From Paragordius varius (Eukaryota; Animalia; Nematomorpha): a stretch of DNA of 64,000 nucleotides. Below are positions 1-64,000 of this stretch, piece after piece. The stretch spans positions 3,224,001 through 3,288,000 of the forward strand of contig OZ176056.1 in NCBI GenBank assembly GCA_964247055.1, in the 5' to 3' direction. The notes beneath the pieces are model-generated. The model worked only from the letters and a program-made list of their open reading frames with translations, was not told where the DNA came from and did not search any database. Numbering within the stretch: position 1 is the first letter of the stretch; each line of letters opens with the position of its first letter. The translations under genes were made by a program, and so were the position numbers.

Positions 1-3000
1 ACGTTTCCAAGACCCTAGGAGAATTGTGTTTGATCAATGCATTAATCAGCATATATTGATAAATCGTGTTTGAGGTATCATTTGAAACATTGTTAATATT
101 ATTATTCAGTTTTGATTGATTGTACAATGTTTGAAAACGGTCTGAAAAAACAAACGAAACAAAACATTTCTTATATGATAAATTATAAAGTAAATCACTC
201 ATTAAATATTAATAATAACTAGAACTGCTTAATAAATTTAATATTAACAGTTATAACCAGATACTCCATAAATGGAAAAATTAAAAATATTTTCATAAAT
301 ACTCACTGTGTTTTTGGTTATTCCATAACTTTTTAAAAATTTTAAAATTTAACATTTTTATTACAATTATTTTATACAATATAAATATTAAATATAAAAT
401 AAGATTTTTAGACATGTCCAAAATTTTTAAAGATATATAAAATATAATGTTTTAATCAAAACATAAATTGAATAAATAATTTAATCAATTTTTTTTACAA
501 ATTATCCCAAAAAAATAATTGTAAATCTCACAAATTGTTCAAAATTCAATTATAATTTTCAAGTTATTTATCCAATAAAAATAATTACCTATAAATGGTA
601 ATATATCAAAAGTATATTTCGGATTCGATTTAGAATCTTGATTATCCGTAATAGTAAGGGTACTTTCTTTACAATTTATTGAAAGTTTGGAGGGATCAAT
701 ATCTATAAATACATGTAACATTAAAAAAAGAATAATAAATTAAAAGTAAAAATATTTGCAAAAAACTAAATAATAAAAAATAATAATAATTATTTTAAAC
801 CCGTAATTATTTTATCCTATACGATTAGGATTTTAGAGCAGTAAAAAACAAATAAAATAAATAATATTTAAAGAGAAAATTATATTATTCAATTCTTAAT
901 TTTTACATAATATAGGAATACAATAGTAAAATATAAATGTCTTTAGGTGTTTTTACATCTCTATTTTATATATCAGAAAGAAATAAAATCCAGGTAAAAA
1001 TGTAGTTTTTCCAAACAAAAATATTTTCCCTTTTGATATTTTAATTTGATTTTAACTGTAAAATATGAAGTTATGAATATTTATCTGATCTGAATATACC
1101 CCAAATTTTTAGGAATATACAATTTTTATCGAAATTAATTAATTTTCTCCTCAAAATGGTTTCATTGTGCAGTTGTTTTTTTGTAAAATGGTTTAATTGA
1201 AACTCGTCGGCTTTTATATATGTTAATATTTTACATCAAACCTTTTTAAACATTATTAAAATAATAAATATATTTATATTTTATTTGAAAACTTTATAAA
1301 AAATCGCAAAATATAATCATACTTTCATCTAAATCCAAAAAAGTTTCTCCAATTATTTTGGCAGAACAAGGGTGACATTTTAAGCATTGAATATGCGTTT
1401 TATCCGTTTTACCATTATTCAAAGACTTATCAAAAGGTGTTGAGATATTTCTAAGATTAAAACAATTGGTTTTATCAATGCTGGTTTCATCAATGGAATC
1501 AAGATATATGGTGGTGGAAATGTCAAATATAAAAAGTTTGATTGACTTTTTGGAGTCTCTAAAAGTATTCAAAGAGTAATATAAAAATCTTTGAGTATGA
1601 AATACTTTATAATTTTTGCTAAAAATCAAAAAATAGAGTTAAATTTTGGTTCAATGCTTATAAAAATTATTTAGTTATCCAAAATAATACAATCGTAGCG
1701 TTTGTAAAAAAATAGCATAATCAATTAACATTAAAATTAAATTTAATAAAAATATGAAAATTTTACATTGCTTAATTATTTGTTTTCATAAATCATAAAA
1801 AATAAATTTAGGATTATTCATTTAACTTATTTTATTTTATCATTTAATATATTTCTTTTTTACATTAAATTATATACATATTCCAGATAAATTAAAAAAA
1901 CCAAAAAAAATTACTTTTTATTTTTTGCCGTTAAGGAAACAAGTGTAGCTACTTTAAATCGTAATTCGACATTTGGTTGACAATTATTTTTACAAGCGGG
2001 ACAAGACCAGCTGGTTTGTTGTACAAAATATGAAATGTTGCTTTGATTATTTAAACCATTATTTAAATTATTAAAATTATCAGATTTTTCAGAAATATAA
2101 TTTTGAGATTTTTGATGGCGGATATCAAAAACATTGGCACCTATTAGGTTTATCGTGTCTTGACTGTTGATTGAATCTAAACTTTCATTATTGGAAAATT
2201 GTGCAATCAAATTCCACTAAAATAAATGGAGAAAATAAAGATTTTTTTTCATAAAATTAACAAGTAATAAATTAAAAATATTAAAGTATATAAACTATAT
2301 ATTTTTCATATATGCTATATTATCAGTTGCACAACCGTAAAAAATGCTATTCCAAAAATGTTTGAATATTGAAATAGTCCGTAAAATAATTTATTTGCAA
2401 ACAAATATAAATAATTGTAGAAAGAATTTTATAGCAATTGAAAATCTGTTAATAATGAGTTTTTAAAGGTTTTATATAAAAATTAAAAAATTTTAAAGCC
2501 AAAGAATTCTAAAACATATTAACAAAAATTGAGTTGAACTTTTTGATTTTCCACATTAGTTTTGACATTAGTAGACGACATATTATTGTTTGAAAGCGCC
2601 ACTATTTTCGGGTGTAAATTTGACGCAAAAGATCTATATTGCCAAATTTCAAATTTAAGGTCCAGACTATGCTTATCTAACAATGCAAAGAAAAAATATA
2701 AATTAATTTACAGCAAATTTAAATTATACGGACAATATGCAAAAGGCAAATATTTATATTGTACTATTTTAAACTTGTTTTTATTAATTAAAACTTATTG
2801 TTTCATATCGTAGAGTATGAAAGAAAAGTGTATTGGTAACAAAATAAATTAGTATTTGAAAACTGTAATTAAATATTTAATATGGGAAAAATATATGAAA
2901 AAGTATGGCCTTTGAAAAAAATGTCGTTATATTATTACTTTTCTTTTTTTGATTTTCACTTAATATTCAAAACATTAAAAGTAATATATTTTTTGTCGAA

Positions 3001-4219
3001 TTTTTATATATATTAGTTTTATCCGTAATTCATTTATCATAAAATATAATATGTTAAGTTATACCATTTCCTATGCAGCTTTTTTGAAGCAATAACAAAA
3101 GTGGTTTGTCATTAAATTTGAAATCGCATTTCGTATTTTTAGTACCAAAGGATAAAAGTTTTTCTATTATGGAATCATCCAGATCTTGATTAAAATTTTT
3201 TGGAATTTCTTGTGTGGGTATAAAACAAAATGTTTGACTGCCATCTAAAATGAATAGAACAAATTAAAAAAAGGATGATTTTAACTGCAGTAATAAATAT
3301 ATAATCCAATATTAAATTTTAATAAAAATATCAGATATATTTAATATCAGGCTAACCAGAGGTGTCCAAAACAAATGGTTTCGCCGCATTTCTCAGAAAA
3401 TTAATGGGCCATATATTAGGTGTTCACAAATATTTTATTAGATTTTTGAAAATGTAATACAATATAACGTTTTTTTTCTATTTTTGGCCTGACAATTGAT
3501 AAAACTTATTTAAACAATTTGTATAAAAAACCATCAATTTAATTAAGATTTGTGAGCATGTGCGGCCAGCGTGTTGGACACCCTCGAGATAAACATGTTA
3601 ATTTGGAGGTTTTTAGGAGTCAAAATCAAGCTTTTATTGAAAACATTTGTTAGAGAAAAAAATAATAATATTAGCATACCCGATTGGGATGGTAAAGATT
3701 CCATAAAACTGTTTAGTCTCAGACTCATTATATCTAGTGTTGTTCCATCTGATTATATTTTAATTGTTAATTAATTGACAAATAAACCTAAAGAACGATT
3801 AATTTGAATGTCCAAAAATTGCAGAGGCACATCCAACGAGTCCGACTGAAGGGCAAAAATTATATGACCTTTAATTTACGAAAAACTTATACCATTTAAA
3901 TATGTAATATCAGCATTAACAACATTTATTCCAATATGGATTTGAAGCTCATCGTTTTCGGTATCCAATTTAACTTTTAATTGGTCAGAACATTGAATAT
4001 AATTTATAGAACTGAACAATGATTTATATAGCTTTGGAAACACTATGGATATCTAAAGATTAATAAGCTATACTATATTTGATCCTACAGTAATATTCAA
4101 TTGATACTCTTTTAATTGAAGAAAAATGTTATTTTCATCATTTAAAAATGCTTCGTTATCCTAAATATATGCAACAAAAATACTGTATTATATATGGAGA
4201 ATTGCTTTTTTATAATCAT
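1..4219 (-). CDS. Uncharacterised multi-exon protein, 3' end runs off the window
   Basis: Phase-consistent GT-AG exon chain: 4219-4184, 4160-4074, 4052-3893, 3868-3788, 3748-3680, 3244-3065, 2676-2540, 2216-1915, 1618-1323, 1210-1100, 702-589, 141-<1. It includes ORF-track pieces 1911-2210, 1294-1629 and 539-721. CxxC motifs present (SCPACK, QCLKCH). No family recognised. The start codon at 4219 and completeness of the exon set are uncertain. Confidence 0.6.
3357..3586. mobile_element. Degenerate hAT-type MITE in an intron of gene 1
   Basis: Ends CAGAGGTGTCCAA ... TTGGACACCCTCG are imperfect inverted repeats. Flanking 8-mers AGGCTAAC/AGATAAAC match at only 5/8. Confidence 0.5.
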
Positions 4220-4431
4220 TTTTTCACAATTATTTTTAAATAAATGTGATTTATCGATACATTCGCATGTACGGATGGTCAAAAATTATTTGTTGCAAAT
4301 TTTCTAATTACGATATATATACTAATCAGGTATATTGGTAACGTCTACAATTTGCTGTAATAAGTTTATATAGCGCAGTTCACTCAATATATCAATAATT
4401 ACATATTTGGAGTTAGCAAGATAGGCATGCT

Positions 4432-6595
4432 TAAGGTGACCAGACGTCCCGCTTTTGGCGGGACAGTCCCACTTTTTCACACTTTGTCCCGCGTCCCGCT
4501 ACGTTTTTGAAATGTCCCGCTTTTTCACGATTATATAAAAAAACTTTCTTTTTAAATACATTTAAATTTCTTATAAATTTATTTTTTTATCCCTTTAAAT
4601 TTTTAATCATTCGTTATCTTTAAAATCTATATCAATTTTAAATTAAAATTTTTTATTTTAAAATTAAATATATTTATTTCTTTCAATTTATATCATATGG
4701 TTATACACTTTGCTACTCCTACTTCTACTGCCAACATTATCAAAAAAACAAATTAGTACGACAAATCGGTAGCTTATACGTATTCAGAAAATTAAGGTAA
4801 TACAATATTTATACTAATGTTAGTTTAAAAATATGAGCACAAAAAGAGTTTGTAAATTCAACGATAAATTAATGAAAGAATTTCTTTCTTAAAAAAACGT
4901 AGAATGAATCATTTATTAATGTTCTTTATGCGAGGGGGTATTTACCCTAGCACATGAAGGCAAGCATGATATTACAAAGCATATGGAAACACAGAAACAT
5001 ATAAAATGTTTAAATATGGCGGCATCATCTTACAAAAAAAGCGAATTCTAACGAAAAACCGCTTTTGGAGAGGAAGATAACAATTTGGCACTAGCCGAAG
5101 GCGTTTTATCTTTTAACGCCGTTAATCCCAATCATTCCTTTAGATCCAAAGATTGTACCTCACAGGTTAATCGTACCTTACTCAATAAAATTTACATGTG
5201 CCCGTACAAAGGCTGAAGCCATTGTATGAAATGTCCTTTCGCCACATGCATTTTCTGAAATACAAAAAGATTTGCTGAAAATTAATTTCATATCTCTATA
5301 CTCTGATGAATCAAATCACAAGGAAATAAAATTCTTTCCTTATAAATTAAAATTTTAGATTATATTTCTCTACCCGGTGAAAAGACATAATTTTTATTTC
5401 AATAATGAATATTCTAGAAAAAAATAATTTAATAGACAAAATAATCATCGCATATTGCGCTGACAACACTACGAACTTCGGTGGAAAAGCAAGGATAGGA
5501 ACAAAAAATATTTTGGCGTTAGGTGTGCAGCGCATATATGACACAATGCTATTCAAACAGCTAATGATTTGTTACGCTTAGATGTAAAAAACGTAGTTGT
5601 TATAATATATTCCTATTTTACGGTACGCGTTAAAACGCTTAAAGAATTCTGTAAAAATGCAGTGGTTAAATATCAAAAAATCTTGGATATTGTAAAACTC
5701 GTTGGTTATCTCTTTTGCCAGCTATCGAAAAATTTTTAAAATGTATGATCCCTTAAAATCCTATTTTTTATCACAGGACAAATGCCCTACAACTTTGGAT
5801 AGTTTTTGAAAGTGATCTTTCAAAATATTGTTAGAGTTCCTACATAATCAAGCTTTACTCTTTCAAAATGTTATTAAATTGAAAGGAGGTAACGAAATTT
5901 CGGCAATCGAAGTAGCCAATAAAGTTAATAACCTAAAATTCCAATGTCAAGAAAGGTTAGAAAATAATTTTATACCATTACCACCCAATATTAAAAATAA
6001 TTTAGAAAAACAAGGTTCCTGTATCATATAAAAATGTTTTATACAAACTGTATAGAATTGGAAGACTGGACGGTGCAATTCAATGAAATTGATCATTTAC
6101 ATTGGATAACATTAAAACCATAATTTAATTAGTGCGATGTTCAAAAATCATTTGATTACATCTGCATCTACCAAAAATTCCCAAAAATCTTTCAGAAAAT
6201 GATCTTTTTTCCGAACTATACTATGTTCCATACAATAATATTTTAAAAATTGTAAAATTCGCACTATCTTTAGCTAGAACCAACGCTGCTACTCAGCGCG
6301 TTTTTCCACAGTAAATTAGGTGTGACATCGGAAAAATTAAATTTAAATATAAAACTTTAAATATGAAGACTTCTACAAAATTTTAAAAAATGATGACAAT
6401 CTGCTAAAACGCATTCCCTCAAATAAAAAATATACCAAGGAATAAAATATGTTATATTTATAATGTATTTGTGTTAAAAAGAAATATTACAATAAATATT
6501 TTGTACAAAAATTTTTGGTTGTACCCCCCCCCCCATGTCCTCCCCCTTTTCTCGGATTTGTCCCGCTTTTTCCTTCAAAAAATCTGGTCACCTTA
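4432..6595 (+). mobile_element. hAT transposon (Blackjack-type termini), copy 1, defective
   Basis: TIR TAAGGTGACCAGA ... TCTGGTCACCTTA with subterminal GTCCCG motifs. Perfect 8-bp TSD GGCATGCT at 4424-4431 and 6596-6603. Internal decayed transposase. Confidence 0.92.
4833..6445 (+). pseudogene. hAT transposase remnant (copy 1)
   Basis: Colinear with 8015-9827 but has many stops, frameshifts and deletions. ORF-track fragment 5828-6031 (EFLHNQALLFQNVIKL...). Confidence 0.85.
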
Positions 6596-7741
6596 GGCAT
6601 GCTGCTTCTAGTTTTGCCTAAAATTTCTATAATTTTTGCTGATTGACCCATATAAAATATAGTTTATTTACCATCATTCTTAATTATAGATGCTCTATCC
6701 AAAAAATCTAATTTACGTTGCAAAACAAAATATTTGTTAATATTAATTTGGGTATTTTAAAACAGCTTCTGAAAAAACACAAAAAGGCCGAGATTGCAAT
6801 GCAAATCCCATAAATGACCTAAAAAGTATTTTTAGAAATTTTACTTGAAATTGAATTCAAATATGCGTGCTTGCAATATTTAAAATTGTATAAATTAAAT
6901 TCCAATGATTTTTGTGGAAAACGGAACTTATATTTAATTAAAATTTAATAAGGAACTGATTAAATAGAATTTTTAGCCTAACCAAATTATTATAGAATAA
7001 AATATTTCAATATTTTACAGTTGTACTTACCAAAAATTTTAAGGCCGCAAAAAATATCCATCTAGTCTAGTGTTATTGGATGCACCGTAAAATACCTATA
7101 AGAATTTCGAGGCTGTTGACAGATTTGCAGGGGCAAAAGCACTTAAGAGTTGCATGCGCCCCATGGTCCGTAGGTATCCAAACTCTAAATTCCATAAAAC
7201 TCATTTTAACAATTTTTAATGTATATGATAAATTATTTAAATAATTTTTGATTCATAACTAGCATATAATTTAAAAGTTATCACACAATCTGGGCGTTTA
7301 TTCGTTTATTTTAACAATACCTTCCATTTTAGAGAAGTCTAGAAATTTTAAACTTTGAGAGCCGTGTATGACTTAAAATTTTATCATAATATTCTTTTGC
7401 TTTCTAAATATACATATTATATACATTATATTGACAAATGAAGCTTCTATACAAATTTTTATTCAGCATAATGTTTATTTTTTTGCGGTTAACATAAGAT
7501 GACCAGACGTCCCGCTTTTGGCTGGACAGTCCCGTTTTTTAAACTTTGTCCCGCGTTCCGCTACGTTTTTGAAATGTCCCGCTTTTTCACGATTATAAAA
7601 AAAATTTTTTTTTATACAAATAAAAATTTTTTTACAAATAATTTTTTTTTATTTTAAATTAAAATTTTTTTATTTTTAAATTTAATATATATTTCGAATT
7701 TATATCATATGATTATACACTTTCCTTCCTACTACTACTGT

Positions 7742-8001
7742 CATTATTATGAAAAAGCCAAGTTACTAGATTAAAAGACAAATTGATACCACAAATCGGT
7801 ACCTTACACGTTTATTCCAGAAAATTAAGGTAATATAATATTTATTATACTAATATTTTAGTTTTATTACTTGCCAACATTATTAAAAAGCCAAATTAAT
7901 ACCACAAATCGGTAGCTTAAAAGACAAATTGATACCACAAATCGGTACCTTACACGTTTATTTCAGAAAATTAAGGTAACTTAATATTTATTATACTAAT
8001 A
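7742..8001 (+). repeat. ~125-bp imperfect tandem duplication in the 5' subterminal region of copy 2
   Basis: The block 'aaagacaaattgataccacaaatcggtaccttacacgtttatt..cagaaaattaaggtaa..aatatttattatactaata' occurs twice here and once in copy 3. Confidence 0.75.
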
Positions 8002-8014
8002 GTAGTTTATAAAT

Positions 8015-9827
8015 ATGAGCACAAAAAGAGGTTGTAAATTCAATGATGAATTAATGAAAGATTTTCCTTTTATTAAAAAAACGAAGAATGAATCATCTGT
8101 TAAATGTCTTATATGCGAGGGGGAAATCACCCTAGCACATGGCAGCAAACATGATACTACAAAGCATATGGAAACACAGAAACATAAAAAATGTTTAGAT
8201 ATGGCGGCATCATCTTATAAAATGAGCGATTTTTTTCGAAAAACCGCTTTTGGAGAGGAAGAAAAGAATTTGGCACTAGCTGAGGGCGTGTTATCCTTTC
8301 ACTCCGTTAATCACAAACATTCTTTTAGATCATGGATTGTACCTCACAGGTTATTCGCACGTTATCCCATAAAAAATTTACATGTGCTCGTACAAAGGCT
8401 GAAACCATTGTGTGCAATATCCTTTCGCCACATGCATTTTCTGAAATACAAAAAGATTTGATAAAAATTAATTTCTTTTCCTTATACTCTGATGCTTCAA
8501 AATGAAACAAAATATTTCCCACTTTGATAAGATATTCAGAAACCGGAGTAAAAATTAAAATTTTATTAATTTCCCTACCCGGTGAAAATTCCGAAATAAT
8601 ATTCAATAATGCATAAATAATTTAAAAGACAAAATTATCGCATATTGCGCTAACAACACCAATACGAACTTTGGTGAAGCAAGGAGGAAAACAAAAAATA
8701 TTTTTGATAAATTAACAGATAATCTTAATCAAAACATTATTGGCGTTGGGTGTGCAGCGCATATGATACACAACGCTATTCAAACAGCTGCTGATTTGTT
8801 ACCCCTAGATGTGGAAAATGTAGTTGTTAAAATATATTCCTATTTTTATATATACCGTACGTGTTGAACGCTTAAAGAATTTTGTGAAAATGCAGAAGTT
8901 CAATATCAAAAAATGCTTGGATATTGTAAAACTCGTTGGTTAGCTTTTATGCCAGCTATCGAAAGAATTTTAAAAATGTATGATCCTTTAAAATCTTTTT
9001 TTATCACAGCACAAATGTCCTACAACTTTAAAAAAAATTCAAAAATATGGTTAAAATTCTTACATAATCAAGCTTCTCTCTTTCAAAATGTTATTAAATT
9101 TATAGAAGGTGACAAAATTTCGGCAATCGAAGTAGCCAATGAAGTTAGTAACCTAAAATTCCAATGTCAAGAACGGTTAGAAAATAATTTTATACCATTA
9201 ATCATCCGCAATACAATAAATAATTTAGAAAAACAAGGCTTAATAAATCGCCAAGATATCCTGTACCATATAAAAATGTTTTATACAAACTGTAAAGATT
9301 ATTTGGAAGACTGGACGCAATATGAATTTGATCATTTTCATTGGATAACATTAAAATCAGAATTTAATTGGTGCGATGTTCAAAAATCATTTGATTATAT
9401 CTTCTCCCAAAAATTCTCAAAAAGTAACCTCTCAGAAAATGATCCTTTTTCTGAAGTATCCTTAGTTAAAAGATATATTATTAGTGAAAAACTTAAATTA
9501 TGGACAAAAGAAAAATAACAGTAGAAAAGAAATGGTTGAGAATATTTCATCATTTTGAAGCCAGCTATATTACATACAATAATTTTTTGAAAATTGTAGA
9601 ATTGGCACTATCTTTACCTGGAACCAACGCTGCTACTGAGCGCGTTTTTTTCCACAGTAAATCAGGCGGGACATTGGAAAAATCCAATTTAAATGTTGAA
9701 AATTTAAAGGCCGTCTTATCTGTCAAATATAATTTGACACCATCTTGTAAAGAATTTTCTACAATATTTAAAAAATGATGACACTCTGCTAAAACGCATT
9801 CGCTCAAAAAAATATACCAATGAATAA
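8015..9827 (+). pseudogene. Near-full-length frameshifted hAT transposase (BED finger, DDE core, C-terminal dimerisation region)
   Basis: ORFs 8015-8461 (CLICEGE..HG.K.D.TKHMETQKHKK, BED-like), 8913-9518 (YCKTRWLAFMPAIERIL) and 9500-9778 (LSLPGTNAATERVF) carry hAT motifs and are split by frameshifts. Confidence 0.9.
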
Positions 9828-9873
9828 AATATTTTCTTATATTTATAAAATTTTTATGTTAAAAAATGAACAA

Positions 9874-10689
9874 AATTACTTAAAATATTGTATAAGTCTT
9901 CATAATTTGTCAAATTATATTTGAACACATAAAATGGTTTTTATTCAACATTTAAATTTGATTCCGTGTCCTTACTTAATTTACTGTGGAAAAACGCGTT
10001 CAATAGCAGTGGTTCAGGTAAAGATAATGCAAATTCTACAATTAAAATATTATTGTATGGAACATAATTTGTTTAAAAATGTTTATTTTAACCATTTCTA
10101 TCCTACGTATTTTTTTCTGTTGTCCATAATATAAGTTTTCAATATATTTATTTAATAATGAGACTTCATAAAAAAGTGTCATTGTGCACCGTCTTGTGTT
10201 CCAAATAATCGTTTCTGTTTGTATAAAACATCTTTATATTCTGGCTATTCATTGAGCCTTGTTTTCTGGATGCTTTATAATATTGCGATTAGATAATGGT
10301 ATTCTAACCTTTTTCGACTTGGAATTTTGACCTTTGTCCTGTGAAATAGGATTCTAGGAGATCCATTTTTATAAATATTTCAATCGCTGGCAAAAGAGCT
10401 AACCAACAGTTCTACAATATCCAAGCATTTTAACATTTATATTTTCCACATCCAGGGGTAACAAATCAGTAGCTGTTTGAATAGCTTATGTATCTGCCAA
10501 TAATGTTTTGATTAAGATTATTCGCTAAATTGTTAAAAATATTTTTTGTGCCGCTTCTTGCATAACCCAGCGCACTTTGTGATGAATTCGTCTTTATTAC
10601 TTTTTTCTAGAATATTACAATCACTTCACCCTTTGTTCGTGCACATGTAAATTTATTGAATAAGGTACAAACAACCTGTGAGGTACAAA
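9874..10689 (-). repeat. Inverted, multiply deleted, diverged copy of the same hAT transposase inside copy 2
   Basis: Reverse-complement blocks match the forward transposase, for example 'tatgttccatacaataatatttt', 'ggatgtggaaaat', 'aatcttaatcaaaacattattggc' and 'ttgtacctcacaggtt...tttacatgtgcacgaacaaagg'. Confidence 0.85.
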
Positions 10690-10905
10690 TTTTTTTATAT
10701 TTACAATGTATTTGTGTTAAAAATAAATAAATATTACAATAAATTTTTTGTATAAAAATTTTTGGTTGTACCCCCTAACGGGCCCCCTTCTCAGATTTGT
10801 CCCGCTTTTTCCTTTAAAAAATCTGGTCTTAGGTTAACACAATGCAATTATTTATTAATGACGCATAAGGTAATTTAACACTTGGATACAACACACTCAT
10901 TTTAA

Positions 10906-11460
10906 TCCTTCGATTCAAATTGGGGTAGTTGGATACCCCAGGCCTGTTTAAAATAAAATACATTGAAAAGTATGGAAGGAATCAAAACCATGGCAAAATT
11001 TTGCACTTATATAACATTGATAAACCGTAATTTATAAAAAAATTTATTCAAAAATACTTGATATTACTTATTTTGAGCTAAAACCGAAAGGTAAAAATTT
11101 CGTCAACGTGACATGTGTCAAATTTTAAAATTAAAAAATAATACAAAATAAACCGCTTTTTCTATTTTTATCAATGTTAGATATAATTTATATAAAAAAT
11201 TAGCTTTAGTTTTACTCTTAAAATTAAATGAAGACGATATTTTGCAAAAATTTTGTTAAATAAAAATGGCGTCGAAGTAGATTGAGATGGAACTTTTTTT
11301 TCAAAACAAAATTTTATCAAGATATTTTGGCATATTTATATTATATTTATCAGGATAGAAGCATAAATTTAAATTGGGACCGTTTCCTTCTGTAATTTTT
11401 TAAAAATTTCAATTTAAATTTAGTCTGGAGTATTTAGATACCCCAATTTGAATCGAAGTG
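10906..11460. mobile_element. piggyBac-type MITE
   Basis: TTAA flanks at 10902-10905 and 11461-11464. TIR (T/C)(C/A)CTTCGATTCAAATTGGGGTA. Confidence 0.8.
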
Positions 11461-11677
11461 TTAAAGCCTACAAAGTGTATATAAGTATTAATTGTATCCC
11501 CAGATTTTGTATACTGTGTTATGTTCCCTCTGTAATATATTAAGTTATATTAAAAATTTTAAGATCATCTAGTTAAAATATTTTATTAGCAGGCATACTA
11601 TTAAACAAATAAATTAATTCAAGGCATTTTCAACATATTATAGAAAATGTGATTTTTTAATACGTTCGCGTTTACAG

Positions 11678-13745
11678 ATGCTTCCAAAAATCACGTTTCG
11701 CAGCAAAGTAAAATCTATTATCGCCCACATTAATTCCACTGAAAAATGTCTTCAATCCAGATTTATATATAAGAAAGTACCATAATTCCTTAATATTTTG
11801 TTAATAGCTCATCAGGTTTATAAAAACAGTAGTAATATTGGCGTTTACGTAAATTTGCCTGATGAAATTGAGACTCATTTCTTTATTGATCATATACTTT
11901 CCACAGGGAAGCGCTGTTATATTCCTCACATAGTTTTTTTTACAGCTAATATTGTAGGATTTTTCTAGCGACACAAATCACATGAAAATGACCTTGTTAA
12001 AACATATAAATGAACTGCTCAGTGGTACAAAAAATAAATACAAAATTAAACAAATTGATGGAACTGATATAAAAGATGTATATGAAGAAGGACAAAGTAT
12101 ATATTTAATGGCATAAATTTTCGAATTACAGCAATAATAATTTTTGGAATCGGAATCCTATAATAATAAAATAATATTTGGTAAACTTTTCTAGTGCTTT
12201 TTAGTAAAAATATTATTTATCAAGATTATTGATTTATGTTTAACGGTACTCTACGGTCACCCATATAAAAAAGTCATATGACTTTTTGATAATATTTTTA
12301 GAGATTTATATGGTAACAACCATTTTCGACTTTAATATTAATTACAATACACTGTAAAGTATAAACTCTGTATAAATACCGCGTATAATAGACACAAATG
12401 TGAAACTGCAAATGGCGTCAAAAATCTTAAAATAAGGGTAAAATATTGGAAAAAACTGGAGATTAAGGTAAAAAATATAATCAGCACTAAAAACCAAGGA
12501 TTATCTTCATCCTTCGCAAACCTTTAAACTATTGATTTATGTGTTTTACAAGTCGAAAAACATCAGGCCTTATATTTTGGATTACCCTTGGTGTTTGATC
12601 TATGAAATCTTTAGGTAAAATTGGAAATTTTTGTCCAAATCTAAGCTTAGATTTACAGTAGAATCCCTTTCCCTAATGCACCGATTGTAGGATAAATCCG
12701 CATTATACCTTTTTGGAAACACAATTTAATTTTTTTGATAAAATCCTTTGAAAAAAATTATAAAAACTGATTTTAATTTTTTTCATAATTCTTTATGAGA
12801 ATTTCATAATGACCATAATCCGTTTTTTTGGGAAGACGTTTTGAACAATTATAGCTTAAAACTAGGGCGTTAATCGGAGAAATGCATATCATCACCACAA
12901 GTTAATTTGTTATTAGGCCTATTTATTTAAACTCACATAGGGAGGTAGGTTAGAATCTTCTAACATGGCAACGCTGCTTCTCTCTTGAAATTTAAAAAGG
13001 GGTGCTTTCTTGTTATAGTTATCTTGAAATAATTGTATGACAGACTATGCTTTTTTTTAACTCTGTGATTTTAAGGGCTATTTAGTGAAGTAAAATTAAA
13101 CATGTAACTTCCGCCCTTTACTACTATTGAACAAATGGTTTATTTAAGATAATTTTATTTAACATACTTTGGTTTTCCGAAAATGGTTGCGCTCTACAGA
13201 TGGTCATGTTTTGCCCAGCGGATAATTTGAAAAAATATTAAACTAAATTTGCCTGGGGATGCCTGTAAATTAATATAGTCTCATAACTTGTGCCAAATTT
13301 TATGACTTTTTTTGTACAAAATGTCTTTTTACACGCGACAGGGGCACAAAAATGTCGTTCCAATATCTTTGACTTTATAGTAAATTTTTTTTATTACTAC
13401 ACGTTTTCCGTAAAATTGTCTCAAAACTAAAATATTTTTAGCCATTTTTTTCGTAATTTTATATGTATATATCAGGTTTAGATATGCTCATTGTACCTGG
13501 GTTGGCTTTTACCCCGTCAGGACATCGATTGGGTCGTGGAAAAGGGTTTTATGACACATATCTTCATCGAATAAAACAATTGTCGCTAGAAAAATCTAGA
13601 AGTAAATCATATAAAAACTAAAGTAGATGCAAATTTAATCAAAATGCCATACTGTATTGGAGTTTGTTTTAAAGAATGCGTATTTCCAGAAATTCCGGTG
13701 GAACCTCATGATTTCGTCGTATCAGAGGTGTTATATATGCCTTAA
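11678..13745 (+). CDS. MTHFS: 5-formyltetrahydrofolate cyclo-ligase (methenyltetrahydrofolate synthetase)
   Basis: Exons 11678-11776, 11801-11932, 11958-12096, 13476-13601, 13624-13745. Motifs [61 protein letters not shown] and [16 protein letters not shown] are colinear with MTHFS. The intron 1 acceptor is problematic (see findings). Confidence 0.93.
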
Positions 13746-14162
13746 ATATGAATGCGCACAGCAAACCCCATGTAAAAAGTCGTCTGGGATGGTGTGTGGG
13801 ATATGGTACCTATTGTACCTGTTCTAATCATTTAATTCAATTTAATTATGTATTTGTTTAATAAATTATATATATATTTTATTAATTTGTTTTAGCATAT
13901 TTTGCCTAATATTTTTCTTACGATCCTAATCCGTATTATTGTGATAAAATGTTTTTTGGTTGTAACAGGTGATCTACCGACCCTTTAACAATTTTTTAAT
14001 GCCTGAATTTCAAAACTTTAATGACTTTTATTCTCAAAATCTCTTAAAAAAAGCCACTTTTTTGAAACAATCCAATATGTGATTTTCGACTTAATTTTAA
14101 TCTGAGTTTTTCAACTTGGTCGAAACGATGATTGCAATGGATTTATAGAATATTATTTGAGA

Positions 14163-14419
14163 AAGTAAAAACTGAAATTATACGGACAAAACGCAAAAAT
14201 ATAGACAATTTTTTTTCTAAAAGACAACAATACTTTTTAAATCTTGATTTATTTCAATATAACACATTTTAATGACAAAGTGTGAAATAAAGATATATAA
14301 TACTAACATTATCAATTCTAATTGTAACTAAATAGCTTATATGGGAATGGTTTTCTTTTATAAAAAAATATTTGTCTTTATATTTTCACGTTTTGCGTAT
14401 AATTTCGATTTTTACTGTA
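14163..14419. mobile_element. Tc1/mariner-type MITE (CAGTAAAAA family), left end decayed
   Basis: AGTAAAAACTGAAATTATACGGAC ... CGTATAATTTCGATTTTTACTGTA. Same family as 51516 and 53361. Confidence 0.75.
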
Positions 14420-14840
14420 ATAGTTTTCAATGTTAAGATTTGTTTTTGAGATTTCTTTGTGTGGTTAATTAAAGTAGGGAGTTATAATGTAGCTTGTATT
14501 AAAATTTTTTAAAGTTGTATCGATATTGAAGCACTCATAGATTTAATTTATAACTCTAAGGATGATTTATGGGCTAACTCAAGAGAGTTGCACATTTGTT
14601 TGGAACTAATAATTTACAAAGGACATATTATATATGATATAGACAATCCAATTTGGGTTTTAAAAATATATTCAGGAGCCAGTAATAAATATCCCCAAGT
14701 TAATGATGTATGATAAATGTCCGATATAAGATTTACGCATTAGTTATATTATTATATATAATAACTAATTTTTATTCACATTAATGTATAAACCAATAAA
14801 AATTTTGAAGTCAGAATTTCTATTCAAAATTGGGTTAGAG

Positions 14841-15128
14841 CAGTGGTCACCCTATAAAAATCTAAAGGAGAGCGCGAAAAATTTGGAGAATTTAGTTAAA
14901 AAATATGACCAGAAAAATTTCAAGGCTTTAAGGTGCAAATTATCAAGATTTGTCACCGATATGGAAAAAATATTTCAAAAATTGCAGATACAAGGATCTA
15001 ATTGATTGGAATTTTTATAATATCATAATATATTTTACATTTTATCTTGGATTTTTTTCAGAGGGGGGCGCAAGAATTTTGATATTCAATTTGGTTGTGG
15101 ACGTGAACAAAAAAAATTGGGAACCATA
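14841..15128. mobile_element. hAT-Charlie-type MITE
   Basis: Starts CAGTGGTCACCC, ends GGGAACCATA. Perfect 8-bp TSD GGTTAGAG at 14833-14840 and 15129-15136. Confidence 0.75.
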
Positions 15129-15550
15129 GGTTAGAGATTTATAATGGCTTTAATAGTTTATTTTTTAAAAGATTAAAATCCTATATTTTAAACTTATGAT
15201 AATAACACATTTGGCTAATGCTTTATACATTTTTATTATCAAAAAATTTATAAATTTTATAAATATTAATTTTACTACAAAATCCTTGTTTTAATTACTC
15301 TCTATATAACCAATTAAAAAAAGTTTTGAAAAGATATCTGGTAGTTTGCACATGAAATATGTATAAATATATTTTATGTATTTGGCAACTATATTTAAAA
15401 TTTGTCAAAAACACAATGTGATAAGATATTAAGCACATAATTTCAAATCCTAAATATCCTTAATTCAAAATTTGAAAAAAACCATATGCCACTCCTCCTA
15501 TATAAAAACATAAAACTTAATTAAATTTAACCATTTATTTTTATACTACT

Positions 15551-17599
15551 ATGAAATTTTCGGCGATTTTCATTACAATTTTCATAGGATTCCTATTTTT
15601 GATCACTTGTTTAGGTATTTTTATACGTGATTTAATTTTAAATTTTTTAATAATTTGGCCTTTATCTGAATGATCTCAATAGCTTCTGAAGAGGTAAAAT
15701 AATTACTTAAATACGGATTTTAAGAAATTATATTATTTGGTACTTAATTTTAATTTTGGTAATTTTGGTAATTTTTAAACGCAAACTTTTCATTTTTCTC
15801 TTTAATAAAAAATGATGTCTAAGATTGTCAAATGTTAAATACAATTTTGTTTATTTAAAATACCTTTTTTGATTGCTAATTTTAATATTATTGATTATTA
15901 TATGCGTCTTTTAATTTGTTAATTGAAAAATTAATCTATTATTATGGTCTTTATATTTTACAAGTCAATATTTTATTAAAATATATTTATTTCTCTTTTA
16001 ACAATTAAAAAGTTCCATTTTACCAATAATATGTGTCTCTTTAATGATGTAAAAAAACCAAATTAAATTATTATTCATAAAAACGCACCATATATTATTT
16101 GATAAAAACTACAGTATGAATAAGTTTACATTGCTAGAAAATCAAATAACATAGTATATACAACAAAGGGCAGTATTGGCTTGTAGTTATTTTTTCACAC
16201 TTTTTACTATTATTAACCAATAATAATTCTCTTTGCTGCATATATGCTATTTGGCAATAATTTTCTATATATATATACTTACTCACACTGTAATATATAT
16301 ACCATTTACAGTCCAAATTCACCCTTGAACAATTCAAATTCACCTTTGAACAATTTAAATTCACCCTAAAAATAAATTATGTATTTTTGAACTAATATAA
16401 CTCATTATTAATATGAAATATATGGTTATGTTATAGTTTATTATTTTTTCAGTATTATTTTAATTTAATACAAAATTTTTATTTTTTAAAAATATATAAA
16501 AATATTGGTAATTTTTAATATTAAAAAACATATATTTTATTTGAGGGTGAATTTGAATTGTTCGAGGGTGAATTTGAATTGTTCGAGGGTGAATTTGAAT
16601 TGTTTAAGGGTGAAATTGAATTGTAAATGGTATATATATATATATATGTGTATATATATATATATACAGAGTTTCCTTGTTCGGAATAAACGTAGCCCTT
16701 GTTCTTGCCATTCTCATCCCAATAGATTAGTGCCTTCTTCGGGGTGTAGGTATTTTCTCTATTATCGAAAATTTTATTTTACTTTTCCTTTTTTATTAAA
16801 TTTATAAATTAATCAATATGTAGAATAAATATTTATATATAGTAGCGTATGGCATAAAACATTATTTGTCCATAATAGAATAAAAAATGTTATTTTTTTA
16901 AAAAAACAAGGGGATATTATAGATATGCGTATATGCAACTCTGCTTGTTTTTTATAAAAACTTTTTTTTATTCTTTTATAGACTAATATTGTTTTACTCC
17001 ATACGCTACTGTAAAGAGTTTTATGCCGTTAATTTTAAATGTTGCCTGCCTATTTATTTAAAAAAATGCACTTTAAAAATTTGCATATCAAAGTTGGTTT
17101 TTAAAGGATTATATGCATACAAATGACATTCAATTGATCAAAGTTTAATACATTAAAAAATTAATTAATTAATTAAACACTTTGATAAATTTTTTTTGGA
17201 TATTAATTTATTGACCTGAATAATTTACTGATTATACCAATAGAATTTCGTATTAAATGTTATAAATACAATACGCTTTTATTTTAATTTTGCAGATCTT
17301 TTGCACTTATATAAAAGGGTTTAATCAAAAGCCCTAAATGTGTATATCCATAATTGTTCCATATATAATTATTTATCACAACAATATATGTGGGATTTAT
17401 AAATGATATTGGTAAATAAAATGCAAATACCTTCAATATTTTGATTAATAATAAATCTTTTTAAAATTTTTTAATATATAGGGGATATATTGACTGCAGG
17501 GCTCATGGCCGCCCCTATATAGCTTGTCCAAGTAATTTGAAGTTCAATGGGGACAGTCAAGTTTGCGATTGGCCTAACAATGTACGATGCCGATGTTAA
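15551..17599 (+). CDS. 90-aa secreted prepropeptide with one chitin-binding (CBM14/peritrophin-A-like) domain
   Basis: Exons 15551-15614, 15683-15693, 16670-16749, 17482-17599, all GT-AG and phase-consistent. Translation: MKFSAIFITIFIGFLFLITCLASEESFLVRNKR-SPCSCHSHPNRLVPSSGCRGYIDCRAHGRPYIACPSNLKFNGDSQVCDWPNNVRCRC*. CP..L.FN.....CDWP.NV.C is the CBM14 C-terminal signature. Confidence 0.8.
16300..16632. mobile_element. Foldback-type non-autonomous element with 21-bp subterminal repeats (copy A)
   Basis: TA-CCATTTACA ... TGTAAATGG-TA ends. Inverted arrays of AAATTCACCCTTGAACAATTC. Confidence 0.85.
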
Positions 17600-19890
17600 T
17601 AAATTGAGAAAACTTTTTAAATTTAAATTTTATTTTGAAAATATTTTTAAAGATCATATATATAATTTTTATTCTCTCCTTTATAATAAAGCTAATAAAT
17701 GTGTATAGATTTATGTAAATTTGAGTAAATTAATTTTAAAATGAACAAATTTATAAACAAACAAATAATTTCAAGCATTTTAAAATATGATAAAATTGCA
17801 TGGCTTCGATGTAAAGGTAATTAGTGTTAAAAGTCAAATATAGGTCCAAAGCCTGTATATATTTAGAGATAAATTAAAATTTGCTACATTAATTGGTATA
17901 AAAAACGGCTTTTATTTTAAACTGCGGTTCTTAGTCTCAAAAGAAACGCTATTAAAAATAAAACAATGGTATTTCTTTTACAACCATAAAGCATTATCCA
18001 ATTTTATGAATACTGTTTTATAACCTTTAAAATGGGTAAAAAAATAAATTTTTGATAGCCCCTAAGATTATTAAATATTTTTTATATCGAATTAATCCTT
18101 TTACTATTTGATTGCTCAAATCTCTACTATTAAGGTATAGTATATGCCGATTAGAATTTGTTAAACATTTTAAAATAAAGAATATGATGTTGACTTTGAA
18201 TTTCTCCAGAGAATTTTTTATAAATATGGCTTACAATCGGAATAAAAAAGCAAAAATGGCGTGGGTTTGAGAACTATTCTTGTAACATTTCTGATCAATT
18301 AAAACCCAATATTTCAACTAGTGTGCATATCGACAATTAAATTATAAAAAAATCTGTAGCCTTATCTTCTGAAAAATATTCTAATTATGTGAAGTAGTTT
18401 CTTTTAATTGGACTTATAAAATTTATCTATATTCAGTATCGTGACCAGATATAATAAATGATAAATTCCGATTTGTAATTAGATTCAGAGGTAAAATTTA
18501 CTATATGAGCATAAACAATTTTATTATCCAATCAATTTTTAAATACCAAGTCTTTTTTTTCTATTACTCGAGTAAATTTGGATTTCTTTTGAAAAACCTT
18601 CATACCACAAAAATTGATATTATAACTCTGATTAAAAATTTACAAAATTGTTCATCAATTATTATTTTAATAAGGTAATTTTTCAATTTTTTTATAAAAA
18701 TTTAAGGTAAATTTTATTGATACCGTATAATGATTATACCCAGGCTTATTTAAATAGTTCTGTGTTTTTTTCTCCTTGTGAGAAAGCGTTAAGAATAAAA
18801 TTAAACGCAATTTTCTAAATTTATGACTAATTAATTATCAATATAAATTTTAAGCAAGCTAAATTTTATAGTGGTACACAGATATATATGCAGAACAAAG
18901 TTGTAAATTGTAGTTATATATATAAATATATATATTTGATTGGAATATCTTACCCAAATTCTTATACAGACGCTTAAATAGAATACTGCCCAGTTTTACA
19001 ATTATTTTCGTGGCGCAGTAGCTATATAAATCTATTTTACTTATCTTTTTTAAAAAATATCAGTTAGTTTTAACTTATGAATTCTTGGGCACCGCATTTT
19101 ATATTACACAAATAGATGATTAACATATTTTAAAAATTTAAAAGGAAAAATTTTAAGTTCCCATTTTTGTCCTTAAAGAAAATCCATAAAAACTTTTGAA
19201 TTGCAAAAGGTAGCAGGTTATTCTATAAAGTGCATTTTAGCCGGTATTATCCATTGGTATTTATAATCACATAGGCTTTTTAAAAAAATTTAGCTCATTA
19301 GAAAAAAAAGACGTTCTTTAAATTATTTCCCCAAATATTAAAAAATAAACTGAGATTTAGTAATTATTTAACATTAATATATCATTTTTTTTTTGAATGT
19401 GAAATTTTTCTGTATTTATCACTGTTTACATCATATTTTCTTAAAAATATAATACATACCTTTCTTTTCTCACCTTTGTTTTACATTTTTGTTTTGTTTT
19501 TAAAATTTTGTACATTTTTTAGCTAAAACATATTAGTATTTTACTGTAAAACAGCAATGTCTTAAATTTTTAGAAATATTTATTTATGTATATATTAAAA
19601 TATATCCGATTCGAAGATCAAGGTATAAATATATATATTTAACAAATAATTTACACCCATAGAATTAATTTATTTTTTAAAAATTTATTTAATTTTTTCA
19701 ATTTTTTATGATCATGATTGCCATGATTTATTTTTTTAATGTGGAATTTTAAATTACATATAAATATATTTTAACCACTTGAAAAATATTGTAATTATAT
19801 ATTATATAATTATATATATGTGAAATATTTAAAATAGGGATTGAATTTTTATTATTTAATTACACCATTTAAATAAAGGAGAATGGAATA

Positions 19891-19895
<5 letters not shown>

Positions 19896-19928
<33 letters not shown>

Positions 19929-19932
19929 TATA
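19896..19932. repeat. (TA)n microsatellite
   Basis: Directly visible. Similar tracts near 16631, 28101, 30495, 31010, 31941, 33615, 58033 and 63183. Confidence 0.95.
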
Positions 19933-21597
19933 CGACAATTAAATTTTTTTACCTGCTTCAATGTAAAATGTATTATATGTAATTTATATTTATTAAAATA
20001 AAATAAAATCAAAAAATCTTGAAAAAAAAACATTTATAGATGATGTGTTTTATTACATCAATGTTAATAAATTTTTTACATTGATAGGTTTTTTTTTGTT
20101 AAAAATGTATTTATATTTAAAATTTTAATTTTGAAATTTTTACAATGTGTGAATTCCAATCATTGAGGTAATTATTTAATTTTTAATAAATTTTTTTTTC
20201 GTAAAAATATTTTTTATTTTTCCAATAAAATTTTGCCCAGGTAAGGAAAGAGTACAATGTACTTAAAAAACTGTTAACTAGCTGGTTGAGCCTTTTTAAA
20301 GAATATAAAGGGTTGTCCATTTTTATTATAGAGGAATGAACAAAAAAAAACCTGGAAAAAATCGATAAAATGCCTTAAATTTTTTTTAGACTTAATATAT
20401 TTTATACGAATTTATGAATTCTGATTATATATTAGGCTGACAAAACTCTTTATAAAGATTTTAAGAAGATTATTCACTTTGGTAAAAAATTTAATAAAAG
20501 ATGTTATATTTTGGGCGTTTTGACATATTTTAAGGTGTTGATTAGTACCTTTCTTATACAAGTATGATATATAAAAATTCAAACAAAGTTTTTTATTAAT
20601 TAAAAATAGTTGACAAAAGATAAATTTTTAATAAAATAATTTGTTCTAATTCTATTATGAATGATTCAGCATATTTTGCTTAAAATAATTATAATATCTA
20701 AATCGGTAAAAATTTACAGTTTCTTAGAAAAAACATTATTTTGATATAATAAGGTTAAGTCAATTTTTTTTAATTTTATTTTAATAAAAATTTTTTTTCC
20801 ATATTATATAATTAAATATAGGGATTAATTTATTTTTTTGTTCTCATTTGTCTTTTATAACAGTTTATATGAATAATTATGTCATCAAGATGCATAGAAT
20901 AATTATATTTTTTAAAATAATAGTTAATCTATTTTTACAAACACGACACACGATATACTAATTACTTTTTTTAATTTAAAATAAAAAAATATTTTTTTCA
21001 TAAAAAAAATTATTTTAATTCTTCAATTTTTTTATAAATTCCACACATGAGTGCTGAAATTTCCAAGGACAATAAGTAAAATATTTATATTAATTTTTTT
21101 CATCGAATAAAAATTTTAATCTTTAACTTTTTAACTTCTCTAAAAGCTAAGTTAAATTATTTTTTGTAAAAATTAGTTTAATTTAAAATTTACCTGGAAA
21201 TATTTTGCAAAAACATTAAAAAATGTAATTATATTTATTTTTATAAATGATTTAATATAAATTATTAATGTGTTTTCATTATCGCTTATTTTTAAATAAT
21301 TTTTCATTCTCCATCAGAAAAGATCATTGATCTTTGTGTGTTGTGCACACTTTTTACATTTGCCAGCCAGAATATATAAAAAAACGAAATTTTAACGCAG
21401 TTATAGCGGAAAAAGTATTTAGTTATATAATTTTTATAACGGTAATTTTTTAATTATTTCACATTAATTTTTGATTCTAAAATTGATTTTTTGTGTTGTG
21501 TGATAGCTAACTAAAATTTTTTATTCAAATCAATTCCAATTTCAACCAAAAGACTTTAAAACTTTAAAAAAACGCGCGACAAAGATTCTGATAAAAT

Positions 21598-23034
21598 ATG
21601 GTGGAAAATAACGAGGAAGTTTTCGACACATTTTTTCAATGTCTAATCTGGTTAATACTATTTTTCCTCGTATTCTCAAAATGGATTGTGATTTCATCCG
21701 TGGGTTTAGGGTTTGCCTTATACTTACATAATATTGTTTCGAACAGCGCTTTAGCGGACGAAAAAAATGGCGGACTAAAATCAAGAGCATCAGCAGACAA
21801 ACGGATAAAATTGGAGGCAAAAAAGAAGAAACTAGAAACATCTCAATCAAAAAAAGTTATTTCAAAAGTTGAAACTAATCCGAAACCATGTTCTAAAAGC
21901 GATTTACCCATGTCACTTGCGACCTTATGTCACCAAAAATTTTTTTTACAAGCAAATAAACCTATAACTAAAGTTATTGAAAATAAAAATATTGTTGACT
22001 GTTTCAATCGTGATAATCCCTGTAAAATATTTATGAATCTCGATTATACCCATGAAAGCGTTTCAGAATCGTGCCAAAGACTTGAGAACAATAATAATAA
22101 TTTATTATATTTTGATGATTCGGAAAATGTTCTTCAAGGACACCGTAGAAAGGTAAAAAATGTTTTTAGCAAATGCGATAATACAAATTTCGCACTTGCT
22201 GACGAAATTACACAGGTAAGCAAAACTTTTAATAATGTTAAAACATGCAATTTATTTACGCATAACTATACCATTACTCATAATATTAAACCTAAAAATA
22301 ATAATGGATGTACTACTAAAACAAAATCAAATTATCAAAAACTATTTTATAAAATCGGAAAATCCTACCAGGAGGAATTCAATAAAATTTCTTTTTTTCG
22401 GCAATCTTTAAATGATAATTTTATATTCTACAAAAAATTTTGGAATCCAGATAATATTTCACATGAAAATTTCATAAATAGCCGAAAGCTAAAACAATAT
22501 GTTTGTAAAACATTATTACGTAGCACTTCAACACACGTAATAAATTATTACAACAGCAATTTTTGCAAACATGAAAATTTCCATGATGTTTCTTTGAGTC
22601 TTGATACATTATTATTTATGGATGAAAAAAACCGACAAAGTTATAAAAATATACATCCACTAAATTCCACACCGAAAAGGCTTGATATAAATAGCTTGCA
22701 TAATTCAATTTTGCCATTTTTTGACAAAAAACAGCCGAAATATTTGGAAACATATGGAAATAACTTTTTTGATTACAATTCTACCTTTCGAAATGATTTA
22801 TCAATTAGTTTGGATGAAATATTTTATAAACCGATTTCGACTCCTGAAAAGCCTTTAACGTTATATCGTTCAAAATCTATTCTTTTATTAATGCCATCAT
22901 CCGCAAAGAAACCATTGAATACAGGTAATTTTACGCTTAAAATTTTTTTAAAACAATTATTTTACATTTATTTTATATGGATAATTTTTTGCATACGGAT
23001 AATTTTAAATAATATTTCATGCGTATTTCTATAA
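21598..23034 (+). CDS. Orphan ~450-480-aa protein with N-terminal hydrophobic segment(s) and an Asn/Lys-rich tail
   Basis: 478-aa ORF in ~1.4 kb of AT-rich DNA. Hydrophobic stretch FFQCLIWLILFFLVFSKWIVISSVGLGFALYL. A likely splice donor (ACAG|GTAATT) near 22925 means the true C-terminus may differ. Confidence 0.7.
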   Translation: MVENNEEVFDTFFQCLIWLILFFLVFSKWIVISSVGLGFALYLHNIVSNSALADEKNGGLKSRASADKRIKLEAKKKKLETSQSKKVISKVETNPKPCSKSDLPMSLATLCHQKFFLQANKPITKVIENKNIVDCFNRDNPCKIFMNLDYTHESVSESCQRLENNNNNLLYFDDSENVLQGHRRKVKNVFSKCDNTNFALADEITQVSKTFNNVKTCNLFTHNYTITHNIKPKNNNGCTTKTKSNYQKLFYKIGKSYQEEFNKISFFRQSLNDNFIFYKKFWNPDNISHENFINSRKLKQYVCKTLLRSTSTHVINYYNSNFCKHENFHDVSLSLDTLLFMDEKNRQSYKNIHPLNSTPKRLDINSLHNSILPFFDKKQPKYLETYGNNFFDYNSTFRNDLSISLDEIFYKPISTPEKPLTLYRSKSILLLMPSSAKKPLNTGNFTLKIFLKQLFYIYFIWIIFCIRIILNNISCVFL

Positions 23035-24904
23035 TTTATTGACAGGTTTTGCGGTTTTTTGACATTTTTATTAGCCAAAATTAAAAAATTGCTAAATCCG
23101 AGCACAAAGAGTTAAATTAATGGATAAATGATTTAGAATTTTATAAAATTCAACTAAGAATATATATAATAAATTTTTGGGGTAAAAAAACTGTTTTAAT
23201 TCAAAATTAAATATCTCAATTTTAAAAAAACATTTCTTTACATAATTATGTTATAACGCTGTTTTCTGCATACAATTTTTTTAAAAAATCTATTCTTAAT
23301 TCAGTTTCAAATTTTAATTGAGCTTAAACAGGATTTATTTTAAAATTACAAATTGAGATCCTAGCATTTCATCCGCCTTAAATTAGAAAGTATTTTATTA
23401 CAAACTTCCGATTCATAAAATACCTTATTAATTAATTGGAAATCATTTAATATTAAACTTTTTTGAACAAAACCTATTTTTATCCCTATTACATAAATTA
23501 ACTAAACTAGGCATAGTATGGGGCATAAAGGGGTGTATACATGCCACAAAATCCAATTTTTATAAGAAAATCGATTTTAAAAAATTTAAAAAGTTGTTAT
23601 TAAGAAAATAATTTAATACATATACATTTTCACATATTTTGTTTTTAAATAAAAATATTTCGATTCTAAAATCTATACTCATAGAAATATATGAAAAAAT
23701 ATTTATTTTAAACTATTATCCTATTTATTCAAAATATATTATTTATTTTAAAATAATAAATTATTAAATTTAATTCAATTCCCCCTTGGCATTTTATGAA
23801 GCCTAAACCTAGTTAGCTAATATTTTATTTTTTTTAGTTTTATAAATTTTAATTTTCATGTTAAGATCTTAATTACTAAATTTGGCCTTTTATAATTATA
23901 TTATTAATATTTTTACATTAGATATATTACAAAAATAATGTTTAAAATTTACACATTCTAAAGATCGAATATTTCATAAAATAAAATTATTTAAAATATG
24001 ATCTATCAACTGTTGTATTGAGCAAAAAAAATTACCTTGACTCGTTATATTTAAGCAAATCTTTATGCAGAAATTAATTTATATTCCAAACATATCAAAT
24101 AACCATTGCATAAAAAAATAGATATTATTTTAATTTTAAATAAATATTTTTTAGAAAATTGAATACAGATATCAAAATATTTTTTAACATAAATTTATTG
24201 TAAGAAGTATCAAAGGTGTGTTTTGCATTGTTTAAATAGTTTTAAGTTTTAATTTTACTAAAAAAATTTTTTGTCATTTCTTTTAAATAAACATGAGGAT
24301 GTTCTGTCTAAGTTTTTATTTATATTATAAAAAAGAAATAATAATTAATTTTTAGATGTATATCTTTTATACTACAAAATAGGTAATAAGTAATGCTAAC
24401 ATCTTATATTGGAAAATTTCGTTTTTTTTTATCAATAAAAATCTTTAAAAATCTTATGTATTGGTGACACAGTTTTTTGTTGTTTGTCTTTGTGTTGCAA
24501 AACTTATATTTTTCCTTAAATATAAGGAAATGGAAAAATTAATTTTGAAAAGAAGGTAGGAAGAGAAAAAAAAGGTAAATTTTAAAAATTATTTTTTAAA
24601 CAAATTGAAAAGTTACAAAAATTTTTTGTATCTGATCTTGAAATTTTAATTACTATTCTTATTCAATAATTTTAAATGAGCGAATATTATCAAGATGGAT
24701 CCTAGACTTTTCTTACAAAGTATGTTTTTAAATTTTTTTTTAGATATAATATAATTTTGTAGAGAATATTATAATCTAGATAGAAATATATAATTATGAA
24801 AAGAATTTAAAATTACGAAATTTTGTAATATATTCCAAGATTTGTCCTTTATCTTATTAAAAATCACTCAATCAGTTTTTAATTTTTTATTAGTATTCTA
24901 AATA

Positions 24905-25174
24905 TACCATTTACAGTTAAATTCACCCTTAAACAATTCAAATCTACCCTAATAAATTAAGTGTTTTTCGTGATTAAAAATTACCTATATTTTTTATATT
25001 TAATTAATGATATTTCGTTTAAATATAATACTGAAAAAATTATGCTATAAAAATATATTTCTTATTAAAGATGATTATATTAGCCCGAAACAAATAATTT
25101 ATTTTTAGGGTGAATTTATATTGTTCAAGGGTGAATTCAAATTGTTCGAGGGTGAATTTGAGTTGTAAATGATA
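24905..25174. mobile_element. 21-bp-repeat foldback element (copy B)
   Basis: TACCATTTACAG ... TGTAAATGATA ends with inverted AAATTCACCCTTGAACAATT units. Confidence 0.8.
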
Positions 25175-25888
25175 TATTATAATGCAAGATTATAAAATTA
25201 TCATCGAGATCGAAAATTTTTTTGGAAACAAAATTTTTGTAAAGTTAAGTTTACTTGAATTATTTTATGCAGTTATATAATCCTGAAATTATAATAGAAT
25301 TGAAAATTGGCATATTTATAATTTAATTGTTCGTAGGCCAGGTCAGAACTTATTTTTGATTATTTGTGGACATTTTTATAGCCCGTCTTTAAAGAATTAG
25401 TTATCATTCATTTTTCCCATTTTTATTTAGATGAAAATTGACATTTTACCCATACTTTAGAATTCGATTCATTCGAAAATAATTGTTTGAAACTAGTATC
25501 TATTTTAAACCCGAATGTGTCAAAAAACATATAATTTATTTTACTTAATATTTTCAAACAGATTTTGTCTTTAGTGATTTACTTGAAATATGCATATATA
25601 CAATTTTTTCTGTTTAATACATCCTTTAAATAATTGCTTTTAGGTGTTTTAAGGCTATTTAATTTCCGCTAAATGCCATTTGTCTTAATTAATTAGGGCT
25701 TATGGAATAATTATTAATTAAAATTATAATAATAAAAATTTTAATTTTGAATTATTTGTTTTTTAATGAATTTCTAACAAATTGTATAATAAAACTTTAA
25801 CAAATTTCATCTGCCAAATAAATGAGGAAGTTATAAAAATATTTTAGCCTTGATGCCTTCAATATTTTATGTCCATAGAATCATCATA

Positions 25889-26147
25889 TACCATTTACGA
25901 TTCAAATTCACTCTTGAACAATTTAAATTTACTCTAAAAATAAATTATGTGTTTTTGGGCTAATATAACATATGAAATATATCTTTAAGGCATAGTTATT
26001 ATTTTTTAAATATTATTTTAATTTTAAACAAATTTCATTTTGTTAAAAATATAGGCAATTTTAAACTTGAAAACGATTTGTTTTTGGACGAATTTCATTT
26101 GTTCAAAATTTAAATTGTGTTAGGGTGAATTTGACATGTAAATGGTA
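25889..26147. mobile_element. 21-bp-repeat foldback element (copy C)
   Basis: TACCATTTACG ... TGTAAATGGTA ends. Same internal 'aaaataaattatgtgttttt' block as the other copies. Confidence 0.8.
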
Positions 26148-28100
26148 TAGTTAGGTTCTTTAAACAGACTTATTTGAGATATAATTTTATACTAAAATTT
26201 AACAATAAAAATTGTCTACTACTGAAATTGGACAATTAACAAATAAAATTTTTTGTTTTATGAACTTAATCCCTTTTTTCAACCCCCTTTGTGATTTTAA
26301 AATATCAAAACTTATGCATGAGTTTTATTGCAGTTTAAATTCCCTTATTTTTGACAAGTAAATACTATTTTCCCACTGACATATTGGAGAAAGCACACAT
26401 TTATACCAATAACATTTATCCTTTAAATCAAAATCACTCTAAAATACTTTGGAATTGGCCTTTATCACTATAAACAGGTGCGCATTCAATATTGATCTTT
26501 GCAACTTTAATCTAAAACATTTCAATACAATTTCAAATTCACCCTGATATATTTTCACCTCTATTTTGTTAATTATAAATTTTTTTAAAAAATATAGTTA
26601 ATTTTTATTGTAGTGCCTTTTTTGCATATACTAATTCACACTTCATTTATTATTATTTTTTTTGCAGACGACATTTTGGGATAGAAGCTAAATTCAAATA
26701 AACTATGGTTTTAAAAGTTGTTACGAATAAAAATTAATTATCTAACATATATTTGTTTTTGATTTTTAACGATTGAAACATACAGGTGATTTCAAAATCA
26801 ATAAATATTAAGATTCTTCTGCTAAAATATAATGATAAAGCTAACTATATTATTTAATTTTAAATTATAATTAGTTATTGTTGTATTAATCAATAAAAAT
26901 TCAAAAATATTGAGAAAAATTTTAGATAAGTATTTTTTATTATTAAAAATTCTTATATGATGGACCATGAGCCCAAAAAAAGTAAAGACATTAATTAAAT
27001 TGGTTCTTAAAAATTAAATCAAATTTGAAATCGCTGTGGACAAAACTATCTTAAAAACTTATGAATTTAATAAAATATATTATATATTTAATTAGATAAA
27101 TTATATTTTACAAACTAGAGTAAAACAATCCAATTAAAACCCCAGAAATTCAAAATATGTGTAGAAATGTTAAGTATATGAAAAAACTAACTTTAAACTC
27201 TACATGCCTTTTGGGGTAGGTTTATATCGCAGAGCGATTTGAAATTTGAATATCTTTTAAAGATTAAAAGGTTTTAAGCCAAATTTAAAAATATGCTTTC
27301 TTTAGCCTTTTCGGCGCATTACACAATGAAATACTTTAAAATATGTAAAATTGTAAAAAATCCTTATTTCAAATTTTTCCGCTTTCCTGTAATGCAACAG
27401 GCAAATAAATATATTTTATGGTTAGAATATGTAAATAATTAACTTTAAAAAAGCTTTGGAATTCCAACAAAATTTTTGATCCTAATATCAGCTGTTCATT
27501 TCACTCGTGTTTTGGGGCTCCAATTTTAAACTATAGAAGCTACAAAACTGTAAAGCTTTTTTATCTAACTACTTTCAAAACTGTGGTTTATTTTCAAAAT
27601 TAATCTCTGGGATATAAATCTATTCCAATATGTCAACTAAGAGAAAAAAGTGAAAAAGTCATAGTGTTAAGAAACTCGGACTAATGTTATCCGTTATTAC
27701 CCCCAAAATACAAAATATGGGTAGATATGTTTATGAAAAAAACGGATTTAAATTTCAAACTCAATAAGGGCGAATTCGAAGTATAAAAAATATTTTTTGA
27801 AAAAAAAATAAAAATTTATATGTTTTACCATAAATAAATGTTCAATTATAAATTTTAGGTTTTAATGGTACACATGTGGTAATTACAGTTTTGGTATTAT
27901 TTGGCACAATGCTGCCCCTACGGAAATGGTAGGAGTTTTTTTGTACAGAATTTAATATTTCGACTTTGAGCATTGAAATATTTTTTAAGTATTTTAAAAT
28001 ATATTCAATCGATCATTGCTGGTTACATCGTTCTATGTAAAACAAAGCGCGTAATTATATAAAATTTAAAAGCTAACATTTCTTATGAAAATATAGTTTC

Positions 28101-28132
<32 letters not shown>

Positions 28133-28142
28133 ATATATATAT
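28101..28142. repeat. (TA)n microsatellite
   Basis: Directly visible. Confidence 0.95.
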
Positions 28143-29218
28143 CTTGCAAAGTATAAAATCACATCGAAATTTGGTCTTTTTAGCTATTAATATCGTTTTT
28201 TATCATATAATTTAAATTTGAACTCATACTAGACATGCCGCTATCTGTTTATGTTCCATTATTTATCATATATCATATAACTAACCATTTTTAAAGCTTT
28301 ATATTAACAGGATTTGGTTTTGTGTTATCCGTTCAGCGTTTCATTATTCAGAAAAAGGGTAAACTTAGCTGTAAAAAATTAATTTTCTTCTTCAAAGGAA
28401 AAAAAAGTTTAGGAATTAAACTATTGATTTTAAAATTATTTTTACTTATGAAAAAATTGCAATTTCGTATTTAATATTTCTAAAATCAAACCAAAATCAT
28501 ACCAATTAATTAATTGTTAATATAAATGCTTCTTGGAGTTCATACCCTTAATGATAATAATTGTTCAACAAATTTAATAAATTATCTGTTTATCATTTAT
28601 TTTTTAGAATAAAATAAAATGAAATTATAATATAAATTATTTGTTAGCCGACGTTGAATGAAATGATTAAATTTGAAAAATATAATTTTTTTGGTTTTTG
28701 ATGTTATTATTTGTAAAGTTTTTATGTTAAGTGTGATTAAAAATTAAAAATAAAAATAGTTTTGTTCCGCCACATATGGAATTTTATTGTGACCCGCTCA
28801 AGTTTTTTTGAATAATTTATACTAGTTTACTTAACGATAATAATTTCACCCAATACTATTTCTTAACTAAATATATATGATATATCAATTTATTTTCTAA
28901 AGCCATTTTTAACATTCGTTTGATTCCACAAATACTTTGCATAAAATATATATCAGCTGAAAAAGGCTCGCAAAGTTTCAGATCTATTTTTATTATAAAG
29001 TCGCCCTATTAAACAAACAATGGGTTGTTTTTTATTCCAATATGTAATTGGATTCGATAAGAAAGCAAGAATTTAAGTTATGCCAACAAAGTATTAGACT
29101 TTTAGGGTAAAATTTACCCTCAGTTGAAATTAATCACAAATACACCAATGATAGGATTAAGTAAATATGTGAATCTTTGTAACTTCATAATATTAATAAA
29201 TATTTTTTTCAAATATTA

Positions 29219-29659
29219 TACCATTTACACAAATTCAAATTTACTCTTGAACAATTCAAATTCACCCTTGAACAATTCAAATTTACCCTTGATTAATTTC
29301 ACCCTAAAAATAAATTATGTGTTTTCGGGCTAATATACCTCATTATTAATAAGAAATTTATTCTTATATAGTTTATTATTTTTTCAGAATATTACATTAA
29401 TTTTAAACTTATTAATTTCATTTTTTAAACATATAAAAAAATATAGGTAATTTTTATTCTTATAAAACACAAAATATATTTTAGTGTGTAGTTTAAGGGT
29501 GAATTTGAATTAAGGGTGAGTTTGCATTGTTCAAGAGTGAATTCGATTTGTTTAAATGTAAATTTAAATTGTTTGAGGGTGAATTTGAATTTCTTAAGGG
29601 TCATTTAGAATTGTTCAAGGGTGAATTTGAATTGTTTAAGGTTTGAACTTTAAATGACA
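29219..29659. mobile_element. 21-bp-repeat foldback element (copy D, expanded right array)
   Basis: TACCATTTACA left end with about 4 units. About 7 inverted units at 29495-29645. Confidence 0.8.
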
Positions 29660-31707
29660 TATATAATTTTGTATTTCCTTGCTAAACATATATTTACACA
29701 ACTATCCTAAGTTAATGATTTTCCGAAAACTATTATGATAACTTAAATGGATTCGACATATACAAGTGCTATAATTTTGCACTCTTTTAAAACATTACTA
29801 AATGAATTAATTTCCTGTGTTTAGATTTTATGGCAAAAATTAGATTTTCGTAAACTAACATTTTTAATTAACCCTAATAAAAAAGATAACCATTTTTTAA
29901 TAATAATTATCATATCTAATTATCTTAATTTTTATCCTTAAATATACCATTGAAATAAATCATAGATGATTACTTTTTTAATTTTTTTATTTTTTCCTCT
30001 ATATTTTTTACATTATTAATTTTGTAATATTTCTACCAACTTATTATTTTAAAAAAAATTTGAGCTTGAACTGTTCAGTGTAAATTTGAGTTGTTTTTTA
30101 GTTTAAGCTATACAAAATTAAATAGCTTGTCATCAAATATAAAATCTTTAGAATCAAAAAATTATAATTTGAAGTCGTTTTTACTAAATAAAACCTACTA
30201 CCTTTTCTCACTTCCAATAACAAAAGATCTAAACTTATGTCATACGCTCACGACAACACTCTAATTTGTTAATTTACTTAAAAAATATTTTAACAAATCA
30301 ATGTTTATCAATACTTAAAACATCTACAAATCGTTTTAATACAAAAAAAGCGTCTTTTATGAAAAAAAAGCATTTTTAGCATAAAAATTGGCATCGATGT
30401 GTTTTATAATTTTTGCATTCCTCAAATCTGTTCAATCTTCATTATGTTAGCTATTATTGAATATTTAATAAAATGACAAAATAATTTATTAATATTATAT
30501 ATATATATATATATATTTCTATTATAAAATGGTTATATTTTGTTTAAAATTGCATTTTTTACCTGCATTTTGTTTTTAATTCCATTTCCCTTTCGTCCTG
30601 CTTTTTATGTCAATAGAGCAATCATTGTATAATACATTTAATTTCACTTCAATTAATAAGCTTTGATTAAATTATTTTAAAATACTAATTTTTTACATTT
30701 AATATTTTAAAATACTAAAATTTAATTAATTTTTGTCATTCTACAATCAATCGAAAGGTTTTGAGTTTGATTAAATTTTTATATTTTTAAACAAAGATCT
30801 CTCTTCTTTTCTTTTTTTATAAATTATTTTTTACATTTATCTATATATATGTGATTAGCTAAATTTATAACCATATAATTCGTTTATACATATTAATTAT
30901 TACCATAACTTTAAATTGAGAAAAAAATTGTTATATTTATTTGGAAAAAAATTCTGAAATCACAAGTACATATACATTATTAAATTTTAAGAATTTATTA
31001 ATTATAATTATATATATATATATATATATAAACTTTAAAAATTACTAAAAAAATTTAAAAATGTTAATTTTTTTTTAATTGTAATGTAAAAGGAGGTAAT
31101 TAATTAGCATAGAACGCTTGTGCCATCTGTTAACAAATTGCGCATAAAAAAATTTATTAAATTAAATATTAAATTAAAACACAGGTATTTATATTATATC
31201 CCTACCTGTGTACGGAATCCAATGCTATATTTTTATCGATTAAATTCTTATTGAGTTGTTGAAATTTTAAGATTATTTTTTATATTAGAGAATTTAGGGG
31301 CCAGCCTATTAAACTAATTTTTTATACAAAATGGATTGACTGATCATATAAAGAAAAATTAAAGGATCAAATTTCCTAGAAGAATGGAAAGAAAAACGAA
31401 TTGAATATAATTATAAATTTTCAAAATCTGTAAGGCGCCTAAAATTTATTAAAATATTATTAAAAATAAAATGAATATTAAAAATATTAAATAAAATACT
31501 TTACAAGATATCATCAATTATAGGATTTAAATATTGCCAATTAACATATAGTTATTTCACTACCTTTGGGGTAGTTTTATACCCCATAGCAATTTAAATA
31601 TAAAAAGTTTTATGTTATGATAATGGGCTAAGTTTATAAATGTGAAACCCATACCTGACTTTTATCCGCCAATTTTTTTGGAAATTTTTAAATCCTTAAA
31701 AAAGCTA

Positions 31708-31929
31708 CAGAGGCGTATTTAGCATTTTTGGCGCCTAATGCATAACCTTTGCATTTTTTAAAAAATACTCAAATTTAAACTGTGGTCATGACCACTCATA
31801 AATGGTGATTTTTTATGTATTATTTAAAATAATAATTTTAAAATTTATTTTCATGAATATAAAAACTGGCGTCTTCAACTATGGCGCCCGGTGGATCAGC
31901 CCCTTTTGTCCTCTCTAGCTAAGCCACTT
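31708..31929. mobile_element. Degenerate hAT-like MITE
   Basis: CAGAGGCGTATTTAG ... CTAGCTAAGCCACTT are imperfect inverted ends. Flanks AAAAGCTA/AAAAGGTG. Confidence 0.4.
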
Positions 31930-31958
31930 AAAAGGTGGCATATATATATATATATATA

Positions 31959-32188
31959 CAGATATGTATCCTTTATTTTATCAAAAATTTATTTTTTCTT
32001 TCGTTAAATGGGTATAAATATTTGGTAAAGAATGGAAAAACAAGAGCTCTATGCTAATTCTTATACTTTTTTGATGAATATGATATTGTTAATACCATAG
32101 AGCTCTTGTTTTTTTCTATTCTTTAACAAATATTTATACCCATTTAATGAAAGAAAAACTTTTTGATAAAATAAAGGATACATGACTG
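31959..32188. mobile_element. TA-flanked palindromic MITE (Tc1/mariner-type) with ~95-bp TIRs
   Basis: TA-CAGATATGTATCCTTTATTTTATCAAAAA...CAAGAGCTCTATG is mirrored by CATAGAGCTCTTG...TTTTTGATAAAATAAAGGATACATGACTG-TA. Confidence 0.85.
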
Positions 32189-35100
32189 TATATTATAGAA
32201 ATCAATCGAACATCAAGATAATATAATTTCAAAATCATCTGTTTGTTTTACAAGTGAATATGTGTTCTATCCTAAATTCTTAAAAATTGAGAAAACTTTG
32301 AAAACTGTTAAAAGTTTATGAGCGATTTGGTTATTTACCCTCCATAGTTGCTACAAACATACATTTTTTTTCCAACTAAATTGCTCTTTCTCCTAACATG
32401 CCTAAATAGGATCATATGTTTTTGCCTTTGTTCATTCGCCTTTCTAGTCGTTTAATTGCGTTTAGACTATTTTAAAGACACAGATTAACAAATAAATTAC
32501 GCGTTTTTTTTAACGCATTTATTATTGTTGGACCTAATGTGTACAAATGCGTTTTTTTAAAAATTTTGGATATCAGTAATGTTAAAATTTTTAGTTTCTA
32601 GTACACCGCCATTTATCATTTCGGTATTGAATAAAATTTGTATGATTCATAAACAAATTTAATTTTTGGTGTGCGCAGTGTAATGTGTTTTTTAATTATT
32701 TTCCAATTTTCAATTATTTTTACTGATAAATATTTTTTAATTAAATTTTCTTCGGTAAAAACTAAAGAAAGTTATATTTCAATATTCTTTCAAATATAAA
32801 GTTAATTACCTATTAACCGTCTATTTTTTCAATGTATTACCCCATATAATAAAATTATAAATTTTATAAAAAATTATATAGTTATATTAAATTAAATTAT
32901 AATTTTTATATGCTACTTTAGGTTAATACCCTAATTTTTTTATAATTTTTTTTAATGTAAAAATTTAAAAATTATCTTTTTTATGTGTGGGAAGATTCAC
33001 ATAAATTTGTAATAAACCACAAATTATTTTAACATTTTTTTTTCATTTTATTACCAAATGATTTTGATTTAAATTTTGGAAAAAATAAATATAATATTAT
33101 AATATTATGTGCGAAATTCTTAAACAATCAACAACTTGGCATCTGTTTTTACATCTAAATTCCCCAATTGTGGTATCTTCATATATTATTATAAAATTTT
33201 TATTTAATTTTTATTTGAAATTATATAATTTTCATTTGAATTATAAAAGAAAAAAGATAAAAATAATGTAATTATAGTTTAAAATGCATATCTGAGTTTA
33301 CGTTACCTATATTTAAGTTTTTTTAGTTTAGTTTTTATTTTTCATATTTTTAACATATTTTAATATTTTTTTTCTAAGAAATATGTATAAATGGGAATTA
33401 AATGGTCTAAAAATGATTGAAAATTTAAATTTTAATTTTATTAAATATTTTAAATTCAAAGCGGTGCAAAATGGCAAAACCATATTTAAGTTAATTTACG
33501 TATATTCACTCTCCTCACATATAATTTTGATAAAATTATACTAAATTAGTAGAGTACATCTTTTCTAGTATATATAATATATAATTTTCAAAATATTTGA
33601 ATATAAAAATGATATATATATATATATATATTTTGTGAAAACATCTTTTAAAACCATTTAACAATAATTTTAATTTTTAATGAAATATATATTTTATACT
33701 CAAGCTAGATAAAATATATCTGTGCATCATTCCTAAAATCCCAAAAGATTAATTTTGTGCGAATATCGTATAATTTATTTTACTATTAAAATCGACTTTT
33801 ATTATCTGATATCTATTGGCCCAATTTTTTTTCCATATTAATATATTCTATTTTTTTCTATAAAGGAAAATGATATTTCAAATAACTTTAAAGTTAAAGC
33901 AAAAATGAATTCACGGAAAAAATATTAATTAAATTTTCTCCTTTGTTATTGTTACAGGTTTTGTTGAAATCCATTTATTTTTTAATATAATTATTTTTCA
34001 CCTTTATTTGCTTTTGTGTTTCAAAAAAATAAACTTTTAAATGCAGAATAATAATTTAATTGTGTAAATGTAATGTGTGTTAATTATATTTTTACCTGTT
34101 TAAAATATATTTGAAATAAAATTAATTTTAATATTCCTTGGTTTTTTCATAATCAATGAAACTAAAAAAATACAAAAATTCGATTCTTATTCGATTGCTG
34201 TACGCGCCACCGCCAGAAAGTATGCCATTATTTTGAAATATTTTAAACTTCCAAAGTATCTATGCTTAAACCTAGTTCTTATAGTTTATACTTTTTATGA
34301 CTTATATCGGAAATATCCTGATTACATTTTCTTAGGGTAAAACATGGAATAGATATGCTCTGTTACAGTAAAAACTATAATTATACAGACAAAATGTAAA
34401 ACATAAAAACAATTTTTTATTCAAAAGACCGCTAGACCTTTTCAAACCGTGTTTTTTAAACTATTTATACAATTATAATATATGTATATAATTGGGGTTT
34501 GCCAATTAACATTCCTTATTCTGCAATCTTAAACGATAGTTAGCTGAATAAAATTAAGGTTTAAAAAATATGGCAGACGAAAAAAATTTCCTTGAATTTC
34601 TACATTTGTCTATCTATATATTATTGTAAACTCTAACAACAGTTTTCATAAACTCTGTATTTAAATTATATGCTCCATTATAATTATATATAGAAATTTA
34701 TTTTATTTGATTATTTAAATAATTTAATTTAAGTTAAATAAAATATTATTAACGGTCAAAAGGCCATTTAGCCAAAATGAATGCATGCTAGTCATATGAA
34801 AAAACTAATCCTATATTTTTAAAAATCATTTTAATTTTTAAATGTAGTGTGTACTCTTCTGAAATATTTCTTAAATATAATTTTATTATTAAATGTAAAA
34901 AATTTAGGGTGATTAAAAAAAACAGTTATATAATGGTGAATTGGTTTTTATTTTACCCTTAGATATTATTTTAGATGATATGCCACAATAGTTTGATTTT
35001 CGCCATTAATTTCCTTTTATTGAAAATTTGAGGTGGCATTAATTATGATTATGTTTAAAATATTTGAATTACTAGTCCAAAAAAGATAAAATCTTTATAT

Positions 35101-36562
35101 TTTTAAATCATTTAATTGGAAAATTTATTTAATTTAATCTTATTTACTCAATCTTAACAATATCCAAGGTCGGAAAAATTTTATTTCTAAGCCCACGTTT
35201 TCTAACGATTTTTATTTTCTAACAATAAAATTCGATTCCGTGTTGGGATCCCTTTTCAATATTTTCCAATTTTTAAAAAAATGAATGAATACTAAACTAG
35301 ATTTTTAGAATTTTATTTCTATAAAGTATATATTATGCACCTATATACACAATTATCTTATTATATTAAATTTTCATAACAATATAAAAGATGAGGGATC
35401 TACTATGTAACTCAATCATATCAAATTACTTGCAATTAAATAATTACTTATGAAACACGCTATATTAAAAAACCTATTTTATTTCTATAAAAAATTACTT
35501 CAACCGTGTGAATAAAAAATATTATAAATAAAATAAATTATAGAAATTGACCTTAACATAAAAAACCACAATATGATTTTCTTTGTTTATATATTCGGAC
35601 AGTTGTTTTGCTTAAAAAACGTAAACGAAATTTTCTAAATAATAAATTATTTTAAATTGGATATTAACATATTGAAGATGATAAATACTTTTTTATTTAA
35701 TTAAAAAATCTTTTAATTATACATTTTTCTTTTAGTTTTTTAAAAAATATGCACAGCTAATAATATACATATTTATATATAGGCTAAAGTTTTTTATCAT
35801 ATAGTTTCAATTAATGTTTTTGTGTTTTAATACTTATAGAAATAAAGTATGGTTAAAACTATACAATGCATAAAAACGGATTAATTATTATATATAAAAA
35901 AATGTATGTAAGTATATATCTAATTTATAATGATAAAATAATTCTAAAATTCCAATTTTTATGTTAAGAAAAAAAATATGATTTCTGCATATTTTTATGT
36001 AGCTGTATAATTCTGCCGTTCATCAGTTTGTAAATGATTAATATTAAAAAAATGTAAAATTTGAAAAAAAAATTTTTTATAATTACAAACAATGTATTGA
36101 TATATGTTTATATATTTATAAATGTATTTAAATTACATTTTCATTATGCATTCATATATAACAATGGATATTGGAAAAAAGAATTATTTTTTTCGCTTTA
36201 TACTCTCTACCTAAAACTAAACCAATAATCATTTTCTGTGCTGTATTTTATAATTCTTATGTATAGGGAATTTTTTAGAAATATTTTTTATAACTAAGTT
36301 TTAATTTAAAAAAGCGCGTGAATTTGCGTTTTAAATCCTGTTCATAGACCACTACAAGGCTAAATTTTGTTTTCATTTCTTAAAACAAACAGAAAAAGTT
36401 GTTTTGTCCATACTTATTTAGATCATTATTATACAATAACTTTGTCGCCTTTTTTTGTATAGTTTAAAACATATACTTTTTATTTCGCTTATTGAGATTA
36501 CAACATTTTGATTTTATTTTTTCTTTGTTCTCTGCTCTATATTAATCAATGCTGTATTCTAG

Positions 36563-39500
36563 GAAATCGATTTTATCCACCATCACCAATACAACAATCT
36601 CCCACAGAATTTGAAGGCAAAAATAAACGCAAAAAAAATTCCAATCAAAATGACAAAAGCATCAGTAGTAATAATAAAAATCATTACTTTGATGATAGAA
36701 AAGATATTATCCATACCCAAAATAATTGTCTTTTGAACGAAACTTTAAATGGACATTCAGACGATGGATTGTCCAACACGCCACCAAGCTTAGATTTTTG
36801 TCATGATGAAGAAATAGTTATCCGGAGTTGTGATGTTAACCCTAAAAATTCTTACATACAAAACGCGCAAAATTGTTTAAAACCTACGTGTTCTACCCCT
36901 CCTTATAAATATTATTGTAATGGTATCGGTTCCCCCAAAAATGGAAATGTAAATGATTCTGGATTCGAAGAATCTATATATGTTCCTCAACAACACTCTG
37001 CCTCAAACGGTATTGAACAGTCCTTAAATAGCGAACTCCTAACAACAAACGATAAAATATCAAGGCCACAAAAAAGCATCTCCCCCATACCAATCCTTAC
37101 AAAGTATACGGAAAAGCCATTTAACCATGCATTCGATCCTTCATTCGAACCTATTAGAACAGGTAAATCAACTGATATTTCCGAAAATTGCATAACCACT
37201 TCCTCCAGTGATAAAACAGAAAATTCTTCCCTTAAAGATTGTTTGTTTGAGCTTGAGATTATAGAAAAGTCACCCGTCCCTTCATCATTAAACAGTAGTC
37301 CTGAACCGCCCTTTTTATTGTATACGGAAAGCGAAAGCAATTTTCTAAATCAGCCTTTTAAAACTTCAGGTATTCCAATTGTTTCAACTGAACAAGAACA
37401 TAAAAATTTTAGTTGTTCCAACAATATAGGACACCAGTTTGAAAACGAACAGGATTTAGTGATTCCAACTACTATAACCAAACAAACAAGTCTCCATATC
37501 TATGCTGATAAAGCTATAAGCAATGAAACATTTGAACAAGACGACACTCGTAGAGTTATAACTGATTCACAATTATCAAAACCAATTCCAGCTCGAATTC
37601 CATCAAACATTCAAGATTACCAAGTTGAAGTCTTGTCTGAAGCTACTTGCCATCTAATCTCACCCAAACAAGTTAAATGTATGTGTTTTTTTTTGTTTAT
37701 TGATTTAAATTTTAAAGGCCATTATAAGGTTTTTGTTGTAAAATATGTCATTTTAACTCAATATATATATTTATACTTATTATGCCGTTTATAGTTCAAC
37801 GAATTGATACCGAAACTTTGACACCCATAGAGGATCATTTAGTTGATGTTGATGATATTAATAATAATACTTCTACCTTTCCAATCTCGAACCCTGTTGG
37901 AGATAATAACTACTGTTCTCAATCAAACTCACCTATTTTTGATCAAAAAGGATCATCAAATCCTTTACACATAAAATCAACGTCTTTCGCTAAAGTCATA
38001 GCTATAGGACAAAATCCATTTTTAGCCTTGGCTCGGGCGACAGCACACGCTACCACCATTTCCTCGGCAAAAGCAACGTTTGAAACTATGAAAGTTTTAA
38101 ACTCTGAAACCAAAAATAATGAGGTGGTGTGCAATCAACCGAATGGTAGCCCAACAAAAAAACCTCCTGGAACAGTTATAACTGGACGACGCCTACCTAT
38201 CGCTGCTAAGAAGACCATTGTAAAACCTTTAGTCAAAACGAGCAGCAGCTTAAATGGTAATAGTACAATGACTAAATCGGTAAAAATGACATCACCGCTT
38301 AAAAATGGTACATGCAAAGAAACAAACGATTATAATACAATTGAGAAAAATAAAATTTCAGCCACAAAAAACGGTCATTGCGTACCCAAGAATGAAAAAA
38401 ATGGGGCGGCATCAAAAATAACGACAACTAAAAAAATGGATTTCGAAAATGCAGAAACTAAAATTCCTAAATCAAACCAAAATGGTTTAAAACATAAAAG
38501 CACTTCGAGCAAAATCTTGACAAATGACAATGTTTTTGCCGAATTATCCATCAAAGTTTCGGCTTCTTGTAAATTAAGATCATCACCTCATCATACCACC
38601 AGCCTTAAAAAAACTAATAATGGCAATCAAAACAATTCGCAACCTAAACAAAGTGATTATCAAACTAATAATATAGTTAAAGGTGTTAAAAATTCACAAA
38701 CTATACTAAGCCATGATTCAAAAAATGCACAAAATGAAAAAATCAATAATACTGTAATACAGTCACCATCAACTGGATTAGATACTATGGAAGCTATGAA
38801 CAAAAAGATAGTAACTGAAAATATTATAAAATCAACAGCTTCTATGCCAAAAATTCAAGGTTATGCTCAAGCAATTAAACATGCTCTCGATTTAACAACT
38901 TCTTCACAAGAGGCACAAAACAATGGCGAAACAACCATAATAAACGATCAAACTGATTTAGATAACATTGAACGTCCATCTAGTCGATCGGTAACATTAG
39001 TGTTTGAAGACGATTTTCAAGAAAATAGCACTCCTACCCTCAATAAAGATGATGATTCGATAAAAATACCCAAATTATATTTGATCAATGGGTCACCCCT
39101 GGAAAAAACGATTCAAGGCCTAAAAGAATCCGATGTTAATTACAGTCTCCATGCACAAAATGTTACGAATGAATCTTTAACTTCTTCGGTGACAAATGAA
39201 GCAAATATGGTTACAAGTCAATTGTCAGACATTATTGTGGTTGGTAATAAGAGCACTACACCCTTCCTAAAACCTATATTAGTTAATAGCGGTCATAATC
39301 ACTCCGTAAACTCTCAACAATCCCACGTTGAAAATCATAGCTTGCATTCTACTACTGATGATCAGGCTATTCAAAAAGCACCAACAATGGTTAAACCGGC
39401 AAAAAGAATAACATTATCTAATGATGTTATTGAACATGAAATACCGTATGAAGATAGAGCTGGTTCTTGGTTACCTGGACCGCCAGAATATGAAGATGAA

Positions 39501-42500
39501 TGTTCGGAATCGCCTATTCCTCAGTCATTAAAACAAGCGGAAGGTAGATTACTTGGTGTCAGAGGGAAAACATATGCACCTAACAAACTTTTGTATGAGA
39601 AGAAAGGATTGATTAATACCGCACCAAAATTAACAAAAACACAAATAATACTCCATGACAAGGGGAGAGATTTAGATTTAAATCATGAGAACAAGGCAAA
39701 GACATCACTAGAAATAGTGAAATCGAGCGCACTAACTAACAATACCAATATGATCAAAGAAACCATTATAAATAAAACAACAGCAGCTGTGTCGGAATCA
39801 AGGGATAATACGATCGTTCCTAAAAACGTATCAACAAATAACTATTGTCCCACCAAAGAAACTCAAAAAGGAGGATTTACAGGGAAAAAATGTCAAAATT
39901 ATGTCCTTAACACTAATGAAAAGCACAATACCACCCTTAACAACGAATCAAAACCGTTGAGTAATTCCATAGTTGTTTCTAAACCACCTCTACAGAAAGA
40001 AATGCATCCCATAGCTATAAATACATCAAATCAAACACAGCCAAGAATCTTGACTTCAACAATCAATCCATATGAGGCAATACTTAAAAATTCAGTTAAA
40101 TCCAATATGTCTTCTACACTCTCTAAAGTTAACTCAGTTTCTTTAACAATGGCAAAACTTGATCCAATTGATATAGATGGTATTCGTAATGAAAGAAAAA
40201 CCGTTAATCAAAAATACATGGATGATACATATTCAAGATGTCAAACACACTCAAAAGGTTTAAACAAAAAAATGAATATTTCCAATCTAAATAATTCGTT
40301 TGATTGTGGAGAGATGCGACAACCATCCCCTTCTCAAACATTAATTAAACGATTAAAACAAAAATATATCCAACACCATAATAATAATAAAATAGATAAT
40401 AATGGTTTATCAAAGAATAGAAGCGATACAACAAAACTTCTGATGAATACAACTTTGCCTATCATCCACGATTTTTCGAATCATTACGAAACCGCAAAAA
40501 CAGAAAAATTGGGCCACAGTTTACAATCCCATCCAGTTATCCACAATTTAATGTCCCGTTCCTTGTGTGATATCTCAAAAGAGGTTGATCCCCACGGTTC
40601 AATTAACCAAGATGAAAATTTTAATTCTATTACCGCACGTTTAAAGACTCAGGCATTGTTGGATACGGAATTCACAGATATCCTGAAGGAATCATTTCAA
40701 AAATTGCGGGGTCAAAATAACTCCAAAAAATTGTTTGCCAATATGACTGACCACCATTTTAACGTTATAACCGTACACGCCCCCAATATGACTGAGAAAA
40801 TGGACCAATGTAACAACGCATTTACATCCCATTACCCACTTAATACCATGAAAAAACGTTCAATGAGTTTGGGTAATGTAATTGGTCTCCTATCTACTGG
40901 TGGAACTAAAACTAAAGATGTTAAAGTAATAGCGACAAATTCTTCGGTTATAACTGGTTCAGGGCGGCTTGATACAAATAACCGGTTACTGACATCTGCT
41001 GTCACCTTAAATGACATGGAAATGGGTGAAGGTGTTGACTTACCGCTAAATACGCTGCAAAAGAGAGCTGGTAAATCCATCAATGATAGATCATCTACAA
41101 CGCTTTTGGGTACACATAGGGCTTTAACACTTCAAACTAATTTAGATGATATCCTGGCACAAATGTCGAAAGATAAAACCCCTGTCCACTTCAAAAGTTT
41201 GGGGAATTTAAATGATGATCAAAATGCCTCTAACTCCATTGATAAAAAGCATAAAAAAGATGTTAAAAGTTCCCATAGCTCACACTTTGCAAATGGTTTT
41301 GTTAACAATGGTTCGACAAACATAATAAACGAAAGTACAAAAGTCAATGATATGGCTCAACACATTTTACAAGCTACATCTAACCTAAACATCCCAAGAT
41401 GGTTATCTACACTATCTCTGGGCCCTGCTAAAACCAAAGATGACACGTATCATTTTAAAAGCCCTTTCAGACGTATAAATGAACGTGGTTACGAGCCTGG
41501 CGATTATAAACAACAACATCGCATTGATGATAGCATTGATATTGAAAGTAGTTTAAACACTAATTCATTTGATACAGCATCTGAATTCGCCCTAAGCCGG
41601 GAACATAAATTGGGACACTTTGAGAGAAATCAACAGGGGATTAGGTATACACTACCAACCCATTTGAGTTTACCAGATAGACTAAGGGATTATTCAAAGA
41701 CAGCACACGATGCAATAAATTTGCCAAGCGATAAAACAGACACCACAACAGAAAAGGATATCGATATCAACAATTTTAATATTGATACGAATGATTTGGT
41801 CAGTAGCGTTGATTTTTCCGTCGACACCAATGATTCCGAAAATATGGCAACTGGAAATTCGGAAACCAGGTCTAATACAAATACATCATCGTACAAAACT
41901 ACTGAAAGTCACGTATTATGTCCTACTGTCTACAACAAAGATTTGATCGAAGGTTCGCTAAATGAAACTACTGAAGGTACAAACATGGACAATATACCCG
42001 GTGATTCAAGTCAACAATCATTTATTTCATATGATGATTCTAGCCATCCTTCCGAAACAAATCATTATCAGAATTCGTCGTCTGATAAAAATTATAAAAA
42101 AATCATAAGTAGTAATGGTAGTACAACACATTCAATCGATTCCACCAACCAGGGTTTGGATTCAAAACTATTTTCCCTGGGTAAAAGCAAGTATAAACGC
42201 ATGAAAAATAAATCTAAACAACACAACGGTTCGGCTTCATTTAACCTAAAAACGCAAACTATTGTCAAACTTAATTCCATGGAACGACTTAATATACCCG
42301 TCTTAACAGATGAAGACATGCGTAGCAACTCTCATGATGGATCTCACAAAGGAAATGTTAAAAATTTGAGATCTTTGTTTGAAGAGAATAACTCGGATAC
42401 AAATAATTCAAGCAATCAAAAATTTTCAGCCTACAAAGCTATATGGAACAGGGCAAAAATTATAAGTCAACATTCATTTTCCAAAAAAGCGTATGAGAAA

Positions 42501-43214
42501 TCACCCAACCACCCTACTAATGCAAAACAAAATGGTAACGTAAACAATTTGAAAGTGGTGAATGAAAATTTAAATTTAAATGGTGAAACCGGCTCGACCG
42601 ATGATATGTTGTCACATTTAAAATGCCCTAGAGAACTTTACATATGTGAAGAATATATTGCTAAGAAAAACGATTCACTAAATTCGAGATCCTATACTAA
42701 TTCCGATGCACAGAAATCCCACAATAAAAGTAAAGAAGGAATTGAACAAAAAAATGAACCCAGTAATCAATATAATAATAATAATGTTTCCTCCTTAAAC
42801 ACAAGTGGTGTTACAGATTTAGATTACTCTTCAACTCATTGCCTTGATACCTCCTTCAAAATGAATGGAATGGTAGGTAATAATGAATCAACACACAATT
42901 CAACAGAAACTACTCATAAAAATAATCATAAAATTAACGGGATCGAAGCATATGATGAAAAAAATGATGCACCCTTTATAAATTATGAAAATGTTAATCA
43001 ATATCTCGCATTAAACACTATACACAATATTCCCAAGATTGAAAAGAATGAATCAACTGCAAACATAAACCATCATGGAATCTCAAATGATGCCTTTAAT
43101 AATCCAAAAACAAAAATGGATATCGAAACCAAACCAAAAATTATTAGTAAAACAGTTTATCTCAAAAACTCAAAAACATTGCTTGGGAAACCGCGGTTTG
43201 AAACAGCCGTTTAA
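36563..43214 (+). CDS. Last two exons of a very large, low-complexity (N/S/T/K-rich) protein with a C-terminal class I PDZ-binding motif
   Basis: ORFs 36508-37794 and 37782-43214 join in frame through a phase-1 intron at 37679-37794 (AAAT|GTATGT ... TTATAG|TTCAA). A phase-1 acceptor at 36562 implies unidentified upstream exons. Ends ...LGKPRFETAV*. Confidence 0.8.
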
Positions 43215-44381
43215 TCGCTATAGATAAACCGATGCTAAATTTCGAAAAAATAAATAAATTTGTAATGATTTGAATATATTGTGAGGTCACTAGACATTTG
43301 ATACGTCCCATTTATATATTATGTCATTTTTGGTTTTTGCAGAAAAAATATTGCCTATCCATATATATACATATATTGTTGAATATAATTATCCATATTT
43401 ATAAAATGAAAAAAAAAACATATAAATAAATTTATTTTATATTCATATTGAAATATTTGGCATTCATAAATTATTAATATTGATTATATTTTTAAGGATA
43501 AAAGCTAGTCCAATGACTCTTTTAAAATAATTTAGATAGCTTTCATTAAGATAACCAAGTTTTTTTAGCTGATTCAATTCTAAAAAATAAGTAAATGATC
43601 TATCCTACAGTCCCTATTTGATATTCTATAGAACCAAAATAACTTTATTCAAAAAATTTGAAAGAGGATTTTTTTGAAAATTAAATTTTACAATGTTTGT
43701 TATTATTTAAAATAAATAAAAAAGTTTGTTATAAGGCCCTTAGTTTCTCGCCATGTCTTTGACATTATAACTTTCTGGAAAACGTATCCTATTAAAATTT
43801 AATAATGACTTTTTTATTTATTTATAAATGGGTAACTGCGCCATTTTTAGAGTTTTCGGCTATCACAGCGCTGTCTGGTTGAAAATGGGTTGCAATAAAT
43901 TTGGTTCTGACATCCCTGAAAACGAGCAGAATCATTCAAAAAGGGTGGATCATTTTTATTTAATTACGAATGTGCAGAGGATGACTTACTTATTTGGCTC
44001 TGTATCCATTCACCTCTAAAATATGGGGTTTTAAATACAGTTTTCTAATTTGACCCCTCTTTTGTGTTAAATTATCGTCCAAAAATCATGTGTATTCATT
44101 ACTGACAAACATATTTTTCTTGGATTTATTGCGGTAGTGTTATATGGCTCTAGATCAGTGGACTCACCAAAAAAATTTGACGGCCAAATAATACATATTT
44201 TTTTTCGAGGGCCATGAACCTTATAATGGCAAATATTCCATAGCTATTTGACACATAGGCACATATTTATACTCTAAATCAGCACAATGAATTTTTTGCG
44301 GGTCGCATGTAAATCCAGCTAAAAACTCGTTTTGGATCATTTAGTTTAAAAATTAAAATATTTTAATAACAACATTTGATA

Positions 44382-46170
44382 TTAATCAATAATTTTTGAC
44401 AAATTTGGTTTCCCCCCATGGCAGGCCAATCTTAATACGTCATCCATATGATTATTAAAATAAGCGATTTCTGTATGTATTCTTGATATCTTTCATTTTT
44501 GAATATGCCGTCTCACACGTGTAAGTTGATGGAAAAACAGCTAAGATAACTTGAGCCCATTTTTTAATATTTTCATATTTATTTGGCACAACTTGCCAAA
44601 ACTCTATATATCTTTCTTCTCTACGATTTTCCTTAAATATAGCTTCCAAATTGAAATCTTTTTTTAAAATCAACGAATTCTTCATATGATAAGCGCCCGA
44701 TCAAAACCAAAAAGCTCAAGTTGCTTAATGTTGGTTATATCCATATGCCATGGATTTTCAACGAGTTTTAAGCAATTTTTAATATTTTTTAATTCTTGAA
44801 ATCTGAATTTCATCTCATTAGAAAAATGTTAAATGATTGTCTATTATTAAATTAATTTCCGCGGTAAATTCCATATTTTCTTTATGAATCGTTTTAAGTG
44901 TTGGAAAATGTAGGAGTGTTTTATCTATAAAATTTTGTTTAGATAATATTAATTTTTCTTCAAAAGCAAATAAATGATTAGCAAATTGGGTTATTATTTT
45001 GCCCCCTTGAAGACTTGTATTAAAAGTACTAAGTTTATAAGTAATGTCGCAAAGGTAGACTAATAAAACCCACCAGTTGTCACTATTAATTTCCTCATCA
45101 AACTTTCTGTTATCTTTTATAAATAATAGAATTCATGTCTTAAATTAAAAAAACTATTTAAAACTTTGCTAAGGCTTAGCCATCTCACAGCGGTGTAAAA
45201 AAGATTATCATCAAACTCACTGTCGATATTTTTCAGAAGGTTTTTGAGTTCACGGCGATTGAATTCTTGCCACGGATGTGGTTAACTATATCCACAACTG
45301 TTTTGTTTACTAAATTTAGTGATTTTAAACGCGAAACCAAGTTTTGCTGATGAATAAAGCAGTGAAAGGATAATATATTTTCCAAATTATATTTGTTTTT
45401 TAAAAAAGGAATAAACCCTTTTTTTATTTCAATCATAGAGGGACAGCCATCTGTGCAGTTCGAAACCAATTTTTTCGTAGATATACCATTATTATCGAAA
45501 AAAGTGCTAATTAATTCATGAAAATCACTGCCTTTTGTGGTATTATTCATTTGTAAAAATTTCAATATTCCTCGTTGATTATGTTGGTTGCAAAATCTCA
45601 CGAAGAGCGCACATTATGGTGTTGAACTTATATCAGGACTAGAATCGATTGCAGTACTGAAGTATTTGCAGTTTTTCAGAGCCAATAATGTATTGTTAAA
45701 AATATATTTAGACATATCTTCAATGCGTCGAGCACATGTTGAATCAGAAAGTTGAAATTTTTTAATTTGCCTCAAGATTTGATTTTTATTAAATTTATTA
45801 AATAAAAAAATGCAACCATTTATAAGACATGCTTTTATTAGTTGGGAATCAGTAAACGGTTTCATATTTTTTCCTAAAATATACAAATTTCATACGAAGC
45901 TAATGTTACAGCTCCTGGGAAAAAGCTATGGCTATAGATTTTTCTTTCTCGTATAATTCCTTAAAATTTTTATTTTTCGTTTCTTTCCTTATGATTTTCT
46001 GGTAATTTATGAGAATGATGGATTTTAAAATGTCTTTCAATATTGTATTTTTTTATAATTATGTTGTCTTTGCTTATAAGGTAGGTAGCTTTGCTATTTA
46101 AACGACAAAAAATTATTTTCCCATAAAGGAGAGATTTTCATTGGATAATTACGATTTTTGGCATTAGTTG
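44382..46170 (-). pseudogene. Charlie/Buster-type (GTF2IRD2/EPM2AIP1-like) transposase remnant
   Basis: Fragments KPFTDSQLIKAC...QLSDSTCARRIEDMS (45614-45886), DGCPSM...SFHCFIHQQNL (45233-45601) and FPSTYTCETAYSKMKDIKNTYRNRL (44455-44685). Confidence 0.88.
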
Positions 46171-46669
46171 TCATCCTTTGGATTTATATTTAAATATTAT
46201 GTAAAAAACATAGGAACATAAATTAAATTATGAGTTATAAAAATGATGCAGGATAGCAATGAAATGTATAAGTAAGGTGACCAGACGTCCCGCTTTTTCA
46301 CACTTTGTCCCGCTTCCTGTTACGTTTTTAAATGTCCCGCTTTTTCACGATTATATTAAAAAAAATTTTTTTTAATACAAATAATTTTTTTTTGTCCGTT
46401 TATTTTATCATTAAATATCTTTAAAATCTATTCAATTTTAAATTAAAATCTTTTATTTTAAATTTAAAATATTTATTTTTTTCGAATTTATATCATGTGA
46501 TTATACACTATACTTCCTACTACTACTGTCATTATTATCAAAAAGCCAAGTTAATACCACAAATCTCTAGATTAAAAGACAAATTGATACCACAAATCGG
46601 TACCTTACACGTTTATCACAGAAAATTAAGGTAATATAATATTTATTATACTAATAGTAGTTTATAAAT

Positions 46670-47555
46670 ATGAGCGCAAAAAGAGGTTGTAAATTCAACG
46701 ATGAATTAATGAAGGATTTTCCTTTTATTAAAAAAACGAAGAATGAATCATTTGTTAAATGTCTTATATGCGAGGGGGAATTCACCCTAGCACATGGCGG
46801 CAAGTATGATATTACAAAGCATATGGAAATACAGAAACATAAAAAATGTTTAGATATGGGGGCATCATCTTACAAAATGAGCGATTTTTTTCGAAAAACC
46901 GCTTTTGGAGAGGAAGAAAAGAATTTGGCACTAGCTGAGGGCGTGTTATCTTTTCACGCCGTTAATCACAATCATTCCTTTAGATCTATGGACTGTACCT
47001 CACAGGTTATTCTCACGTTATTCCATAAAAAATTTACATGTGCCCGTACAAAGGCTGAAGCCATTGTGTGCAATGTCCTATCGCCACGTGCATTTTCTGA
47101 AATACAAAAAGATTTGCTGAAAATTAATTCCATATCGCTATACTCTGATGCATCAAATCACCATGAAACAAAATTATTTCCCACTTTGATGAGATATTTG
47201 ATTCAGAAACCGGAGTAAAAATTATAATTTTAGATTTAATTTCCCTACCCGGTGAAAATTCCGAAATAATATTTACTTCAATAATGCAAAAAAATAATTT
47301 AAAATACAAAATTATCGTATATTGCGATGACAACACCAATATGAACTTTGGTGGAAAAGCAAGGAGAGGAAAAAAAAATATTTTTCATAAATTAACAGAT
47401 AATCTTAATCAAAACATTATTGGCGTTGGGTGTGCAGCGCATATAATACACAACGCTATTCAAACAGCTGCTGATTTGTTACCACTAGATGTGGAAAATG
47501 TAGTTGTTAAAATATATTCCTATTTTTATATATACACGGTAGTGTTGAAACGCTT
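46670..47555 (+). pseudogene. 5' half of the hAT transposase (3'-truncated)
   Basis: ORFs 46670-47218 and 47284-47577 are homologous to 8015-8875. The sequence breaks at 'ttgaaacgctt'. Confidence 0.88.
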
Positions 47556-47826
47556 CTACAATATTCAAGCATTTTAACATCTATATTTTCCACATCCAGG
47601 GGTAACAAATCAGTAGCTGTTTGAACGTTGTGTATCTGCCAATAATGTTTTGATTAAGATTATTCGCTAAATTGTTAAAAATATTTTTGTGCCGCTTCTT
47701 GCATCACGCAGCGCACTTTGTGATGATTTCGTCTTTATTATTTTTTTCTAGAATATTAAAATCACTTCACCCTTTGTTCGTGCACATGGAAATTTATTGA
47801 ATAAGGTACAAACCTGTGAGGTACAA
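47556..47826 (-). repeat. Inverted transposase fragment shared with copy 2
   Basis: Nearly identical to ~10411-10689 and reverse-complementary to blocks at ~46991-47060, 47374-47425 and 47445-47512. Confidence 0.88.
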
Positions 47827-49439
47827 ATTTTTTTATATTTATAATGTATATGTGTTAAAAATAAATAAATATTACAATAAATTTTTTGTATAAAAATTTT
47901 TGGTTGTACCCCCCAATGACCCACCCCCTTCTCAGATTTGTCCCGCTTTTTCCTTCAAAAAATCTGGTCACCTTATGTATAAGCAATGGGTAAAAACAAA
48001 AAAGAAATGCAATAAAAAATTCAAAAAGAAAAGAAAATAGAATACAGAAAAAGTAACAACGTGTGCCATAAATCATCAATTTTAAAATCATTTTAATGTA
48101 GGAAAATTTTTCTACATTTCAAATTGGGTAAAAAATAAATATTATCAATAAAAAAATTTAAATATCAATATGGTCATAGGGTAATTTTGAAGCACACTTT
48201 GGGCCGCATGCGGTCCGCGGGCCGCGATTTGAGTATCACTGCTCTAAATCCCTAATAATATCGACAAAGTCGATGACGTGTGATAGGCAACAGTTAGTAT
48301 GTTTTATTATTAATTTTAAAAATGCATTTTCTCCTTCGAGACTATTATTAAAATGGAAAATATCATTTAGCCAATGTTTGGTTAGTTTAAAATAGCCAAT
48401 ATTTTGCATCAATCAGATCAATAGATGGAAAATTTAAAATAAAACCATAAGTTATTACAGACTTTAAAATCTTTCAAACAGTTCCGACCGTTAAATGTAA
48501 TAAGTTAATTCGGAAAGACCTCACGATAAATATCGCAACATAAAAATTATCCTACCTCTCTTGTTTATGCCTTACTGTAAAAATTCGGCAGCTTAGAGTA
48601 GCTATAATAAATTATGTACTATAAAAGATTTCTAAATTAGCAGTAAAAGCCAAAAGATCATGACAATTTTCTAAAATTAATAAAAAATGGTGTTTTTCAC
48701 GGAATTTCGAATATATTTTAATCATATTTTTAAATTATGTTTGTTAAAGTATGCATATATTTTCCCCAACTTTGATACTTTAATGCTGCCTATTTCAAGT
48801 GAAATTCAGGTAGCCAAACAATATAAAAATCAAAGTGTTTTTATGACATTTTTATAAAGAACACCGGCAGTAGAACCGAACCTATTGTTTTTTGACAAAA
48901 ATTTCCGGAATTTAGCTCGCAATTTTTATTCTGTATCAATAGAGTTGGTTTGATGTCTGAGAAGGTAAACAAACGCTTTATTTTTAGTTGGCATTACATT
49001 ATCAAAACTATTGATATTAATAGATAATAACGCTTATGAATAAATCAATGAGATAGCTAATTAATTTTAAATGCATCCTATATTTTTATATGTCAATTCT
49101 TTATCCATTTATCAAAAAACCCAAAAACGTTCAGTAGTTAAAAACTAAAAATTACAATTTCAAATATTAATATTTTTATGATGCATATAGAAGCCACAGA
49201 ATCATATTTTGGTTATATGTTTTAATTTGGGTGAATATCTGCCCCTAAAGCGGGAAGAAACCAAATACGCCACAATTTATCTAAATTTTTAAAATTTATT
49301 GTTAACCCCAATTTAAAGACAAGAACATACAATTTAACTGATTATACCTTTAACATTTGCATTATATACCTGGGTTTTTAAATTTTTGAGTTATTTTTAA
49401 TTATTAATAATTCATACATTGTATCATATTACGACTTGC

Positions 49440-52296
49440 ATGTTGCCGGTCGGCCGAAAACAGATATTTAATTTGTGCATTTTGCCAAAGAGGTTTGCCA
49501 ATTAATTTATGTTTTAGAACGGCTTTTTACTACAACTATACTGGTAAAAAGGAAGATGAATTTCCTTGGCGCATAGCTGATGATTATCCATCAAAAACGA
49601 AAGTTGGCCCTGAACGTGACCTAGTAAATTTTCCGCGACTCAATCAAAATACTTATCCTCCTTTAACTCGATTAAATTTTTTACCGAATAGATGGTTTGA
49701 ATTTTTTTATCCAAAAACCGGAGTAACTGGTATATATTTATAATCGAATATAAAATTATTCAAATGTAACGCAAGAAATATTTTTAAACTAAACAGCCAT
49801 ACTTTCTAAACCTTAATTTTATTAAATGTATTGTTTTTTGTAACATACCGAATAGAGATTTAAATTGGTTAGACCCTCATTATAGTTTATATTGCAATCA
49901 TTTTGATTAAATAAAAATTAAGGAAATTATGTTTACAAAAGTTGTCTATAAGTTGATAGGTTTTGTCTTACTGTTTATATTTTTATTTTCCTCTCATAAC
50001 AGTAGATAACTTTTGACTTTTTAAGTGGCGCATAAACATAAAAAGTCAAATTATACAAAATTCTTAGGTGGAATTATAATTTTTATTTCAGAATTACTGT
50101 TAGAATGATAGTAAATACCAGAAAATGCAAGAAAACTCGGGTGGCAGAAATTTTTGTTGTCCACCAGTGTAATGCATACATAAAATCTACATTTTGTCTT
50201 TATATTATCTTAGGACCTTACCTGTTTTTGGGCGGGTTAGTTACAACGCTTTTGCAAAAAGAAATATGGGTTGTTGAGGCAGAATTCCTGGGAGGAACGA
50301 TTATGTTCCTAACCATATTTGGTTTTATGAAAAAATATGGAAACACCTTGAAAGAATATTATGCTAAGCAAGTCCAGGTTTTTATCCACAATTTTTACCC
50401 TCATTTATTTGTTTAATTAATAATGTTTAAAACAGGATACAAAATTATATGGTACTCTTTTTACTGTACGATTTATGGATTTTCTATTTTTAAATTTTAC
50501 ATTGAATTTACCCAATTAGACAAAATTTGAAGAATTTCTAAAAAATTGAAAGTTTTAAAGATACATATAATTTATATTTATTTCTATAAATTATTACTGA
50601 CATGTTTGAATATTCGGTGAATATAAAATTATTGTATAAATATACATTATTTTTTTCGAATAATTATATTATAGGATGATATAAAGGAAGCACAGGCCAT
50701 ACACCAAAAACATATTGATTACTACAAGGAACACATTGAAATCGAGAAAGTTAAGCAACGTGAATCCCAAGCCCCCAAATATATAGCTGAATTTCAAAGG
50801 GTAAATAATTATTTAAAAGAAAATTCTTTTTTTGATTTGAATCGCAAAGTTTAATACAGAGGTCTAAAGTCCCGTGAAAAATTTAAGAAGAACTAACATA
50901 ATCTAGACAATTTACGTTAACAAATTATTGTTGAATTGTTTCTTCCATATTTTGGTAGCGAACTAGCAAATATTGGTGGTATAAATAGCAGATATATTGA
51001 CTTTGTTAACAGTTTTCGGTTTGAAATCTAATTAAAAATTTTATTTATGCCAAAAATACATTTTTTGAATGCCTTCGCCCGGTTTTTTGAGTAAAAAATG
51101 CGTCCGGCGAAGAAATACGTGTAGGAAATCTTTGGTTTAAATGTAATAATTTATAAATTTAATACCTAAATGTAATGGTTTATAATTTAACGACAAAAAT
51201 ATCTAATTGATAATGTTGAAATTTAGACTTCTACTTTAATAACCCGTATTCAAAATCGTATCTCCTCGCTATGTAAGAAATTAAGTAAGTCGTGGTTTAA
51301 AAACTCGTATTATACATATTTTACGCTAGTTTTTTTTTTATAAGATTTCTGTATTTTTTGTAGGATAATGTGGCATTACAACAAGAAGCCTTGTATAGAG
51401 AACGACTGCTTGAATTATACCAATCTGTGAAAAAGCGTTTGGTAAAAATATTTTTACGATAAATTTTTTGAAAGTTATTTAGCAAAAATTTGATTTATAT
51501 CTTTCAAAATGATATTACAGTAAAAATTGAAATTATACGGGCAAAACGTATAAATATAAAGACAAATATTTTTTTTAAAGACAACCATATTTTTGAATCT
51601 TAAAAAATATAAAATAGACATGTAAATTGGTAGCCCAATTAATTTATATAGTATACGATTGTAATTAAATGCTTTAATAGAAATTAAGGTTTGATAAAGT
51701 ATCATTGTCTTTTAGAAAAAAAAATTGTCTTTACATTTTTACGTTTTGTCCGTATTTCGAATTTTTACTGTATAAAACTCATTTTATACATAATCTAATG
51801 CAACCATAAAATAAAGGTTATAATTAAAGGTATAATAATTGATTTTTTAATGTATAAAATAATTAAACATTTTGGCGGAAAAATTATTAATATTAAGACG
51901 TTAATTAGATGATTGCTTTAGATATTCATCTCAATTTTTTTAAATTTAAATTTTACAAACCCTCCCTAAATATTTTTATTTGTATTTAAATAAAATAAAA
52001 AAAATGTTTTTAAAATTGAGTTTTATATATTTATTATTTTTTTTAATGTCAAAGGATTACCGTGTTGAATTGGCTAATATACGGAGAAAATACGAACATG
52101 AAAATATGATTGATTGGATTATCCAACAAGTCTATAAGAGTATTACGCCTCAATTGGTATTATAAAAAAATTTTTTTCAAACAAAAAAAAAGATTTTTAT
52201 AATATTTCTATGAAAAATATTATTGTATAGCAAAAAGAAGCCCTTCAAAAATGCATTGTGGATCTAAAGCATTTATCAAAAACGGCACAGATATGA
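49440..52296 (+). CDS. ATP5PB: Mitochondrial ATP synthase Fo subunit b
   Basis: Exons 49440-49492 (tentative), 49518-49729, 50214-50377, 50675-50800, 51364-51441, 52055-52156, 52231-52296. Motifs [61 protein letters not shown] and QKCIVDLK. Confidence 0.95.
51516..51772. mobile_element. Tc1/mariner-type MITE in ATP5PB intron
   Basis: TA-CAGTAAAAATTGAAATTATACGG ... CCGTATTTCGAATTTTTACTG-TA. Confidence 0.85.
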
Positions 52297-52414
52297 AATA
52301 ATTGATTTGATTTATATTACATACTATTGTATTGTATTGCTTTACATTGTCCTTAATAAATTTGATGATTAGGAAATTAATTATTTGGGTAAATATTTTT
52401 AATTTCACAACACA

Positions 52415-52670
52415 TACCATTTATTCAAATTCACACTCAAATAAATTATGTGTTTTTTAAAAGTAACAATTAACCTATATATTAATATATTTTTAAAAAA
52501 TATAATATTGTTTAAAATTTAAATAAAACTGAAAAAATAATAAACTATGCCATAAATATATTTCATATTAATAATGAGTTATATTAGTTCGAAAACACAT
52601 AATTGTTTTTTTAGGGGGATTGTTCAAGGGTGAATTTGAATTGTTCAAGGATGATGAACTGTAAATGGTA
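52415..52670. mobile_element. 21-bp-repeat foldback element (copy E)
   Basis: TACCATTTA ... TGTAAATGGTA ends, reduced repeat arrays. Confidence 0.8.
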
Positions 52671-53360
52671 TATCTTTATTACATTTGTCATTTTATTAAT
52701 TTTTGGTTGAAATAAATGTAAATTGGCAAAAGAAAAGGGATATTTTACTTAAGAAATCTCACAACAGGCCAATGCAATATGATCAAATATAAAAATTAAG
52801 TTGAGGTAGATTAGTGAAAGCTTAAAAATACTTGGCAAATTCTATAAACCCTTTCTTAACATCTTTTCAAATAGCATAATGGCAATCTATGCTATCCAAC
52901 CTCATCATATATCTGAGGAATTTGTTGATTAGTGTTATTTGCAAATGTTCAAGTTTTATATTGTCAGAAAGGTCCATAAAATAACTTTAAATTAAAATTA
53001 TGTATACTCTTGAGTCCTCAAACTTAAAAAGGGAAGTTTACCAGTTTTTAAATGATGCATAAGAAACAAATTTTTGCCTTTTGTAAATTATTTCCTGCAA
53101 AGGGGATGCTTTTGCTGATTATTAATCTAGTCTACAGAAATAAAATTTAGTATCCATTAAGCTCGAAACGAAATTCTGCCAAAATATGAACCATACAACT
53201 TAGGTTGACATAAGTGAGGTGGAAGGTACAGAAAGAATTGCTAGGCTCTTTGGAAGGTTTATACAATTAAAAACCTTTATACAAGTTTCTATCTATGGCA
53301 AATCTTTCGTTTGTAAATTATAAGAGATAATTATTTTTTTTAAATCAAGGTTAGCCAAGA

Positions 53361-53624
53361 TACAGTAAAAACTGAAATTATACGGATAAACGTAAAAATA
53401 TAAAGACAAATACTTTTTTTGAGACAACCATACTTTTTAAATCTTGATTTATTTCAATATAACTCATTGTTTTATGTATAAATAGAGATATATATTACTA
53501 ACATAATCAATTCTATATTTTACCATTGTAACTAAATAGCTTATGTGAGAAAAAATATGGTTATAAAAAGTATGGTTGTCTCTTTATATTTTTACGTGTC
53601 CGTATAATTTCACTTTTTACTGTA
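53361..53624. mobile_element. Tc1/mariner-type MITE
   Basis: TA-CAGTAAAAACTGAAATTATACGG ... CCGTATAATTTCACTTTTTACTG-TA. Confidence 0.87.
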
Positions 53625-55152
53625 ATTATTAAAACTACGCCTTGTTGATTACAGAACCAAATTTAGAGACTTTTCGCAAATATTCCAAGCCTTTGTTTAT
53701 ACCTTTTAAGCTTTATTTCCATTCATCCTGTTTGGGGAGCCTCTTTTCCCTTATATATATATGACTGGCTTTTATTTTTTAATAATTTAAGAATTTTATA
53801 AATAATAATAATAATTTACTTAAGGTTATAAAGAATTAACATTAACTTCCCCCTATAGTAAAGCTGTCTGGGGGTTTTCCTTTTAATGTGCCAAAGCAAC
53901 TTGGTCATTTTTGTCATTCTTTCTGATGTAAATTCAATCCCTGGTATCTCAAATATATAATTTTCTTTATGCTTTCTTGCTATACATTTTCATATCAATA
54001 ACATTAAATGGCTGCCTTCTTCAGATTTTTTGTACATTCTATGAATTATACATTATAATGGGTTGCGCAATCGAACCCTTTATGACTTTTTATCTGATAT
54101 CGAAAATCTATCCGCAAAATACTCCAGTTATAACTCCTCTTAATTTGTAGATTATCGTTTTTGGTTATTGCCTCCTAGTATTTGTAACTTACCCGTCAAA
54201 CCCTAACTTGCACCTCTATTTTATAATGTAGACTACTAAAGCCATTAAATTCTGTTTTTGCTTTATAATTTAATTCGATAGCGAATTCATTTATTTTATA
54301 CAATCAATGATTTAAATTTTTGATAATCATAGGGGGAACTTTTTTCTAAAAGTTGTGAGATTCATACGTATATTATAATTTTATATAGCTTTTCGGTGCA
54401 TTTTAAAGTCAATAAACCACCAAGCAAATATAGGATCAGGCAAACGCATTTTCTTACCAGTCATAACCTCGTTCAACTCTTTCTTTTACTTGTGCTTTAT
54501 ATAATATGAAATTAATCCATGGAATTCCGATATCTGGGCTTGTATTTAGCTATAACAAATGTTTATGCTATGAAAATTATACAGATTCATTCGACACAAA
54601 AATGGCATAAACAAAATATTTATGAAAAAAATAAAATTATCATACTACTTACTAATTTATTATTTTAAACATAGTGATTAAAAATGTTGATTGATGAATA
54701 AATACATGGTTTAATGACTTTTGACTTTTTATTCTTGTAAAAAAATAATGTAAATATAAGATACATGGGGGGTTAAAAATATTGGGATATATATACGATT
54801 AATTACATTAAATATACATATATAAATGCTTTTTTGGATGTTATTAAATTTATAATTTTTAGCACATATGTTATTTATTACATTGTTTAATGTTCAATCA
54901 ATCAATCAAATTGATAATAATGAATGATTAAGTAAATGCGAATTGAAAATTGCTATATTTAAAATATTACAAACACATGTATATAGGTCCATGAAAAATC
55001 AAAAATAACTATATAAATTTATATAGTATAAATATAAAAAAATAAAACTTAAAGCTGAAAAGTATGGATATTTGTGACCATATATATATGAACTACCTTT
55101 TCAATATTCTGAAATATTTATTTACAAAATTTGAATACAAAAGTGTTTGATA

Positions 55153-58027
55153 TTAATTATTTTCAAGCATGGTTATTTGAACATATGAAGTTGGTATGAA
55201 TCCTTCAATAAAGGAAATTCTATCACCTTGGACATCTAATAAAGGTTAAAGTTACAAAAAATATTTAATAAAAAACCAGTAAAAATTAAAATTAGGCCTG
55301 AAACGTGAAAATTTTATATATATACTCTAAATAAGGAGCGCGCATTTAAAAAAATAAATTTATTAAAAGTAACAATATATTCAATCGTAAGGCTTTTATA
55401 CAATCTTATATAATTACAGTTGCAATTAAATGAAAAAACTCCAAATTTTAATTAGTTATAAAAAATTTAGATACTACATGATATAAAAAATTGACAATAT
55501 AATTTTTAAAGTCCTTAGATATTTTGCAATAAAAATACCTTCAGAGCAAACATTTTTCCCTGTAGTTTTTACTCGTGTCCAACCGTCCCCCTGATCAAGT
55601 TCAAGTAAATCAAACTTCTCCCCAACTTTCATGGGTATGGAGCCTTCGCTTGAACCTATTTTCACAATCGTAAAAATAATATTTTAGAAACACATGAAAT
55701 ATTTGTCAAAAGTAAATAACAATGTTTCGATTGCACCGTCACCTTATAAATGTGTTGTGTTTGCAGACTAAATTGGAATGAATTATTAACAATTTATTAG
55801 GAAAATATTATGATTGGGAAAATACAATCAGACATGACCCAAACTCAACTCAATTGACCTGAGATGACTGTCTCGATCGCAAGTTATTTCACTCAAGAAT
55901 TTGAAAATTAGCTTATGCTGCAAAATCAACCACCTGATGATTGAAATACAAGTTAAAATTTTTCATAAATACAGTTTGATCAAAAATATGTATTAAATTC
56001 AATCTGTTCATTTTCATACCATCAAAATCGTATAAGGCCACACAGAATCCAATCACCGTTAATATTCCTCCTTCATCATCAACGTTATTACCATTAAAAT
56101 TATTATTACATTCAAGTGTTTGCTCACAATTTTGGAGGGTACTTTTGTTAGTAGTATTTATATGATTATTAGGACTTGATAAGTGATTTATAATATTTTG
56201 TGACACTTGTTCAACTGTATTGTTGGCCCCAGAAGTTTCGAAATAGTATTCAGATATGGATGAAGTAGTTTCATCTAAACTATTATTGGGCAGTTTTGCA
56301 CAACTAAAAGATTCAAACAGTTAAAATTTTATAATTCATTAAAATTTTATGATTCAAAAGATATGAAAATGACTTTTTAGGAAAAAACAAATATTTTGGC
56401 CTTCAATTTTTATAAAACGCATATAAAACACTATTTAGTGTTAATAAATCAAAACATATCTAATTGGAAATCCAAAACGTTTCCAATCACCATAAAAACT
56501 ATCATTTGCTGTGAAAATATATGATTTATAAAAACAAAAAATAAAGTGTTAATTTAAAACTATAATGTATGCTAAATAACCTATATATTGACAATAGGAT
56601 TATTCTATTCCTTATTTTAAAACACAAAAATGATGGGTTATATTAAAAAAATTGAAATATGTTTATACTTTTTTGTTTTTATTATAATTTTAATTTATAC
56701 TGTAAACTAGGGTTTATTAAGAAATATGTAACATAAATAATCAAAATTTTAATGAAAAAAAAAACAAGGATAAAAATAAATTTAATTCAGGTAGAATAAG
56801 ATTTATGCATTAATAAATCGAAAAGTTCCCTAGAAGTTAATAAATTGTCAAATACAAACATTTCCAAACAACAAAAATTAAATTCAAAAAATATATTAAT
56901 GACCAATTTATTTGAAACAATAAACTTATACATTCTTTGATTGCTTACTTAGAATCTTTGCAAATATTTTAATTATATTTTTGGTCAGAATCAATAATAT
57001 TTTTATAGAAACCCACAGAGGTATAAAAAACATTTTTTTCAGGTATGTAAAATTAAAATTATTTTCAATATTCGATAAAAATTTAAAAAAAAATTATGGA
57101 AATAAAAAAATAAAAACTTAGTTTTATGGTTAAATGCAGCAGGAGAATCCATATTTTGTCCATCATCAACATTTTTCCCACCAAAATATTTGCGACAATT
57201 GTCATCAATCAAATCATAATCGCCAACTTTGTTATTATTAATAGATCGATTTAAACCTAACCAATAAAATTACATAATAATATATTTTATTCAATTAATT
57301 ATTGAGGAATATGTTATAAAAAAGCGTTAGTTAGTTTTATAAATAGCAAAGTTTTTTTTCAAAAAAGATGTTAAACCAAAGAAACTTTTTTATTATAGAA
57401 AATAGCGATATTTTTGAAGCGTTAATTTTTATTGCAAATAAATTTTGGGAATAGCCAAGCCCGCTAAATTTAATAATCAAATACTTATATAGAATTCCTA
57501 AGGATTTACTTTATTATATTTAAAATCTGAAGCGATATATGAAATTAACATTGATCTTTCATACTGTTTTAGTAGATATCAAACCTTTAAATATAAACTC
57601 TAACGTAAACTTTCTACTATTAAAAAATCGTTAAAAATTTCATTAAAACCAAAAAATTTACTTAAATTCTTAGTCATGGCCGATATTTCTTCTGTCGATG
57701 ATCCTGGGTGAGAAATAATCCCATTTACTATGGAGGAACAGCTGACACTCGAAGAAGTACCACTCAATATAGTGTTTGGATTTGAATGTTGTTGACCCCC
57801 TGTTGATTGAAAAATGTAATAATATTTCATAAAATTGTTTTTAACACAATTCCTTTTGAATTAAAGAGTTTATGCTTATTTTATATATATAAAAATCAAA
57901 TAACTATATAATTATACATATATATATATATATATAATGATATTTTCCATATAAAATTGTGTTTAACACAATTCTTTTGTAAAAAAATAAATAGTTCATG
58001 CATAAATAACTACATATAAAAATCAAA

Positions 58028-58058
<31 letters not shown>

Positions 58059-61000
58059 CACTAGACAACAAATTTTGACTTTTTTTAACTGCCATATATC
58101 TGAAAATTAAATTTTAATTAAGTATACTATTCCAAATCCGAAAAATGTTTTTGGCCCAGCATGAGAATAGATTTTGGGAAAATTAATATTTTGTAAATTT
58201 TAAAAAATCAAAAAATCGGACGCTTGATTAAATATTTTATAAGATAGAAAAATATTGAGAATATGAAACATCTATAATTAAATAAAGCAGACAAAACTGT
58301 ATCTTTTACATATAAATATATTATATAAGCTTTTTTATTAAAAATCTTAAATTGAGAGAATAGTAGTCAAATTTTGTGCTTCTTTGCCAGCTGCTCATCA
58401 TAAACGTCCGTAAATATGTCTCGTGTAATTATATTTAATTTATATATTAAAAAATATATATAGTTTTTTGTCCAATTTTAATTTTACCTTAAAGTTATGA
58501 ACCAATTTAAGTACATCAGTGGCGAAAAACCCAAATTTGACTATTGCTTGGTTTATACGATTTATCATATATGACATAGATTGTGAAAGAAATATATATT
58601 ATGATGCTAAATAAATGTTTTTAATTGAAATTAAACACAGTTTGAATCACATGTTTGTAAATAGATGGCATATAATTAAAAGGATAATTCTAAGAAATAT
58701 AAATTAAATCACATTATTATATTTATTTGGCATCATATAAATATATTATGTATTAGGATTCCAAATAAATTTAGATAACATATTAGTTAATATTGTTCTT
58801 TTTATATTAATTATTTATAAATTTTTTTTATATCTTGGTGCATTCTTTCGCCTACTTGATCTGATATGCAATTTAATGGGAATCGATCAAGGTGTTCATC
58901 AATCCTATGAATTTTTATACTCATTTGACAATTTATATTTGAAATACTGATATAATACCCATATTTTGAAAAACTTCTAATGAAATTCCCTGCCAATTCT
59001 TAAATCGTGGCGACTTATATGATCCTATAATTATGATTTAAATACCTAAAAATCCATATTCAAACGTTTGCATAGCATCAAATGCTTGATGGCTTTTCTT
59101 TCTGAGTTAATAGTTTAACAAAAGAACTATATCTATATACATCTTTTTAATCATGGGACCCGTTGTTACCACTCCGGCATCTGCTTTAGCCGGAGTGAAT
59201 TTTAAACTTGATTGAAAATGTTTAAACGAATCCAATTTTTTTATAAAAACGGAAAAAACTCCCAGTAAAACATGTATTGGGATTGTAGAACTTATTAATG
59301 TCAATAAGGGGTTGGTTCCCTTACACAATTATTCATTCCGATTGTGAAGGTTCTGAAATCCCAATCTATGTATATGTAATGCAGGGAACGTTCCCTACTA
59401 TTCCACAGGCAATACAGACAATGGTATTTAGGAAATCCCAAGCCTGCAAGCATTAAAAGCACATAAATGTTATTTTTTAGCTAGTCTTTAAAATCACCAA
59501 GCACGTTCCATTGCTTCCTTGTATAATTTACGCATTCAAAAAATCTCATTTTGAAGAATTTATAAGATTCTTTGGCAGGCTGGGAATGGCCAATTATTAA
59601 AGGATATTTGTTCCCCTGTTTATTCAACACAATATTTTAAACCTAAAATTATAAATATTTTTAACCATGTTGGTGAATAATGCCCAGTCATCGGGATTAT
59701 ATTTTACATTTATTTCTTGCATTAACCCACTAATGTCATTGCAATAAATAAGCCCATCCGTATCTGCAAAAAAACTACTGATTGTCCTTTTTAGTAATTT
59801 TATGTTTTTTAATGTATGAATCAATAACATTTTTTGAAAAATTCATATCTGATTCAATAGAATATGTATGATCATCATAAAATATATTGTAAAAGGCTGA
59901 CCATCATGTTTTACAGGATATTTAGCACGGGATATACATTCGGATATCAAAGAGATAAAAGTAGCAATTTGATATTAATTTTAGGATTAAACTTGACTTG
60001 ACTATGATTCTTCGGTTTTTAAGCCAAATCATTGGGAAGCTGAAAGGCATTTGCTTTATGGTTATTTTTCTAATCAATTAAATTATTTATATGGAATGAA
60101 TCGCATATTTTTTTGCAGATATGGATGGGCTTATTTATTGCAATGACATAAATGGGTTAATGCAAAAAATAGCTATATATAAAATATAATCCCGAGGACT
60201 GGGCATTATTCATGGATTCCAACATGGTTAAAAATATTTATAATTCTAGGTAAGTTTTGAAAATGATATTGTGTTGAATAAACAGGGTAACAAATATCCT
60301 TTAATAATTGGCCATGCCCGGGCTGCCAAAGAATCATATGAATTCTTCAAGAAAAGATTTTTTGAATGTGTAAATTATACAAGGGAGCAATGGAACGTGC
60401 TTGGTCATTTTAAAAACCAGCTAAAAAAAACATTTAGTTGCTTTTAATGCTTCTTGCAGGGTGAATTTCCTAAATATCATTGTCTGTATTGCCTGTGGAA
60501 AATTACATAAAAAAGATTGGGGTTCCACAGAACCTTTACAATCGAAATGAATGATTATGTAAGGGAACCAACCCCTTATTGACATTAATAATTAGGCCTA
60601 CAATCCCAATTTAAATATTTTACTGGGAGTTTTTCCGTTTTTTTATAAAAAACTTTGAAAAAAATTCGGATTCGTTCAAACATTTTCAATCAAAGTTTAA
60701 ACTCACTCTGGCTAAAGCAGAGGCCGGAGTGGTGGTAACGGGTCTGATTAAAATCTATAGATAGTTCTTTTGTTGAACTATTAACTCTGAAAGAAAAGCC
60801 AGAAGCCCTTGATGCTATGCAAACGTTAGTTTGATTATGGATTTTTAGGTATGCCTATTTCCTAATTATATTATGGGATCATACAAGTCGCCCCACGATG
60901 TAAAGAATTAACAGGAAATTTCATTAGAAATTTTCAGTAAATATGGGTATTATATGAGTATTTCAAATATAGGTTGTCAAATGAGTATGAAATTCCATAT

Positions 61001-63146
61001 GATTGACGAACACCTTGATCGATTTCTATTAACACTTCGATTCAAATTGGGGTGGTTAAATACCCCAGACTAAATTTGTTGAGTTAGGCTTTTTAACAAA
61101 CTCCTGAAGGAAACGGTCTAAATTTAAATTAATGCTTCTCTATCCTAATAAAAATTATACATATATATGCCAAAATATTTAAATAAAAATTTGTTTTGAA
61201 AAAATTTCCACATTAGAAATTTTCATATCAGTAAGTATTTCGAATATAAATTGTCAATTGAGTTTAAAAATTTACGTTTTTTTCCGTTAAGACGCAACAG
61301 ATCAAGTGGCTGAAAAAGGACATCAACTTGAATAAAACGATTGAAAATAGATATGGTAGAAAGAACAATATTATAAATATATGTTTAATTTTCACACCTA
61401 CCTAATATCATCAATTAGGTTTTTATATGCCATCTATTTACCATAATGTGATTCAAACTGTGTTTAATTTCAATTAAAATGATTTATTTAACATAATATA
61501 TATGTCTCTGTTATACTATATTATATATGATAAATCATATCCACCAAAAAGTAACGTTAATACGTATACATAATATATTAAACCAAGCAATAGTGAGATA
61601 ATTTTAGAATGGAAGGAATTAATGTTTAGTCCTCATTAAATTTTTCACATTAAAGCCAATTTATATTTCCTATATATAATTGTTAATTTTACCATATCCA
61701 TTTCGTTCAAATTTAAAAATAATAATATTCACAAATATAGATTTCATAAAATTGAATTGAATTTTTCGCCACAAACTTTATATTATATAATTATATGTAA
61801 AAGATACAGTTTTGTGTGCTTTATCTAATGATATATAAATTTTATATTCTCAATATTTTCTATCTTATAAAATATTTGTTAAAATTTACAAAATATTAAT
61901 TTTTTCTATTCATGCTGGGTCAAAAATATTTTCCGATTCAGATTTGGAATAGTATACTGAATTTAAATTTTATATGGCAGTTAAAAAAGTCCAAATTTGT
62001 TTTCTAGTGTAATTAATATGGATCTCTTTTAAATACAAAGATTTAAACAAATTTTATTTATAAAAACTTTCACATTTACAGAGAATAAATACCTCCCGCC
62101 ATATTCCTTATTCCATTATGATTGGAATTTTCATTGTGTGGCGTATTTTGATTACCATTTTTATGGTTTATTTGATTGAGGTTATTTGGATTGTTTCCGC
62201 TTTCAAAATGATAATTGGCATTATTTAACGTATTTGTTCGTGGCATGGTACGTTCAATATCATGTAATAAATTCTGAATTTCACAAAAAAAATTATAAAT
62301 TAAAGTAAAACATATTCGAAAAATGTCCCTAATCTAACAACTCATAAAAAAGGTGACTCATAAACTGAATTTTTATCAATAATTATATTTGATTAAAACA
62401 TTCCTTTATGGGGTACCCTTAAATCTTAAAACATTAAAGTGGATTAATTAAATTCTTCAAAACCAATTAATTAAATGTTTTATACTTATAATCTTTCTTT
62501 CAAACCAAAAATAAAAAAGTAAAAAAGGAATAATATAAAGCGTAAAATGAAAAATCCGAATCTTTTTTAGAAAACTGTGACATTCATAAAATTTGTAATA
62601 TTGTCATTTTTAAATAAAATTTAATATTTTTAATTGATATTCAAAAACAATTTTTACATGTTGTTTAATATGGCTTTACAGTCATAAGTTAATCGAATAA
62701 TCAATAAAACTCTCCACAAGTCTTATTTATTAATAATATTAATATATTCAAAATATGACCGATTCTATAGCAAAAATTAAAATCTTTAGTTGTGCTGTTG
62801 GTTAAACTTTTTTTCTCATATCCTTTATATTTAAACATACAATATCCACTGTAATAAAAATTAAAAAAAGGATATATATTTGAATTACTTTATCTGCTAA
62901 AATTAAAAATTATCGGTTCTCAACAGTAAAAAACCTTCATGATTTTCTTATTTTACCCTTTATAATTGGTCAATTTCTGTAAAAGTTATATAAAATAACC
63001 ATAAAAATCATACCTGAAATCGTTCAATATCAACGGTTAATTTATTAATTCTTTGGGCATTTTCATCCAATTGACTCGTTATTGTGTTGGGATCTCCCAT
63101 GCGCGGATTTTGTTCATATACTTCACGCATACGTAACATAGCATCT
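55153..63146 (-). CDS. Cip4: 3' part of a CIP4/Toca-1/FNBP1 family protein (HR1 and SH3 domains; F-BAR exons expected beyond the window)
   Basis: Phase-consistent exons 63146-63014, 62273-62093, 57799-57662, 57256-57118, 56303-56020, 55655-55539, 55202-55153. HR1 motif RDAMLRMREVYEQNPRMGDP. SH3 motif [38 protein letters not shown]...EGFIPTSYV. Confidence 0.9.
57821..58058. repeat. ~120-bp imperfect tandem duplication ending in (TA)n
   Basis: 'cat(at)aaaattg..ttaacacaattc.ttttg...tataaaaatcaaataactatata' occurs twice. Confidence 0.75.
58059..62009. mobile_element. Palindromic element made of two head-to-head 3' halves of a CMC (Chapaev3-like) transposon
   Basis: Termini CACTAGACAACAAATTT ... 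AAATTTGTTTTCTAGTG. Arms ~58059-59774 (-) and ~60108-62009 (+) are inverted copies. They encode decayed motifs DGLIYCNDI..KYNPDDWALF and CQMSIKIH..EHLDRFP.N.ISDQVGERMHQDIK. The family assignment is from memory of these motifs and the CAC..GTG ends. Confidence 0.75.
61033..61210. mobile_element. One-ended fragment of the piggyBac-type MITE inserted at TTAA in the right palindrome arm
   Basis: TTAA-CACTTCGATTCAAATTGGGG, followed by sequence matching the reverse complement of ~11300-11460. Confidence 0.75.
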
Positions 63147-63176
63147 CTTAAACAAAGTATTATGATATAAACAAAT

Positions 63177-63211
<35 letters not shown>

Positions 63212-63214
<3 letters not shown>

Positions 63215-63814
63215 CATTTACAGTTCAAATCCACTCTTGTACAATTCAATACCCTCAAATATTTCAAGTTGGTTCTTGAACAGTTCAAGTTGGTCCTTAA
63301 AGGGGTCAAGTTGGTTCGTAAACAGTTCAAGTTGGTCCTTGAACACTTCAAGGTCCTTAAAATTTATAAATTTTGATTTAACTATAATTTTTGCATTTAT
63401 TATTTATTAACCTAATTGTCTTTATTTATTATAAATTTATTCATTCAAAAATATTGAAAAACCACTTTTTCAAACTATTTTTTTAATTGAACAAAATTAT
63501 TACTTTTTAAAAGTTTATAATGAAAAATTTAATTAATAACCCCAAAAACATATATATTTTTTCATTTTGTGTTGAAATCTTATAAATATCCAAAATCATT
63601 TTAAAAAATTAATAAAGATATACGGTTTCTCAGAGATTAAAAGTTGATTTTAAAATCTATGTTAAATAATAGGAAATAGGTTATAAACAATAAAATAGAT
63701 GAATTATTTAAGATTTGATTGATAAAAGTTAAAAACACAAAAGTCAAAGGACCAACTTGAACTGTTCGAGGCCAACTTTAAGTGTTCAAGGACACTCTTG
63801 AAGTGCAAATGGTA
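63212..63814. mobile_element. Foldback element, variant subfamily with 21-bp unit CAAGTTGGTCCTTGAACAGTT
   Basis: TATCATTTACAG ... TGCAAATGGTA ends. Inverted arrays at ~63265-63358 and ~63748-63805. Confidence 0.75.
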
Positions 63815-63818
63815 TAAC

Positions 63819-64000
63819 TACCATTTACTGACCCTAGAACAATTTGGAATCACCCTCGAACAATTTAAATTCACCCTTGAACGAGTCGAATTCACCTTAA
63901 AAATAAATTAAGTGTTTTCGAACTAATCTTTATGACATAGTTTATTATTTTTTTTTGTAATATGTTTTAATTTAAAACAAAATTTTATTTTTTGAAAAAT
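63819..64000. mobile_element. 21-bp-repeat foldback element (copy F, truncated by the window end)
   Basis: TACCATTTAC, then AAATTCACCCTTGAAC units and the shared 'aaaataaatta.gtgttt' block. Confidence 0.8.

Follow-up and report, generated by a model that had tools for sequence, protein, structure and literature searches.

Spliceosomal introns of only 21–25 nt probably interrupt nuclear genes of the hairworm Paragordius varius. Within the window, a 64,000-nt stretch of contig OZ176056.1 (positions 3,224,001 to 3,288,000 of the forward strand; GCA_964247055.1), very short segments in this AT-rich genome are best explained as genuine U2-type introns, a reading to which we assign a probability of roughly 70%. 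An earlier note had proposed that three unrelated genes contain such tiny introns beside long ones. This idea gives the best reading for the MTHFS gene, because it is favoured there by collinearity with homologues, by profile scores, and by intron positions shared with another hairworm, Gordionus. Points that count against it include a segment (11777–11800) that does not end in AG, a 43-nt intron that also fits the gene for ATP synthase subunit b, and a third gene (gene 1) whose model comes from open frames only.

The eight segments proposed as introns, among them one of 39 nt in gene 1, have the coordinates and sizes that the earlier note reported. On the gene strand, all eight begin with GT and seven end with AG, the exception being 11777–11800. 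The initial GT is followed by A or T, the remainder is AT-rich, and the terminal AG usually has A or T just before it. Most segments carry a TAAT- or CTAA-like stretch 4–12 nt before the 3′ end, although these words are common in such AT-rich DNA. The GC content of the tiny segments in MTHFS and ATP synthase b is 18–25%, compared with 27–42% for the flanking exons, and the splice sites of these segments have the same flavour as those of the long introns. Four of the nine introns in these two genes are tiny, and the other five measure 297–1379 nt. The long introns described for the same genes are thus present (1379 nt in MTHFS; 484, 297, 563, and 613 nt in ATP synthase b), but the 70-nt introns also described are found in none of the three genes. 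The view that the genome is not uniformly compacted holds for the window, which is crowded with hAT copies and other repeats and includes 12 kb without a recognisable gene. A 478-aa open reading frame at 21598–23034 had no match in a protein search, and an Rfam scan of the entire window returned none.

The MTHFS gene lies on the forward strand and is modelled as follows:

11678–11776, forward strand: exon 1, from the ATG to K33; gap-free alignment with the N-terminal helix in homologues
11777–11800, forward strand: intron 1, 24 nt, GT...TG, in frame with an internal TAA stop; placed by profile score and a Gordionus intron site
11801–11932, forward strand: exon 2; Pfam PF01812, profile positions 32–73
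11933–11957, forward strand: intron 2, 25 nt, GT...AG, frame-shifting; placed by profile score, with a Gordionus intron nearby
11958–12096, forward strand: exon 3; collinear with homologues
12097–13475, forward strand: intron 3, 1379 nt, phase 1; Gordionus has a 39-nt intron at the identical position and phase
13476–13601, forward strand: exon 4; Pfam PF01812, profile positions 118–152, E 2e-12
13602–13623, forward strand (to 13626 in a 25-nt version): intron 4, 22 nt, GT...AG, frame-shifting; placed by profile score
13624–13745, forward strand: exon 5 with the stop codon; Pfam PF01812, profile positions 154–185

The spliced product has 205 aa and aligns end to end with homologues. Splice options were scored against a profile built from 67 homologues, on which the model with tiny introns reaches 173.5 bits. 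These scores bear on the possibility that exon boundaries are mis-modelled and that the gene has ordinary small introns of about 36–80 nt with a slightly shorter coding sequence. For intron 1, the longer canonical options of 39 and 60 nt score 160.5 and 156.6 bits, which is 13–17 bits lower. The alternatives for intron 2 score 129–153 bits, or 20–44 below the 25-nt choice, which is the sole GT-AG or GC-AG option that preserves the conserved residues. At both introns, the longer options lose residues found in all aligned homologues. Intron 4 is less constrained. Lengths of 22 and 25 nt score equally, a 73-nt option falls to 154 bits (19 lower), and a 61-nt option is just 3.4 bits worse. The 61-nt option, however, deletes a conserved strand. 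Mis-modelled boundaries are an unlikely explanation of the segments, even though introns of 39–50 nt are what Gordionus has.

Intron 1 is the exception in its termini. Judged by homology, removal of 24 nt is forced and yet non-canonical, as AG is lacking and no shifted 24-nt window reaches GT-AG, GC-AG, or AT-AC ends. This defective acceptor would suit a different explanation, in which the segments are retained, and GT and AG bracket by accident either single-base assembly errors or true frameshifts and stops of genes in decay. When intron 2 or intron 4 is retained and one base is deleted, the frame is also open. Because this costs just 6.2 bits at intron 2 and 1.8 bits at intron 4, a single-base assembly error at either site is compatible with homology. 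Retention is nevertheless improbable, more so than misplaced boundaries. An indel does not explain the stop codons inside the in-frame segments, the site of intron 1 is exactly that of a Gordionus intron, and in every other respect both MTHFS and ATP synthase b are complete and undamaged. Splicing of tiny introns remains the preferred reading, and MTHFS is its strongest case and the sole gene to give it solid support.

The comparison with Gordionus sp. m RMFG-2023, whose genome (GCA_954871325.2) is annotated, spans a considerable distance. Residues 1–203 of MTHFS align to residues 1–199 of the Gordionus orthologue (E 7e-50). This is the top match, just 7 bits ahead of a mammal, and the two hairworm species are distant, since their MTHFS proteins are only 39% identical. 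Gene 1, Sedlin, and photolyase all lack a counterpart in the neighbourhood of Gordionus MTHFS. The two genes nonetheless have introns at three shared places with matching phases. At intron 1, Gordionus has a 40-nt GT-AG intron at the identical codon boundary and phase. At intron 2, it has a phase-0 intron of about 50 nt no more than three alignment columns away. Its counterpart of intron 3 measures 39 nt, and it has no intron at the position of intron 4. Like the window, the Gordionus genome is AT-rich (27% GC) and has many DNA transposons. A profile of Gordionus MTHFS and the window exons retrieved no protein from P. varius or a close relative, and hence no junction peptide derived from a transcript. 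A protein search with MTHFS exon 4 by itself yielded no candidate, owing to its length window.

The ATP synthase b gene is also on the forward strand:

49440–49492, forward strand: putative exon 1, with the nearest ATG and a basic presequence; 42% GC in an AT-rich background
49493–49517, forward strand: candidate intron, 25 nt, GT...AG, frame kept
49518–49729, forward strand: exon 2; PDB chain 9b0x_K residues 48–92, E 3e-8
49730–52054, forward strand: remainder after exon 2, with boundaries read from the sequence
50214–50377, forward strand: exon 3; 9b0x_K residues 88–144
50675–50800 and 51364–51441, forward strand: further exons, boundaries read from the sequence
52055–52165, forward strand: last exon, boundaries read from the sequence

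With these boundaries, the product has 247 aa. An upstream exon is needed because the frame of exon 2 has no ATG, so that the excision claimed for this gene could measure either 25 or 43 nt. A donor at 49475 gives the 43-nt alternative (49475–49517), which uses the same acceptor and likewise keeps the frame. The 25-nt intron is plausible, and the 43-nt one, which also fits, is what ordinary introns with misplaced boundaries would predict. An assembly error is less easily proposed here. An independent DNA contig spans 49398–49640 with zero differences, including the 25-nt segment. In three RNA-labelled runs under the Paragordius varius label, no ATP synthase b transcript was found even at 80% likeness; one short off-target piece was recovered.

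Gene 1 lies on the reverse strand and has these candidates:

4161–4183, reverse strand: candidate intron, 23 nt, GT...AG, joining two open frames; the sole alternative is 77 nt
4053–4073, reverse strand: candidate intron, 21 nt, GT...AG, in frame with an internal stop; 36-, 42-, and 57-nt alternatives also keep the frame
3869–3892, reverse strand: candidate intron, 24 nt, GT...AG; alternatives of 18 nt and 69–78 nt also keep the frame
3749–3787, reverse strand: claimed 39-nt intron, GT...AG; doubtful

The 39-nt segment is probably no true intron, as the gene 1 frame reaches its own stop at 3774–3776 and the piece beyond the segment is scored as not protein-like. The need for the other excisions, which homology provides in MTHFS, comes in gene 1 from open frames only. 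Frame-joining excisions with GT-AG ends show no enrichment over those with decoy dinucleotides, and chains of three to five frame-keeping excisions arise equally often with decoys of similar abundance. Open frames were accordingly dropped as evidence for introns, and they argue only weakly for the 23-, 21-, and 24-nt candidates. Every longer alternative in the list above would suit ordinary introns with misplaced boundaries. For gene 1, retention of the segments would mean a decaying and perhaps transposon-derived frame, a reading in line with the lack of excess over decoys, the lack of a homologue, and the resemblance of one piece to a domain that accompanies reverse transcriptases. Gene 1 has no match in Pfam or PDB. 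Three language-model look-ups of its pieces are discordant, returning a guanylate cyclase, a helix-turn-helix (HTH) domain associated with reverse transcriptase, and a verdict of "not protein-like".

Taken one at a time, such segments say little. Only 13.8% of window positions are covered by GT...AG segments of 21–25 nt, but this is enough to make a single case uninformative. Six canonical in-frame cases by chance would be rare, at an estimated probability of roughly 0.05 each. Likewise, if the segments were retained, at least four sites across the three genes would each need an error of their own, flanked by GT and AG in the correct frame, again at about 0.05 each. Other routes by which the segments could be skipped, namely DNA elimination in body cells or ribosome hopping during translation, are very improbable. 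Nothing was found in their favour, the GT...AG ends are like those of the long introns in the same genes, and the positions are common to ordinary introns of Gordionus. To our knowledge, neither process occurs in nuclear genes of this kind.

The sequence shows the segments and their termini, the logic of the frames, the homology, and the common intron positions. From these we infer that the segments are excised by RNA splicing and, in outline, how the spliceosome would cope with such lengths. A segment of 21–25 nt would have space for a 5′ splice site, a branch adenosine, an acceptor, and little else. The tiny introns may be shrunken forms of the 40–50-nt introns that the relative keeps at corresponding sites. 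The long introns in these genes could have arisen by DNA insertion, as suggested by the shared site that measures 39 nt in Gordionus and 1379 nt here.

If this is correct, extreme intron shortening would not require a genome that is compact overall, because the tiny introns here occur among abundant transposons and introns of kilobase size. Hairworms would also offer a natural system of minimal splicing, one for studying the minimum RNA needed by an animal spliceosome, with 40–50-nt versions kept by Gordionus at matching sites. There would be practical consequences as well. Many gene models would be broken by prediction software that takes about 39 nt as the shortest intron, and by read mappers that treat gaps below 21 nt as deletions. 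The Gordionus paper gives a BUSCO completeness of 71.6% and leaves introns undiscussed. Low BUSCO scores and the gene loss reported in the phylum could therefore be partly an annotation artefact, and a lower minimum intron length would be needed in annotation and completeness measures for the phylum.

In a survey of 51 animal genomes, myxobolid myxozoans and Dicyema were the sole groups with introns shorter than 30 nt (Hadjez et al., 2026; PMC13644364). The known cases listed in the earlier note lack the myxobolids, and nematomorphs are not among the genomes listed in that study. On homology, MTHFS introns 2 (25 nt) and 4 (22 or 25 nt) would be introns of this length in a conserved gene. The chances are about even that hairworms join these two groups as a third and independent lineage of animals having spliceosomal introns below 30 nt, that neither of the other two combines such introns with kilobase ones and a large genome full of transposons, and that the tiny introns shrank from introns of the 40–50-nt Gordionus type. 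All three lineages are parasites. Myxobolidae and Dicyema japonicum share with the hairworm GT-AG introns of about 20–27 nt in animal nuclear genes, sites conserved with longer introns of relatives, and a few A residues just before the AG with little or no pyrimidine tract (PMC13644364). They differ in that the tiny class makes up the bulk of their introns (median 22–27 nt) in compact genomes, which in myxozoans have relatively few transposons (PMC13644364), whereas the hairworm window is filled with hAT copies and repeats and its genes also carry introns of 297–1379 nt.

The microintrons of flatworms, both parasitic and free-living, are similar in another respect, as they form a distinct short class alongside long introns (PMC6530080). 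They cluster within the gene, mostly toward its 5′ end, and are easily overlooked by annotation software that sets a high minimum intron length (PMC6530080). A comparable 5′ bias is seen in the hairworm for MTHFS introns 1 and 2 and for the first ATP synthase b intron, with MTHFS intron 4 as the exception. Flatworm microintrons are longer, however, with a peak at about 37 nt in a class below 75 nt (PMC6530080), compared with 21–25 nt here.

The tiny-intron class proposed for this DNA is probably real, with support that differs from gene to gene. Tiny introns are well supported by sequence comparison in MTHFS, a tiny candidate intron is plausible in the ATP synthase b gene, and those of gene 1 are unproven. 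One member, I1 of MTHFS, ends in an odd TG acceptor, which calls for an explanation. The window is strongly AT-rich (GC content 20-32%) and contains hAT-type transposon copies, long gene-free-looking stretches, and a few host genes, three of which are considered here:

~3.5-4.3 kb, minus strand: gene 1, unnamed (candidate introns of 23 nt, 4161-4183; 21 nt, 4053-4073; 24 nt, 3869-3892; 39 nt, 3749-3787)
11678-13745, plus strand: MTHFS, 5-formyltetrahydrofolate cyclo-ligase (I1, 11777-11800; I2, 11933-11957; I3, 12097-13475; I4, 13602-13623)
49440-52165, plus strand: mitochondrial ATP synthase subunit b (candidate intron of 25 nt, 49493-49517)

Direct reading of the window confirmed the positions and lengths that the earlier note claimed for all eight tiny segments. 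Read on the strand of the gene concerned, seven run from GT to AG. The exception, 11777-11800, begins with GT and ends with TG, and a 24-nt window slid across the site found no GT-AG, GC-AG, or AT-AC pair.

The strongest case is MTHFS. Pfam family PF01812 hits exons 2, 4, and 5 collinearly, and exon 4, used as a query against 1.8 billion representative proteins, retrieves MTHFS homologues. The 205-aa five-exon model aligns with homologues over residues 1-203, and its top match is P0058, the MTHFS orthologue of the horsehair worm Gordionus (residues 1-199 of 201, E 7e-50). Splice variants were scored against a profile made of 67 full-length MTHFS homologues. Excision of 24, 25, and 22 nt gives 173.5 bits, canonical options for I1 give 160.5 bits (39 nt) and 156.6 bits (60 nt), and other I2 options give 129-153 bits. 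At I4, a 25-nt excision from the same donor is level with the 22-nt version (173.8 bits), a 61-nt version (170.1 bits) loses a strand present in all homologues, and a 73-nt version falls to 154 bits. These scores point firmly to 25 nt for I2 and indicate 22 or 25 nt for I4. At I1, the protein family demands removal of exactly 24 nt despite the non-AG acceptor. Three origins can be envisaged for the TG end: a non-canonical acceptor, a base error, or a recent mutation, in which case the AG at 11815 could be used instead, with the loss of five residues. Homology thus upholds the excisions proposed for this gene at 24, 25, and 22 (or 25) nt, the first without an AG.

Less probably, I2 and I4 would be retained sequence accompanied by a nearby one-base assembly indel. 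Frames with I2 or I4 retained and a single base deleted close by stay open and score only 6.2 or 1.8 bits, respectively, below the spliced model, so the scores alone cannot dismiss such errors. However, this explanation needs separate errors at four sites or more, across three genes, and the exact GT-AG brackets have an estimated chance of ~0.05 per site with frame required, given that 21-25-nt segments with GT-AG ends cover 13.8% of window positions. Moreover, the in-frame tiny segments contain stop codons, GC is lower in the tiny segments, and Gordionus introns lie at or near I1 and I2. The P0058 gene, annotated in GCA_954871325.2 (Gordionus sp. m RMFG-2023, per preprint and source record), has three introns:

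after ...FVYNK: 40 nt, GT-AG, phase 0, in the alignment column and phase of I1
50 nt, phase 0, within three columns of I2, where lengths differ by two residues
~4467-4505 of L001 (the Gordionus DNA), directly before ...LDLM: 39 nt, GC-AG, phase 1, in the column and phase of the 1379-nt I3

The Gordionus gene has no intron at the I4 position. The two MTHFS proteins are 39% identical, and the Gordionus protein outscores the next match (a mammal) by 7 bits, which gives modest evidence for a nematomorph origin of the window. The introns of Sedlin, a Gordionus neighbour gene, total 118 nt, readable as three of ~40 nt. The simplest reading would be a short-intron lineage in which introns were shortened further in the window species and one site was enlarged to 1.4 kb. 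By default, AUGUSTUS accepts no intron shorter than 39 nt. Since the third Gordionus intron is exactly that long, the annotation may be limited by this setting.

In the ATP synthase b gene (247 aa from six exons), PDB subunit b chains match exons 2 and 3 collinearly. Exon 2 lacks an in-frame ATG and therefore requires an exon upstream of it. The closest upstream ATG, at 49440, starts a basic presequence in a piece with 42% GC, which can be linked to exon 2 only by an excision that shifts the frame. With the acceptor at 49517, two GT-AG options are available, one of 25 nt (donor GTTTGC) and one of 43 nt (GTGCAT). Homology cannot choose between them because the presequence is unconserved; the 25-nt candidate is mildly preferred, since its donor resembles the others here (GTA or GTT). 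A short removal is plausible here, and 43 nt would fit as well as the claimed 25 nt. The remaining introns (484, 297, 563, and 613 nt), like the 1379-nt intron of MTHFS, bear out the claim that longer introns lie beside the tiny candidates in the same genes. One of the four in ATP synthase b contains a palindromic MITE-like repeat (51513-51807; copies at 14128-14422, 53360-53626, and 34363-34429), over which the depth of public run X11 climbs to ~250.

Searches of public sequencing runs turned up four DNA runs from the same species, two with other labels, and five small RNA-labelled runs under the same species name. Reads of three RNA-labelled runs (X6-X8) and one foreign-labelled run (X11) were mapped on the ATP synthase b gene with likeness set to 80%. 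At that likeness, X6-X8 gave no usable reads of this housekeeping gene. X11 yielded a 342-nt contig at low depth, identical to 49398-49640, so the 25-nt segment is present in DNA that was read independently. From both results, the species labels of public runs may be unreliable.

Gene 1 is less secure. Its pieces match nothing in Pfam or PDB, and language-model look-ups gave three mutually discordant leads: guanylate cyclase for exon c, a reverse-transcriptase-associated HTH domain for exon d, and a score of not protein-like for the piece beyond the 39-nt 'intron'. That intron is superfluous, since the frame stops unaided at 3774-3776, and is probably not real. The 21- and 24-nt segments could be replaced by excisions of 18-78 nt; no short alternative exists for the 23-nt one. 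Chance open frames reach 78 codons in the window's non-coding stretches, frame-joining excisions are not enriched for GT-AG, and decoy dinucleotides of similar abundance also produce such chains, three to five excisions long. Open frames are therefore weak evidence in this DNA. The GT-AG ends and sizes of the 23-, 21-, and 24-nt candidates agree with the original proposal, and the odds that they are real are about even.

Other features were observed in the window:

4242-4286 and 11645-11691, both plus strand: 47-nt stretch, 79% alike, one copy just 5' of the gene 1 start (opposite strand), the other reaching into the start codon of MTHFS; the likeness may reflect a common promoter element or arise by chance
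21598-23034: 478-aa open frame; homologue search empty
36508-43214: Ser/Asn/Thr-rich open frames of 428 and 1810 aa, apparently linked by a ~110-nt intron
55477-56320 and 63011-63175, minus strand: HR1 and SH3 exons that form the 3' half of a CIP4/TOCA-like gene; introns in this half are ordinary-sized, and no tiny ones were seen

The present analysis adds a homology-forced MTHFS case with positions common to Gordionus, a non-canonical I1, and a caution about open frames in this genome. A literature search, whose coverage excluded the hairworm genome paper of Cunha et al. (2023), found no account of tiny hairworm introns, and neither the Gordionus genome paper nor a hairworm comparative preprint mentions introns. 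Among 51 animal genomes, introns below 30 nt were reported only in myxobolid myxozoans and Dicyema japonicum, in a study that does not mention nematomorphs (September 2026, PMC13644364). The myxobolid median is 22-27 nt, and the probable branch site in those tiny introns consists of weak A residues before the AG (PMC13644364). Flatworm microintrons, by comparison, peak at 37 nt and are concentrated near gene starts, alongside 3-kb introns (PMC6530080).

Follow-up and report, generated by a model that had tools for sequence, protein, structure and literature searches.

A compact hAT element with a strong predicted hairpin in Paragordius varius is probably a single Ds-like deletion derivative of an abundant, module-bearing subfamily

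Inverted duplications of transposon sequence, as found at Mu killer and Ac killer 1, give rise to dsRNA, siRNAs and heritable silencing (PMC3440606; 10.1101/2020.01.07.897926; PMC13635294). Mu killer (Muk) of maize resembles the element described here, since part of a transposase gene is present there as an inverted duplication from which a long hairpin RNA can be formed (PMC3440606). Muk is, however, a single immobile locus that is read through from a flanking gene, and for which siRNAs and heritable silencing have been demonstrated, whereas the inverted repeat in this study lies inside TIR-bounded elements and is present in >200 copies, with arms that are ~87% identical. In maize, Ac killer 1 and the composite insertions that alternative transposition of Ac/Ds produces are also of hAT origin, and transcription of their inverted duplications yields dsRNA and siRNAs by which Ac is repressed (10.1101/2020.01.07.897926; PMC13635294), but these are locus-bound rearrangements from alternative transposition with re-replication, without TIRs and TSDs of their own as mobile units. 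The hpRNA loci of the Drosophila endo-siRNA pathway similarly hold a long inverted repeat in one transcript that is predicted to fold back, with arms often derived from the target gene (PMC10317233); these are host loci defined by Dicer-2-dependent small RNAs, in contrast to the transposon derivative described here. The Ds-type derivatives of Ac/Ds, and also those of hobo and the P-element, are alike in that the ends, TIRs and 8-bp TSD are kept while the interior has been deleted and the junction shows short microhomology, and in being non-autonomous, with several independent derivatives of different breakpoints coexisting in the present genome as well. They are unlike it in that the parent here already holds an inverted partial copy of its own gene, so that the deletion leaves a sense/antisense stem-loop.

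The element, termed copy 3, occupies positions 46273–47975 of the window, which is the whole 64,000-nucleotide stretch of Paragordius varius DNA that was analyzed; its features are given for the forward strand. Copy 3 is an element of hAT type, 1703 bp in length, whose 13-bp TIRs are perfect and which has an 8-bp TSD of its own; the perfect TIRs and the separate TSD had been noted in the preliminary description. The 5′ TIR (TAAGGTGACCAGA, 46273–46285) has its exact reverse complement in the 3′ TIR (TCTGGTCACCTTA, 47963–47975), and the TSD TGTATAAG stands at 46265–46272 on the left and again at 47976–47983 on the right, fitting the target preference nnYATRnn of the family, for which 35 distinct perfect 8-bp TSDs were found among the sampled copies. 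The 5′ subterminal/untranslated region (46286–46669) is 97% identical to positions 1–388 of the nearest full-length relative (G000:C6:3988915-3992334, used below as the reference), and a repeat search placed within it two GTCCCGCTTTTTC motifs (46287–46301 and 46334–46348) and a 33-bp tandem pair (46541–46606). A segment of ~123 bp is present as a single unit in copy 3, against a tandem duplication in most full-length copies. The 3′ subterminal region (47827–47962) carries a further GTCCCGCTTTTTC motif at 47940–47954 and aligns with the 3′ ends of copies 1 and 2, described below.

The TIRs of hAT elements are short and have a YARNG-type terminus, and the TAAGG at the ends of copy 3 fits this rule. 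The family is assigned to the hAT superfamily on the basis of the 8-bp TSD, this terminus, and the Dimer_Tnp_hAT domain (PF05699) predicted in the full-length relative P0001, a protein of 626 aa that is 63% identical over the core and passed the Pfam threshold at 25.5 bits, as did a second full-length relative, P0004, at 31.2 bits. The C-terminal piece of copy 2 scored 18.2 bits for the same domain, under the 21.4 cut-off, and this region is gone from copy 3; the N-terminal ORF of copy 2 gave a sub-threshold Pfam match to zf-C2H2_2 at 18.3 bits. With respect to an RNase-H-like DDE core, a 220-aa core piece had no Pfam or PDB sequence match. Language-model neighbors of P0001 were FAM200/ZBED5/GTF2IRD2-type hAT clusters, which is a lead only.

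Two sense fragments of the transposase gene remain in copy 3. The first (46670–47218) is a 182-aa ORF covering residues ~8–180 of the ~626-aa hAT transposase, with a C2H2/BED-like zinc finger (54% identity to P0001 by tblastn), and the second (47197–47553) is frame-shifted and covers residues ~181–305, in the catalytic core with a GCAAH motif, up to the deletion junction (58% identity by tblastn); the ORF listing places a 97-aa ORF at 47284–47577 in this part. With residues ~8–305 of ~626 left and a frameshift near residue 180, coding capacity has been lost, which bears out the earlier view that copy 3 is not coding-competent. The fragments are followed by the retained part of the inverted, antisense transposase module (47554–47826), which is the reverse complement of sense-gene segments and 99.5% identical to reference positions 2999–3270. 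An intact transposase gene was not found among 150 scored matches or 20 recovered elements of the family, in which the longest open frame was 443 aa, against ~626 expected.

The inverted module is not rare, but is the standard architecture of the main subfamily, class A. Members of this class are 3.3–3.45 kb long and contain, in order, the 5′ TIR, the transposase gene in sense orientation, a diverged, condensed copy of this gene in antisense (~810 bp), and the 3′ end, with a ~65-bp 3′ segment duplicated so that it flanks the module on both sides. A module-specific 32-mer, chosen as conserved in 29/29 sampled module loci, had 211 matches (≤3 mismatches) in the 110-Mb genome, against about 357–394 element ends (357 matches to a 36-nt 3′-end pattern, 394 to a 21-nt 5′-end pattern), in counts that miss diverged copies and for which 40–150 candidates were scored per search. 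A 29-mer over the module/3′ junction was dropped as a census pattern in favor of the 32-mer, giving only 4 matches because an indel polymorphism (ACAAACCTG vs. ACAAACAACCTG) divides the family. Full-length module-bearing copies were recovered 17 times, each with a different perfect 8-bp TSD, and so the structure, previously suggested to have transposed at least twice and to represent a subfamily, has done so far more often than twice. The best 40 module matches, copy 3 among them, are 94–100% identical, and the other 39 begin exactly at the copy-3 junction position 47554. Class-A copies diverge from their consensus by ~1–6%, copy 3 by 1.4%. When 18 class-A copies are combined into a majority consensus, their sense ORF consists of five overlapping open segments in different frames, but a frame-shifted master is not claimed, since a 220-aa ORF in one real copy reads through two of these shifts.

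Copy 2 (7495–10831, plus strand; TSD GGTTAACA) is an older full-length, module-bearing class-A element with 96% identity to the class-A consensus, whose 3′ TIR lacks ACC and whose 5′ TIR has one mismatch. Copy 1 (4432–6595, plus strand; TSD GGCATGCT) is a decayed, module-free element of class-B type. As their TSDs differ from each other and from TGTATAAG, the three copies are independent insertions. Copy 3 aligns with copy 2 over 46534–47555 (7879–8873, 91.6%) and 47554–47969 (10410–10828, 93.6%), leaving ~1536 bp of copy 2 (8874–10409) absent, so that the inverted fragment and the module/3′-end junction are common to both, and the loss of ~1.5 kb noted at first sight is upheld. The reference is a closer match still, at 97–98% over positions 1–1430 and 99.5% over 2999–3420; copy 3 is colinear with this longer family member at both ends, with a single internal gap in which 1568 bp of the reference are gone. 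Mapped on it, the deletion junction lies at 47552–47555, where parent positions 1431–2998 are missing and there is 2-bp microhomology (TT).

Taken together, these results make copy 3 a probable Ds-like derivative that arose a single time, by internal deletion, from an abundant hAT DNA transposon. The module may have one origin, no later than the divergence of class A and the module-free class B, and its probable cause would be an error of replication or repair in which the strand folded back and the template was switched twice; the same error would have left the post-stop 3′ region directly duplicated (~65 bp) on both sides of the module. The module would then have been carried passively while the subfamily amplified to >200 copies, until a young class-A copy (1.4% from consensus) lost parent 1431–2998, whether before, during or after landing at the TGTATAAG site. 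The 2-bp microhomology agrees with gap repair that follows excision and is interrupted, and also with end joining. The deletion would have taken the middle of a pre-existing long imperfect palindrome, its base being left as the compact stem-loop.

Other deletion derivatives of the family exist, with different breakpoints (L062, L064, L070, L072, L073 and C3:1903762-1905046), in a census of breakpoints consisting of ~40 recovered elements plus coordinate pairs. The TSD of one of these, L064, is identical to that of copy 3 by coincidence, the flanks being unrelated. The compact form itself carries two private markers, the 29-nt junction at 47543–47571 and a 32-mer at 47692–47723 with an exact match in copy 3 only. 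A search of the 110-Mb genome for further copies with the 29-nt junction (≤3 mismatches) returned one occurrence, copy 3 itself, and there is thus no evidence that the compact form propagates or that it has amplified as a MITE-like subfamily of its own. The suggestion that the compact hairpin is a mobile, spreading unit is not sustained by this single copy. Single-copy status is no proof that the compact form never transposed, however, as cut-and-paste elements move without gaining copies, and with its ends intact copy 3 could be moved by transposase supplied in trans.

A variant of this explanation, differing only in the mechanism of deletion, is that, in the course of replication or repair, the long inverted repeat inside the element folded into a hairpin or cruciform whose center the cell removed, with copy 3 as the stabilized survivor and the near-symmetry of its breakpoints as causal and not coincidental. 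The breakpoints are nearly symmetric, with the left at parent 1430 and the hairpin partner of the right at ~1488, a distance of ~58 nt for which a crude estimate of the accidental chance is ~8%; this is a hint of a possible role for the palindrome itself in guiding the deletion, and the junction microhomology of just 2 bp is a further point in favor. The breakpoints of other class-A derivatives are nevertheless asymmetric (981>2576, 1129>2507, 729>2875, 987>1636, 482>1236), and arms at 87% identity with indels would be poor cruciform formers. On contigs C1–C3, furthermore, 28 of 32 pairs of 5′ end and module are at full-length spacing, showing that large deletions are rare, and the palindrome, retained in full by these copies, has no notable instability. 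Guidance of the deletion by the palindrome is therefore considered possible, though doubtful.

The stem-loop that was left behind is strong in prediction. The sense arm of the inner stem (47374–47513) and its antisense arm (47571–47688) consist of two inverted repeats, one of 55 nt (47459–47513/47571–47625, 91% complementary, 57 nt between the arms) and one of 51 nt (47374–47424/47638–47688, 88%), and the MFE structure pairs 47359–47513 with 47571–47702. The 57-nt loop (47514–47570) is made up of ~40 nt of sense sequence and ~17 nt of the antisense module that lost their sense counterpart to the deletion. An outer, weaker stem joins 46994–47060 to 47765–47825 (~79%; 79–80% by blastn), and is paired in the MFE structure of 46950–47850. 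Folding energies are far beyond chance, at −155.2 kcal/mol for 47359–47702, compared to −65.4 ± 5.7 for shuffled sequences (z −15.8), and −284.3 against −169.6 for 46950–47850 (z −15.6), the latter being the interval that the preliminary description had proposed for folding. Two helices, of 28 and 25 bp, are the longest without interruption, and the inner stems have one exact run of 26 nt. An imperfect hairpin of 2.4 kb is, on the other hand, already predicted for the full-length parent (−837 kcal/mol vs. −450 for shuffles), and copy 2 folds in a like manner (−800 vs. −440), so that the deletion in copy 3 merely trimmed the parental hairpin. The earlier statement that the deletion leaves stems around a loop of ~60 nt thus stands with regard to the stems and the loop, but the hairpin was not created by the deletion. 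A scan of 46000–48300 against Rfam gave far sub-threshold matches to long-hairpin miRNA precursor models (e.g., MIR4208, 49.9 bits vs. a gathering threshold of 140), a generic hairpin resemblance that was set aside.

If transcribed, the RNA of copy 3 would be expected to fold into this hairpin, and transcription from its own 5′ region or by read-through would give an imperfect hairpin RNA of ~140 bp + 67 bp. The arms are old and imperfect. Counting substitutions only, they are 86.9% identical, with many indels besides; identity is 87.1% between the module and the sense gene of class B, compared to 94.1% between the class-A and class-B sense genes. Antisense 21-mers that perfectly match the sense consensus ORF number 6/253 (2.4%), rising to 18% with up to 2 mismatches, and there is an exact match of 26–28 nt to the sense gene of most sampled copies. 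A hairpin RNA of this kind could be diced, but probably as an incidental by-product inherited from the parent, and not as a specially evolved silencer.

The opposite view is that copy 3 is a mobile hairpin silencer, in which the compact element is transcribed, its RNA folds, the Dicer/piRNA machinery makes small RNAs against the transposase mRNA, and the whole spreads by its TIRs together with the family that it represses. The very strong predicted hairpin (z about −16), the 28- and 25-bp helices, the 26–28-nt exact match, and the intact TIRs, subterminal regions, 5′ region and start codon would all suit such a role, and the immobile loci Mu killer and Ac killer 1 offer a precedent. Against this, the unique junction indicates no amplification, the arms are diverged with few exact 21-mers, and the parent, with a longer hairpin, still reached at least 211 copies; accumulation to >200 copies with the module aboard argues against strong self-silencing. 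As no open frame exceeds 443 aa among the matches and elements scored, there is possibly nothing left to silence. A silencer role for copy 3 therefore appears unlikely and is not favored. It is quite improbable, for the same family, that the class-A subfamily as a whole is a naturally mobile “killer,” in which each TIR-bounded copy would carry a hairpin against its own transposase and the spread would have seeded family-wide small-RNA silencing, with copy 3 as the minimal version (promoter, stem-loop and ends).

Truncated P-element (KP) proteins repress by competing with full-length transposase, and the 182-aa N-terminal ORF could conceivably act likewise, its zinc-finger DNA-binding part binding subterminal sites. 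The ORF is open with its original ATG, covers residues ~8–180 and has a Cx2C…Hx4H motif, and its equivalent in copy 2 has the weak zf-C2H2 Pfam match, but N-terminal fragments of this kind are encoded by chance in many decayed copies (e.g., 148 aa in copy 2) and the frameshift that follows residue 180 has the look of ordinary decay, making a protein repressor very improbable. Segmental duplication, which the preliminary description had named as what would undo its reading, or an assembly artifact has nothing in its favor beyond the similarity of copy 3 to copy 2. This alternative has next to no probability and was ruled out by flank comparison, as the TSDs and flanks of copy 3 are unlike those of copies 1 and 2; copy 3 is also nearer to a copy on another contig (98–99.5%) than to copy 2 (92–94%).

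To our knowledge, there are few known cases of the first recognition of DNA transposons for silencing, Mu killer and Ac killer, both being immobile loci, and a hairpin-bearing element with working ends would be a mobile version of the same idea. If the killer reading were true, copy 3 could serve as a small natural model, from an animal, of a transposon suppressor that propagates itself; this prospect is lowered by the single copy, the inherited and imperfect hairpin, and the wide spread of the family despite the module. The copy-specific markers (the unique junction and the unique 32-mer) make a test at the RNA level straightforward. The same architecture will recur in many windows of this genome, where it represents one family and not many discoveries. 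Class A, of which copy 3 is a deletion derivative, is a clean and dated case in which the dominant subfamily of a genome descends from a rearranged hAT master that had an inverted duplication built in.

Copy 3, the compact hairpin element at 46273-47975 (1703 bp, TSD TGTATAAG), is an ordinary Ds-type internal-deletion derivative of a hAT element, and works alike. It belongs to one DNA-transposon family with copy 1 (4432-6595, 2164 bp, TSD GGCATGCT) and copy 2 (7495-10831, 3337 bp, TSD GGTTAACA), all three of which carry TAAGGTGACCAGA, exact or with one mismatch, at the start and its reverse complement at the end. The terminal inverted repeats (TIRs, 13 bp) and the 8-bp target-site duplication (TSD) of copy 3 are perfect, and its own, as the preliminary description stated. 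The ∼1.5 kb said to be missing relative to copy 2 amounts to ∼1.54 kb by alignment, with 46534-47555 corresponding to 7879-8873 (91.6% identity) and 47554-47969 to 10410-10828 (93.6%). Copy 3 is indeed not coding-competent, as only residues ∼8-305 of the ∼626-aa transposase are left, with a frameshift near residue 180. Copy 2 has one mismatch in its 5′ TIR (7495-7507, TAAGATG) and is without three bases in its 3′ TIR (10820-10831, TCTGGTC---TTA vs. TCTGGTCACCTTA); it is an older copy that can probably no longer be mobilised.

The family is hAT, as evidenced through its TSDs, its terminus, a domain match in copy 2 and full-length relatives. The TSDs are 8 bp long, with 35 distinct ones in the sample and a preference for nnYATRnn, and the terminus is TAAGG. 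Copy 2 gives a weak match to the hAT dimerisation domain. An exhaustive HMMER search for full-length relatives returned 1970 matches in all, the best being P0001 (626 aa, 63% identical), which passes the Pfam threshold for Dimer_Tnp_hAT together with a second relative, P0004. In a language-model comparison, P0001 neighbours hAT clusters of the FAM200/ZBED5/GTF2IRD2 type, which serve as a lead only. The target preference is palindromic, with T/C-A-T-A/G at TSD positions 3-6 across the 35 sampled insertions. TSDs often begin with TGTAT, and the TSD shared by the sampled copy L064 and copy 3 is therefore a coincidence.

In the eukaryotic assembly (110.6 Mb, 44 contigs, G+C ∼20-35%), of which the window is G000:C7:3224001-3288000, copy 3 as query found dozens of copies matching its positions 1-1283. 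With the module (an inverted, partial piece of the transposase gene lying before the 3′ end) and the 3′ end as query (47527-47975), the best 40 matches were scored, copy 3 among them; the other 39 are 94-100% identical, and all begin at query position 28-31, the copy 3 junction. Genome pattern counts, which are not limited by scoring, gave 394 matches to the 5′ end, 357 to the 3′ end and 211 to a module-specific 32-mer, and 17 full-length module-bearing elements (class A; 3262-3443 bp), ∼1-2% (substitutions) from their own consensus, were pieced together from loci that overlap. Their TSDs are all perfect and all different, so the module-bearing subfamily proposed previously has indeed transposed. 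By these counts and recoveries, class A is not a rare form but the predominant one in the family. Class B, in which the module is absent, is 2.3-2.9 kb long, lies ∼8-9% from the class-A consensus and is older; its sense gene is joined directly to the 3′ end, an arrangement also seen in copy 1. Three class-B elements of 2379-2380 bp at different sites (L066, G000:C1:4757344-4759722; L067, C3:806094-808473; L068, C3:7551744-7554123) may form a small sub-lineage without the module that has amplified.

Counting substitutions only, the sense and antisense arms are 86.9% identical, the module and the class-B sense gene 87.1%, and the class-A and class-B sense genes 94.1%. Deletions have shrunk the antisense arm to ∼810 bp from ∼1.5 kb of gene. 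A ∼65-bp stretch of the 3′ region behind the stop is directly duplicated on either side of the module (class-A consensus ∼2440-2494 and 3306-3372; 9831-9895 and 10690-10750 in copy 2). The two align with a score of 61, and 300 shuffles gave at most 53. Both align to the single class-B sequence; the one behind the sense gene has diverged, and the one behind the module is well kept. This flanking duplication suggests that the module originated through two template switches. A single fold-back event of this kind would date from around the divergence of classes A and B; since then the antisense arm would have changed at the neutral rate and the sense gene less rapidly, and the arms would already have been ∼10% or more apart by the recent burst.

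The stems described for copy 3 are present as three sense/antisense pairs, namely 47459-47513/47571-47625 (55 nt, 91%, spacer 57 nt) and 47374-47424/47638-47688 (51 nt, 88%) as inner stems and 46994-47060/47765-47825 (∼79%) as the outer stem. The predicted RNA fold of 47359-47702 has −155.2 kcal/mol, compared with −65.4 ± 5.7 in dinucleotide shuffles (z −15.8), and that of 46950-47850 (901 nt), the check proposed earlier, −284.3 compared with −169.6 (z −15.6), including helices that run unbroken for 28 and 25 bp. Rfam gave only far-sub-threshold, generic hairpin matches in the copy 3 region. The hairpin was not, however, made by the deletion. The 2.4-kb sense/antisense region of the full-length parent already folds at −837 kcal/mol (−450 in shuffles) and that of copy 2 at −800 (−440), per nucleotide slightly more strongly than copy 3, and thus the hairpin is inherited; what the deletion removed was the middle of a long, imperfect palindrome that was already there, leaving the base in place.

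The nearest relative of copy 3, G000:C6:3988915-3992334, is 97-98% identical over its positions 1-1430 and 99.5% over 2999-3420. Most class-A copies carry a tandemly duplicated ∼123-bp 5′ untranslated segment (266-388 and 412-531 in this relative; 7525-7855/7879-8000 in the window). Copy 3 and a minority (e.g., C2:3796966-3800257, C3:7107918-7111200, C5:12769745-12773043) have a single unit; the 5′ part of copy 3 is thus a single-unit variant, while the closest match to its 3′ module is a copy with two units. The deletion junction has 2 bp (TT) of microhomology, as is usual where a cut-and-paste element has undergone end joining or an interrupted gap repair. A 29-mer over the 47553/47554 junction, allowing up to three mismatches, occurs once in 110 Mb, so the compact form did not amplify. 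Since hAT transposition need not add copies, the deletion may have come before or after insertion. Full-length spacing is found in 28 of 32 pairs of 5′ end and module match among the listed coordinates on contigs C1-C3. Other class-A deletion derivatives have different breakpoints (981>2576, 1129>2507, 729>2875, 987>1636 and 482>1236 in parent coordinates), and none retains much of both arms. The near-symmetric breakpoints of copy 3, with the partner of the right one ∼58 nt from the left one (chance ∼8%, a crude estimate), may hint that the hairpin guided the deletion. A strong influence of this kind is disfavoured, since the other derivatives have asymmetric breakpoints and the palindrome is in general stable. 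One 1285-bp derivative (C3:1903762-1905046, TSD ATTATGGA) appears, from end coordinates and a partly read outer copy, to be nested in an opposite-orientation copy (G000:C3:1903064-1907720).

Copy 3 lies ∼3 kb downstream of an uninterrupted, low-complexity, Ser/Asn/Thr-rich 1810-aa ORF without a Pfam match (37782-43214, + strand), likely to be a single giant exon of a host gene, which is preceded by a 428-aa ORF (36508-37794). Just upstream of copy 3, two adjoining ORF fragments of 122 and 90 aa (45233-45886, − strand), also without a Pfam match, may be remnants of another transposon. An exon-like ORF resembling mitochondrial ATP synthase subunit b (B chain; 50105-50416, + strand; PF05405, 23.7 bits, above cut-off) begins ∼2 kb downstream.

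The structure first noticed is real and the interpretation given with it is partly supported, although a silencer role is not favoured. A putative hairpin RNA could silence the family through its two unbroken helices and a stretch of 26-28 nt that is identical in most of the sense genes sampled, and the 5′ region and start codon of copy 3 are intact. However, of 253 antisense 21-mers, only 6 are exact matches to the class-A sense consensus (10% match with ≤1 mismatch, 18% with ≤2), and the module was aboard while >200 copies built up. Also against silencing, no open frame exceeds 443 aa, compared with ∼626 expected, in the 20 recovered elements or the 150 scored of 1586 candidate transposase matches. 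An inverted duplication of transposase sequence is also found in Mu killer (PMC3440606) and in the Ac killer composite insertions (10.1101/2020.01.07.897926; PMC13635294), which are defined by a hairpin transcript, siRNAs and trans-repression; in copy 3 the hairpin RNA is a predicted one, and the similarity of its arms is marginal. Unlike in those systems, the inverted duplication of copy 3 lies inside a TIR-bounded unit.
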